Shown here one piece after another: positions 1-64,000 of a stretch of 64,000 nt of DNA (positions are counted from its first letter, which is position 1; every line of letters starts with the position of its first letter). The stretch comes from Lingula anatina (Eukaryota > Animalia > Brachiopoda), in assembly GCA_051362555.1 (NCBI GenBank), contig CM120649.1, forward strand, positions 11,346,001 to 11,410,000. Direction: 5' to 3'. Made by a program: the position numbers and the translations under genes. The notes under the pieces are model-generated. The model saw only the letters and a program-made list of their open reading frames with translations. It made no database searches and was not told where the DNA came from.

Positions 1-139
1 GTCAGTCTCACGGTGTATCCAATTTTGGCAGGTGTTATATTGTACACGCAGTCCAGGCTGTCCGGGTAGACCACCGGGTAATACGGGGACCGGATTTGAC
101 CAGAACTAGGGACGAGATTGGTTTCACCACATGGATTTT
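1..139 (-). CDS. CUB22 5' exon, truncated by the window edge
   Basis: tgcag|AA AAT CCA TGT GGT: ENPCGETNLVPSSGQIRSPYYPVVYPDSLDCVYNITPAKIGYTVRL. Confidence 0.87.
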
Positions 140-3100
140 CTGCAATGCCAGCGAGTTTGAAATCAATTAAGGTACTAAAAGCAAATTTCCATATACAAGT
201 ACACTCAAACCCGTTATTTCAACTTGCAAAAAGGAGAATTCAAGAAGTAAACCGTGGTACTCAGTTCAGTGTTGGAATACTGAACTGTACGTGTATCGCG
301 ATAATGAAAAGTTTGAGAAAATAAAAGAAAAATCAGGGGAGTATTCATCTTGAGGCTCATTCACTTTCATTTTTACACTTATAGAACCCACCTCTCCAGA
401 TTTTGATTACGTCCCAGACTATAGGCTTTATACTCTCTACTCTGCACTTTAAGGTACACAAAAGAGGATTTTGTTGCTAAAATTCATATGTAACGAATTA
501 TCCCGTGGTAAACGGAGGGCATTATCTATCCATTTATGTATTTAAAGTTTTAATTGTCCACATACCGCACGCCATTAGTCCAAATCCGGAGAACGTGCCT
601 CGAAAAATCGTGACCGTTCACATCTTTAAAACATCTTTTAAAAAGCGACCTACTTCTAAAACTTACCTAACCGTTGCTGACACTCCTCTTGTGCTTTATA
701 AAATGAAATTGAAAAAGTAAAAGAAGCAGTTTAGTTGCACGTTTCGGTTGCTAAAATGTGTAGTTCAAGCCGTATGACAAGAAATAAGCCATATAAATAA
801 ACTGAAAACAATGAGATTTCTTCCACAATAGTTAAAAGACGAATAACCAAAAAGTTATGAATAATTGAGATGCTTCTGTACTTAAATATTATTACCAGCT
901 ACTGGCAGTAAATTCTGAAGGGTAAGCAATATGTGAGACAACACATATTGACATGTATAACGATGTATTGTATAACATAACACCTGACCCCCTCCCTACG
1001 CCTAGTACTTACAGCCACAGTATATTGCCAGAAACCCGAAGTCCTCTACACTGTCATCACTGTGGAAATGAACCCACATTCCGTTCTCAGCAGATACTGG
1101 GTCAGGTATCACAGAACCACAGCTCTTTAATAAAACATTCCCCATCGCCGATCCATTCCTGACCTAACAATGATTAAATATTCAGTTCAGCAATTTAGAC
1201 CACCAGTCCTTGTTGCATTTATAAAACTTGAGTTCGAAAATGAATATTATTTGTAACTTCCAATATCTAAGTACGAAAGTGTGAACAAATACGAATAACT
1301 TAAGACATACAACTACAGTTCCTGTGCACAGACACAAACGACGTACGACCTTTAACTCACAGAACATACACATCAATGAACGCATACTTATAACACATAA
1401 ACAAACAAATTTAGTACAATTTAATGTCGAAAATGTAGTAATTTTTTGTCCAATTTGTCGGCACCATACGTTTTTCTTTCCTTAAAAGGGGCATTTATAT
1501 TAGCCTATAACTGTCTCAAAGCAAGACTTATTTTGAGACATCAGATTTTAATATTTATCATTAATATTTACGGATGTAATATTTGTTCTCCATGTTTATT
1601 ATTTACTTTGTAGTTGGTTCTATTTTTATTACTATTAAAGGTGAAAACAACAAACTGCCACCTTCAAATACACATATTTTCATGAATGAAAATATGATTA
1701 AAAAAAACCAAACAGCAAAACTACTCAATCTTTCACAAAAGGAAACTGTAATCCACAAGGTGACATACATAAAAACATCGACTCACTTGTAAGTAGTCCG
1801 AAGAACAGTTGGGACCTCCTTGTAGAACAAAACTTACGAAAGCTATCGTTACGCCACGTGCATAGTGATAGTAATAGTGAGGTACGCGGAAGGCACAGTT
1901 GATACTTCTATTGTAATTGGACGGATAGTTTGGTGAGGCGAAAACCCCAGATGTGTAGTTATAATAGTGTACGTGTCCGCAGGGGTCGTAGGGAGCTGTA
2001 AATAATAATAATAAGAAGAATTTTTAAAATAACAAGGACTAGATGATCGCAGCGACGATAGCAGCGCCATCTTTTGTACCACTGGCGGGATAAAGAGCAT
2101 TCAAGTCCAATGGTAACTGTGGGTGAATCTTTAGGAAATTACGGAATATAACGGATATAATTGTGGAAAGTGCATGGGGCGGATCCAGGATTATATGGAG
2201 GGATCCGCAGGTGCGAAGGGCGAACGGTTTAAAACTATGATTCAGCTTGTCAAAATTATAATTTCAAATATAAATTATAGACAATCAAAGTACAGGGTTT
2301 TTTTAATTGAATAACAAAGATAGAGATTATGCAGTTAGTTGAGTAGCGTTGCTCAAAATGCACTAGATAGACATATCTATTGTACAATGTAACGTTGACA
2401 AATATAGTGAAACTTGCAATTTGAAACAATTTCGAAATGTAACAGTATACTATACTGTAGAAGTTGAAACATTGCCATCAAAATCATACTCACAGACATT
2501 GTAAATGGCCTTGAATCCAACTCTCCTTGTATCTGAGTCAGAGTGGAACCGCACCAGCAAGCTAGGGGACTGGATTTCTATACTAGGCCTTGTTGATCCA
2601 CAGAAGCGCGGATGCAGAGGCTCCATAGACACCAGATCAAAGACCTGTGGTGACAGAGGTTTATTTCTATTGGATCTATGCATAGCCTACTTATATTGAA
2701 AATTGTTTGCGGAAACTAATATATATATGTGTGTGTGTGTGTGTGCGCTTGTGTGTGAATCTTGTTGACAGTTTCATCTAGACTTGACTACTCGCTAAGT
2801 AAGTCGATAGAGCGGGAAAGGGTCGCCAATAGCTTCTCTTCGTACATTTAAAAATACCTGAACTTAAAGATACAAGTATAAATTTCAGGCAAAACTTATA
2901 AAGTAATTTTACTTCATAAACAACATCATAGTAATGCGGTTTATCTCGCTAAACGATTCACCTTATCAAGTTTGAATTCGCAAGATAACAAAAACGTCAC
3001 ATACCTCGACAAAATCGTTGCACTCAGCGTCAAATTCGAACACCTCTACAAAATTTAACCTGACATAGGAATGATCCGGTGTTTCAGGAACGATAGTATA

Positions 3101-3262
3101 TTCACAATCTATGTTATCTATGTACCCGTAAGGATAATATGGCGATGTGATTTCTCCATATCCGGCACTTATATTAGTATTCCCACACGGGTTTTCTGTA
3201 AAACAATCAAGTTACAATCTATTTTACCATAAACAATCGGATGTAGATTCTCTGAATAAATT

Positions 3263-3293
<31 letters not shown>

Positions 3294-4370
3294 CTTGATT
3301 CTTAATTACACCTTATCATTAATTATTTCGAAAATTAATTAATTCAGGTAATTACGATAAATAATTCATTATCATTATTACAATTTTATTAGGTTATTCA
3401 TAGAAAGCATCGAGAAATGAGCGCACATGTATCTTAAATACACACTTTCACTGTACATCACCCAAACTTAGTTTTAACCAACAAACGAAGTAAGACATCA
3501 TTTGTGCTCTCAGCTGCGATCCGGCCTAAGGTGCATCGACCTTGACATTGGCTTCCGACCTTTGGCCACCTACACACAGCCGCTTATGTCATTATTTTTA
3601 TTTTTATTATTACTATTATATACTATGGGCCGGAGGCCTTGAAAAACTGAATAAATTATTATTATTATGTCATGCAACAACCACTGAACTCGAACAAGGG
3701 TCCACAAAATTAGTTCAGTCCATGTGTGACAGGAATGGTAGTCATGGAAACATAAGTCGTTAGTGTCATATATGATTAGTACAGGTTAGGGTTAGCTGTT
3801 GTAACATAATACAATGTCCAGGGTTCAATATCATTTGTATAAGTTAGGGTTATCGAATTAATCTATGGGACGAATGTAACTTAAACAAAACATTGGAAAT
3901 TATACAGCACTATGGTTTATAGTGGACTACCATTTCTGTCAAACAGACTGATGGCTGACAACAATCATACAAGTACACTTTTACATGCAATGCTTGTTAA
4001 TAAATATAGCAACCGTACTTGACAAAAGACGTATATCTTTATTACTGATTCTTCAAAATCAACAAGATATATTGTATGTGTTCTTATAACATGAAAGAAC
4101 CATATACTAACCGATTCGTTTTCGGCACTCTTGAATTGCTGGCATTTTAATAAGATAAAAAATTCTATTACACAAACGAAAACACAAAAATAGTCAATGG
4201 ATATGCTTTATTCAGGCCATTGGCTAAATTCGTAGGGTTGCAGGCTTAAGCTATACAGTGCAAACCTATTCTAAGTAAGTTACTTTTTAATATTGTCCGG
4301 AAGAAAATCTGTTACTGCTACTACTACAAACACTATACAACAACTACTACTATTACTTCTACTACTACTA

Positions 4371-4409
<39 letters not shown>

Positions 4410-7400
4410 TAATGATAATGATTATAATTATAATGATAATAATGAATAACAGCTTATAGAGCAAAGGCACTGGGTGGACGTTGACATTATATAAACAAAA
4501 GCAGTTACTGTAAAAGAACAAATGCAGTAATAATGATTGGATTTAATCTAAAGCCTTTTATGAAAATAATTAGTGAAGCATTTTGCAAATAACTATCAAA
4601 TATGGCAAATTTTGTTCTATTTTCCATTTCACTCACAGTTGCAGTTTATTGCCAAAAACCCGACATGGGTATAGCTGTGATCACTGTGGAAATGGACCCA
4701 CAGACCATGCTCATCATAAACTGGATCAGGTAATACAGATCCACAGCTCTTCGAAAGATAATTCCCGGATACACTTCTTATCTGATGGAATACAAAATAT
4801 GAGTTTAAACAACTTCATAGGATATTATTCAGTTAAATTAGAAAAAGTTCCCTTTTTCATAAATCGCTCTTTAGAATGCCTTCTTATAAACAATGAAACA
4901 TGGTAATGTTATATCGTTTGCAGTACATACATTTATTATCTAAATCATCAAGGGCAATTTGCATATGCACACTTTCCCGGGCTTTCCCATTCAAATCCCA
5001 TGTGGCACCAGGTTTGGTGTGGGAATCACAATCATACAAAACACTCACTCACTACACTGACAAAACTTGTAACAGACACCATGCCAACTCACCCGAACAA
5101 AGTCGTAGTTGCAGCTCCTTTGGTGTTCCAGCTGAAAAAGGACAAAGACAAGCGCCACACCCTCTCCTGGTTGCAGAGGCGTTATAACATAGTGACAGTC
5201 GGTGTTATCTTGATAATTTCCTTGCGGGAAGTTTGGCGAATGAATCACGCCGTGGTTAAAGTCCCCAGCACATGTACTACTTACGCCACCTGTGGTGATA
5301 GAAAAATCACTAGTGAAAAGGTAAATCCTTAATAAAGAGGCGTAACATGTTCTGGGCCTCTTTTGGCAATATGTGGTCACCCAACCGTTTCTTTGTGATA
5401 AAAATACAATAACTCGCAATCGATGTCGTTTAGTAGCGTATCAAAGGGAAATGCAACCCTGGGCTAGCGTTGGACTTGTTTATACTACGTCCACAATGTA
5501 GGTGCATCACTTCCTTATGGTAGGTGATCAATCAGTTAACTGAATCCCCTAGAGGAATAAAGTAATGCTATTTCTCCATTTAGCAGCTACTGGTAGTATT
5601 AAAATTGTTGCTTGCCACCTTTATTATTATTCTGATGTCTATAGGGAGAATCTTTAAATGGAAATGAGCTATCCTGGTGAATATTGAAATTAAACAACAG
5701 GCCCAATACTACGTGTTGAATAGAATGATCACTGCTGTATTTATTTTTTCAATCATAATTTCACCTGATGAAAAATTTTCAGATCCTTGAGGGGCAATTC
5801 TCTCCGTGGAAAGACTTGAAAAACCAAGCGTACAGCTGTATCTTAACAGAACTCTAATATTTTATTTCAACAGGTCTAGAGATAATTGTAAAATATAAAA
5901 GACGTAGGGCCTACTTTGTTACAAGCAATCCCTTTCCAACTCACCTGTCACGGTACAGTTTTCTGCAGCTGCAAGAAAATGGATGAAAAATACAGTAAAA
6001 ATGGTGATAAGTGGACTACATGTAACTATTATTTGACTTTCACTGTTTGTTTGTTTTTTTATGCACCGAAATTGGGGAAGAAACTACCTTTCCATATAAG
6101 ATCTAAAAGTTATTAAGACAATAATAAACTTTCTCTAAAACTAACATTTTAATTTTATTTTCTAATTATTATAATGATATGATTGTTTTTAAAACTTTAA
6201 AGTTTGCATTGTGATAAATAAAGAATTTTTATATTTTAATTGTGCTTGTTTGTGTTTTAATAAAATGCATATAAATGTAAGGAAAAAGAATACGCATAAT
6301 GTATCATTATTATTATAAAAATAAATGATGTAAGAAATGAAACACCTGCTTTCTCAAAAATATACTGCTACTAGTTATTTTTACTGTTGCCTTTACGTTA
6401 AATGTACATGAATTGTAATTAAAAGCACACAGGACCTTTATACAATTATATGACTATATATGAATGTTTGTTACAATTCTCGGACCAAAAACTTACATTC
6501 ATTATAGACTGCCTTAAACCCCTTTCCTTTATTTTTTGGATTAGAATGGAATCTTAACAACAGCTTTGAGGCCTTGGCCTGGACGCTTGGGGCAATGGCT
6601 CCACAAGAACGGGGTACCAGAGTTTCCAAGGTAATCAAATTTAAAACCTAAAATAATACATGTACTTAAATGCAAACTCTTTAATATGAACACAAATCAC
6701 CTGCAATAAGAAGATGTTAAATCTATGTTTTTATATTAAAATCGTCATCAATCTCCTTTAAATTCGTTTCTCTCTCTTTCCAAACACTTACAGGCATTTT
6801 AATAAAAGCAGTATTACACGATAAAATCATAGTCCTTAACATGGCTAACGTGGACAATTAATTTTATTGCTCTCATATTATGTAGGCTACAAGCCTTCCA
6901 AAAAGATCTCGAGCAATTTAGTCGCATCTAAATTTCATCCACGTCCCATATTCTCAACCATGGATCCTCAATTAACTTAGAATATGAGAGCTTCCTGAAA
7001 TGTAACTCAAAATGAAACTGACCTCTACATAGTCATCACAGTCAGCCTCGAGGTCAAACTCGCCTGTGAAGGTCAAGGTCATACATGCGCCTGGGACTGC
7101 AGCTGATATAACGTAATTGCAATGTGTCTTGTCGGTGTAAGCAAAAGGATAAAAAGGTGACATGATTTCTCCAGTACCACCAATAAAACTTGTATTACCA
7201 CATGGGTTAGCTGAAATATCAAAAATGCAGGAAAATGAGTGTTAATAAATGAGTGTTAGATCTTTATATGGAATAATAATAATAATAATAATAATGCCTA
7301 GGCCTACTCTTTTTCCTTAATTGTCAAGGGATTCTACAATAACAATTGGGGTTGAAAATAACGATCCTTGAACCCAATTTGAGTTCTAACTTTCTATTTT

Positions 7401-10400
7401 TGTCAGTAACATTTGTATAGAAATGTGATATAATGTTTAATGGACAAAATTTGCACGAAAAGGTACTCGGATGCACAATAACGTATACTGAGTTTTATTA
7501 CACTGCAGATCACCAGTCCATACATTCAATCTAATCATAATGTACATACTATAGACTTAATTTCAGTCTTATATCAATCAGCCATTAAGTAATTTGTGGT
7601 CTTATTTACATATTACCCAACATGATCATGTATCCTAATTGTGTGGAGAGATATAGAGATAGAGAGCTTAAACAATAGAACGATGAATACTGTTGACTGA
7701 CACATTTTACGTAGGGTTTAAGGAGCGTTTAACAATCCTTTTACGTGAATTATTATAATTTGTACTGCAAGATGAAGCATTTGTGTAATCCGTATATAGG
7801 CATATTTACCAGTATGTCCCCTGCATTCCTCTCTTGCTAACAATTGAAAATACAAGTACAATGTAGATATATATAACATTGTGATGGATTTAGACGAAAT
7901 ATAAGCGTATTTACGCTAGGTGTTATAGATATCAAATATTAGAATTTTAATTAATTGCTACAGATCTTTTGAAATAAACATGTTAATACGTAATTTAGAA
8001 GGTAATATATAACATATAAATACAAAAATTGCTTATATAAATAGAATTTGAAACCGTTGGCGGAATTCAAATATAATTCTCTCTCAAACCTCTTTCAAAT
8101 TAAAATTTTTTATGACCACAGTTTATCAATTTACTTACAGTTACAGTATATGGCCATAAAGCCATCATCGCCATCGGAACCATCCGCATGGAAATGGACC
8201 CACAAGCTATTTGGGTCAAACACTAGGTCTGGTATATTGTTTCCACAATTGTGAGATAAAACATCGCCGTTTGATGACCTTATCTGGTAAATGAATTATT
8301 CTGTTATGTAATTATCTGCACATACATAAAAATATGAGATAATAAATATACCAACATAGTGTGCCCAAAAACTTTTTATAATCTGATTTGTTGTAAACAC
8401 AAAACAGGCAGAAATATATAATCTTTTCAAACTACTGAATATGCACATTTAAAAGCATTTAATTGTGTGCGTATTCAAAAAAATTCTCATGGTAAAACTG
8501 ATGCTGTATGAAAGTGTATTGTGTTTCCTTCACTGTCAGTGCTTTTGATTATTTCAATCATTATATAATTTTGTTTCTAAGGAAAGACACATATCGGTAT
8601 ATTTTGTATGATTATTAATTTTATTATTATTATTATTATTACTTTGATCACGTTGAAAAGATGGCACGTAAAACTATCAACCTACCTGCACGTAATCTCC
8701 AGCGCAGTTATCACTTGAAGTCACTCGAAATGATACGAAAGCAAGTGCCACGCCCATTCCGGGTTCAGCAGGTTTAATGGTGTAGTAACAATCAGTGCTG
8801 GGGTCGTAATTTGCCACTGGAAAGTTTGGTGTGGTGACGTAAGTGGAATTGGACTCTCCACCGCAAGTGCTTGTTACACCGCCTAAAGTATTGAATTCAA
8901 TGGCATTACAATATCTCTCAATAGGGGGGCATTATATATTTTACTCCTATACCCAAAAGGGCGCTTCTACTTTGCATATGGTAATTTTTCTCCTTTTTAT
9001 TAGCACCTTGACAGTATTCTAATAAGTATTGATTTACGACACTGTAATCATTCGTTGGTTCGTTCGAAATGGACATGCACTCTTTGACTCAGAATATATA
9101 TGTCAACAAACTTTACTTTGTCGTGTCAATTAACAATCGGAGGCATTGTATAACGTGGCGGTTGTATTTAGCAGAATCATCTCATTGTTATTGATGACTG
9201 GGAATTAATTGAAGCGAATGGCAGATGTTGAGGAGACCTTTTGCTCACAAATATGCCATGATATAAAAAGGTAATACAAAAAAAAGAATTAGCAAAATGC
9301 CCCAACCAGCTGGTTGCATTGCTTTAATAATCTGCTGAACACAGCAATTTATCATATAATACTATGCATTAAATGCGTTAAAATCATTTGTGACCTTTAC
9401 TACCCACCTTTTAGACGACAGCTTCCTATGGCTGTGCAAAATGAAAATATGAATTGGATAAAAAGGTGGGTCAATAAAATGTATATGGCAACATAAAAGA
9501 TTGAAAATGTTAAAATCGCATATTTGCATATTATCTATTACCACAACTACAGCAAATTAAACTTACTCCTTATTACCTCTTAAAAAGTACTTTAAGGGGA
9601 TAATAACTCCTCATTTTGGCAGGAAAAGTGGTATAAAACTGATTTTCCCGAGGTAGACGACGATTTTCCCATATTTCTATGGTTAATAAATACGTTCCAT
9701 ACAACTTTATTCAATCGTTTTCTAAAAAGTGTTTTTTAAATAATCTCTGAAGCTATTTTTTTTCGGGGGTTAACCGCCTTAGACCGTCCACGTGGTTCGA
9801 TGGCAAGCACAGAGTTCAGGATTGCGATAACCGCCGTTATGGTGGTAAAATAGAACTCATTATATTGTTATGTGTTGTTTAAAATGTATTTTTGTTGAAT
9901 TTTGAATCTCATATGAAGAGTTGTTATCCTTTTTACTGATCATGTTTAGAAACATTTAACAATGTAAACATTGGCTTTGTCTATCTGTCTTTTCACCATT
10001 TTCAGGTGACATGTAAAAAAAATGAGTATACGCATAAGTACAAAGTCATGACCAAACTCTATTAAACAGAACGTTAGGTTAATTAACGTTTAGAATTACA
10101 TATACTAAAAGTGTAAAAAGGTTTGAAATGCTTCAAAAATATCTCATATTTTAACTCCTCAAACCTGTTATTGACCTGAAATAAGCCATACTCCATCAAT
10201 TCATCAAAGTGATAATTCAGTAACATTGCTTTTTCATCGACTCTTATGTAAAGATGATTAAAAGATCGATGCAATCTATGGACCGGTACTCACATTCGTT
10301 GTACACTGCTTTGAATCCCTTCCCTATATTTGTAGAATCAGAATGGAAGCGGACCTCCAGAAAACCCGCATGTACTGCAACACTGGGTGCGTTACTACCG

Positions 10401-11835
10401 CAGGTCCTTGGAATAAGGGTTTCCATGGTGACTGGGTTGATTACCTGTAGGTATATTTATCTACGTTTATGCATGATCAGGCTTGATATTTAAGGAAGGA
10501 GCCAGATTTGATAAAAGCTCGGAAACAAATGAAAAAATGTTTCAAATCTTTCTGAAATAAGTTTTATGCGTATACATGTAACCTCAGATGTACTTAAGTT
10601 ACACGGAATTATGTCAACATTAATATCGTTTTATGAAAGAATTTCTCGATTGAATTAATAAAGGCATTCGATTCTACTAGATTAAATTTCTATCGAATAG
10701 CTTATTGCTTTAAGAGACAACTCTTTATGGAGGTAAAAATGCGAATTAACTCATTGTTTTGAAAACCCGGAACAACACTTTTTCACGTTAGATGCAACAT
10801 CTCGGAAAAAATCCTGTTTATTTGTTTTATTGCATGAAATATTTAGTAATTACTTATAGATAAATGATAAATCCATGAAAAGTTCAAGAAAAACAAGAGT
10901 AGCAAGCTGCTTTAAAATCTGGAAGCATTGCACCCACCTCAACATAGTCATTACAGGCAGCATCGATATCAAACTCGTCAATAAAGGTCAAGGTCACACA
11001 TGATTCTGGGTTATAGGGCGCTATATTGTACTTGCAGTTAGTGTTATATGTGTATCCATAAGGATAAAAAGGTGACGTGATTTCTCCACTGCTATTAAGA
11101 AAAGTGGACTCTCCGCATGGGTTATCTGCAATAGCACAATACCATAAGTTTTACCATGAGTGCCAAACCGTTATGTAAAAAAAATCCAGAAAATTTGAAC
11201 GTGTTTCTCTTGTTATCAATTAACCAAGGCGTATCATATCCCAATCGTTAACAAAAATACGATACATTAACTCGCATGTGAATTCTAGACTTTTGAAGCA
11301 CTTAAGTAATATAAAGGTAGACTGGTGAACATCGTGGCGGTAAAAATTAGAAATTTCAATTAAAAATTATCAACTGCAAATTTTCAACTGATCAGGGTGG
11401 AACATAATTTGATGAATAAGAGAAATTTTATGACTTTTCCGAGAAAATATCTTTAGGCTATTATAAAAAAAACTACGGATAAATGAAGCATATAACTCAT
11501 GAAAGCAATATGTAATTGAAAACACCCAAGTCACAGACATACAACGTGCCTTAGACTGTAGAACAGACTGTAGGTAGACTATGGGTTAGAAGCAAACATA
11601 TATTTACATTTATGAGGCAGGAGTTTGTTGTTAATTATTTATACTAATTCCTGTTGAAACTTGGCTGATTAAATTAACAAAAGTATAATAAAGAAAAGGA
11701 ACAATGCGTAAGTTTTTTAACGTCAACTAGAGAACAGAAAGTGAGAAGAAAACAATGTTTTTTTTTTCTCATACTTTCGAGCAATCACAAGGCTGAAGAG
11801 ATCAAGTAACACGGAGAGTGATTTTTTTCTTTTGA

Positions 11836-11871
<36 letters not shown>

Positions 11872-14800
11872 TTTATTTCATTTTATTTATCAATTAATTA
11901 ATTAATTTATTTTTTTGCCAAGTGGCTACTATTTAAATTCTATCTGTCTTAGTTAGCACTATACGCAACCCAGTCTTCTCCTTTTTGGATATTATAGCAG
12001 CATTAGGACCCAGCTATAGTACTTCATTCATTAGTAACCTGCTAGACTGTACAAGATTTGGCAATGGAATTGGAAGCTGGAAATTTCAGACGAGTCGCCA
12101 AAAATGAAATAAAAAAAATAGAACTAAAAATGATTTTAAGGATCTATGTACCCTCATTGGTTTTTGATTTGGTAAATATACCTCGATGGTTTTGGGAAAG
12201 TTGTTGAAGTTCCCAGCACGTTGTTTGTCTTTAAACACTCGTTTAATAAAATTTATTAAAATTGTAAGGCAAATAATTAGCTATATTTGTATTCATATAA
12301 ATATAAAGGGGGATAAAATACGGGCTCTGTACCGACCAGTGACAAGAATATAAACGCTATAAAATACAATGATTAACTAAATCTACATTTCAGGTTTATA
12401 TAAATTATTTATAGTACGTAAATAGGAAGAAAAACACGTTAACAATAACCTTCAAAGACATGAAGTAAGGATATTTACCTATCAATTCTTGGCACTCTTC
12501 ACTGGCTAGCATTCCAAGTGAGAATTGAGTAAAATCAAAATTAATTACAAAAAATTTTTACACAATGGAAAACGTCCCAAAGTTCGCAGTTAATATAAGT
12601 GTCAAAATTGTGTATAAGAATTTATTACACAAAAAACACCCCAAAGATCGTAACCTTTATGGTATATTTCAAAATATCAAAATCGATGCAAAGTATTAAA
12701 CTGACACAGACAATGGCAAAAAATCCCTCAGAAAAGAGTCTGGTACTTAGAAGCATTCTCGATAGTTCTTATACTCACATATACTTGAATTTGACAAATT
12801 ACTAAATGTTCCTTCAAAATGAGATGAGATGAATTCGATCCTTGATTAATCTTAGACCCCATTCCCAGAGATAAGATCGATCCAAACTAGATCGACCTAA
12901 CTCCCTGGGGGTTCACGCGAAATAGCTGTCAGCCGAGCGGGCACGAAAGTTAATTACCCCCTTACAGCTTGTAGTAGGCGAGACGGACATTTAAGCCGGA
13001 TTATTTGACAGTAATCTAGTGAGACTCCCCACGGGGATAGATCGAACTAAAATCTATGGGAATAGGCCCTTACTTACAGTTACAGTATATGGCCAGAAAT
13101 CCATTACCGACCACCCCGCCATCTGTGTGGAAGTGGATCCACATGCCATTTGGGTCATAGACTGGACTAGGTACATTCGAACCACATCTCTTTAACAATT
13201 CATTCCCTGATGCTGACTCGCTTCTAATCTGTCCAATAAAATGAACTTATAACAGATGATCATCATAATAATAAGAAGAAAAGAAAATACCCAGACGAGT
13301 GCTTTAACGCGCTGTGTGAGAATAGAGAAATTTATTTTTGAACTTCAAGTATCGATCTGCTCACATCAAATAAAATAATTTACATATTTTTTATAGATTA
13401 TAATACTACATGCATGACTATAAAATAATACCTGAACATAGTCATAACCACAACTGTCATCGTTTTCTAAATCAAACGTAACAAAAGCGAGTGCCACGCC
13501 CCCTCCCGGCAACAGGGGTGTAATGGTGTAGTAGCAGTCAGTATTGTCGACATACTGCAGCGGGTAGCTAGGACTGGTGATGACGCCGGAATCGAAAACT
13601 TCCCCACACGAACTTGTGACGAGAAAGTCTATAAAACGATAAAAACTTTCCATTGCTAATATATTATGGTAATTATACATTTATACATTTATATTAATCT
13701 CAAACAACGTTTCTTTAAAGGCGTCGAGTCAAAATTGTATTATACAAATACATTCTTCTTCATAACACATATTTAAAATAATTTTAGAAGCATAAATCGT
13801 TAAACAACATAATTTGATTTTTGTCGCAAGCTTTTAAAAGAAACGCATGTTGGTTAAAATCGAATATGTTAAGGATATGCATACAATAAATAACTAATAC
13901 ATTACAGACATTAAAATTATGAGTCATGGTTATGAAACTTGGGACTGCTGACGGAATTAACCCTTGAAATATCTTACTCCCTTTAAAAGCTGACAGTCAT
14001 TGATATCTTTTTGTCCATTATCAAATGATATTTGTATTTATATGATGCATAATCGACGTACACTTTCGTTGCATATGAGATGTATCCATAAGACAATACG
14101 TTGGATTTCAAGTCCACGTGATTTTATTTATTTATTTGCAGCTATTCACCGATAGCAATGCTAGAGGTAATAAAACAAACTACTAGTGTCTGTTTTCAAA
14201 TTCACTGTAACAGGTTCCACAAAACGGTTGATATTCCTGGCTTGAGTTACGATTATTTAAACAATGTCCAAGTAACTGTTGTATTTAACCAGATAATAGG
14301 CGGATAGAGTTTTATGCCCTGTATGGTGAATATGTGCAACAAGTAAGGTCTTACTATTACATGTATGTACATTTTATGACTCTTGCTCTGGCGTGTTAAG
14401 TAGCAATTCAATTCTGTCCTTCAGAATTGAAGGGTGATAATATCCTTGCATATCTTTAAGAACCGTTTTATACTCCGATATTATTTGTGCGCTTGGTCAG
14501 TTTGCAATCATAGCATTGCTTTCTATTGCAATGTTCCAAGTGTGTGCGCATATACGGCCAAATAGCTTTTTATAATAAGTTATTGCATTTATATTGTAGT
14601 TATCAGAACAGTCCGATTCTATTTCAAATTCTCCCACAAAGGACAAGGTGACACAGGATTCCGGATCACCCGGTGTTATAATGTACTAGCACTTAATATT
14701 ATCAGGGTAAGCTATTGGATAAAATGGCGACTTTATCTCTCCGGTACCAGCAATAAAATTGCCGCCACCGCATGGATTATCTGGAAACGTTGATATAGAA

Positions 14801-17800
14801 GGCAGAACGTACAGACATACATGAAGATGCATATATAAGTATAAACAGCTGAATGGATAGTCAACGTACAGATAAACAAATGAATTACTTGCTACATTAA
14901 TAAGTAGAACAAATTGAGGTGACATATTCAATTTCTCTGCTTTAAATAGAAATGTGACAAACTAGACGTATAGTGGTTAACGTACCGTTTCAGTTGGACA
15001 ATTGACTTGTTAAGTACAGTAGCAGTACATGAATTACTTTTATTGGTACTGTATTACTGACAGTAAGTATATTTACAGCGTTGGTAGTTAATATTTACCA
15101 GTTTGTCGTGCGCACTCCTCAATTGCTGATGATTGAAAAAGTAAATAAAATATAACTATACCATACTGAATAACAGTCAGTGTGTATAAGCTACATGAAG
15201 ATCCTAAATTTCATCAATAACATGACGACAATTAATGTTCATACTGGGTACATTTTAAATAGACACTATGCCGTTAAACAAAAACACTTAAGAATGTTGA
15301 CAAGTTTTCAAATGTGGTGTACAGTCCCTTTTTGCTAATGAACCATGTTAAAGGCTAACAAGGATAATCTATTTACTTACTGTTGCAGTATATAGCCATG
15401 AACCCGGCATCACCACCGGAATCATCCGCATGAAAATGAATCCACAAACCTTTTCGGTCAGACACTGGGGTCGGTATACTGTTTCCACAAGTGTGGGATA
15501 GAACGTCACCAGTTGAAGACCTTATCTGTTGGAAAATTATTTCTTTTTTTAATGTGATGATCACCACATACTGCGATACATATGCATATGAGCGATACAT
15601 ATAAGAAATTATAATTCAATGAACGTAAACCCTATGCTTTGATTGGCAAAAAAGGGTATATTCCAGTACTATTCAATGAATAAATAACAAACCGTGTAAC
15701 ACGATTGCCTACTTTTGGCACCACCCAAAAGGCACAATTTTGAGCATTAATAAATGAATATGTGGTTCTCTTCTAGATAAGAATGGGAGTATTGTTTGGA
15801 ACGAAAGAAGAAATCCATCTATTCCAAACTTGATTTGATCGTACTAAATGAAAGTCTATTTTGTTATATTTCATTATTGCCAGTGGCATGATTTAAAACT
15901 CTTTTAAAGTTATCCAGTATTACGCTGGCATTTGAATTTAATGTGCCATAGCTGTTAATTATAATTATAAGGCACTTTAAATTGTCAACCCACCTGTACG
16001 TAATCTCCCGAACAGTTGTCGCTTGAAGTCACTCGAAATGATACGAAAGCAAGTGCCACGCCCATTCCGGGTTCAGCAGGTTTAATGGTGTAGTAACAAT
16101 CAGTGCTGGGGTCGTAATTTGCCACTGGAAAGTTTGGTGTGGTGACGTAAGTGGAATTGGACTCTCCACCGCAAGTGCTTGTTACACCGCCTAAAGTATT
16201 GAATTCAATGGCATTACAATATCTCTCAATAGGGGGGCATTAAATATTTTACTCCTATACCCAAAAGGGCGCTTCTACTTTGCATTTGGTAATTTTTCTC
16301 CTTTTTATTAGCACCTTGACAGTATTCTAATAAGTATTGATTTACGACACTGTAATCATTCGTTGGCTCGTTGGAAATGGACATGCACTCTTTGACTCAG
16401 AATATATATGTCAACAAATTTTACTTTGTCGTGCCAACATTCGGAGGCATTGTATAACGTGGCGGTTGTATTTAGCAGAATCATCTCGATGTTATTGATG
16501 ACTGGGAATTAATTGAAGCGAATGACAGATGTTGAGGAGACCTTTTGCTCACAAATATGCCATGATATAAAAAGGTAATACAAAAGAAGAATTAGCAAAA
16601 TGCCCCAACCAGCTGGTAACAAGCATATACATGTACATTGCTTTAATAATCTGCTGAACACAGCAATTTATCATATAATACTATGCATTAAATGCGTTAA
16701 AATGATTTGTGACTTTTACTACCCACCTTTTAGACGACAGCTTCCTATGGCTGTGCAAAATGAAAATATGAATTGGATAAAAAGGTGGGTCAATAAAATG
16801 TATATGGCAACATAAAAGATTGAAAATGTTAAAATTGCATATTTGCATATTATCTATTACCACAACTACAGCAAATTATAAACTTACTCCTTATTACCTC
16901 TTAAAAAGTACTTTAAGGGGATAATAACTCCTCATTTTGGCAGGAAAAGTGGTATAAAACTGATTTTCCTGAGGTAGACGACGATTTTCCCATATTTCTA
17001 TGGTTAATAAATACGTTCCATACAACTTTATTCAATCGTTTTCTAAAAAGTGTTTTTTAAATAATCTCTGAAGCTATTTTTTTCGGGGGTTAACCGCCTT
17101 AGACCGTCCACGTGGTTCGATGGCAAGCACAGAGTTCAGGATTGCGATAACCGCCGTTATGGTGGTAAAATAGAACTCATTATATTGTTATGTGTTGTTT
17201 AAAATGTATTTTTGTTGAATTTTGAATCTCATATGAAGAGTTGTTATCCTTTTTACTGATCATGTTTAGAAACATTTAACAATGTAAACATTGGCTTTGT
17301 CTATCTGTCTTTTCACCATTTTCAGGTGACATGTAAAAAAATGAATATACGCATAAGTACAAAGTCATGACCAAACTCTATTAAACAGAACGTTAGGTTA
17401 ATTAACGTTTAGAATTACATATACTAAAAGTGTAAAAAGGTTTGAAATGCTTCAAAAATATCTCATATTTTAACTCCTCAAACCTGTTATTGACCTGAAA
17501 TAAGCCATACTCCATCAATTCATCAAAGTGATAATTCAGTAACATTGCTTTTTCATCGACTCTTATGTAAAGATGATTAAAAGATCGACGCAATCTATGG
17601 ACCGGTACTCACATTCGTTGTACACTGCTTTGAATCCCTTCCCTATATTTGTAGAATCAGAATGGAAGCGGACCTCCAGAAAACCCGCATGTACTGCAAC
17701 ACTGGGCGCGTTACTACCGCAGGTCCTTGGAATAAGGGTTTCCATGGTGACTGGGTTGATTACCTGTAGGTATATTTATCTACGTTTATGCATGATCAGG

Positions 17801-19153
17801 CTTGATATTTAAGGAAGGAGCCAGATTTGATAAAAGCTCGGAAACAAATGAAAAAATGTTTCAAATCTTTCTGAAATAAGTTTTATGCGTATACATGTAA
17901 CCTCAGATGTACTTAAGTTACACGGAATTATGTCAACATTAATATCGTTTTATGAAAGAATTTCTCGATTGAATTAATAAAGGCATTCGATTCTACTAGA
18001 TTAAATTTCTATCGAATAGCTTATTGCTTTAAGAGACAACTCTTTATGGAGGTAAAAATGCGAATTAACTCATTGTTTTGAAAACCCGGAACAACACTTT
18101 TTCACGTTAGATGCAACATCTCGGAAAAATTCCTGTTTATTTGTTTTATTGCATGAAATATTTAGTAATTACTTATAGATAAATGATAAATCCATGAAAA
18201 GTTCAAGAAAAACAAGAGTAGCAAGCTGCTTTAAAATCTGGAAGCATTGCACCCACCTCAACATAGTCATTACAGGCAGCATCGATATCAAACTCGTCAA
18301 TAAAGGTCAAGGTCACACATGATTCTGGGTTATAGGGCGCTATATTGTACTTGCAGTTAGTGTTATATGTGTATCCATAAGGATAAAAAGGTGACGTGAT
18401 TTCTCCACTGCTATTAAGAAAAGTGGACTCTCCGCATGGGTTATCTGCAATAGCACAATACCATAAGTTTTACCATGAGTGCCAAACCGTTATGTAAAAA
18501 AAATCCAGAAAATTTGAACGTGTTTCTCTTGTTATCAATTAACCAAGGCGTATCATATCCCAATCGTTAACAAAATTACGATACATTAACTCGCATGTGA
18601 ATTCTAGACTTTTGAAGCACTTAAGTAATATAAAGGTAGACTGGTGAACATCGTGGCGGTAAAAATTAGAAATTTCAATTAAAAATTATCAACTGCAAAT
18701 TTTCAACTGATCAGGGTGGAACATAATTTGATGAATAAGAGAAATTTTATGACTTTTCCGAGAAAATATCTTTAGGCTATTATAAAAAAAACTACGGATA
18801 AATGAAGCATATAACTCATGAAAGCAATATGTAATTGAAAACACCCAAGTCACAGACATACAACGTGCCTTAGACTGTAGAACAGACTGTAGGTAGACTA
18901 TGGGTTAGAAGCAAACATATATTTACATTTATGAGGCAGGAGTTTGTTGTTAATTATTTATACTAATTCCTGTTGAAACTTGGCTGATTAAATTAACAAA
19001 AGTATAATAAAGAAAAGGAACAATACGTAAGTTTTTTAACGTCAACTAGAGAACAGAAAGTGAGAAGAAAACAATGTTTTTTTTTCTCATACTTTCGAGC
19101 AATCACAAGGCTGAAGAGATCAAGTAACACGGAGAGTGATTTTTTTCTTTTGA

Positions 19154-19207
<54 letters not shown>

Positions 19208-22200
19208 TTTATTTCATTTTATTTATCAATTAATTAATTTATTTATTTTTTTGCCAAGTGGCTACTATTTAAATTCTATCTGTCTTAGTTAGCACTATAC
19301 GCAACCCAGTCTTCTCCTTTTTGGATATTATAGCAGCATTAGGACCCAGCTATAGTACTTCATTCATTAGTAACCTGCTAGACTGTACAAGATTTGGCAA
19401 TGGAATTGGAAGCTGGAAATTTCAGACGAGTCGCCAAAAATGAAATAAAAAAAAATAGAACTAAAAATGATTTTAAGGATCTATGTACCCTCATTGGTTT
19501 TTGATTTGGTAAATATACCTCGATGGTTTTGGGAAAGTTGTTGAAGTTCCCAGCACGTTGTTTGTCTTTAAACACTCGTTTAATAAAATTTATTAAAATT
19601 GTAAGGCAAATAATTAGCTATATTTGTATTCATATAAATATAAAGGGGGATAAAATACGGGCTCTGTACCGACCAGTGACAAGAATATAAACGCTATAAA
19701 ATACAATGATTAACTAAATCTACATTTCAGGTTTATATAAATTATTTATAGTACGTAAATAGGAAGAAAAACACGTTAACAATAACCTTCAAAGACATGA
19801 AGTAAGGATATTTACCTATCAATTCTTGGCACTCTTCACTGGCTAGCATTCCAAGTGAGAATTGAGTAAAATCAAAATTAATTACAAAAAATTTTTACAC
19901 AATGGAAAACGTCCCAAAGTTCGCAGTTAATATAAGTGTCAAAATTGTGTATAAGAATTTATTACACAAAAAACACCCCAAAGATCGTAACCTTTATGGT
20001 ATATTTCAAAATATCAAAATCGATGCAAAGTATTAAACTGACACAGACAATGGCAAAAAATCCCTCAGAAAAGAGTCTGGTACTTAGAAGCATTCTCGAT
20101 AGTTCTTATACTCACATATACTTGAATTTGACAAATTACTAAATGTTCCTTCAAAATGAGATGAGATGAATTCGATCCTTGATTAATCTTAGACCCCATT
20201 CCCAGAGATAAGATCGATCCAAACTAGATCGACCTAACTCCCTGGGGGTTCACGCGAAATAGCTGTCAGCCGAGCGGGCACGAAAGTTAATTACCCCCTT
20301 ACAGCTTGTAGTAGGCGAGACGGACATTTAAGCCGGATTATTTGACAGTAATCTAGTGAGACTCCCCACGGGGATAGATCGAACTAAAATCTATGGGAAT
20401 AGGCCCTTACTTACAGTTACAGTATATGGCCAGAAATCCATTACCGACCACCCCGCCATCTGTGTGGAAGTGGATCCACATGCCATTTGGGTCATAGACT
20501 GGACTAGGTACATTCGAACCACATCTCTTTAACAATTCATTCCCTGATGCTGACTCGCTTCTAATCTGTCCAATAAAATGTACTTATAACAGATGATCAT
20601 CATAATAATAAGAAGAAAAGAAAATACCCAGACGAGTGCTTTAACGCGCTGTGTGAGAATAGAGAAATTTATTTTTGAACTTCAAGTATCGATCTGCTCA
20701 CATCAAATAAAATAATTTACATATTTTTATAGATTATAATACTACATGCATGACTATAAAATAATACCTGAACATAGTCATAACCACAACTGTCATCGTT
20801 TTCTAAATCAAACGTAACAAAAGCGAGTGCCACGCCCCCTCCCGGCAACAGGGGTGTAATGGTGTAGTAGCAGTCAGTATTGTCGACATACTGCAGCGGG
20901 TAGCTAGGACTGGTGATGACGCCGGAATCGAAAACTTCCCCACACGAACTTGTGACGAGAAAGTCTATAAAACGATAAAAACTTTCCATTGCTAATATAT
21001 TATGGTAATTATACATTTATACATTTATATTAATCTAAAACAACGTTTCTTTAAAGGCGTCGAGTCAAAATTGTATTATACACATACGTTCTTCTTCATA
21101 ACACATATTTAAAATAATTTTAGAAGCATTAAACGTTAAACAACATAATTTGATTTTTGTCGCAAGCTTTTAAAAGAAACGCATGTTGGTTAAAATCGAA
21201 TATGTTAAGGATATGCATACAATAAATAACTAATACATTACAGACATTAAAATTATGAGTCATGGTTATGAAACTTGGGACTGCTGACGGAATTAACCCT
21301 TGAAATATCTTACTCCCTTTAAAAGCTAACAGTCATTGATATCTATTTGTCCATTATCAAATGATATTTGTATTTATATGATGCATAATCGACGTACACT
21401 TTCGTTGCATATGAGATGTATCCATAAGACAATACGTTGGATTTCAAGTCCACGTGATTTTATTTATTTATTTGCAGCTATTCACCGATAGCAATGCTAG
21501 AGGTAATAAAACAAACTACTAGTGTCTGTTTTCAAATTCACTGTAACAGGTTCCACAAAACGGTTGATATTCCTGGCTTGAGTTACGATTATTTAAACAA
21601 TGTCCAAGTAACTGTTGTATTTAACCAGATAATAGGCGCATAGAGTTTTATGCCCTGTATGGTGAATATGTGCAACAAGTAAGGTCTTACTATTACATGT
21701 ATGTACATTTTATGACTCTTGCTCTGGCGTGTTAAGTAGCAATTCAATTCTGTCCTTCAGAATTGAAGGGTGATAATATCCTTGCATATCTTTAAGAATC
21801 GTTTTATACTCCGATATTATTTGTGCGCTTGGTCAGTTTGCAATCATAGCATTGCTTTCTATTGCAATGTTCCAAGTGTGTGCGCATATACGGCCAAATA
21901 GCTTTTTATAATAAGTTATTGCATTTATATTGTAGTTATCAGAACAGTCCGATTCTAGTTCAAATTCTCCCACAAAGGACAAGGCGACACAGGATTCCGG
22001 ATCACCCGGTGTTATAATGTACTAACACTTAATATTATCAGGGTAAGCTATTGGATAAAATGGCGACTTTATCCCTCCGGTACCAGCAATAAAATTGCCG
22101 CCACCGCATGGATTATCTGGAAACGTTGATATAGAAGGCAGAACGTACAGACATACATGAAGATGCATATATAAGTATAAACAGCTGAATGGATAGTCAA

Positions 22201-25200
22201 CGTACAGATAAACAAATGAATTACTTGCTACATTAATAAGTAGAACAAATTGAGGTGACATATTCAATTTCTCTGCTTTAAATAGAAATGTGACAAACTA
22301 GACGTATAGTGGTTAACGTACCGTTTCAGTTGGACAATTGACTCGTTAAGTACAGTAGCAGTACATGAATTACTTTTATTGGTACTGTATTACTGACAGT
22401 AAGTATATTTACAGCGTTGGTAGTTAATATTTACCAGTTTGTCGTGCGCACTCCTCAATTGCTGATGATTGAAAAAGTAAATAAAATATAACTATACCAT
22501 ACTGAATAACAGTCAGTGTGTATAAGCTACATGAAGATCCTAAATTTCATCAATAACATGACGACAATTAATGTTCATACTGGGTACATTTTAAATAGAC
22601 ACTATGCCGTTAAACAAAAACACTTAAGAATGTTGACAAGTTTTCAAATGTGGTGTACAGTCCCTTTTTGCTAATGAACCATGTTAAAGGCTAACAAGGA
22701 TAATCTATTTACTTACTGTTGCAGTATATAGCCATGAACCCGGCATCACCACCGGAATCATCCGCATGAAAATGAATCCACAAACCTTTTCGGTCAGACA
22801 CTGGGGTCGGTATACTGTTTCCACAAGTGTGGGATAGAACGTCACCAGTTGAAGACCTTATCTGTTGGAAAATTATTTCTTTTTTTAATGTGATGATCAC
22901 CACATACTGCGATACATATGCATATGAGCGATACATATGAGAAATTATAATTCAATGAACGTAAACCCTATCCTTTGATTGGCAAAAAAGGGTATATTCC
23001 AGTACTATTCAATGAATAAATAACAAACCGTGTAACACGATTGCCTACTTCTGGCACCACCCAAAAGGCACAATTTTGAGCATTAATAAATGAATATGTG
23101 GTTCTCTTCTAGATAAGAATGGGAGTATTGTTTGGAACGAAAGAAGAAATCCATCTATTCCAAACTTGATTTGATCGTACTAAATGAAAGTCTATTTTGT
23201 TATATTTCATTATTGCCAGTGGCATGATTTAAAACTCTTTTAAAGTTATCCAGTATTACGCTGGCATTTGAATTTAATGTGCCATAGCTGTTAATTATAA
23301 TTATAAGGCACTTTAAATTGTCAACCCACCTGTACGTAATCTCCCGAACAGTTGTCGCTTGAAGTCACTCGAAATGATACGAAAGCAAGAGCCACGCCCA
23401 TTCCGGGTTCAGCAGGTTTAACAGTGTAGTAACAATCGGTGCTGGGATCGTAATTTGCCACTGGAAAGTTTGGTGTGGTGACGTAAGTGGAATTGGACTC
23501 ACCCCCACAAGTGCTTGTAACACCGCCTGCAGAAATGTATTTCATGACTTTAGAACATCTCAACGAGAGGGATTTTTTATATGATATGGATGATTTTTTA
23601 TTGTTAGTTCCCTTTTCGTATTTGTCACTTCCTTTGACAAAATTCAGACGAGCCTTATTTTACGACCCTGTTATAATTTATTTGTTCGTTGTAAATGAAT
23701 ATACCTAACCAAATATGATTATAATTTTCGATTGGTATTTGAAATATGTGTCAACAAACTACATGTTGTCGTTTTAACATACCGGTGTGATGATGTACTG
23801 TTAAATAAGGTGGTTATCATTCAGCGGCGGAAGGGTGTCATAGAAGTATAAAACATTTTCTTTAAACTGTTAATTTAACCGTTTCCATTATATGAAAACA
23901 CTAAGAATTAACGCTCCCACAGTAGCTAGTTATCAGCTGAACTCATCTGATAAAACAATATCTGAAATGTATTAAAATTGTTTTTCCTTACCCACCTTTT
24001 AGACGACAGTCTCCAATTGCTGTGCAAAAATGAAAGTATAAATTGGATGAAAAATCTTCATGCGCTTATTAACAGATAAAAATGGGAAATCTTGAAATTG
24101 CAAATTTACATACCATTCATTACAACAAAAAAACAGAAAAACATTTGTTGAGAATACATTGGTTTAATGTTTTTAATGTAATCTTTTTAAATTAGTTATA
24201 TGTATGGTGTTGTTTATTGATATGGCATTAAATTTCTCCCTCTCCAACGTTTTCTGGTAGCATATAAAAATAAATAAATGACAATGACAAGATCAAATGC
24301 AAAACCGAAAGCTAGAAAACTTAATATCCGATATGTGATATTTTGATTCATAAATTTGAGACAAGCCATAATCACCGACTTCAAAAACTTGATAAAAACA
24401 TGATCAAAAAATTGTTTCTTTGAACTCTAAATGTGTTGTTTCTGTTATTCATAATATTTCGGTCCGTCATCAATGAAGATAAAGTAGAGTTATCAATGGC
24501 CTAGCTAGGTCGAAACATTGCAACTCACTACTGAAAATACTGCTACGTTTAGTCTCTTTAAAATAATTATATCTTTACCAATATGATGATTTTTAAAAAT
24601 ATGTATCGATCTCAAAGTCTATCGGTCAGTACTCACATTCATGGTACACTGCTTTAAATCCCTTCCCTATATTTGTAGAATCAGAATGGAAGCGGACCTC
24701 CAGAAAACCCGCATGTACTGCAACACTGGGCGCGTTACTACCGCAGGTCCTTGGGATAAGGGTTTCCATGGTGACTGGGTTGATTACCTGTGAATACATT
24801 GACCCATGTTTATACATGATCAACTTCAATAGCTTTAAGGGAAGAGCCAGACTGGATATGCCGCGGGGACAAAAATACAAAAAAATCAATTCATACAGGT
24901 TTATAAACATCTCGAATGTACTCAAGTTTCACATAAAATACAATTTACCAGTGTGTTTACGTTAACAGTTTTGTGTGACTAAAATTATTTCGAATATATT
25001 CATCGTGTTTAAAATACACATGTAACAACACTTTTAACATGTTAGAGGCAACATCTCAGATTAGGAAATTTCCATAGTGTCTCCATGATTCATTTTATTT
25101 CATAACCTGTTAAATATATACATATCCGCATCATTATACCAAAAAAATTGACAGAACTAACAAGCTGCTACAAAATCAAGATTTTAATTATTGCACCGAC

Positions 25201-28200
25201 CTCAACATAGTCATCACAGTCAGCCTCGATGTCAAACTCGTCCACAAAGGTCAATGCCACGCATGATTCTGGGTTATAAGGCGCTATATTGTACTTGCAG
25301 TCAACGTTTTTAGTGTATCCATACGGATAAAAAGGTGACGTGATTTCACCACTGCCATCAAGAAAAGTGTACTCTCCGCAAGGGTTTGCTGTAATAACAG
25401 AAGTTAATAACTCACACAATGAGCATTGAACCTTAACATAACTTTGTATTGAGTTATTTGAAATAAACATATGAGACATTTTCTGAGACGTTCGACACCT
25501 TACTCGCTACCTGACAAGTTGCAGCTTTTCTTTTTTAGTAAATAATGAACTAGATCGATGGAAGAGTGTAACATGGTGTCGAAGGTTTAAAATTTAGCCT
25601 ATTTATGCTTTAGTGTGGGGACAGATAAATCTAATAATTATTATTTTTACTTTTAAAGTCGCTAGACTGATGTTCCACGTGGACAAAAATAATTCTTCCA
25701 CTCTCTTTTCATAAAATGAAAATTTTAAATGGACCTATATAATGCGAATGAGTGCACAGCATAAACAATATTCATAAACAATATTCTCCAAATACATGAA
25801 AAAGGATATTTACCAATCAATTCTTGACACTCATCGGTGGCTGGCATGTAAAGTAAACGTAAAGATAGTTAATATCAGTATCAAAATGATCAACAAGAAT
25901 CTATGACACAAGAAAACGCTCGAAAGTTTACAGTGGTGATTGTTATTTTCACAGTATGACAACTGATGCAAGTGATTTAACTAGTATGGGCAATGCCAAA
26001 AAAAAAAAAAAAAAAAAAACTGATTAAGTCATGATCATCAGTTTTGGTACTTTAACTATTCCCTAGAGTATTTACACGCATATATACTTAAACCTGCATA
26101 TACATAAGTGAACATTTGTTATTAATGAGATCAATTCGGTCCTTGATCAATCTCACTTACAGCGACAATAAATGACCTGGAAACCTATATCGACCGTCCC
26201 GCCATCTGTGTGGAAGTGGATCCACAGGCCATTTGGGTCATAGACTGGACTAGGCACACTGGAACCACACCTCTTTAACAATTGATTTCCTGATGATGAC
26301 TCCCTTCTTATCTATTCAAAAAGATTTTTTGTGATAACAACATGTAACAAGAAGAAGAAAAAGAAGAAGAGAAGATGAAGAACAAAATAACCGGACGAGT
26401 GCTTTGGCGTGCTGTGTTTAAGTTGGGAAAATGCTCCTACAGCTTAAGATTCTGACATCTCCTCGCAACTTTATTTAAAACTTACATCTTCTTTTTCTGA
26501 ATCTTAACACGCAAGTCTTGTTTACTATCACATGGATATAAAATAATACCTCAACATAGTCGTCTTGACAGCTGCCATTGTATTCTAAATCAAACGTAAC
26601 AAAAGCAAGTGCCACGCCCCTTCCCGGCAGCAGGGATGTTATGGTGTAGTAGCAGTCACTATTGTCGGCATACTGCAGCGGGTAATTAGGACTGGTGATG
26701 ACGCCGGAATCGAAAACTTCTCCACAGGAACTTGTGACGAGAAAGTCTATAAAAAAGATGAATGCATGTCATTTGACATAGAAATAAAAGAAAGGTACTG
26801 TATGTAATGATAATTTTCCGTTCAGATATTAAATCAATTTCCAATGTAATCTTTGTCACGAGCTCTTAAAATGAACATGTTAGATACATAATTAAAAGCA
26901 TCTGAAAATGTACATGCAAATTTTACTAATTAATATTGAAGTTATAAGTCACAATTTAATTTTGAATCCGCTCACGGGATGCAACTCTGTCCCTGCCGGT
27001 AACATTATTCTTGTTAGGTTAAATTAGGTTAAAAGGAAAAACCAGATATCAATACTAATTTGAAGTACCTGTGCGTCCCTGTGAATTAAATAAAAAGTCT
27101 TTTATGCAAAGTGCACATTAAACAAACACCAACCTTTTCCCCTTACTTTTCATATACCTCTCAGCCAATTTATCCAATTTATAATTGAATGATTTTTAAT
27201 CTTTTTTTTTTTTTTTGTAGTTATATATTCATTTATTTACCATCAAACGATATCTCTACTTATACGAAGCAGCATAAAAAAGCACTCTCGCTAGAAAAAT
27301 ACTCAAAAATGTAATAATTTTCTTTTATATTAGCATTTCATAGTAGCAGTAGGAAAGTTACATGTGTTTATATGAGCATTCTATAGTAGCTATCCATAGG
27401 AAAGTACGAAAGCCACATGTGTTTCTATACTAAAAGTAATAACATGCACAACTAGTAGTTTCAATGTTTAACTTCACTGTGACACTTTCACAAACCAGTT
27501 GATATACCTGGCTTAGGTCACGCCTGTGAAACAATGGCCAAGTAACGGGAGAAGAAATATTGAGTATTTGCGCAATAAATGCTTAGATGTTTACATGCAT
27601 AACCTATGTGGCCCATCTACGTAGAATAAAAGGTCACATATGAACATTTATGTTTATGTCAATGCCGCGTGCAGGTGCTAATTCTGCCCTGCAAATTAGA
27701 AAGCTGTCGAGTCGCTTTTTTAATGCATTTCACTGTAATGCTCAGCTTTGTCCAAACCACAACGTTGTTTTGTTGAAAAGTTCCATAGCAAGTGCGAATG
27801 TAAATACAGTTTTTGAGGGTTTTATTACCTTTTGTAGAATAATGATAAAATTAATCGTTCCTTACCTTCTTAGTATGAAGCATAGCATTTCGAACATATT
27901 CATAAAAGACCTTAGTCACATGACTGACTTCTGGAATTCGTAAATACGAGTCAGTCATGTTACAGTGGCCCTTTACGGATGGGTCGAAACGCCATGTCTT
28001 GCAGGTTGGATATATGTCCTTTTTAAAAAACAAATAATTTTATTATCATACAATGTATGTATATATATATGTATTGTTTCTTACCTGGCATTTGACAATC
28101 CTTTGTTGCTGCAAAATGAATTAATTACGTTTTAGAAACGGAAGGTGATACTATTAAAATGTTCAAGATACATGTACACTAAACAACGAGGTCCTGCCTT

Positions 28201-31200
28201 ACAAAAAAAGAAAAAAAATTCCACGTCAAAAACTAGCATAAACTTTAAGACTGGTTTGTTTTTGTGCTGGAGCCAAAATATTCACATTAATCTTGAGAAA
28301 AACGTGTTTTTATCTTAAATCAACATTATGAAACAGAAGCCACGTCTATAATACTACTGTTCATTGCCCTTTGGTAAGATGTGTTGTAATCGAATTTAGT
28401 ATTCAAGGACAGGTAGAAAAACAAAAACCCATCAATAAGATTAAAAACACCATTATACATGCAGTATACATTATCTGGTAACGGTATGTAAAGAAAAATC
28501 TATTTGAGCGGGCTTATGGAAAATATCTGAGAGAGAGAAAGAGAGGACGAGAAAGCATATTTCATTTTGGATGAGCTTACAGTTAAACACTGCTTGAAAC
28601 CCTTTCTTTGTATTGGATCCATCGGTTTGGAACCGCACAAGGAGACTTTTTGCCTTGATGTCCCCGCTTGGCTTGTTGGTGCCGCAGATTCGGGGATAAA
28701 TAGCAACTCCTGAGATTGGGTCGACAATCTATATAATAAAAGATAATATACCTATTGTGATAAAATTAATATACTAAATAAAGTAAAGTTCTTGAATGCT
28801 GGTTGCGTAATTCCCACAGGGTATCTTTTCAGTGACTAATCGGGAATTAAGAGGGAAGCTTTTTAGTGGGTCCTCATATTTGATCTACGAATCTGTTACA
28901 CCGCTGTTCTGAATGCACTATAAAAGAAAGGCACGGTCTCATTTTTAACTAGAATTGTGAATAAAAATATTGTCCTGGGTTACTCCCTGAACCTACCAAA
29001 TCATATCCGCCCTTGATTTTCACCCGCTATTTTCCATTAGGGAAAAGTAATATTTGGTCATAAAAAAATTTTTACTTCTTGGAAAAATGTAATATTATTA
29101 TTTTAATACATAATTTAATATTATTTAATTTCATATATGAACAAGCACAGAGAAATCACCAGACGGACAGACAAAAGACAGATAAACAAAACACAGTCAT
29201 GGCCTCTTGCTGTGTATACAATGCAACTGCCTCACAATTCTGATATTAGAATAGACTTACATCTATATAATCAGAACACCCAGATTGTAATTCAAATTCT
29301 CCCACAAATGACAAGGCGACACAGGATTCCTGATCATCCAGTGTAATGGTGTACTCGCACTTAATATTATCAGGGTATGCTATTGGGTAAAACGGCGACT
29401 TTATCTCTCCGGTACCAGCAATAAAATTGCCGTCACGGCACGGATTTTCTGGAAACGTTGATATGGAAGGCATAATGTACAGATATACATCTGGATGCAT
29501 ATACAAGTATAAACGTCTGAATACGGATCGTTAATGTTTAGATAAACAAATGAATTACTTGCTACATTAATAATTAAGTAAAACAAATTGAGGTGACATA
29601 TTAAATGTCTTTGCCTTAAATAGAAATATGACAAACTAGGCGTATAGCGGTTAACGTACCATTTCTGTTGGACAATTTACTTGTTAAATAACTGTACTAC
29701 ATTTATTTTAACTGTATTACTGACAGTATGTTTACAGCGCCGATAGCTAATATTTACCAGTTTGTCGTGCACACTCCTCAGTTGCTGATGTTTGAAAATG
29801 TAAATAAAATATAACTTTTCAATAGTGAATAACAGTCAGTGTGTATAAGCTACATAAAGATCTTAAATTTAAACTATAACATGACGACAATTAATGTTCA
29901 TACTGGGTACATTATAAATGGACACGGTGCCGTTCAACAAAAGCACTTAAGAGTATTGACAAGTTTTCAAATGTGGTGTACAGTCCCTTTTTGCTAATGA
30001 ACCATGTTAAAGGCTAACAAGCATAATTTATTTACTTACTGTTACAGTATATAGCCATGAATCCGGCATCACCACCGGAATCATCCGCATGGAAATGAAT
30101 CCACAAGCCATTTTGGTCAAACACTGGGGTTGGTATACTGTTTCCACAAGTGTGGGATAGAACGTCACCAGTTGAAGACCTTATCTGTTGGCAAATTATT
30201 TCTTTTTTTAATGTGATGATCACCTCATACTGCGATACATATAGGAAATTATACTTCAATGAATGTAAACCCTGTGCTTTGATTGTCAAAAAATAATACA
30301 CTACTATTCAATGGATAAATATGAAATCGTAACACGATTGCCTACTTTTGGCACTACCCCAAAGGCAAATTTTAAGCAATAATATATGAGTATGAGGCTC
30401 TCCTCTGGATAAGAATGGGAGTATCGTTTGGAACGAACCAAGACATCCATCACTTCCAAACTGAATATTGATTTGATCATATTAAATGAAAGTCTGTTGT
30501 GTCATATTTCGCCGTTGCCAGTGGCATGATTTAAAACTCTTTTAATGTTATCAAGTATTACGAAGCATACACTGATACTTGAATGCAATGCGCCATAGCT
30601 AATTATTATAAAATTAGGTACTGCAAACTGCCCACCCACCTGCACGTAATCTCCTGTACAGTTGTCGCTTGAAGTCACTAGAAATGATACAAAAGCAAGT
30701 GCCACGCCCATTCCGGGTTCAGCAGGTTTAACAGTGTAGTAACAATCGGTGCTGGGGTCGTAATTTGCCACTGGAAAGTTTGGTGTGGTGACGTAAGTGG
30801 AATTGGACTCACCCCCGCAAGTGCTTGTTACACCGCCTGCAGTAATGTATTTTATGACATTAGAACATCCCAACAAGTGGCATATATTTATATACATGTA
30901 ACAGGGGAGATTCTTTGTTGTTGGGTTCGTCTCCGTATTGGTCACTTCCCATGACAGAACTCAGAAGAGCATTAATTATTTAACGACCCTGTTATAATTA
31001 ATGTGTTCGTTGGAAACGCATGTACCTAACCAAAAAAGATTGTAATTTTCAATTGGTATTCGAAACATGTGTCAACAAACTACATGTTGTCGTTTTAACA
31101 TATCGGTGTGATGATGTACTGTTAAATAAGGTGGTTGTCATTCAGCGGCAGAAGGGACGTGTCATAGAAGTATAAAACATTTTCTTAAAACTGTTAATTT

Positions 31201-34200
31201 AACCGTTTCCATTATAAGAAAACACTAAGAATTAACGCTCCCATATTAGCTAGTTATCAGCTGAACTCATCTGATAAAACTATATATTAAATGTATTATA
31301 TGTTTCTTCCTTACCCACCTTTTAGACGACAATCTCCAATTGCTGTGCAAAAATGAAAGTATAAATTGGATGAAAAAAGCTTCTGTGAAAATGCCCTTAT
31401 TAACAGTTAAAAATGGGAAATCTTGAAATCGTATATTGGCATACCATCCATTACAACAAAAAACAGAAAAACATTTGTTGAGAATACATTGGTTTATGTT
31501 TTTACTGTTATCTTTATTAATTAGTTATATGTATGGTGTTGTTTATTGATATGGCATTAAATTTCTCCCTCTCCAACGTTTTCTGGTAGCATATAAAAAT
31601 AAATAAATGACTAAATAAACGAAAAATGACAATGACAAGATCAAATGAAAAACCGAAAGCTAGAAAACTTAATATCTGATAAGTGATATTTTGATTCATA
31701 AATTTGAGACGAGCCATAACCCCCCATTTCAACAATTTGATAAAAACATGATAAAAAACTGTTTGTTTGAACTCTAAATGTGTTGTCTCTGTTAGGCATA
31801 ATATTTCGGCCCTTCATCAATGAAGATTAAGTAGCGTGAACAATGGCCTAGCTAGGTCTAAACATTGCGTCTAACTAGAGAAAATACTGGTACGTTTAGT
31901 CTCTTTAAAAAATGTATCTCTTTACCAATATGAGAATTTTTAAAAAAAATATGTATCGATCTCGAAGTCTATCGGCCAGTACTCACATTCATGGTACACT
32001 GCTTTAAATCCCTTCCCTATATTTGTAGAATCAGAATGGAAGCGGACCTCCAGAAAACCCGCATGTACTGCAACACTGGGCGCGTTACTACCGCAGGTCC
32101 TTGGAATAAGGGTTTCCATGCTGACTGGGTTAATCACCTTGTGTATATTTAAAGTATGATAAAATACAATTTTACCAGTACGTTTACATTAACAGTTTTG
32201 TGTGACTAAAAGTATTTCGAATTAATTTATTGTGTTTAAAATTCACATGTAACGACACTTTGAACATGTTATATGCAGCATCAAATTAGGAAATGTCCAT
32301 GGTGTCCCCATTATAACAATAAAAAGGACAGAACTAACAAGCTGCTATGAAATAAAGATTTAAATTGTTGCACCGACCTCAACATAGTCATCACATTCAG
32401 CCTCGATATCAAACTCGTCCACAAAGGTCAAGATCACGCATGATTCTGGCTTATAAGGTGCTATATTGTACTTGCAGTCAACGTTTTTTGTGTATCCATA
32501 CGGATAAAAAGGTGACGTGATTTCACCACTGCCATCAAGAAAAGTGGATTCTCCGCATGGGTTAGCTGCAATACCAGAAGTTAATAACTCACACAATGAG
32601 CACTGAACCTTTATATAACTTTGTATTGAGTTATTTAAATAAACACACAATACATTTTCTGACACCATTCTCGCTTCCTGACAAGTTGCACATTTTCACT
32701 TTTAGTAAAAATCGAACTAGATCGATGGAAGAATGTACCATGGTGACGAATTTGGCATATTTATGCTATTTATGCTTTAAGTGTGACAACCGGTAAATAT
32801 AATAATTATTATTTTAATTTTTTAAAATTGCTTAATTTACTGATGTTCCTTATTAAGTTCCACATGGACAAAAAATTCCACTCACTTACTTTTCATAAAA
32901 TAAAAAAATTAAATGGACCTATATATTGTGACTGAGTGCACAGCATAAACAATATTCATAAACAATATTCTTCAAATACATCAAAAATGATATTTACCAA
33001 TCAATTCTTGACACTCATCGGTGGCTGGCATATAAAGTAAACGTAAAGTTAATATCAATGTCACATTTATCTACAAGAATCTATGACACAAGAAAAATAC
33101 TCAAAAGTTTACAGTGATGATTGCAATTTTTACAGTATCAAAACTGATGCAAGTGATTTAACTAGTATGGGCTATGGCAAAAAAAAAAAATGATTTAGTC
33201 ATGATCATCAGTTTTGGTACTATTCTCCAGAGTGAACATATACTCAAACTTGCATATACATTAATAAACATTTATTCTTAATGAGATGAATTCGGTCCTT
33301 GATTTATCTTACTTACAGTGACAATAAATGGCCTGGAAACCTATATCGACCGTCCCGCCATCTGTGTGGAAGTGGATCCACAAGCCATTTGTGTCATAGA
33401 CTGAACCAGGTACATTGGAACCACACCTCTTTGACAATTGACTCCCTGATGATGACTCGCTTCTTATCTGTTCAAATAGAATATTATGCGATAACAATAT
33501 ATAGCAACAAGAAGAAAGACAAGTGCTTTAGCGCGCTCTGTTAAAATTGTGAAAATGCTCCTGCAGCTTAATTCTGATGTCTGCTCTCAACTTTGTCTCA
33601 AACTTAATTAAATCTTCTTTTTTCTAGATTCAACAGGTAAGTTTTGTTAACTATCACATGGGTATAAAATAATACCTCAACATAGTCGTCTTGACAGCTG
33701 CCATCGTATTCTAAACCAAAGACAACAAAAGTGAGTGCCACGCCCCCTCCCGGCAGAAGTGGTGTAATGGTGTAGTAGCAGTCAGTATTGTCGACATACT
33801 GCAGCGGGTAGTTAGGACTGGTGATAACACCGGAATCGAAAACTTCCCCACAGGAACTTATGACGAGAAAGTCTATGAAAAGGATAAATGCATACCATTT
33901 GACATAGAAATAAAAGAAAGATATGTAATGATAATTTTCCTTTTAGATGTTAAATCAATTTCTAATGCATTCCAATTTTTGTCACGAGATTCTAAAATCA
34001 AGCACCGTAGTTATATAATAAAAGAATCTGGAAATGTACATGTAAATTTCACTAATTAATACTGAAATTATAAGTCAGAATTTAATCTTGAACCCGCTCA
34101 CAGGATGCAACTCCTTAAATATATCACTACCAGTAACATCATTCTTGTTAGGTTAAATTAGGTTAAAAGGAAAAACCAGATATCAATACTTATTTGAACT

Positions 34201-37200
34201 ACCTTGGCGTCCCTGTGAAGTAAACAAAAAGTCTTTTATGCAAAGTGCACATTAAACAAACGCCAACCTTTCCCACTTACTATTCATATACCTCTCCGCC
34301 AATTTATCCAATTTATAATTGAATGAATTTTAATCTTTTTTCATTGTTATATATCAATTTATTTACCATCAAACGACAACTGTACTTATACGAAGCAACA
34401 TAAAAAAGCACTCTTAAAATTTTAAAATACTCACAAATGTAATAATTTTATTTTAAGCTGGGCACACTTAATTATTTTATACGAGCATTCTATAGTAGCT
34501 ATCCATAGGAAAGTACGAAAGCCACATGTGTTTCTATACTAAAAGTAATAACAGGCACGACTGGTAGTTTCAAAGTTTAACTTTACTGTGACATTTTCAC
34601 AAATCCGTTTATATACCTGGCTTAGGTCACGCCTATCAAACAATGGCCAAGTAACGGAAGAAGAAATATAATTTGAGTATTTGCGCAATGAGCGGTTAGA
34701 TATTTACATGCATAACCTATGTGGCCCATCTACGCAGAATAAATATATACGTTTATGTTTATTTCAATGCCGCGGGCAGGTGCGAATTCTGCTCTGCAAA
34801 TAAGAAAGTTGATAAGGCTTTCACACTGGGGTATTGCTTGAAGAAGTGTCGCATTTTAAATGAATTTAACTATAATGTTTAGCCTTGTTCAAACCACCAC
34901 GTTTTATTTTTGATTTTTGATTTATTTATTTTTGTTGAAAAGTTCCATAGCAAGAGCGAATGTAAATACAGTTACTGAGAGTTGAGTTACCTTTTGTAGA
35001 ATGATGATAAAAATTAATCGTCCCTTATCTTCTTAGTATGAAGCATAGCATTTCGAACATATTCATATAGACCTTAGTCACATGACTGACTTCTGGAATT
35101 CATAACGACAAGGCAGTCATGTAACAATGGCCCTTTATGGATGGGTCGAAATACCATGTCTCGCAGGTTGGATATCTGTCTTTTTTAAAAACAATTACTT
35201 TTATTACCATACAGTATATGTATTTAATATATTGTTTCTTACCTGGCATTTGGCAATCCTTTGTTGCTACAAAATGAATAATTATTTTTAGAAAGCGGAT
35301 GGTGAAACGATTAAAATGTTCAAGATACATGTTCACTAAACAACGAGGTCCTGCCTCACGAAAAAATTTCCACGTCAAAAACTGGCATAAACTTTAAGAC
35401 TGGTCTGTTTTTATGCTGGATGAATCATTAAGAGAAATGGCAAAAAGTCAGGTTAGATCGCCTCTATTTTAGTAGAATACTCCATCTTGAGTCGAAATAC
35501 GTGTAGTCATTCTTATTTTGAGTCAAAATGGAAATTTTCATATTGAGCCAAAATATTCATATTAATCTTGAGCAAAAAATATTTTTATCGTAAATCAACG
35601 TTCAGCTTAGGTTTCCTTGTGAAACAGAAGACGCGTCTAATACTACTGTTCATTTGGTACGATTCGTTGTAATCAAACTTAGCATTCAAGGACAGGAAAA
35701 ACTAAAAACTCATTAATAAGATTAAAAAACACCATTACACATGCAATACACATTATCTGGTAACGGTATGAAAAGAAAAATCTATTTGAGCGCACTTTTA
35801 GAAAACAGCGAAAGAAAGAGAAAGGGCGAGAAAGCGGATTTCATCACCGATGATCTTACAGTTAAACGTGGCTTGAAACCCCTTCTTTCTATTGGATCCG
35901 TCGGTTTGGAACCGTACAAGGAGGCTTTTTGCTTTTATCTCCCCGCTTGGCTTGTTGGTGCCGCAGATACGGGGATAAATAGCAACTCCTGAGATTGGGT
36001 CGACAATCTAGATAATAAAAGACGATACTCTTATTGTGATATAATTAATATACTAAATAAGGCTAAGTTATTAAAAGTTTAATTTTTCTTAATGACCTTT
36101 TTGTGTGGTGTGAAACGCTGTGCTCATTACAGAATATATGGACAACAGTTCTGAGACAAACTTTAAGGGCAAATTCAGTACAGCAGACTAACAGATCCGC
36201 AGATCAAATATAGTCGACCCACTTGAATGCTGGTTGCGTAATTCGCTCGAGATATCTTTTCAGTGTCTAATCGGGAATTAAGCGGCAAGCTTTTTAGTGG
36301 GTCGTCATATTTGATCTGTGGGTCTGTTAGTCCGCTGTTGTGAATGCGCTCTAAGGGAAAGACAGGGTTTCATTTCTAACTAGAATTGTGAATCAAAATA
36401 TTGTCCCGCATAACTCCCTAAACTCACCAAATCATATCCGCCCGTGATTTTCACCAGCTATTTCCCATTAGAGGAAGGTAAAATTTAGTCAAAAAATAGT
36501 AATTATAGGTCTTGGAAATTTTAAAATAAAAACGAAAGCCATTTTATAGGAACAAGCACAGAGAAATCGCCAGACAGACAGATAAAAGACAGTCATCAGG
36601 CCCGTAGTCTGGGGGGGGGGGGGAATTCGGGGGGTTCGAAAGAACCACCCTTTTTGGTGGGAAAAGGTCCACTCTGGGTAAAATTTGATCTATGTACATG
36701 TATTTGAGGATTTTATGGTTAAAGGTCCACTTTTTCATAACCCCCCCTCTGGCTACGGGCCTGGACATGGCCTCTTGCTGTGTATACAACGCAACGGCCT
36801 CACAATTCTGATATAAGCATAGACTTACATCTATATAATCAGAACAGTCCGATTCTAGTTCAAATTCTCCCACAAAGGACAAGGCGACACAGGAGTCCGG
36901 ATCATCCGGTGTAATGGTGTACTCGCACTTAATATTATTAAGGTATGATATTGGATAAAACGGCGATTGTATCTCTCCTGTACCAGCAGTAAAGTTGCCG
37001 CCACTGCATGGGTTATCTGGAAACATTGATAGAGAAGGCAAAATGATGAAAATGATAGGTAAAGATGGATGGGTAGATAATCTAATATTTGGTTTGTTTG
37101 TGTATATTAAAACAAATGAATGGATTGGTAAATCAATGAGTATATAGATATTGGTCGAGATAACATACTTTAATATTTTGTATTATATTAAATATATTTT

Positions 37201-39243
37201 AAACTTTTGTATTCTATTGGTTTACTTTAAACACCGTATGTCGAAACAAAAATGATACTGTATTCTTTGTGCTTTTGAGTTGTTTTGAAATTCTCAGCAG
37301 TAAAAAAAGATGCGCTTTGTTACTTACTTATCTGCTCTGTACATTCCTGTATGGCTTAAAAAGAAAATGTTATTTAAGAAAACCAATGGTCATATTGATA
37401 TCTGGATAAATGAACTGCCAAGACCATTGTGCTATTTACTAAATACACTTGAACACAAATTTTAACTTGTCTCTCTCGGTACATTATCTTTATTTGAGTA
37501 AGTAAAGATTTATTTCGATAATCATTTGAATTCCATCTACAGCTATTGCATTTTAAAAAAGCCAGTTCCTAAGATCTCTGGATTTTCTATGTGTTTTGTG
37601 ACATATTGACTTTAGAAGTTTAAACGTATTCATTGTTTTCACAAAACAGACAACAATACATAGGAATATTACTGGATGAAAAAAAGCGAACACACAAGCA
37701 AACACAACGCCTTAACCTATTTTGTGTACAAGAAGTAAAGTAGGCTGTCAGGCCGACGTCGTAGTGAGAAAATTGAATTGTGGTATAAAGTCAATTTTAT
37801 AGCTTATTATCGATACATGTATGATAGGGTAATGAGTAATCAATCTCAGATAAGCATCGTTGAATTTTTCATATAAAGAAGACATTTTGCGACGCACTTT
37901 CGTGCATGACCGTGCCTCGACAGTCTTTATTTTTTCGTTATACCACACTTTTGCATTTTCATCATAATACAATTCTATAAATTATAAAGACCAAAATACG
38001 TGTATTAATTTTGAAATGTTTTCTTTTCTCAAAGCAGTACTAATTTTCTAGCCTTTGGAGCATTGTTACAACCCACTTTGAAAAAATTACGAAATTTGAA
38101 AAATTTTTTCAAATCGCGTCAAAAATGGGACAAAGTCAACGCGATTTGAAAAAATATTTCAAATTGCGTTAAAATCGTTGACAGACTCAACGCAATTTGA
38201 AAGAAAAATGTAATATTTCAAATTGCGTCAAACAGGCGCATTTTAACACACTTTGAAAAATTTTAAGAAAAATGTTAAGATGAGTATCTGCCTATGCCTA
38301 ATCACCTGACTTTCTATAGGCCTATATATACAATGGCCTATTTGGTAGAAATGCGGTTGCTGGGAAGTTGTAGGCCTATAAATAGCAAACCAGGGGCCCG
38401 TTGCTCAAAGCCCTCTTAAGGCCCGCTTCTTAACCAAAATTAGAGACCCTTTTAATAATTTCACTTCATTTTGGCCTATCAAGTTTCATTTTCCCTTTGC
38501 ATTTTCCGAAATTTCTTCTTGCCTTTTGCAATCGACAGATTCATTCAAGAAAATAAATTGATAATAAGCATGTCAACTGAATTCATAACCTCAAGCAAAA
38601 TGAAATAATTTATGAATGTATGTTCTTAACGCAGTTTGAAATAATTTTTCGAACTGCGTTGACCCAGTCCACCAATTTAAGGCAGTTTGAAATATTTTTT
38701 CAAATTGCGTTGAGTCTGTCCACGAATTTAACGCAATTTGAAATATTTTTCAAATCGCGTTGACTTTGTCCCATTTTTGACGCGATTTGAAATTTTTTTT
38801 CAAATTGCGTAATTTTTTCAAAGTGGGTTGTAACCTAGAGCATAGTCAGAATGCTGCGATCTGAACATGGCACAAGAAGGCCTCATAAACCAGAATTTCT
38901 GTTCGTGCTCTCGAGCCACAGATTTAGTGGTCGCGACCATCACATAAAATAGCACTAACAATTTGCCCCCCTTTCACCCGGATCTCTCACCGTTTACATT
39001 AGGTGTCCTTTTTCTTAACCCCGAACTACATGTATTTTCAATATTAATTCCAATGTTCTCTCTATAATCACCGGCACTTACTGAACGCGCCGAAAGGGTA
39101 GGTTAAAAGGCTTGACGGTTCGCAATTTGTATCGCGGTGCCCGCCACATTTTTACGTTCGCGCCATGAAAACACGGTTGGAGTCTTAATAATTCGACAGC
39201 ATTCAGAGGCATGAACGACTATAATGCCCCACTAGACCGTAGC

Positions 39244-39287
<44 letters not shown>

Positions 39288-39296
39288 TTTTGTGTG

Positions 39297-39327
<31 letters not shown>

Positions 39328-42300
39328 TGAGGGGGGGAGGTAGGTCCTAAGTTATCCTAGTGTAGGTCATATTTCATTTTGTTTAGCTTACAGGAGCAAC
39401 AGAGTCATGCCACTTTGGTAACACGTACAACACACACTTACTGCCACAGTACACTGCCAGGAATCCTGAGAAGTCGTTATTTATGCTACTGCTGTGGAAA
39501 TGGATCCATATGCCGTTCGGATCAAACACAGTCGACGGTGCGGTGCCGCAATATTTGCCCAGAGAGTTTCCCCCGGAGGACTCACTTTTGATCTATAGAG
39601 ATATATATAAGTTTCAGAGATCAAACGAAGAAGAATTTTGGCTCCTCTCAACGTAGGACTAAACGTGCGACGTATGCTAATTATACAAAACCAAAACATA
39701 TGTAGTAGCCTATCTATGGACCCATATACACAGCCCTTACCTGATGTCATGGGTCAAAATCTTTGCTAATTATACATGTATGATGATAACAATGTCCGGT
39801 TTTCACACACACACACACACACACACACAAACATACACACAAACACACACATAGAGGGATACCTACATCCACATAATCGTGGCAGCTACCACTGGTATGT
39901 AATTCATATGTGACGAAAGCAACAGCAACTCCTCCTCGCGGCACACTGGGAAGTATAGTGTAGTAGCAGTCGTGATTGTCACCATAGAAATTGGGGTAAT
40001 TCGGAGTTGCTATCGTGCCATGACCAGCAGTAAACGTTCCACCACATGCTATACAAGAGAAGTAAATAATACATATATATTTGAAATCCTATAATTACAA
40101 TAAAATCAAACTCAGCTGTGAACCTTATTTCAAATGTGTTGCGCATGCATGGGTGTGTACGCACGCGCGGGTAGGTTGTGGTTAAGAGGAGGGGGGACTT
40201 ACGGTTGATATTTGGATTGTTGGGTGGTTGGGCGGGGGGGGGGGGGAGATGATGAAAGTACAGCACATGTCTGTGTCCAGTGCGTGGTCAGTTTTGTGAC
40301 AAATGTGCGTGTATTTTTGTGGGTATAAAACGCAATTAAAAGGTGGATGTTTTTCCTTCACTTAAATCTCCATGGGCAGCACCAAAAGGACAAGTATTAA
40401 CAGATAAGGGGGCTGGCAGAAATCGGTCAGATAATAACCATAGACTATGTATGGTTTCTATTTTGAACCTATAGGCCTATGTACATGTATATCGGCCTTA
40501 TCGACATGAGTCTTTCTGCAATTATAACTTGAAATGCACTCCAGTTATGCTCAATCTAAAATTCTACCGATCTCACCTCTTCTAGATTATTTCTATTTCG
40601 CTCACAACGGACTGAAAATGTGTTAAGTATGGCCAACGGGCCAAGTTTGGAGCCCTGGACAGACAAATGAATTCCTTCGAGGAGAACAGCAAAAGGTAGA
40701 CAGCGCGCTTACATAATGGACGAGATGACCAGTATCACTGCTAGAAGAGAAAATGTGTGTGTTTTGTCGGGGGAGAGCGGAAAATCATTCACCGACCCAT
40801 CCTTAATAGCTTTTAAGGTCTCTTGTGATGACTCGCATAAACATGGCCTAGGAGAGGCAAGTGTAGTACAATGTAGAGATCCAAGTCGAGAAGGCCGATG
40901 TAGGGTCAAAATAAGACACCAGTATTACCGGTAGTCACCTGGTCAAGCAAACTTCAAAACATGTTCCAACTCATTTGTGAGCAATATAAAGTGCTGATGC
41001 TCAGAGAGAAACAAAAAATCAAAAACTGCTTGTATTAACCAGCCGGTTGGTTATTCAGGTTCTTAGATTTCTTTTTCACCAGTAAGACAACTGAGACAGG
41101 CAGGTATAGTTTTCTGCTACATGATTTATTCAACCGACTGAAGACTCAGGTCTCTGCTCTCTCTCCCCATCTCTCTCTCACTACATGTCTCTTTACCTCT
41201 CTGTCTGTCCCTCCCTATAACTCAGTAGCTACTTTTATACTCTATCATAATTTACATTTCAAATGAACTTCCAAAACTGACATGCAACATGCCATGCCTA
41301 TATACATTAACTTAATTGTAGATACATTAAAATTATATCTTGATTTACATTTTAAATGAACTTCTCTAACTGACATGCAACATTGAATAATTAAAACTTA
41401 AACAAATATGCATATCTCATGTATGCAAATTTCGAAGACTATCAGTACAATTAATGGTTCACTGCTATTAATATAAGGATGTGTAGGCAAGGTCTTCCAA
41501 AACTTACAAAGAACAGAGGCAAGTTGGGTGATCAAACATGGGATAAATGGGAAACGTATTTAAGGTAATCCCGATTATTATGTATAAGGAGAGCTTACCG
41601 ATGGAGATTTGAGTTTTTATATTGAACTGTGAACCACGGTTATATTCGAAGGATACTTTTAAGCTACATGTATGTCAATGCATATATCATCTCAATGAAT
41701 AAAACTCACTTGTTGTGAGAGTTGTCACTACCGAACTAATAAAAAAAACATAAATAATAAGAACGCCCCGAAAAGCTCCACTGTCTTTCTGTGGGATGAC
41801 ATCCAATCTTAGTTTAAAAAAAAATGGGTCAAGCGAATTGCCCGCTTGCGGACTACATAATCTGGTAACATGTGATTTTGGAGAGATAAAAGTTGAAGCA
41901 CATTTTGTCCTCCGCCGTGACGTTTATTAAATCAGTCATTGTTGATTTCTTGCATGACTGCTTATGATTTTCATTTTCAACCTGAGAATTTCTGCGATTT
42001 ACCACACAACTAATTTTTTAATTATAATTTTCAAGTAAATAAAAAAGTAATAAAACCTCTTTGCGGATTAAAAAAACGTACTCCTTTTGGAAAGGCATAA
42101 TAGTTTATTTATTTATTTATATTGTAAACAATATTCTAGGCCTGACGGAGACCCGATGCTTAATAAAAACACATTGCTATAAAATAAATATATTCATATG
42201 GCTGCTGATGTGCTTGGCTAAAATGAATCTGAACTTCAAAACGCGCCGAAACACTAAATAATTATATCACGGGAGTTAAAATATTAGACTAATAATACAA

Positions 42301-42567
42301 AGCTGATGTGTGACGGAAAAAAATAAGTTTATCTCCTCAAAGGCGCAGAAACTGAAACACTAATCGTTCACGAGCCATTAGAGAAAATCTGCCGTATCTT
42401 GTCTACTTTCCCATTTTAACAGTCAAACGAATTACTAGTATTCAAATGGTTTACAATAAATCAAAAAATCTATCGGGGAAATATGCCTCGTATCCGCTAC
42501 TTAAAAGATGTCTAAAGTAGTGAAACCTGTACAATTTGCGTTTCACATTTATATGGATAAATAATAC

Positions 42568-42598
<31 letters not shown>

Positions 42599-43220
42599 AA
42601 TATATAGTTAAAATGATAAGAAGGTAACATTTTGAATCCTGGAAATATTTTCTCTATATAAACGTATAAAACATCCAAATCTGCTACAGTAAGAAATTTA
42701 AGTCCTGTAAACACGGTTCCCCGTTCTAAATTTGTAACTTTAAGACACTCAGCTTGTGACAACGTATGGAAGTGTAGGGTTATTATACAGCTGAGACGGT
42801 GAACGGGATAATAGATCATAATTTGATCAACGGTTTTGGATATGGTCTACTTGCCACAAAAAAAAAAAAAACAAACGGAAACCGGAAATGTGTTGAAATT
42901 TCCGGAAAAATTAAAATTTTGTTATATTACAAGAATGATGTGATTTTTTTTCTTCAGTCAACAGCTAATATTGAGATACATGTAGGTATATATTGTTATA
43001 TTACGTTTTAACTCTCCTCCTGAGTATTTAAGCTAGTTATTAGTGTACTTAATAAGTGCATTTCCAACGTTTGAATTGGTATACATGTAGTAGTATTGAC
43101 TTGTTAAAAGGTACATGTATCTGCACTAATAAAGTAGATATATACATATAAAACTCTGTTCTTACCTTGACTACAGCGCACACGGAGGAACAGGAGACAC
43201 AGAAGGGTTAACCTCCACAT
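1..43220 (-). CDS. Large secreted/extracellular tandem CUB-domain protein (cubilin-like architecture, >=19 complete CUB domains), 3'-truncated by the window edge
   Basis: 58 coding exons traced with GT-AG sites and consistent phases (CUB 5' half 1->0, 3' half 0->1, linker microexons 1->1); 7163 nt in frame when the two dead exons are skipped. CUB motifs CG...I.SP.YP..Y....C.Y.I, F.LE...C.DYV, CG......L.V.FHSD.....GF.A.Y. No EGF or protease domain in the visible part, so not called CUBN or tolloid. Confidence 0.92.
667..1995 (-). CDS. CUB21 (odd type) + 27-nt microexon
   Basis: Exons 1787-1995 (SPYDPCGHVHYYNYTSG..SSDYLQ), 1013-1163 (VRNGSAMG..FLAIYCG), 667-693 (SQEECQQRL). Confidence 0.87.
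2494..3195 (-). CDS. CUB20 (even type, no extra Cys, no following microexon found)
   Basis: Exons 3005-3195 (ENPCGNTN..PDHSYVRLNF..NDFVE), 2494-2644 (VFDLVSME..GFKAIYNV). Confidence 0.87.
3266..3293. repeat. (CA)n microsatellite
   Basis: Direct reading. Confidence 0.95.
4112..5289 (-). CDS. CUB19 (odd type) + 27-nt microexon
   Basis: Exons 5093-5289, 4637-4781, 4112-4138 (SIQECRKRI). Confidence 0.87.
4340..4445. repeat. (TAC)n/(TAA)n compound microsatellite
   Basis: Direct reading; source of the spurious poly-I/L/V ORF. Confidence 0.9.
5945..7210 (-). CDS. CUB18 (even type) + 24-nt microexon
   Basis: Exons 7023-7210, 6497-6647, 5945-5968 (SAENCTVT). Confidence 0.87.
7810..8882 (-). CDS. 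CUB17 (type W) + 27-nt microexon
   Basis: Exons 8686-8882, 8139-8283, 7810-7836 (SREECRGHT). Confidence 0.88.
9408..11125 (-). CDS. CUB16 (type Z) + 24-nt microexon
   Basis: Exons 10938-11125, 10294-10444, 9408-9431 (SIGSCRLK). Confidence 0.87.
12479..13628 (-). CDS. CUB15 (type Y) + 27-nt microexon
   Basis: Exons 13432-13628, 13078-13228, 12479-12505 (SSEECQELI). Confidence 0.87.
12855..13069. mobile_element. PIF/Harbinger-like MITE, 215 bp
   Basis: Imperfect TIRs GACCCCATTCCCAGAGAT / ATCTATGGGAATAGGCCC, TTA target duplication; empty sites in paralogous introns near 33310 and 26155. Confidence 0.85.
14602..14780 (-). pseudogene. Dead type-X half-CUB exon (slot 14)
   Basis: TAG at 14686-14688, no donor after SDCSD, partner exons deleted; duplicate of 21938-22116. 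Confidence 0.85.
15099..16190 (-). CDS. CUB13 (type W, chimeric 5' exon) + 27-nt microexon
   Basis: Exons 15994-16190, 15381-15525, 15099-15125 (TIEECARQT). Confidence 0.87.
16727..18444 (-). CDS. CUB12 (type Z) + 24-nt microexon
   Basis: Exons 18257-18444, 17613-17763, 16727-16750 (SIGSCRLK). Confidence 0.87.
19816..20964 (-). CDS. CUB11 (type Y) + 27-nt microexon
   Basis: Exons 20768-20964, 20415-20565, 19816-19842 (SSEECQELI). Confidence 0.87.
20192..20406. mobile_element. PIF/Harbinger-like MITE (copy carried by the tandem duplication)
   Basis: Same sequence, position and TTA flanks as 12855-13069. Confidence 0.85.
21938..22116 (-). pseudogene. Dead type-X half-CUB exon (slot 10)
   Basis: Homologous to 29261-29448 but GAG->TAG at 22022-22024; donor, 3'-half exon and 24-nt microexon are absent; acceptor intact. 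Confidence 0.85.
22435..23526 (-). CDS. CUB9 (type W) + 27-nt microexon
   Basis: Exons 23330-23526, 22717-22861, 22435-22461 (TIEECARQT). Confidence 0.88.
23996..25388 (-). CDS. CUB8 (type Z) + 24-nt microexon
   Basis: Exons 25201-25388, 24637-24787, 23996-24019 (SIGDCRLK). Confidence 0.88.
25814..26746 (-). CDS. CUB7 (type Y) + 27-nt microexon
   Basis: Exons 26550-26746, 26161-26311, 25814-25840 (STDECQELI). Confidence 0.88.
28085..29448 (-). CDS. CUB6 (type X) + 24-nt microexon
   Basis: Exons 29261-29448, 28581-28728, 28085-28108 (STKDCQMP). Confidence 0.88.
29758..30836 (-). CDS. CUB5 (type W) + 27-nt microexon
   Basis: Exons 30640-30836, 30040-30184, 29758-29784 (TTEECARQT). Confidence 0.88.
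31319..32565 (-). CDS. CUB4 (type Z) + 24-nt microexon
   Basis: Exons 32378-32565, 31987-32137 (weak AAG acceptor), 31319-31342 (SIGDCRLK). Confidence 0.83.
32998..33872 (-). CDS. CUB3 (type Y) + 27-nt microexon
   Basis: Exons 33676-33872, 33317-33467, 32998-33024 (STDECQELI). Confidence 0.88.
35243..37016 (-). CDS. CUB2 (type X) + 24-nt linker microexon
   Basis: Exons 36829-37016 (NPCSGGNF..SDYID), 35860-36007 (IVDPISG..GFQATFN), 35243-35266 (STKDCQMP). Confidence 0.88.
36597..36763. mobile_element. MITE with CAGGCCCGTAG TIRs and 5-bp TSD (hAT5-like)
   Basis: CAGGCCCGTAG...CTACGGGCCTG, flanks GTCAT/GACAT; empty site with a single GTCAT at 29196-29200; second copy at 46246. Confidence 0.88.
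37328..40048 (-). CDS. CUB1 (odd type) + 27-nt linker microexon
   Basis: Exons 39867-40048 (CGGTFTAGHGTIATPNYP..CHDYVD), 39442-39592 (IKSESSGG..FLAVYCG), 37328-37354 (TIQECTEQI). Confidence 0.88.
38064..38835. mobile_element. Foldback-like non-autonomous DNA transposon with ~140-bp modular TIRs
   Basis: GTTACAACCCACTTTGAAAAAATTACG... mirrored at ...CGTAATTTTTTCAAAGTGGGTTGTAAC; arms built of TTCAAAT(C/T)GCGT / ACGC(A/G)ATTTGAA subrepeats; flanks TGGAGCAT/TAGAGCAT (7/8). Confidence 0.85.
39247..39327. repeat. (TG)n microsatellite
   Basis: Direct reading. Confidence 0.95.
43166..43220 (-). CDS. First coding exon: signal peptide MWRLTLLCLLFLRVRCSQ
   Basis: ATG at 43220, hydrophobic core, donor AAG|GTAAGA, phase 1, joins CUB1 in frame (SQ-ACGGTF). 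A good acceptor (tttttgtatctcacgcgttcctacag|) at 43326 suggests an upstream UTR exon. Confidence 0.8.
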
Positions 43221-44834
43221 ACTGCTGTGATTCTTAAATCTCTTCTCATCTACGCCAGTCAGTGATACTCGAAAGGCAATCAGCGTTCGTTTTTTATCAT
43301 CTGCTTTTAAGTCTTCTTCATTTGTTCTGTAGGAACGCGTGAGATACAAAAAAATAATAATAGGCCTAAGTACAGGTATCTGTCTGTTTGCTTCCCTGCT
43401 TTAATTATTCACCAAAAATCAATGTTTGTATTGAAATGTTCTCCTCTGCGATTCTCCTTGAACTTGTCAAAAAACATCTCTCACCCAGGCTGACTTATGC
43501 CTCAAGAAAGCCAAAATGATTTTTTTCCTCGTCACCTTACCCTTGCCCTATAAAGATGCACCCTTCCTTTCAATATTGAAAATGTGATGATCGATCTCAT
43601 TTCGCATTATTCCCTAGGCTTGTATGTCTAACGAAAACGTGAGCATTATTTGCACTCACATAATAAAACTGATGACCCCTGCACCGCCGTTATTTTGATT
43701 GAGTGAGAAAAATATTTGACAAAACTGAAAAAACGATATCTCCGAAAACAGGAAGGAGGGCATTTATCGAAATACGCTATTCATCTCCAAAAACAAAGTC
43801 TAAATGAAATCTTGTACCTTGGCCGTCTATTTACTGAAGTGGTTCGACGTTTCTTTACACGTATTTAAATGTCTACAAATCCTGTTGTTCTAAGACGGAA
43901 TGTTTTGCTTACCTCCACAGGTTCTATTTGTCTTGGTCTGGACATCTGGAGTGACTCTCATCCTCCGTTGTAGTGTCAATATGCTATGGATAACACTGTG
44001 ACTCCACACTATGAGTGGTGGAGATGCTGCCTCAAGGTAGAGATTCTCAGAAACAGCTGTCTTTTTTTTCATACAAAAAGATATATTTGTCCAATACCTG
44101 GTAAGGTAGCAATGAGGTAAATATAAACACTCAAAATGTTTGAGAAGAAATGTGCTTGTTATCTTTGCTCTAGGCAGGAGACTGGTATGTTTTTTGTTAA
44201 TGTGTTCCTTTTTTCTTTAATAAAATAAATAAGTAATGATGTCAATCTACCGTTATTCCATTGAGAATATTCCGTAGATATTGTAAGGGTAAATGAAAAA
44301 AAAAAACAATAATTTAATGAGCAACTAAAATATTAAGATAATAGATAACTAGTACAAGGTAAAATTAAGTACTAGTCAAACATCAGTTATTAATTTTTTA
44401 AAAATAAAGTTTTTAGTACTTTTTTAATCGTCGTCAGACTCAAGTTTTTAAACAGAGTGGGAGACTGTTCCATTCGTTTTGCCCGTGGACTTGTAAAGCT
44501 AGATCGCCATGGGTTTTCAGTCTGGCATAACATGGTGTCAGCAATAACTGATCTACATGTAGTGATCTTAAATTACGTATGTTTTGGAGTATAATGTTTC
44601 AGTAGGTAAGAGGGGGCTGATTGATGATAAAATTCTGAATAAGATACGTGGTCTAAAAAGGAGCCAATGCAACTGTTTAAGACCGATGCAATGTGATTTT
44701 CCCTGGGTACGCGGGTTAAAAGGCGAGCTGAAATGTTCTGAAACCGCTGCAATTTGTTTATCCGTTTCCCGGTGCTGCTATAGAGTGAAGAGTTGCAGTA
44801 ATCTAAACGAGTATCACTGTATCTTTAATTGTTG

Positions 44835-45054
44835 CTGCAGAGGATTGATCCAAGTTATTTCGAATAGCACCGATGTTTCTGATGTTGAAAAATACATGAT
44901 TGAGTAGCATTTGCTAGCGTACAGTACAGTTGCAGTTATCAAAACGAGAGGAACCATCACCTGTATAACAGTGGCTGCAGAGGATTGATCCAAGTAATTT
45001 TGAATAGAATCAATGTTTGTGACGTTGAAAATGCATGATTGAGTAACATTGCTA
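44835..45054. repeat. Diverged direct repeat, two ~80-bp copies ~139 bp apart
   Basis: GCTGCAGAGGATTGATCCAAGT...CATGATTGAGTA at ~44835 and ~44974. Confidence 0.85.
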
Positions 45055-46245
45055 TTTGTCTGATCATAGAGGGTGTACAGTCGAAGTAGACACCAAGCTT
45101 TTTTTTTTATAACTTTCGGAAGGGGATTCACAACTTTGGTCCCTACTGATAACTGAGGTTGGAGTTTCGTCACAAGTCTTTGAAAAAAGTTAGGACAAAA
45201 TTAACTGAAACTATAGTAAGAGCATAGCAAAGTTTTATAGGAGTTTAATTTGCAGAGATTATAAATCCACTACGGGAGGAAAAATAAATCGCTTTGGAAA
45301 ATAAACTGAAATGACAGTGTTTAATAGGAATCAGCTTATTCTGCCACCTTTTTGGCACGAATTAATTCTTAAAATCGGATTCAAACTTTCAAAAACGCCG
45401 TAATCGATATCTAAAAAATTAAAAGTATGAACACTGGCAATGCATTGTAAGCAACATACATGTATTTCATTTACAAATGACAAAAAACCTAGTGACCAAA
45501 GAGAGGTGTTTCCTTTCAGCTCATGGCATTATTATTATTTGTATTTGTGTGTTAACATTTGAAAAGACAGCTTTCTTCGCCATAGTTATATTCAGGCGTG
45601 TTTGAGAAACGCAGGAAGACAAAAGAAAAAAAATTAAAATATATTGGAATGAACAACTGATGTTCATAACTTCCTTGCATTGACCCTAGCCGTTATTATA
45701 ATTTATTAACAGCGTAACTCTTCTAGTAAATCTAGCAATTTCAAAAGTATTTTTAAAGCAATCTTTCATAAATAAATGAAAAAGAAATGATATTTCTAAC
45801 ACCATTTGGATCTCAGTGAGATGAGTTTACTATGAAGAGTAATTAATATAAAGATTTCTTGCAGCGACAAAAATGTAAATAAATAGAATAAATGAACAAA
45901 TAAAATAATACAAGACTAAAAATAATACAAAAATCAATTCAGTAATCGCGATGATCTAGTGGTGGACCAGTGGGTCACGTGCCTACCCCCTCCCCTCGCA
46001 TTGTTTGCAAGGAATCCTTTGCTCTCTTTTTCTCTTCCAGTGCAATAGTATAACGAACAGAATGAAACAAACCAATCTGTTTTCTTCTCTGAGCCTACAT
46101 GTGAAATCCTCCTTGTCCAGTATCCTCTGATAGGGGCACCTAAAACAGTGTACAGAATTGCAGTGCCACAGAACATTTTTGTAACAGACCACTAACGCAC
46201 CCTGTGATCAGAGAGTACTCGTCTACTATTATATTTCTATAGTAT

Positions 46246-46413
46246 CAGGCCCGTAGCCAGAGGGGGTTCGGGGGGTTCGAAAGAACCACCCTTTTTGCTG
46301 GGAAAAGGTTCACTCTGGGTAAAATTTGATCTATGTACTTGAGGATTTTATGGTAAAAGGTCCACTTTTTCAGAAAACGAACCCCCCCTCTGAAATTGCT
46401 GGCTACAGGCCTG
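46246..46413. mobile_element. MITE with CAGGCCCGTAGCCAG TIRs and 5-bp TSD (hAT5-like)
   Basis: AGTAT|CAGGCCCGTAGCCAG...CTGGCTACAGGCCTG|AGTAT; internal sequence matches 36597-36763. Confidence 0.9.
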
Positions 46414-46444
46414 AGTATATTTGTATATCTATGTCCTCGTCTTA

Positions 46445-46696
46445 GGCTTCGTTCACATGCAATGTCTATTTTCTATTTTCTATTTTCTATTTTCGGTATG
46501 TCTTATGATCACGGTCTGTGCACTGAATATCCCGCGGCGTAATTACTGGCAGCGCGAGCCAGTTACTATAAGTTACTATAAGTAACTGGCTCGCGCTGCC
46601 AGTAATTACGCGGCGGGATATTCAGTGCACAGACCGTGATCATAAGACATACCGAAAATAGAAAATAGAAAATAGACATTGCATGTGAACGAAGCC
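46445..46696. mobile_element. Fully palindromic MITE, Harbinger-like ends
   Basis: GGCTTCGTTCACATGC...GCATGTGAACGAAGCC; arms of ~120 bp complementary except one TCTATT unit and one mismatch; flanked by TTA/TAA. Confidence 0.88.
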
Positions 46697-47604
46697 TAAG
46701 TATACTGCAAAATCTTGGGTCTACCGATGGAGGATTTATTGGTATGTGAAGATATCTTGCCAACGTAATAGTACTCACAATTTGCGGATATATTGGCCAA
46801 ATTAACACCAGCCCAATATGTCACGTAGTGTTCTGTAATGATCATGCAAGCAAGGGGATTCACTGTTTTCCACCTTTCTTTCGATCCTTCTCACATTTAG
46901 CGGTTGTAAAGTGCGCGCAGAGGTCTTTAAAGATAGGTTCAGATGACAAACTAATAGGGCGTTATCATGCATGGTCAATTAGATTTAGACCACGTACTTC
47001 GGTTAGGTATTTCGAATTCCGTGCCAACGAGGAAGCAGCAGCATCTGTGAAATACGTCAAAGATTTCAGCAACACGAGATGTTGATTTCGCCATTAAAAC
47101 AATAATTACCATATTGCCCGCAAAAACGCTAAAATTGTCGTGCCTTTCTCTTAATTCTGTCTTGGTGTGAAAGGTAAATCATGAGATAACGTGTGTGCAG
47201 CAATTTTCAAGGTATAACTTGTAAATGTGCCATTTCCGGTCGTGAGTTTGAAATAAATACAAAGATAATAATTGAAGCCGACACAGGCGATTTTACATAA
47301 ACTTTGTCTTCACCAGCAAATATCAAGTTGGAAAACGATGAAGTGTTGCTTAATAATCACCCAAGATATCAATTGGGGGAAGGTTGAAAGTTTCGAAAGA
47401 AGCCTCCCAAAATGTATGATAATTTTTTTATCACCATCCTTAATATAAAACACCCCCTGTTTTCTATATACCATGAAGCAATAAATTAAAATATATATAA
47501 AATTTGATTTCAAAACAATATCTTATTCAAACCCTTAACAGAAGGCCAAGTGGAAGATAAGTGTTCACTTAACATGTTTTGCCCTCTTAAGATAAAGTTT
47601 TTAA

Positions 47605-47665
47605 TTAATAATAATAATAATTATTATTATTATTGGAATCTCTCCAGCTCTAAGATGTTCTCCTG

Positions 47666-47717
<52 letters not shown>

Positions 47718-47722
47718 TTCTT

Positions 47723-47753
<31 letters not shown>

Positions 47754-47867
47754 GTGTCATCTGCTTCCTGCAGCTTGGACACCGCTTTTTTTTCGCAATA
47801 TGTGAACTGTTCCAAGTAAGGCCGACGATTGTGCACTTCCAACAACAACAACAACAACAATAATGTC

Positions 47868-47900
<33 letters not shown>
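47605..47900. repeat. Cluster of (TAA)/(TTAT)/(TG)/(CAA)/(TAT) microsatellites
   Basis: Direct reading. Confidence 0.9.
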
Positions 47901-47901
<1 letters not shown>

Positions 47902-48820
47902 GCAATTCTCATCGCACTTCACAACAACGAATCCCTTAACACACAATTAACAAGAACATGAAACAATTCCGAAATAATAAAACACGTGCTTTTCTTTGTC
48001 AGATAGTAGGCCTACCTAGAAACAGGATTAAACAGGAAAAATTGCTTCATGTAAACTAGGATCCGAGACCGGATCTTAGGTGGAAATAAATATTTCAAGT
48101 TGTTTTTCACTCGAAAGGCATTTCAGTTCGTTTGGTCACGTTGCGTTGACTGCTTTCAGAACACCGTCTTGTCGTCGCTTTTGGTCATTATTATTCTTAA
48201 TCATCTGAGTCCTTCACATGCAGCACGAAAGATTGAAAGTGTGGATTGGGTTATTGTGTAACAAGTGATTTAGTGGTTGTAATTACATGCATCTCGTTGT
48301 GATCGCAACCGGAAATTCAAACTTTCAACAGTTTTCAAGTAAACAGGTTTGGGTAAATTTCCAATAAATAGCTGAGATTCTTCCCTCAAACTGCAAAGAA
48401 GGTCCACGCCATCGTGGGTTGAAGACGGACAGATTGTTTTTTCTGGAAGCTGGAAGCAAGGTAAAAGACAAGTTGATTTTTTCTTTATATTTCTTTGTGT
48501 GATTTCTTAGCGATGATCTTTTTTTTATTTTTCACGAAGGAATGTTTTCATGAAACATTTGCAGAAGAGTTGATAGTTTTAAACTCAGAACTTTCTTAAA
48601 AGGCATATTTACGTTCGGTAAAGTACTAGTAATGGTCGACCGTCATACTCATAATTTTAATATCATTCAAAAAGTCTTGGGGGAAATGAGTTAAACAAAA
48701 CTTGAGGGACCCTGATTAAAGAAAAGTAGGCCTATGGATCTGTGTAAAGAAATAACTGCTTTCGTAGTTGTTGTTTATAAATAGACACTGGTTACGACCA
48801 GCATAATGTGCTCCAGTATT

Positions 48821-48822
<2 letters not shown>

Positions 48823-48862
<40 letters not shown>
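48823..48862. repeat. (TA)n microsatellite
   Basis: Direct reading. Confidence 0.95.
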
Positions 48863-48865
<3 letters not shown>

Positions 48866-49827
48866 TCTTAGGTTGTTAAAGTTCCCTCCAGAAATACAGT
48901 GCTGTACATGTACTGAAGTTGATATCGATGACTTCGCAGACCACGAACTTTCGACTCCCACACACAATTGTAATACCCTTTTAAGTTTTCCAGTCGCAAA
49001 GTTTAAACGATCGGTGTATCAAGGTCAAGGTCAAAGTGGAAACATTCTTTCAAAAAAGTTCAACTTGAAAGTTACATCCAAAACAACCAACAAGAGTTCC
49101 ATGACGTGGCCGTACAGTGTATTGTACTAGTATACACGGGCAGCCATATGCCAAAGTGCGTTTCGCTTTGTACATGTACCTGTATAGGCCTATTTACGTG
49201 TACAGGGAGGACGCTAAAGATACTAACAACACTGGTCAGAAATACCTGAATGAACAGGATACTGTTTCAAGCCTGTTTCGACAGTTGAAAGATTTTTTGG
49301 TTAAATAGGCCTAGTGATATGTGTTCCAACACTGCTCAGTGATTTTCCCTGAATTTGTTTGATTAAATCTAAAACCGCATGTTATTTATTGTTTGTTATA
49401 AGTCGATGTAAGATTGGTAAATGCTGATTAAAGGATAGAGAATTAAAACCTGAGATAATTCCAAAACATTTACATAAATCGGATCAATTACCTTCACCTT
49501 TTCTATTTTTAGTATTTTTAAATAACCTGGAGGAACTTGTAATGGAAAAAGACGTTACAAGCCTATCATTTGTATCAGATGATCTAGAGTCGATTATAAT
49601 GTTTACAGATGATAAAATGTTCTCGTTGCAGATTCAAATAAAATGTGTTATATCAACTTAACTGCTTATTTTCAAACTGTATGATGTGGAAGTTAAAAGT
49701 AGGTGTTGAAAAAACGAAAATAAAAGTGGTTCTACTTATCTATAACAAATTTATGCAGGGACGTGAATGCAAGTGGATAAGATGTGAATGTAACAATAAT
49801 TATAATTATAATCTGTATATGGGTGTA

Positions 49828-49830
<3 letters not shown>

Positions 49831-49881
<51 letters not shown>
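49831..49881. repeat. (ATT)n microsatellite
   Basis: Direct reading. Confidence 0.95.
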
Positions 49882-49882
<1 letters not shown>

Positions 49883-50310
49883 GCACCAACAATAGGAGCA
49901 GCCACAAGTTACCGCAAGCACAGCCAAATGTGCTTCAATTTTAGCCATCACTATGCATTCATGCAATGAGAAGTTAGCCTGATCCAGCATCTTTGATATT
50001 GATACTGGGTGCCAGATCTTTTTTAACTTCGATATGTGAACTCTAATAAACGCAGTGAAAAATTGATCAAATTTTCATTTATGGCATGCAGTGTACATTT
50101 CTCCAAAATTGGCACCATGCCCTGTTCAGTGAAAATGAAAACATTCATGCTTACGTTTATAACATTAAAAAAGAGAATATGAAAAATACATCTATTTAGA
50201 CACTGGTTAACGACAAAGAGAAAAAAATGTGAAACACTTACATAATTTCTCCAACATTACCTCGAGGTCACGTGGAGAAAATCGTGTTCCGTTTGGAAAG
50301 TAATCGCATG

Positions 50311-51078
50311 GAGCCCCTTATATCTCAGTACAGTTGCCGCAAGCCTTTTGTCCGGCTTCAGTGAAGATTGACACCTTAGCTTGCCGGTGCAGCCCCCTAC
50401 GATTTTTTTTCAACCTTCTAGTCAAATTAAGAAAATCTACCATTTCCCATTCATGCAAATGAATTACACCAAGGCTTTGTGCAAACTCCTTGATTACACT
50501 AACATTTAAACACTTTAACTATTCTTCTGCCTCCTAATCCACAAATAAGGAAGGGAAAGAAACCAACAACCATTATCACGATCACCGCAAGTTCACCGAA
50601 CAATGCCCTTGCGGGAACAATGGCATCCACTATATAGTTACGGCCTGAGGGCTTACGATTAAAAAAACACGTTTGTCAAAAGTTTCAGCTTGAAAAATTG
50701 TAGAGGCTACGGAGGCCGTGAATCCATACGATTTCGTACGATTTCGCACGGTTTCTGCCTCCGAACAGACACGAAAAGGGATTTATGACAGTTTACGAGC
50801 ATGAAACGGTTTACGGGTTGTCGTGGACCATTTGCAGCGTATTTGCGCGCTTATATATCCTCATGTTATTCCTCATGCTGTTATTTTCCCTGTCCTGCCA
50901 ATTTCGCCTTTGATGGTTTTAGGAAGCGTAATAATAGTTAAATGTCTTAAATTCTTTTGAGCTTGAAGTTGTGCGTCCCCTTGATATTTTGATGTAAGTG
51001 GTCAAACGCACGGGGGCTGCACCGACAGCGCATCAGCTAGGACACTGATCGTCAACTGCGCAGTGGCTGAGAGGGCTC
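50311..51078. mobile_element. Degraded TIR element remnant
   Basis: Patchy inverted similarity: GAGCCC..CAGTTG..CGGTGCAGCCCCC on the left, GGGGGCTGCACCG..CAACTG..GGGCTC on the right; internal TACGAT subrepeats; no TSD seen. Confidence 0.4.
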
Positions 51079-51085
51079 AGTATAT

Positions 51086-51123
51086 ACTAAGATCTAATAA
51101 ACAGATGTTTATTAGATCTTAGT
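51086..51123. repeat. Perfect 18-bp-arm palindrome
   Basis: ACTAAGATCTAATAAACA-GA-TGTTTATTAGATCTTAGT. Confidence 0.9.
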
Positions 51124-51560
51124 TTCAACCGACAAACCGATCTTTCACGACATGACCTTAAGGTCATGTGGGAGAAATGAAACGGTGGCTGTATGAAATG
51201 AAGACATACTAAGCGTAGCCAAAAGCCTCGTACGATGTCAAAAAAAAAAAAAAATCGTACTGACAATCGTATACGATTTCATCGCACCGCGCCCCTGGCA
51301 ATTATAATCTAGGCTTTAAAATAGTCCTGGTACTCCAATCTACGAAGACTGTCCGCTTCTTATCCACAAATCACCCTTACATTTTTAAAGCTCCAAGGAG
51401 AGGAGCGGTGAGTATAGGTATAAAAACTACTTACGTATTTCAAATAACTACTAAAAACTACTACTACGTATTTGAAGCGATGCTAAGTTGAAATATATTT
51501 AATTTAGGATCAGGTGAATAAAGACGAGAAGAAGATCTGGGACCAAATAAATAGCGCACC

Positions 51561-54500
51561 ATGCAGGGCGGACAGCTTGCCCTGTACACATACGTTCTCT
51601 GCGCTGTAATAAGCCAACAACACAACCAGATATATGCTAGCAGAGAAAATCTTCAGGTTATGTCTACGCCACCTCCAGTCACGAATACCAGTGGAATGAC
51701 ATCGCCCACGAACGGGGACGACACGCAAACAGCGAATGCTTTGGGAATTGGCTCACGCACATCGACGTCTAGCCCGCCTATCACTCTCGGAGAAAATTCC
51801 AAAGACAACCCTGCAATGGCACCAAACCCTTTGAATAACATAACAACGCCATCCTTCCCCACACGACAAGGTTTTTGCGTTAAGTATAAAGACACAGATC
51901 TTCATTTTGACCAAATCTACATCTCGTGCTACTGCGATGAAATCTGTGGCATCTTTGGTGACTGCTGCACCGTCGCTCAGTTGGAGTGCAAGAACGTCGC
52001 TGCAACAGCAAATCGCAGATCTCATAGGACATCTACATCGCATCCATTGGCCATAGGTCCAAATGACGTAGAATGCCGTTCACAAAGTTCGAAGGAATTC
52101 AGTTCCCGTGCGTTGACAATGACCCGCAAGTACTCCTGGATGATTGTATCCTGCCCAAGCAATTGGCCGAACAATACAATACGCGAGAGGTGCGAGAGGC
52201 CGTCGAAATCAATAATTGAGCCTGATACTCACTTCCCCGTTACCGATCCCGAATCTGAATTCACATTTCAGAATTCCTTCTGCGCCCGTTGCCATGGTTT
52301 GAGCCACTACATACCATGGTCGACATCTGTCGTGTGTGTATCAACTAATTTAGAAGCATTTGCTTCGAGTTCCAGTCTGTCAGATGTTTTTAATTTAGTA
52401 AAGGAGGCTCCCGATTGCTTTCTTTATCACCACGAGCCAGAGGGATTCACTGGAAGGCCTTGTGTCGGCGGCAGGTTTAACAGACACGTGCTGGGTGCAC
52501 AATGGTACGACAGTGCTCACTGTAACCCCATGTCACCTTATAAGGACCTGTGTGAAGACTCGAACTATTCAATTACCCGGATCATACCAAGCAGAAACAT
52601 CGTCACCTATGCCAAAAGCCATTTCTGCTGGCTCTGCAACTTTGAGAAGCCTCCAGTAGTTGTGGGATGTCCTGCTGTTGGTGGGTATTTTCCTGACAAT
52701 AAGCTAGTTAACGGATTAACCTATATATCTCTGTATTATTTAATGTCTATTCGCCTTTCTTATGACCCGAATAATTTGATCTTTTGGGTTACTTTAAGCA
52801 TTCTGGTATTATAAGTATTAAAAGTATATTTATGGATCTAGACTTAAAGGGGAATACTCGGGAAGTCTCGGGGACCTAAATTCAATAAAATCCGACCCCC
52901 CTCTTCTCTCTAAATCTGCCCATCACGTTTTACCCACTGTAAGCGTAAGCCTAATTTTGGGGGGTAATTATCTAGTCGTGACGTCATTGCCTGAACTCTC
53001 TGACATTGGCCTATGCATTACAATGCAGCGTGTAATGCCTTTGCACGGGTATAACGTGTTTACCTCGCAAATAAAGCACTTAACGATACAAAAAATGGAA
53101 CACATTATCCTGGACATTCGTGTATTCTGATTATGTAAAACATACCTTCCTATAGTAGCGCTTGGACTATTCTTAAACGATTATTTAAAAGTGGCTACGG
53201 ATATCATGGACACAGCTGAAACCAGGAAAACTAACTGTATTAAAAAATTGAAATAAAATACTGTAAGGCTTATTTCGGCGTTTATCTGCATGTGAAGACG
53301 CACTGTTACTGCTTATGTGCGTAGGTCGCTTACATCAACAGAATCAAAACATTTTGGGAATTGAAGCGTATTATTCTATCGTTTATAGGCATACGTTGTG
53401 CCTTCATCGTCCAAACGCCCGACTGTCAGCAAATCAGGTAATACTATAGAAAACGAACGCTTACATTGGGTAAAACGTGATGGGCAGATCTAGAGAGAAG
53501 AGGGTGGTCAGATTTTATTTAATTTATGTCCCCAGAGACTTGTATTCCCCTTTAAGAATGCCATGTCGAAGCTGTTTCAAAGCGTGTATAACCTGAATTA
53601 TGCTATTTAAGTTTGATAAGAGACAACTACCTGCCTGACATATTTCATTGTAGTCGATATGGACGCAAGAGGATTCTCACCTTTGGGTTTCTACGCCTAT
53701 ATTGATCCACATAAACGAGATTCAACTAAACCGTGCCAGCCAAACGATAACCTGGTGAGTAACTTTACGATTACTATACAATTAACTGCTATGCACATAA
53801 GGTGAAGTTCTCAGTCAACCAAGTCTGTTAGAATAATATATTAAGCGGTATTTTCCTTTGATCAAAACCAACACTATGCTCATTTGAAGTATGGGTCAGA
53901 CATAAATCAGTGACGTTTCCTAGATATATGAGCATTGTATCTAACTGCAATTCTTTCCTTCAGATCGCTTGCTCTGGAAGGAGAGGTGGAGACGACTGTC
54001 CGGCCGCGTTTTCTTATCTTTTCAATGCAGTGTATACTCTTACCATTGCTTTAAGGTTTCCGTCAAGTGTTGATGTTTTTCAGGCATCAGCCAAATGTGA
54101 CTCGTTTTCTCATAATGTTTTGAGAAATAATGAAGATGAACTACGCCTTCTTGAATTAAATGTCATCCACTGGAAAATTTACAAATTTAAGCGGCCTGAA
54201 TGTGCCTTGTTCAATACCACATCTCTCTCTGGTGAACAGACCAAAGAATTCACAAATGGCACCATATTTCAAATGTCCATACCGATCATGCTTAGAGAAT
54301 ATGTCAGAAGTTACAATGCAGGATTCCGTAAGTTGTTCGAACTTGAAGACAAGATTGCTGCAAACAAGCCAGCCATTGCGTACAACGGCACAGATGTGCC
54401 GATATACGTTATCCGAGATTACCAATGGCGAAAATGTCTCTCCGATAACCCCACTGGACATGGGGGAAACTCGCCCACAACAGGCATTTCAAAACATTCC

Positions 54501-54599
54501 CCCAAGCCGGCCTCGGCGAACAAGAAAGCTGCAATGTGTTCGGGGTGGTTTGCTATCTTCTCAGTCGCGATACTGCCACTAGTGCTTTCGACGCCATAG
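51561..54599 (+). CDS. Somatomedin-B-like/Cys-rich cell-surface protein, probably GPI-anchored, 618 aa, 3 coding exons
   Basis: Exons 51561-52680 (G|GTGGGT), 53654-53754 (tag|..CTG|GTGAGT), 53964-54599 (cag|) join in frame. Weak signal peptide, S/T/P-rich stretch, CYCDEICGIFGDCC, WMIVSCP..RCE..PVTD..TFQNSFCARCH, YAKSHFCWLCN, C-terminal small residues + hydrophobic tail with no cytosolic part. Confidence 0.82.
52848..53551. mobile_element. Kolobok-like non-autonomous DNA transposon in intron 1 of the SMB-like gene
   Basis: TTAA|AGGGGAATAC...GTATTCCCCT|TTAA with ~95-bp imperfect TIRs (ATCTGCCCATCACGTTTTACCCA / TGGGTAAAACGTGATGGGCAGAT). Confidence 0.85.
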
Positions 54600-57500
54600 A
54601 TGTAAATGCCTGCACTGTTTGGCTTATAGTGTGGCATAGGTGGTATTATATAACATATACTGTATGCGTGTCATAATGACAATTTTGAATCCTGTTTAGC
54701 CGGTTAAGCATGCTGTAGAATAATTTATAATCTGAGGCTTTATTTAGACGTTACGGTATTGATTTTTACATATACAATTTTCCCGAAATGGCAACTTAGC
54801 AATATATCATCTTCTAGAGTTTTTTTTTTTTTAATGCTCATGGTTAATGTAAACCCTTCTGCGATTTATATATATGCACGATCTCTTCTCTCTCTGATGC
54901 TGCCTTAGGAAATCGAGCTATCTTGGGAGAGGTGCGCGCTTTTCAAGCAGTGACTTCCTATTTTCTGTTGTTGTCAAAGCCCGAGTAGCACGTGTGGGAT
55001 TCCCACATATTCAGCATACAACGTGTAGTACGCTATCACGCATTGTATATGATAATGTTTACCCACTTTCATTTGAACCCAATATTCAGGCCATGTCAAG
55101 TCTCCATCGAAATACATCAGGCGCTGTACATTCTTAATGCTAATAATATTGATTATTATGAAAAAAGAATGGAAGATATTAAAGCCTAAAGGCTTCCTAG
55201 TACAGACGCTACCAGATGAGATAATGTCACAGATGTAAGAGCGTTTTCGTTTAAAGTCCGATTTTGCAGTGATATCCTTAGAATTAAAATTTAACACCAG
55301 CTTCTGAATCATTGAAAGCCGAACGAGTAAAAAAAGTAAAGAATAAAGAAAGGAAAAGAAATAAAGAATTACTTGATTAAACCAGGGTAAAGGAAGCATT
55401 GAACTACTTGTATTAGAGCTTAAAATTTAAACCATATTTATTACGACCAATTTTGTATTATTGTTGATAATAACTAAATATTTTCTGTCGTTTAAATGAT
55501 ATATATTTATTTCGGGGTACACTTTGGGTAAGAGTATTGTATATAAATTGCATTCAACCAAGGTGACTGAAGAATGTGACAACAATATTTGTCGTACTTC
55601 AAGAACAAATAAAAAGATGCGTCAAGTACTGATGCCCTCAACACAACGATGAGTGACTTATAAGTGATTATGATATCTTATCAATACTTATAATCTTACT
55701 TTTGTGAAACATACCCACACAGCAATTCCATTAATATATTTTGAATTAAATCAAAAGAAATATCACTGCATTTTATATATTGAAAAACATGAATGAATGA
55801 AATAAGTTATCATATTGTGGGTTGACTTTACCGTGGGTCATTGATGACAATTTTGTGATTATTATGTCATATTGTATTTCAATAATGGTAGAATGTTTGG
55901 TAATAGATGTTCGGTCATTTTAATTTTGCCATGCGACAAATATTGTTCTCATAAAGTTACTTCAGTCAATCGGTACTATGTACTAGTTGATTATTTGCTG
56001 TCAATGTCAAAGTAAATACCGGGTTTATGAGGTTACCTGTGGGCCTACCAGCTTCACGCGCAGGACGTTGTCAGATAGTATCCAAGACAAAGTGTAGAGG
56101 TTTGTTATAGTCTTCTTGTTGAATTGAAGGTCTCTGTACTGCTATAGTTGTGTAGGACTGATTTTGATTTTTTTTTTTTTGCATTTTTTTTTTTTTTTTT
56201 TTGCATTTTTCTAGAAATGGTCCTTATTTCGAGTTCATTTTATTATTGTTGAGCACAGTGACACACGTAGTATAGTTATATGACGCACATTAAAGATAAA
56301 AGTGCAAAACTGTTTTACTATTAACTGGTTTACGCCGCGTGGATACCATGGCAGAAGGGTAGGGTAAATAATAACTTTTTTGGAAAAAACTATAGAGGAA
56401 CAGGTTATTTTAGAGGCAAATCGGTCAAAAAGTCATTCGTGCTTATGATGAAGCTTATGTCCTACATATTCTTTGTCAAGTTTGGATTATAGTCCCCCAC
56501 GTTCTTATACGTACATGTCATCTTTTAATTCTTGCACTTCACCCACATAAGCTGCTTCATTAGTTACCTGAATGTACTAAAAATCCAACTATATTCTCTG
56601 AGATTTACCCTACCCTAATGACAGTCTGATCTTGCTATTTGAAACTATTTTATTGTGTGCTATTTTAACGTTGTGGTTTCACGTTATTTCCTCTAGTGTA
56701 TAAAGAGCAAATTGTTATTATCGTTATCAAGTTTTCGGCCACACATGTTTTTGCCTCCATTGCATGCCAGCTGATATTTGTGGATCGTCAGTACAAAGGA
56801 AATAGCAAAATTGTTTACTACTTGCATCAATCATCTAGTAAAAGTTCGAGGATAAGGTCGCTGTTTTGCGGATATCTAGCTAAAATGAAACGATACCTTC
56901 CCTCTCACTGTTTGCATAAGTATTATTATTATCATTATTATTATTATTATTATTATTATTCGTTTTGTTGACAGGCTAAATTTGTATTAATTTATACAGT
57001 GTATTGTGTGTATAATTATCTCTTCACTTTATATTTGGAATAGATAAAATTGATTCATTTGTTAACGAGCGCAATGGAGCCTTATTTTGAGGAAATCACT
57101 TTTTTGCACCGATTTTTTTAATGCATTGGGGATTGGTATGGAAGGTGGAAAATTCAAAAGTAAAAAATACCATTGTTTTTTATGCTATGAAATGGCCACA
57201 TGGAGGATTGACACCCCGCTCGTTAACCAGCTTAACAATTTGTCGAGCCTTATTTTTAGTCTTCACCATATTTCTGTATCCCCAATAAACGGTTTGTGTT
57301 GTACGTATTGCTTATTTGTTTATCTCTTGCTTATTTATGAGAATATATTCTGAAGTTGATCGCGAGTGGCACTGGTTTTATCTATCCACGCCATGATTAC
57401 CACCTGCACTTCATCAGGGAAAAATATTTTTGAATCTGTTTTAAGCACCATAGATGATTTCACTGTGCGAATGTCGTATATAGCAATTATAGAAAAATAA

Positions 57501-57789
57501 AGAAAAAAAATTGAAGGCTAAATTAAACAGTTCATTAGGCTTATTTATATGCCTAAAAGCCGGACCCAAACTACCCAGAATTGCGCGTTTCAATAACTAA
57601 TACATACCAAGTGTGCTATGAACTGATAGCACGTATACTAAAGGTGTGATAGCACTAGTTCTATAACAGCATTTACACTATTCTTGATTTCTTTTTTCAA
57701 ATTTTATTTATTTATTTTTATTTATTTATTAAGATTTTTTTTTGCAGTACATGCATTTTTTTCAGTTTAATCGTATAATAAAAGCAATA

Positions 57790-57930
57790 AAACAACATGA
57801 TGCCGACATTTCCTTCTGAAAAAAATACCGTTATGTTATATGTCAATTTAGACCCTAAAACGATAAAACCCATCAAATGAAAGTAATAAAGGTACACAAC
57901 GCCGACATTTCCTTCTGAAAAACGTTACGA
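57790..57930. repeat. Short direct repeat
   Basis: GCCGACATTTCCTTCTGAAAAA at ~57802 and ~57901. Confidence 0.8.
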
Positions 57931-58852
57931 TGAACATTAAAGACATTTTTTTATTAAAATACTGTAAAACATCGAATCAAAGTGAAATAACTGGTCAGAA
58001 ATTATCAGCGAGTCGGAAAAAATGCTTAATTTCTTTCAAGAAAAATTTGGTAGACACTTGGTAGACATGATACAGAATGGTGCAGGAAAATATCAGGTAA
58101 ATCAGGTAGAATGCAGGTAAATGCGTACAGTATAGGCAATTCTTGCAAGGACAATAAGTCAATCCGATTTTTTTCCATAGCCACGCAGTTCATCAACTAC
58201 AGACGTCATTCTCTATTAGATAAACAGACACACACAGTTGAACTGTTTACAACTCATCTCGGTAAACCTGACACGTGTAACTTCACACAAGCTGCTCAAT
58301 AATACTAATATTATACCGAGATAAATACGACTCAGAAATCCATACTATATGTACGTTATTTAGGTTATCGTCCAACACATTGCTTGCATAGAATGTAGAA
58401 TGGCCTTTAAGCTTCTGCCTTATTACCTTAAATCGCTAACCAACAAGGTTATGTTTTCGTCGAAATTGTTTCTTTGTTTCATTCGTTTCTCGAAAAGATA
58501 CCCATTATGTCGAAAACTTCCATTTAAATTTTGAATGAAATCTCAGTGCAATTAGTTATTCATGAAGATACAGTATGAAGTAGCCAAAAATTGCACCGAA
58601 TGTGGTTCCGCTAATCTTTGTATTTGGAGTGATCTCTAGTTTTATTTATTTATTTATTTATTGTTTATTTGTCCATTTATCACCTCATCAATTTATTTCA
58701 TTCAATTATTTAAATTTAACTTTACATTTATTCACAAATTTGTCTAGCTATATTCACTTATCTTTTATTTTTCATTTAGAGTTTTTGTCAATTTTATCGG
58801 TAAAGAAGGATAATGATCCATTATATGAGAGTGCATGTGAAAGAGAGACTCC

Positions 58853-58893
58853 CTCTCTCTCTCTCTCTCTCCCTCTCTCTCCCTCTCTCTCAC

Positions 58894-58936
<43 letters not shown>

Positions 58937-58968
58937 CTCTCTCTCTGTCACTCTCTTTCTCTCTCTCT
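58853..58968. repeat. (CT)n microsatellite followed by a G-run
   Basis: Direct reading; source of the poly-SL and poly-ER ORFs. Confidence 0.95.
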
Positions 58969-59576
58969 TCCAGACGTCGCCCTGAGGGGGGGCGGGGGGG
59001 GGGGGGGGCGGAGGCAGAGAGGTTTCTGGTTTGATTCCTTCTGTTTGTGCCGTAGTGTACACGGTACGAGGGCCTTCACAAGTGGACGTATTTCCATTTA
59101 AAATACGTCCACTTTACCAATGAGGAAATCCACCTTTAGTTTTTTTAAATCAAATTTTACATCTTGTCCTGATTTAAGGAGCGACAAATTAAGACAAACG
59201 AAAAACTGACTTTATAATGATAGTCCAAGTAACAGGTCCCCAAGACCACAGGTTTGTAGAAGTGAAAAATCAACAGCAATCAAATGCAATCAGATCCTTG
59301 CTAACGCATTTATTTAGGACCTTTGATTGTATTGTTATGCTATAGAAGAACATGGCATAAGCTTTAAGTATACCTTTCTGGTCAAAAGAAGATTGCTTTG
59401 AAAATTTTCCAGGATTTTTTAAAATAATTTATTTGGTTGAGATGTGAAGATACGCAGCTGCCTTGAAGAAGTTTTACAAGACAGTGAAATCATCCACTAA
59501 AATTTCAAATTCAATTTCAAAACTTTAATAACTCCATTGGTCATTTACATATTTATGAGCGTTTACACACAAAATT

Positions 59577-59615
<39 letters not shown>

Positions 59616-59616
59616 G

Positions 59617-61224
59617 TTAAGTTTTTTCACTCTTCTTAATTTGCCAATATCTCCTGATGGCAATATTCGTCGTACAATTACTCAGCAATTCTTTAATCGT
59701 TTTATACATGCTATGGACTAGGGACGTCGCGTCCAAAGCGTGAGAATCGAAATGTAAAGCAAATGACTTGGAGGGCACAATTTCACAAGCAGTGACGTTC
59801 GGTGCTGCCACATATCTCTTAGTGACATCAAAACCCGGTTCTTGCCGAGTCGGAATTAAAGCTATGCGTGCGAGAATTCCCGTGATGTAGGCGTCCTCTA
59901 TCGGCACCAATGGCACGCGCTTTGCAGTTTCGAATAACCTATTCACGACGTCCCCAGACATAAGGTAAGCTGGTCCTGCTAGATAACGCGGGAAATATGG
60001 ATAAGGGAATACGTCACGAGAGACACCCCACCGACCCTCACGTAAGACCACGGGGATTTTATTATGCATCCCCATGAGCACTTTTCGTGGAATTGTGCTC
60101 AGTAAAATAAAGAGCAACTTTTCAGGGAGAATGAGGACGTCGTCGTCTGCTTTCAAAACGAACTGCGCATGCGGACAGTGCTCGGTTGCCCAGTGGAGGA
60201 TTGACAGAGACTTGAGGGTTAAATTTTGATACGATTCAGCAAAGTCGTATTGTATGACGTCATTATACAGAGCCCCTTCCCTGGCTATTTCTTTGTCCAG
60301 AGGGTCGTCTACACTGCGACCGAAAATAAAGGCAAGGCGAACGCTTTCTGGAAGTCTTTCCCTAGCCCCCCAGGTTGTTCTAATCATGCGTCTGCGATCT
60401 ATGTTCTGGTACGTAGACAGAATCACAATTAAAAGCATCACTTTGCCTTGACACAAGGCGGCGGGAGGCGACACCATTAAACTGAAATCTAGCCGATTTA
60501 CGATGTAAGGTTTCTTCATTAAATGGTACTGTGGCTCGTCTGCTAAATTTGACAGATACAAGTTATACTTAATTAATTCCGGGTCACTAGCAGTGCTGTT
60601 CTCTGTTTTCTCCCCCTCGGCCTGGATTTTTACTAAAGGTGCAGATTTCTCTGAATCAAGAGCACGATCTCCAGTGAAGTTTCTCTCCCGGCGAAGACTG
60701 CCTTCCTGTAACATCTTATTGTCAATCTGACCACCAAGGCCTGTTCCATGAATTCCATGCAATCTGTTAGAGTCGTTACGGAATCTTAAGTCATCTGCCT
60801 GTGCACCTTTAATGTTCTGCTTGAATTCATGTCCATTCCTGTAAATATCTTTCAAGACATTATTGTGCTTCTTGATGCCGTCCGTGCCTCCTTGACCGTT
60901 ATTTGAAATATCACTGTTGTTTTTTACTAGTTCAAAATCCCGGAGTGGTCTGTCGTCACTGGACTTTGAGCTTGTCCTTCCGCGTCTGAATGTCGAGTCG
61001 TCCTTCTGTGTAACTGGCCGGGCATCTTTTGGCAGGTTTTTCAAGTGCCCTTTGCTGTGCCCCAGAACATCATCCAAAGTCTTTAGGAGCAACACGTCCC
61101 TCTGGGAGGCGTGGTTCGCAACCCTTGGGGAGAGATACTGTTTCAGCAACGTTCTACTAACGATGAGCGTTAAGCACAGCCACGAAACAAGTCCCAACGC
61201 CAGCCATTTCATTAGTGGAGGCAT
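59617..61224 (-). CDS. GT31-family beta-1,3-galactosyltransferase-like glycosyltransferase, 535 aa, single coding exon
   Basis: N-terminal type II anchor, long stem, motifs RRMIRTTWG, DFAESYQNLTLKS, LKADDDV (DxD), PRYLAGPAY, EDAYITG. Subfamily (GalT vs GlcNAcT) cannot be fixed by eye. Confidence 0.93.
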   Translation of the reverse strand: MPPLMKWLALGLVSWLCLTLIVSRTLLKQYLSPRVANHASQRDVLLLKTLDDVLGHSKGHLKNLPKDARPVTQKDDSTFRRGRTSSKSSDDRPLRDFELVKNNSDISNNGQGGTDGIKKHNNVLKDIYRNGHEFKQNIKGAQADDLRFRNDSNRLHGIHGTGLGGQIDNKMLQEGSLRRERNFTGDRALDSEKSAPLVKIQAEGEKTENSTASDPELIKYNLYLSNLADEPQYHLMKKPYIVNRLDFSLMVSPPAALCQGKVMLLIVILSTYQNIDRRRMIRTTWGARERLPESVRLAFIFGRSVDDPLDKEIAREGALYNDVIQYDFAESYQNLTLKSLSILHWATEHCPHAQFVLKADDDVLILPEKLLFILLSTIPRKVLMGMHNKIPVVLREGRWGVSRDVFPYPYFPRYLAGPAYLMSGDVVNRLFETAKRVPLVPIEDAYITGILARIALIPTRQEPGFDVTKRYVAAPNVTACEIVPSKSFALHFDSHALDATSLVHSMYKTIKELLSNCTTNIAIRRYWQIKKSEKT

Positions 61225-64000
61225 GTTTATGTTGCCCGAGTGTTAGGCGGTTGCCAACATCAAAGTAACTTCAAAAATATAAATTAGCATCTCTTTGGCT
61301 TGTAAACATCCCTTGTCGGTGAGTTGTCAACATAGCGAATTTTAAACCAAAGTAAGCACACTCGTATACTAACCGAGTTAACAGTCAATAAGGACATCCT
61401 ATTGTCCTGGTGTCTGCATTTTTGTCTCATCCATTTGGTTTAAAGCACGAGGAAAAAATGCACAATTATTTGAAAATGGCTACCGCAAGTACTTTTATCT
61501 TGTTAATTGGGGTGGCAAATGCATAATTATTTAAAAACTATTCATACTGCACATTTTATGCGTTCAGCCACCATCGTACATAAATGACCTGACCCAGCAA
61601 GGTCATGCTAGCGCATCATTTTGACCAAAATGTGTTATTAGTGTTCTAGTCACCCAAAAATGCAAGTTCAATGCGTGTAAAATTGGGCAAAAAATTATCC
61701 AACCGTTTACACTCTATAGTACATTACTTAGGTGACGCCAGAACATGAGTTACTTGACGTTTCCTTTATAGACTTTAAGGTATTGGGAGTATACTTCAGG
61801 TTTCAAAATAAAATGATTTTTGCAATTGATGACTTTGAAACGCGCGCTATGTATGGAACTATACATAAAATATAATTAACTTTATGAGCTAATAAAAAAA
61901 AAGGCTGGGATGTCCAAATATTGATTCATGGACGAAAAAGTTGAATATGTGACAAGGCATTTATAAGCCGAAGTGTTAGGGGTAAAATAATACTAATAAT
62001 AATAAATGAATAAATAAAAGAAAAGAAAAAACGACTAGACATTTGCCAATTGTGACTTTCAGTGCCCTTGCTATGCCTCGTGTTAAGGAGAGCGCGTCCC
62101 ACATTAATTTAATCGATGCGCGCTATACGCTACTGAAAAATCTTAATGGCCGTTAGTCCTTCTAATGCCAAAAGAGCGTGACAAGAATGAGGGGAAGAGA
62201 ATCTATCCAATGAATCGTGCTAAAAAAATAAAATAAAATAATAAATATATAAAAATAACCATAATAACAACAGCTATAAAATATAAAAATTAAAAAAAAA
62301 CAATAATAATAAAAAATAAAGGCGCAAAATTCACGTTATCCAAAGATAATAAAATTCGATAAAAATGAACGATATTAATAAATACATGACAAATAAATTG
62401 GAATATTAATAATATTTTTTTTTATCTGGGATATGTATGCAATTTATCTTTATCACCAAGGAATACCGTATTCAAAAACCCGTCTATTTTAGATTCAGTA
62501 TCTACGTGTAGTTTTTGAGTCACTCTCGTATATAAACTAAAGTAATTTTCGTATTTCGTTCGTGACAGTAAAATGCGACATTTAGACCTTGGAATGGGTT
62601 CATGTTTAGGGTTTTAAGTCCTGACTTTCTCATCGATTTCGGATTATATATACCTAAGTACGTGATAAAGCAGGGGTTGCAGAAATATCTCAGATTATTA
62701 TTATATAATCAAGTTTATTTCATTGCTATTAATATTATTTCATCATGAATTAACTGGTTGAAATTCCCATAAAATTTCGATTTCTTTTGAGTTAAAGTAA
62801 GAACTCGCACCGTCTGCCTTTGAAGATGCTGAGGTGTTACGTTTGGGTATGGACGGATGCTATCTAGTTGAAATGCTTAGTTGAAATGCTTGAGTGCTCC
62901 CCTTGGGGGGGGGGGGCTTTTCAACGCACAGTAGGCCTACCCCCCCCCCCCCCCCCCCGCCCTATGAGACGCGTACCACTTTTTCACATGACATGTTAGT
63001 GCACAAACGCGCGTGCAAGCACAAACTCTTCGTGTAATTTTTTAAAAGTAATACTGAAAAAATATTAAATCGGGACAATGCTGAGTTTATGATCCTTTAT
63101 TCCAACATAAATTTAATTAATAAATATGATTAAAAACATAAACGAGAACTTTCTATAAACGCATGAACACCCGTTGACTAAAAAGTTAAACGAATACCTA
63201 AATACTGATGTTTTTCTGACAGACAACATTATTAATACATTTACCAGAAAGACAAGTATAGTGAGTCGAGGTAACTTAAAAGTGAATGAGAGTATCGACA
63301 AAATGTTGTGCTTAGGAATAAATACTGGCACAGTATTTCCTGAGAGTTCTTGACTCGTTTCAGATCTATTCGTAGCAGGCTGGTGTAGAGACTAAAAAGT
63401 TCGGTAGCTTAAATTTCCTCATGTAGTTCTGTTCTTTTTCCATCTTTAAGACAAATAATTTCACACTGGTGGATAATCCAGAGCAACATACGGAGTAAAA
63501 ATAATCCAGTTGGAAGAGAAAGTTTATCTTCAGAGCTGCATGCGTATTGCCAAGTTGTGCATCTGGACGGGTAACGTCTAGAGTCAATGCCGAAATTTGT
63601 GCGTTCGTTAAATCGTTCTGATCTTCACAGAGTACAACTTTGAACATCAACCCTGCTCACTGAAGTAAACGTTTCAGCAGTCAAGCATAAATCAACCAAA
63701 GTCGAACAAAAATTGTGCAATTTTGAACTTCAACTGTACTATATATAAAAGGAAACTGGCATAAACAAATCAATAAATAAAAACAGCAATCATAAAACGC
63801 CATCAATTTTAGCATTCTCAGCTATTCCTCTTTACTTGATTAAGACTTGAGGGCGTTCTTGTCGCCTAAGTTCTTTGCGGCGCGCTGAAGCTTAGCCAAT
63901 TTGTGCGGCGACGTTTTCCCATATGTTTTGGTAATCCAATAATAATAGTACGAATGGGATCCGAAGATGATGACGTTGATTAACACTGATGACCATATTA

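What the first reader, a model, noticed from the sequence alone, without database searches (positions are those of the whole stretch)
667..37354. 18 hidden single-cysteine microexons (27 nt after odd, 24 nt after even CUBs) link the CUB domains
Seen: after every odd-type CUB lies a 27-nt AG/GT-bounded exon encoding (S/T)x(E/Q/D)ECxxxx (37328, 32998, 29758, 25814, 22435, 19816, 15099, 12479, 7810, 4112, 667); after even-type CUBs lies a 24-nt exon encoding SxxxCxxx (35243, 31319, 28085, 23996, 16727, 9408, 5945). All are phase 1-1 with Cys at codon 5, and length and Cys are kept even where surrounding introns are unalignable. The ORF track does not call them as exons. Inference: a two-CUB, six-exon building block with dedicated disulfide-bearing linkers. 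Each linker is skippable in frame, so splicing could tune inter-domain geometry or expose free thiols. I do not recognise this architecture from cubilin, tolloid or DMBT1-type genes, but cannot verify novelty.
Basis: partly seen in the sequence, partly recalled or inferred. Interest (0 to 1): 0.85.

Follow-up and report, generated by a model that had tools for sequence, protein, structure and literature searches.

The report
Cysteine microexons clasp brachiopod CUB repeats
A brachiopod gene for a long chain of CUB protein domains holds 18 tiny 24- or 27-base exons, each adding one cysteine that likely bonds back to the domain just before it, so they are likely fixed structural parts rather than splice switches.

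Summary
In detail: 18 of 18 microexons lie at the given places (minus strand, AG..GT, phase 1-1, Cys at codon 5) and evolve like coding exons. They sit in a gene of a signal peptide plus at least 20 CUB domains; part of it is letter for letter RefSeq XP_013401675.2 (Lingula anatina), which already includes 3 of the 6 microexons in its span. The interpretation needs changing. All 18 modules with a microexon have six cysteines: four canonical, one extra inside the domain, one in the microexon. The one complete module without the extra cysteine also lacks the microexon. So each microexon cysteine most likely pairs with the preceding CUB, and the building block is three exons, not six. Skipping is not always harmless: at 2 of 18 junctions it makes a TAA stop. 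A spider CUB protein shows the even-type cysteine pattern (8 of 8 domains); the odd-type pattern was not seen in 166 other junctions. RNA reads gave nothing on inclusion (no exon covered in 4 runs), and no disulfide was measured. Verdict: real, a new variant of six-cysteine CUB chains, probably constitutive.

The parts
1..43220 (-). Multi-CUB gene: signal-peptide exon, then 20 CUB modules (the 20th cut by the window start); C-terminus outside the window
   Evidence: Model built in script, 2387 aa, no stop; Pfam CUB x6 in the RefSeq part
43166..43220 (-). First coding exon, likely a signal peptide (Met, hydrophobic core, phase-1 donor)
   Evidence: Read from sequence; no signal-peptide predictor was run
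37328..37354 (-). 27-nt Cys microexon after module 1 (odd type)
35243..35266 (-). 24-nt Cys microexon after module 2 (even type)
32998..33024 (-). 27-nt Cys microexon after module 3
31319..31342 (-). 24-nt Cys microexon after module 4; skipping would make a junction Cys
29758..29784 (-). 27-nt Cys microexon after module 5
28085..28108 (-). 24-nt Cys microexon after module 6
25814..25840 (-). 27-nt Cys microexon after module 7
23996..24019 (-). 24-nt Cys microexon after module 8; skipping would make a junction Cys
22435..22461 (-). 27-nt Cys microexon after module 9 (next intact module is odd type)
21938..22116 (-). Broken even-type CUB 5' exon (in-frame TAG, donor lost); its 3' exon and 24-nt microexon are missing
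19816..19842 (-). 27-nt Cys microexon after module 10
16727..16750 (-). 24-nt Cys microexon after module 11; skipping would make a junction Cys
15994..16190 (-). CUB 5' exon of module 12, a chimera of the module-15 and module-9 exons (crossover between exon nt 138 and 169)
15099..15125 (-). 27-nt Cys microexon after module 12; peptide present in the RefSeq model
14602..14780 (-). Second copy of the broken even-type CUB 5' exon
12479..12505 (-). 27-nt Cys microexon after module 13; peptide present in the RefSeq model
9408..9431 (-). 24-nt Cys microexon after module 14; left out by the RefSeq model; skipping makes a junction Cys
7810..7836 (-). 27-nt Cys microexon after module 15; left out by the RefSeq model
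5945..5968 (-). 24-nt Cys microexon after module 16; peptide present in the RefSeq model
4112..4138 (-). 27-nt Cys microexon after module 17; skipping makes TAA
2494..3195 (-). Module 18 (even type): no extra Cys (Tyr instead) and no Cys microexon in the 499-nt gap that follows
667..693 (-). 27-nt Cys microexon after module 19; skipping makes TAA

Best explanation
Each CUB repeat of this likely extracellular protein is built from three exons, and the third, the 24- or 27-nt microexon, supplies a cysteine that likely forms a third disulfide with an extra cysteine of the same CUB domain, so the microexons are likely constitutive. Shown: exons, phases, cysteine counts, co-loss, junction codons, purifying selection. 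In odd-type domains the partner is the Cys right after the Tyr of the last strand (C-x5-C, with the microexon peptide predicted as a short helix); in even-type domains it is the Cys at the start of the strand after loop 4. Inferred: both partners sit at the end of the jelly-roll where the chain leaves the domain, so the bond would pin the C-terminal tail to the domain and stiffen the exit of each linker. The three-exon unit is phase 1-1, so it is copied or lost whole; the array grew by duplication of two- and four-module blocks, with at least one unequal crossover. The product would be a multivalent, partly calcium-dependent binding chain of the cubilin-like kind; its ligand, tissue and C-terminus are not known.
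For: Six Cys in 18 of 18 modules with a microexon; four Cys and no microexon in module 18. Unpaired Cys under four pairing schemes: own preceding domain 0; next domain 4 or 8; two-CUB block 7. Module 18 nests in the even-type clade (100/100), so its state looks like a joint loss. Two broken even modules lost 3' exon and microexon together. TAA on skipping at 2 of 18 junctions. Among 8 distinct 27-nt exons Cys is invariant with codons TGT 4 / TGC 4 and the preceding Glu with GAG 6 / GAA 2; exon identity exceeds both flanks in 11 of 13 within-family pairs, 1 tie-level pair near 1.0 each way making up the rest. pN/pS 0.35 for microexons, 0.31 for CUB exons over 11 non-independent pairs. AlphaFold2 model of the RefSeq protein: helices at 146-151 and 271-279, the two 27-nt peptides. 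Spider protein P0048: loop-4 Cys and tail Cys together in 8 of 8 such domains. A C-x5-C disulfide loop is seen in the Gpr126 linker (PMC6954182, passages); an unpaired CUB Cys gave disulfide-linked dimers in ADAMTS13 (PMC8051872, passages).
Against: No disulfide was observed or measured: the fold tool returns no distances, and the 24-nt linker had pLDDT under 50 at 624-629. The co-loss rests on few events (module 18, perhaps module 20, and one deletion copied twice). No read covered any exon, so inclusion is untested. The RefSeq model leaves out 2 microexons on their own and one with its whole module; its transcript support is unknown. 7 of 11 27-nt exons did not rank first by splice score. 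16 of 18 can be skipped without a stop, and 5 of 7 24-nt skips keep the Cys count by making a junction Cys. That the two partner positions are neighbours across strands is inferred from recalled jelly-roll topology, not from coordinates.
Confidence: 0.7

Rival explanations
1. Regulated splice switches: some microexons, above all the 24-nt ones before Gly-starting exons, are skipped in some tissues, shortening the linker by 8-9 residues and either freeing a thiol or replacing the linker Cys by a junction-born Cys.
For: All 18 are symmetric multiples of three; 16 of 18 skips give no stop; 5 of 7 24-nt skips give TGC or TGT. The RefSeq model joins two junctions directly. TGC lies within 18 nt upstream of 11 of 18 microexons against 7 of 39 other exons. 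A linker exon switches ectodomain shape in Gpr126 (PMC6954182).
Against: The 24-nt exons have the best splice scores in their introns, 7 of 7. The junction Cys follows from Ser and Gly split codons and traces to about one lineage. Two skips give stops. The TGC count includes 2 plain TGCAG acceptors and near-copies. Skipping a 27-nt exon would leave an unpaired Cys.
Confidence: 0.15
2. The microexon Cys bonds to a neighbouring domain or to another chain, fixing inter-domain geometry or making disulfide-linked polymers.
For: In the even type the tail lies between two domains; nothing here measures partners.
Against: Such schemes leave 4 to 8 Cys unpaired in the array, against 0 for the own-domain scheme. 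For inter-chain bonds the strict co-presence with the in-domain Cys would be unexplained.
Confidence: 0.1
3. The locus is a decaying or partly mis-assembled array and the microexons are leftovers no longer used.
For: Two broken exons; two 7.3-kb copies 98.6% alike, which could be haplotypes joined in tandem; no reads on exons in 4 of 4 runs.
Against: 2387 aa open frame; dN/dS 0.12-0.44 in 11 of 11 module pairs; the broken exons can be spliced out in phase. A false duplication would remove only about 3 microexons from the count.
Confidence: 0.05

Closest known systems
Cubilin and cubilin-like all-CUB chains (PDB 3kq4 best sequence and fold match; 'cubilin-like' or 'tolloid-like' tandem-CUB proteins of snails, mussel, ray and fish)
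   Same: Long tandem CUB array, four canonical Cys per domain, acidic calcium-site residues in part of the domains.
   Different: No EGF or coiled-coil part before the first CUB in the model; six Cys per module. In 166 CUB-CUB junctions read in 50 other proteins none had a Cys right after the last-strand Tyr.
Six-cysteine CUB protein of orb-weaver spiders (P0048, GFY44102.1, named 'cubilin, partial'; 5 cluster members)
   Same: Extra Cys at the end of loop 4 together with an extra Cys just behind the last strand, in 8 of 8 domains scored: the same pattern as the even type here.
   Different: The loop-4 Cys is one residue further from the strand, the tail Cys 5-6 rather than 6-7 residues behind the strand end, linkers are long and Pro/Ser-rich; exon structure was not examined; no odd-type pattern. 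Shared origin or convergence is open.
RefSeq XP_013401675.2 'tolloid-like protein 1' of Lingula anatina (P0001)
   Same: The same locus: its exons match modules 12-16 and 18 letter for letter and include 3 microexon peptides.
   Different: 754 aa fragment with 6 CUBs, no signal peptide, no astacin domain, leaves out 3 of 6 microexons in its span; the name is not supported.
Gpr126/ADGRG6 ectodomain (PMC6954182)
   Same: CUB protein with a C-x5-C disulfide loop in a linker and a spliced linker exon.
   Different: There the spliced exon is 23-28 aa, Ser/Thr-rich and lies beside the loop; one switch, not an array; adhesion GPCR.
Neural SRRM4-type microexons and schistosome micro-exon genes (both recalled, no call)
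   Same: Exons of 27 nt or less, symmetric, multiple of three.
   Different: Here one microexon per domain with an invariant structural Cys; no regulation shown; microexons are a small part of the coding sequence.

Membership tests
CUB domain (PF00431) | Pfam match above the curated cut-off | tested here: met
   P0001: 6 stretches, 349 bits; 5 of 5 single exons tested also pass
CUB domain (PF00431) | Four canonical Cys and beta-sandwich fold | tested here: met
   19 of 19 complete modules have the four Cys; model is all-beta per domain, best fold match cubilin
Calcium-binding CUB subclass | Acidic Glu/Asp/Asp triad (motif recalled; subclass described in PMC8051872) | tested here: inconclusive
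   Read by eye from the alignment: full triad in 8 of 19 modules, Asp for Glu in 3 more, incomplete in 8. The scripted column was mis-registered for even modules and is not used.
Cubilin | N-terminal coiled coil and 8 EGF domains before 27 CUBs (recalled) | tested here: not met
   The model goes from the signal-peptide exon to CUB1 in phase; no EGF-like reading frame was noticed in the 3.1-kb gap. Total CUB number unknown.
Tolloid/BMP1 proteases | Astacin domain before the CUBs; EGF domains between them | tested here: not met
   Pfam finds only CUB in P0001; no such exons in the model
Six-cysteine CUB (loop-4 Cys plus tail Cys, as in P0048) | Both extra Cys present together | tested here: met
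   7 of 8 complete even-type modules have both, 1 of 8 has neither; not the pattern of the 11 odd-type modules
Six-cysteine CUB (loop-4 Cys plus tail Cys, as in P0048) | Common descent with the spider-type domains | not tested
   No joint tree was built; the register differs by one residue
Regulated (SRRM4-type) microexons | Tissue-regulated inclusion | tested here: inconclusive
   No exon coverage in 4 of 4 runs laid on 5 of 18 microexons
Regulated (SRRM4-type) microexons | UGC just upstream of the acceptor (motif recalled) | tested here: inconclusive
   11 of 18 versus 7 of 39, but near-copies and plain TGCAG acceptors inflate it
Schistosome-type micro-exon genes (recalled) | Most of the coding sequence made of adjacent microexons | tested here: not met
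   One microexon per about 350 nt of ordinary exons; none adjacent

The most novel reading that the evidence does not exclude
A splice-controlled disulfide switch: the 24-nt exons before Gly-starting CUB exons are alternatively skipped, which removes the linker Cys but creates a new Cys from the split codon (5 of 7 such junctions), re-clasping the domain with an 8-residue shorter link; together with skipping of whole three-exon modules this would give a combinatorial set of CUB chains of different length and bend from one brachiopod recognition gene.
Probability: 0.08. Interest if true: 0.75.

Novelty: new variant of a known kind. Interest (0 to 1): 0.4.

Why it matters
It is a clear case of microexons kept for a structural reason, one per domain across a whole array, rather than as neural switches, with a natural control (joint loss of partner Cys and microexon). 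It shows a CUB cysteine arrangement (Tyr-Cys then C-x5-C helix) not met in the proteins examined. It also shows how annotation drops such exons and leaves models with unpaired cysteines or false stops. It does not by itself open a new biological function.

Tried and rejected
Own genome: none held, so no search for paralogues or for the gene's 3' end in DNA. RNA: no RNA holder listed; 9 raw-read runs offered by species label. 4 of the 9 runs were laid on window 1-11700, which holds 5 of the 18 microexons, reading 6-30% of each run: 137-466 reads per run, piled on intronic repeats, no exon-exon joint; this says nothing on inclusion, and the other 13 microexons were not examined. Protein searches found no other Lingula model of this locus, no C-terminal part and no relative with the odd-type linker; these searches have length and word limits. 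A scripted tail-Cys test flagged 41 of 290 foreign CUBs without a loop-4 Cys; by eye these are the first Cys of the next domain, so I did not count them. Two junctions with two or more Cys were one regex overrun (P0024) and P0048. Protein atlas: generic CUB clusters only. No solved structure with a third disulfide was identified (Cys positions of the hits were not checked one by one). Paper searches returned no description of this gene or exon design; the library lacks most subscription papers. PMC4661386 (2 passages) gave no strand topology. Earlier-findings look-ups were empty. Rejected: six-exon block as the unit; 'all skippable'; pairing with the next domain; the name tolloid-like.
Full report
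Observation. All 18 listed sites are AG..GT-bounded on the minus strand, 11 of 27 nt and 7 of 24 nt. I located the CUB exons and their splice sites and built a model in script: a 55-nt first exon at 43220-43166 that reads like a signal peptide, then 20 CUB modules, the last cut by the window start. One donor was first mis-picked and corrected; the corrected model gives 2387 aa with no stop. Each module has a 5' exon (phase 1-0), a 3' exon (phase 0-1) and, in 18 of 19 complete modules, a microexon (phase 1-1) with Cys at codon 5.

More than chance. The pattern AG, 24 or 27 nt, GT, Cys at codon 5, no stop, occurs 15 times on the plus strand and 11 times at unlisted places on the minus strand. 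That rate predicts about 5 hits in the 18 introns and about 7e-7 for a hit in each of 9 roughly independent lineages. A blind splice-score ranking put 7 of 7 24-nt exons but only 4 of 11 27-nt exons first in their intron (small matrix from this gene's own sites). The coding signal is stronger: among 8 distinct 27-nt exons Cys is invariant with TGT 4 and TGC 4, and the Glu before it with GAG 6 and GAA 2; across old copies exon identity is 0.57 and 0.53 against 0.30-0.38 in flanks; none of 18 has a stop in the used frame while 13 of 18 have one in another frame. pN/pS is 0.35 for microexons and 0.31 for CUB exons over 11 pairs that share ancestry.

What the gene is. One exon search returned a single protein, 100% identical: P0001, RefSeq XP_013401675.2 of the brachiopod Lingula anatina, named tolloid-like protein 1. 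It is a 754-aa fragment with 6 CUBs and no astacin domain. Of 6 microexons in its span it includes 3, leaves out 2 on their own and 1 with its whole module. So the exons are partly annotated, though not described. Further searches found no other model of this locus and not its C-terminus. The array holds repeats of about 7.3 kb at 81-98% identity. The two youngest copies are 98.6% alike and meet in an exon that matches one parent up to nt 169 and the other from nt 138, as unequal crossing-over would give; a haplotype join in assembly is not excluded. Odd and even modules form two clades, 100/100 (all 19 complete modules used).

The key pattern. All 18 modules with a microexon have six Cys: four canonical, one extra in the domain, one in the microexon. 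In 11 of 11 odd modules the extra Cys follows the last-strand aromatic position directly and the loop-4 position is Gly; in 7 of 8 even modules the extra Cys is at the loop-4 position and the other is Asn or His. Module 18 has Tyr there, four Cys, and no credible Cys microexon in the 499-nt gap behind it (best candidate scores 1.3; one 36-nt Cys-bearing candidate scores -4.1). Module 20 also lacks the extra Cys, but its downstream exons are outside the window. Two copies of a broken even module carry a TAG and have lost donor, 3' exon and microexon, giving odd-odd junctions. Counting unpaired Cys under four schemes gives 0 for pairing with the preceding own domain, 8 or 4 for pairing with the next domain, and 7 for a two-CUB block. 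These are few independent events, but all point one way.

Skipping. All 18 exons keep the frame, but the split codon matters: skipping 4112-4138 or 667-693 gives TAA, and skipping 5 of 7 24-nt exons gives a new Cys codon. RNA could not decide. No RNA holder was listed; 4 of 9 offered runs were laid on window 1-11700 (5 of 18 microexons) and covered only intronic repeats, with no exon joints.

Structure. An AlphaFold2 model of P0001 from a 21-row alignment has mean pLDDT 73.9 and pTM 0.39; the two 27-nt peptides are helices (146-151, 271-279, block pLDDT 69 and 81), the 24-nt peptide is coil with pLDDT under 50 from residue 624, next to a non-native neighbour. No S-S distance is returned. From PMC8051872 (passages): CUB domains are jelly-rolls whose odd loops point one way and carry the calcium site, and an unpaired Cys caused disulfide-linked dimers. 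It follows that loop 4 and the C-terminal exit share the other end; that the last strand pairs with the strand after loop 4 is recalled jelly-roll topology. From PMC6954182 (passages): a C-x5-C loop exists in the Gpr126 linker, and a 23-aa linker exon changes ectodomain shape. Supplements of these papers were not read.

Comparison. In 166 CUB-CUB junctions readable by pattern in 50 other fetched proteins none had the odd-type Cys. In a profile scan, 290 CUBs of 47 other proteins, 8 had a loop-4 Cys; all 8 lie in one spider protein (P0048) and all 8 have a tail Cys; 41 further tail hits were next-domain Cys by eye and were dropped. So the even-type clasp has a precedent in sequence, with a one-residue shift; the odd type has none in this sample, which is small and biased to hits of my queries. 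Best solved match is cubilin CUB5-8. The gene is not cubilin and not tolloid by the features tested. The full calcium triad is present in 8 of 19 modules (by eye). Ten paper searches (listings only, apart from the three papers named) found no account of this gene or exon design.

Verdict. The microexons are real. They are best read as the obligatory third exon of a six-cysteine CUB module (0.7). Regulated skipping (0.15), bonds to neighbours or other chains (0.1) and decay (0.05) remain as rivals. Disulfides and inclusion are inferred, not shown. New variant of a known kind; interest 0.4.

Noticed in passing
window 1787-1995, minus: Module 19 has a His/Tyr-rich insertion in loop 4 and more Tyr near its start, unlike all other modules; it has the longest branch in the tree.
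   Followed up: no
window 8663-23561: Two 7.3-kb copies 98.6% alike; six paired exons inside the copies differ at 10 sites, 9 of them in the chimeric exon, so five exons (832 nt) differ at 1 site while introns carry most changes. Recent duplication or joined haplotypes.
   Followed up: partly
window 59620-61242, minus: Single long reading frame for a galactosyltransferase-family protein (Pfam PF01762, E 1.8e-40).
   Followed up: partly
window 51555-52811 and 53862-54596, plus: Two long reading frames (419 and 245 aa), the first Cys-rich; by recall they resemble a somatomedin-B-type receptor ectodomain, but Pfam found no family at E 0.01.
   Followed up: partly
window 38065-38262 and 38626-38834: Inverted pair of about 200 nt at 85% identity built of 50-51-nt tandem units, in the intron before the first microexon; looks like a small transposon.
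   Followed up: no
window about 2224-2267, 3720-3800 and 9890-9933: Short intronic stretches collect nearly all RNA reads laid, with loose ends on both sides: dispersed repeats transcribed elsewhere.
   Followed up: no
window 44393-44824, minus: Broken reading frames that by recall look like the end of a LINE reverse transcriptase; not searched.
   Followed up: no
window 36595-36751 and 46244-46392: A 160-nt dispersed repeat shared by a CUB intron and the region upstream of the gene, 83% identity.
   Followed up: no
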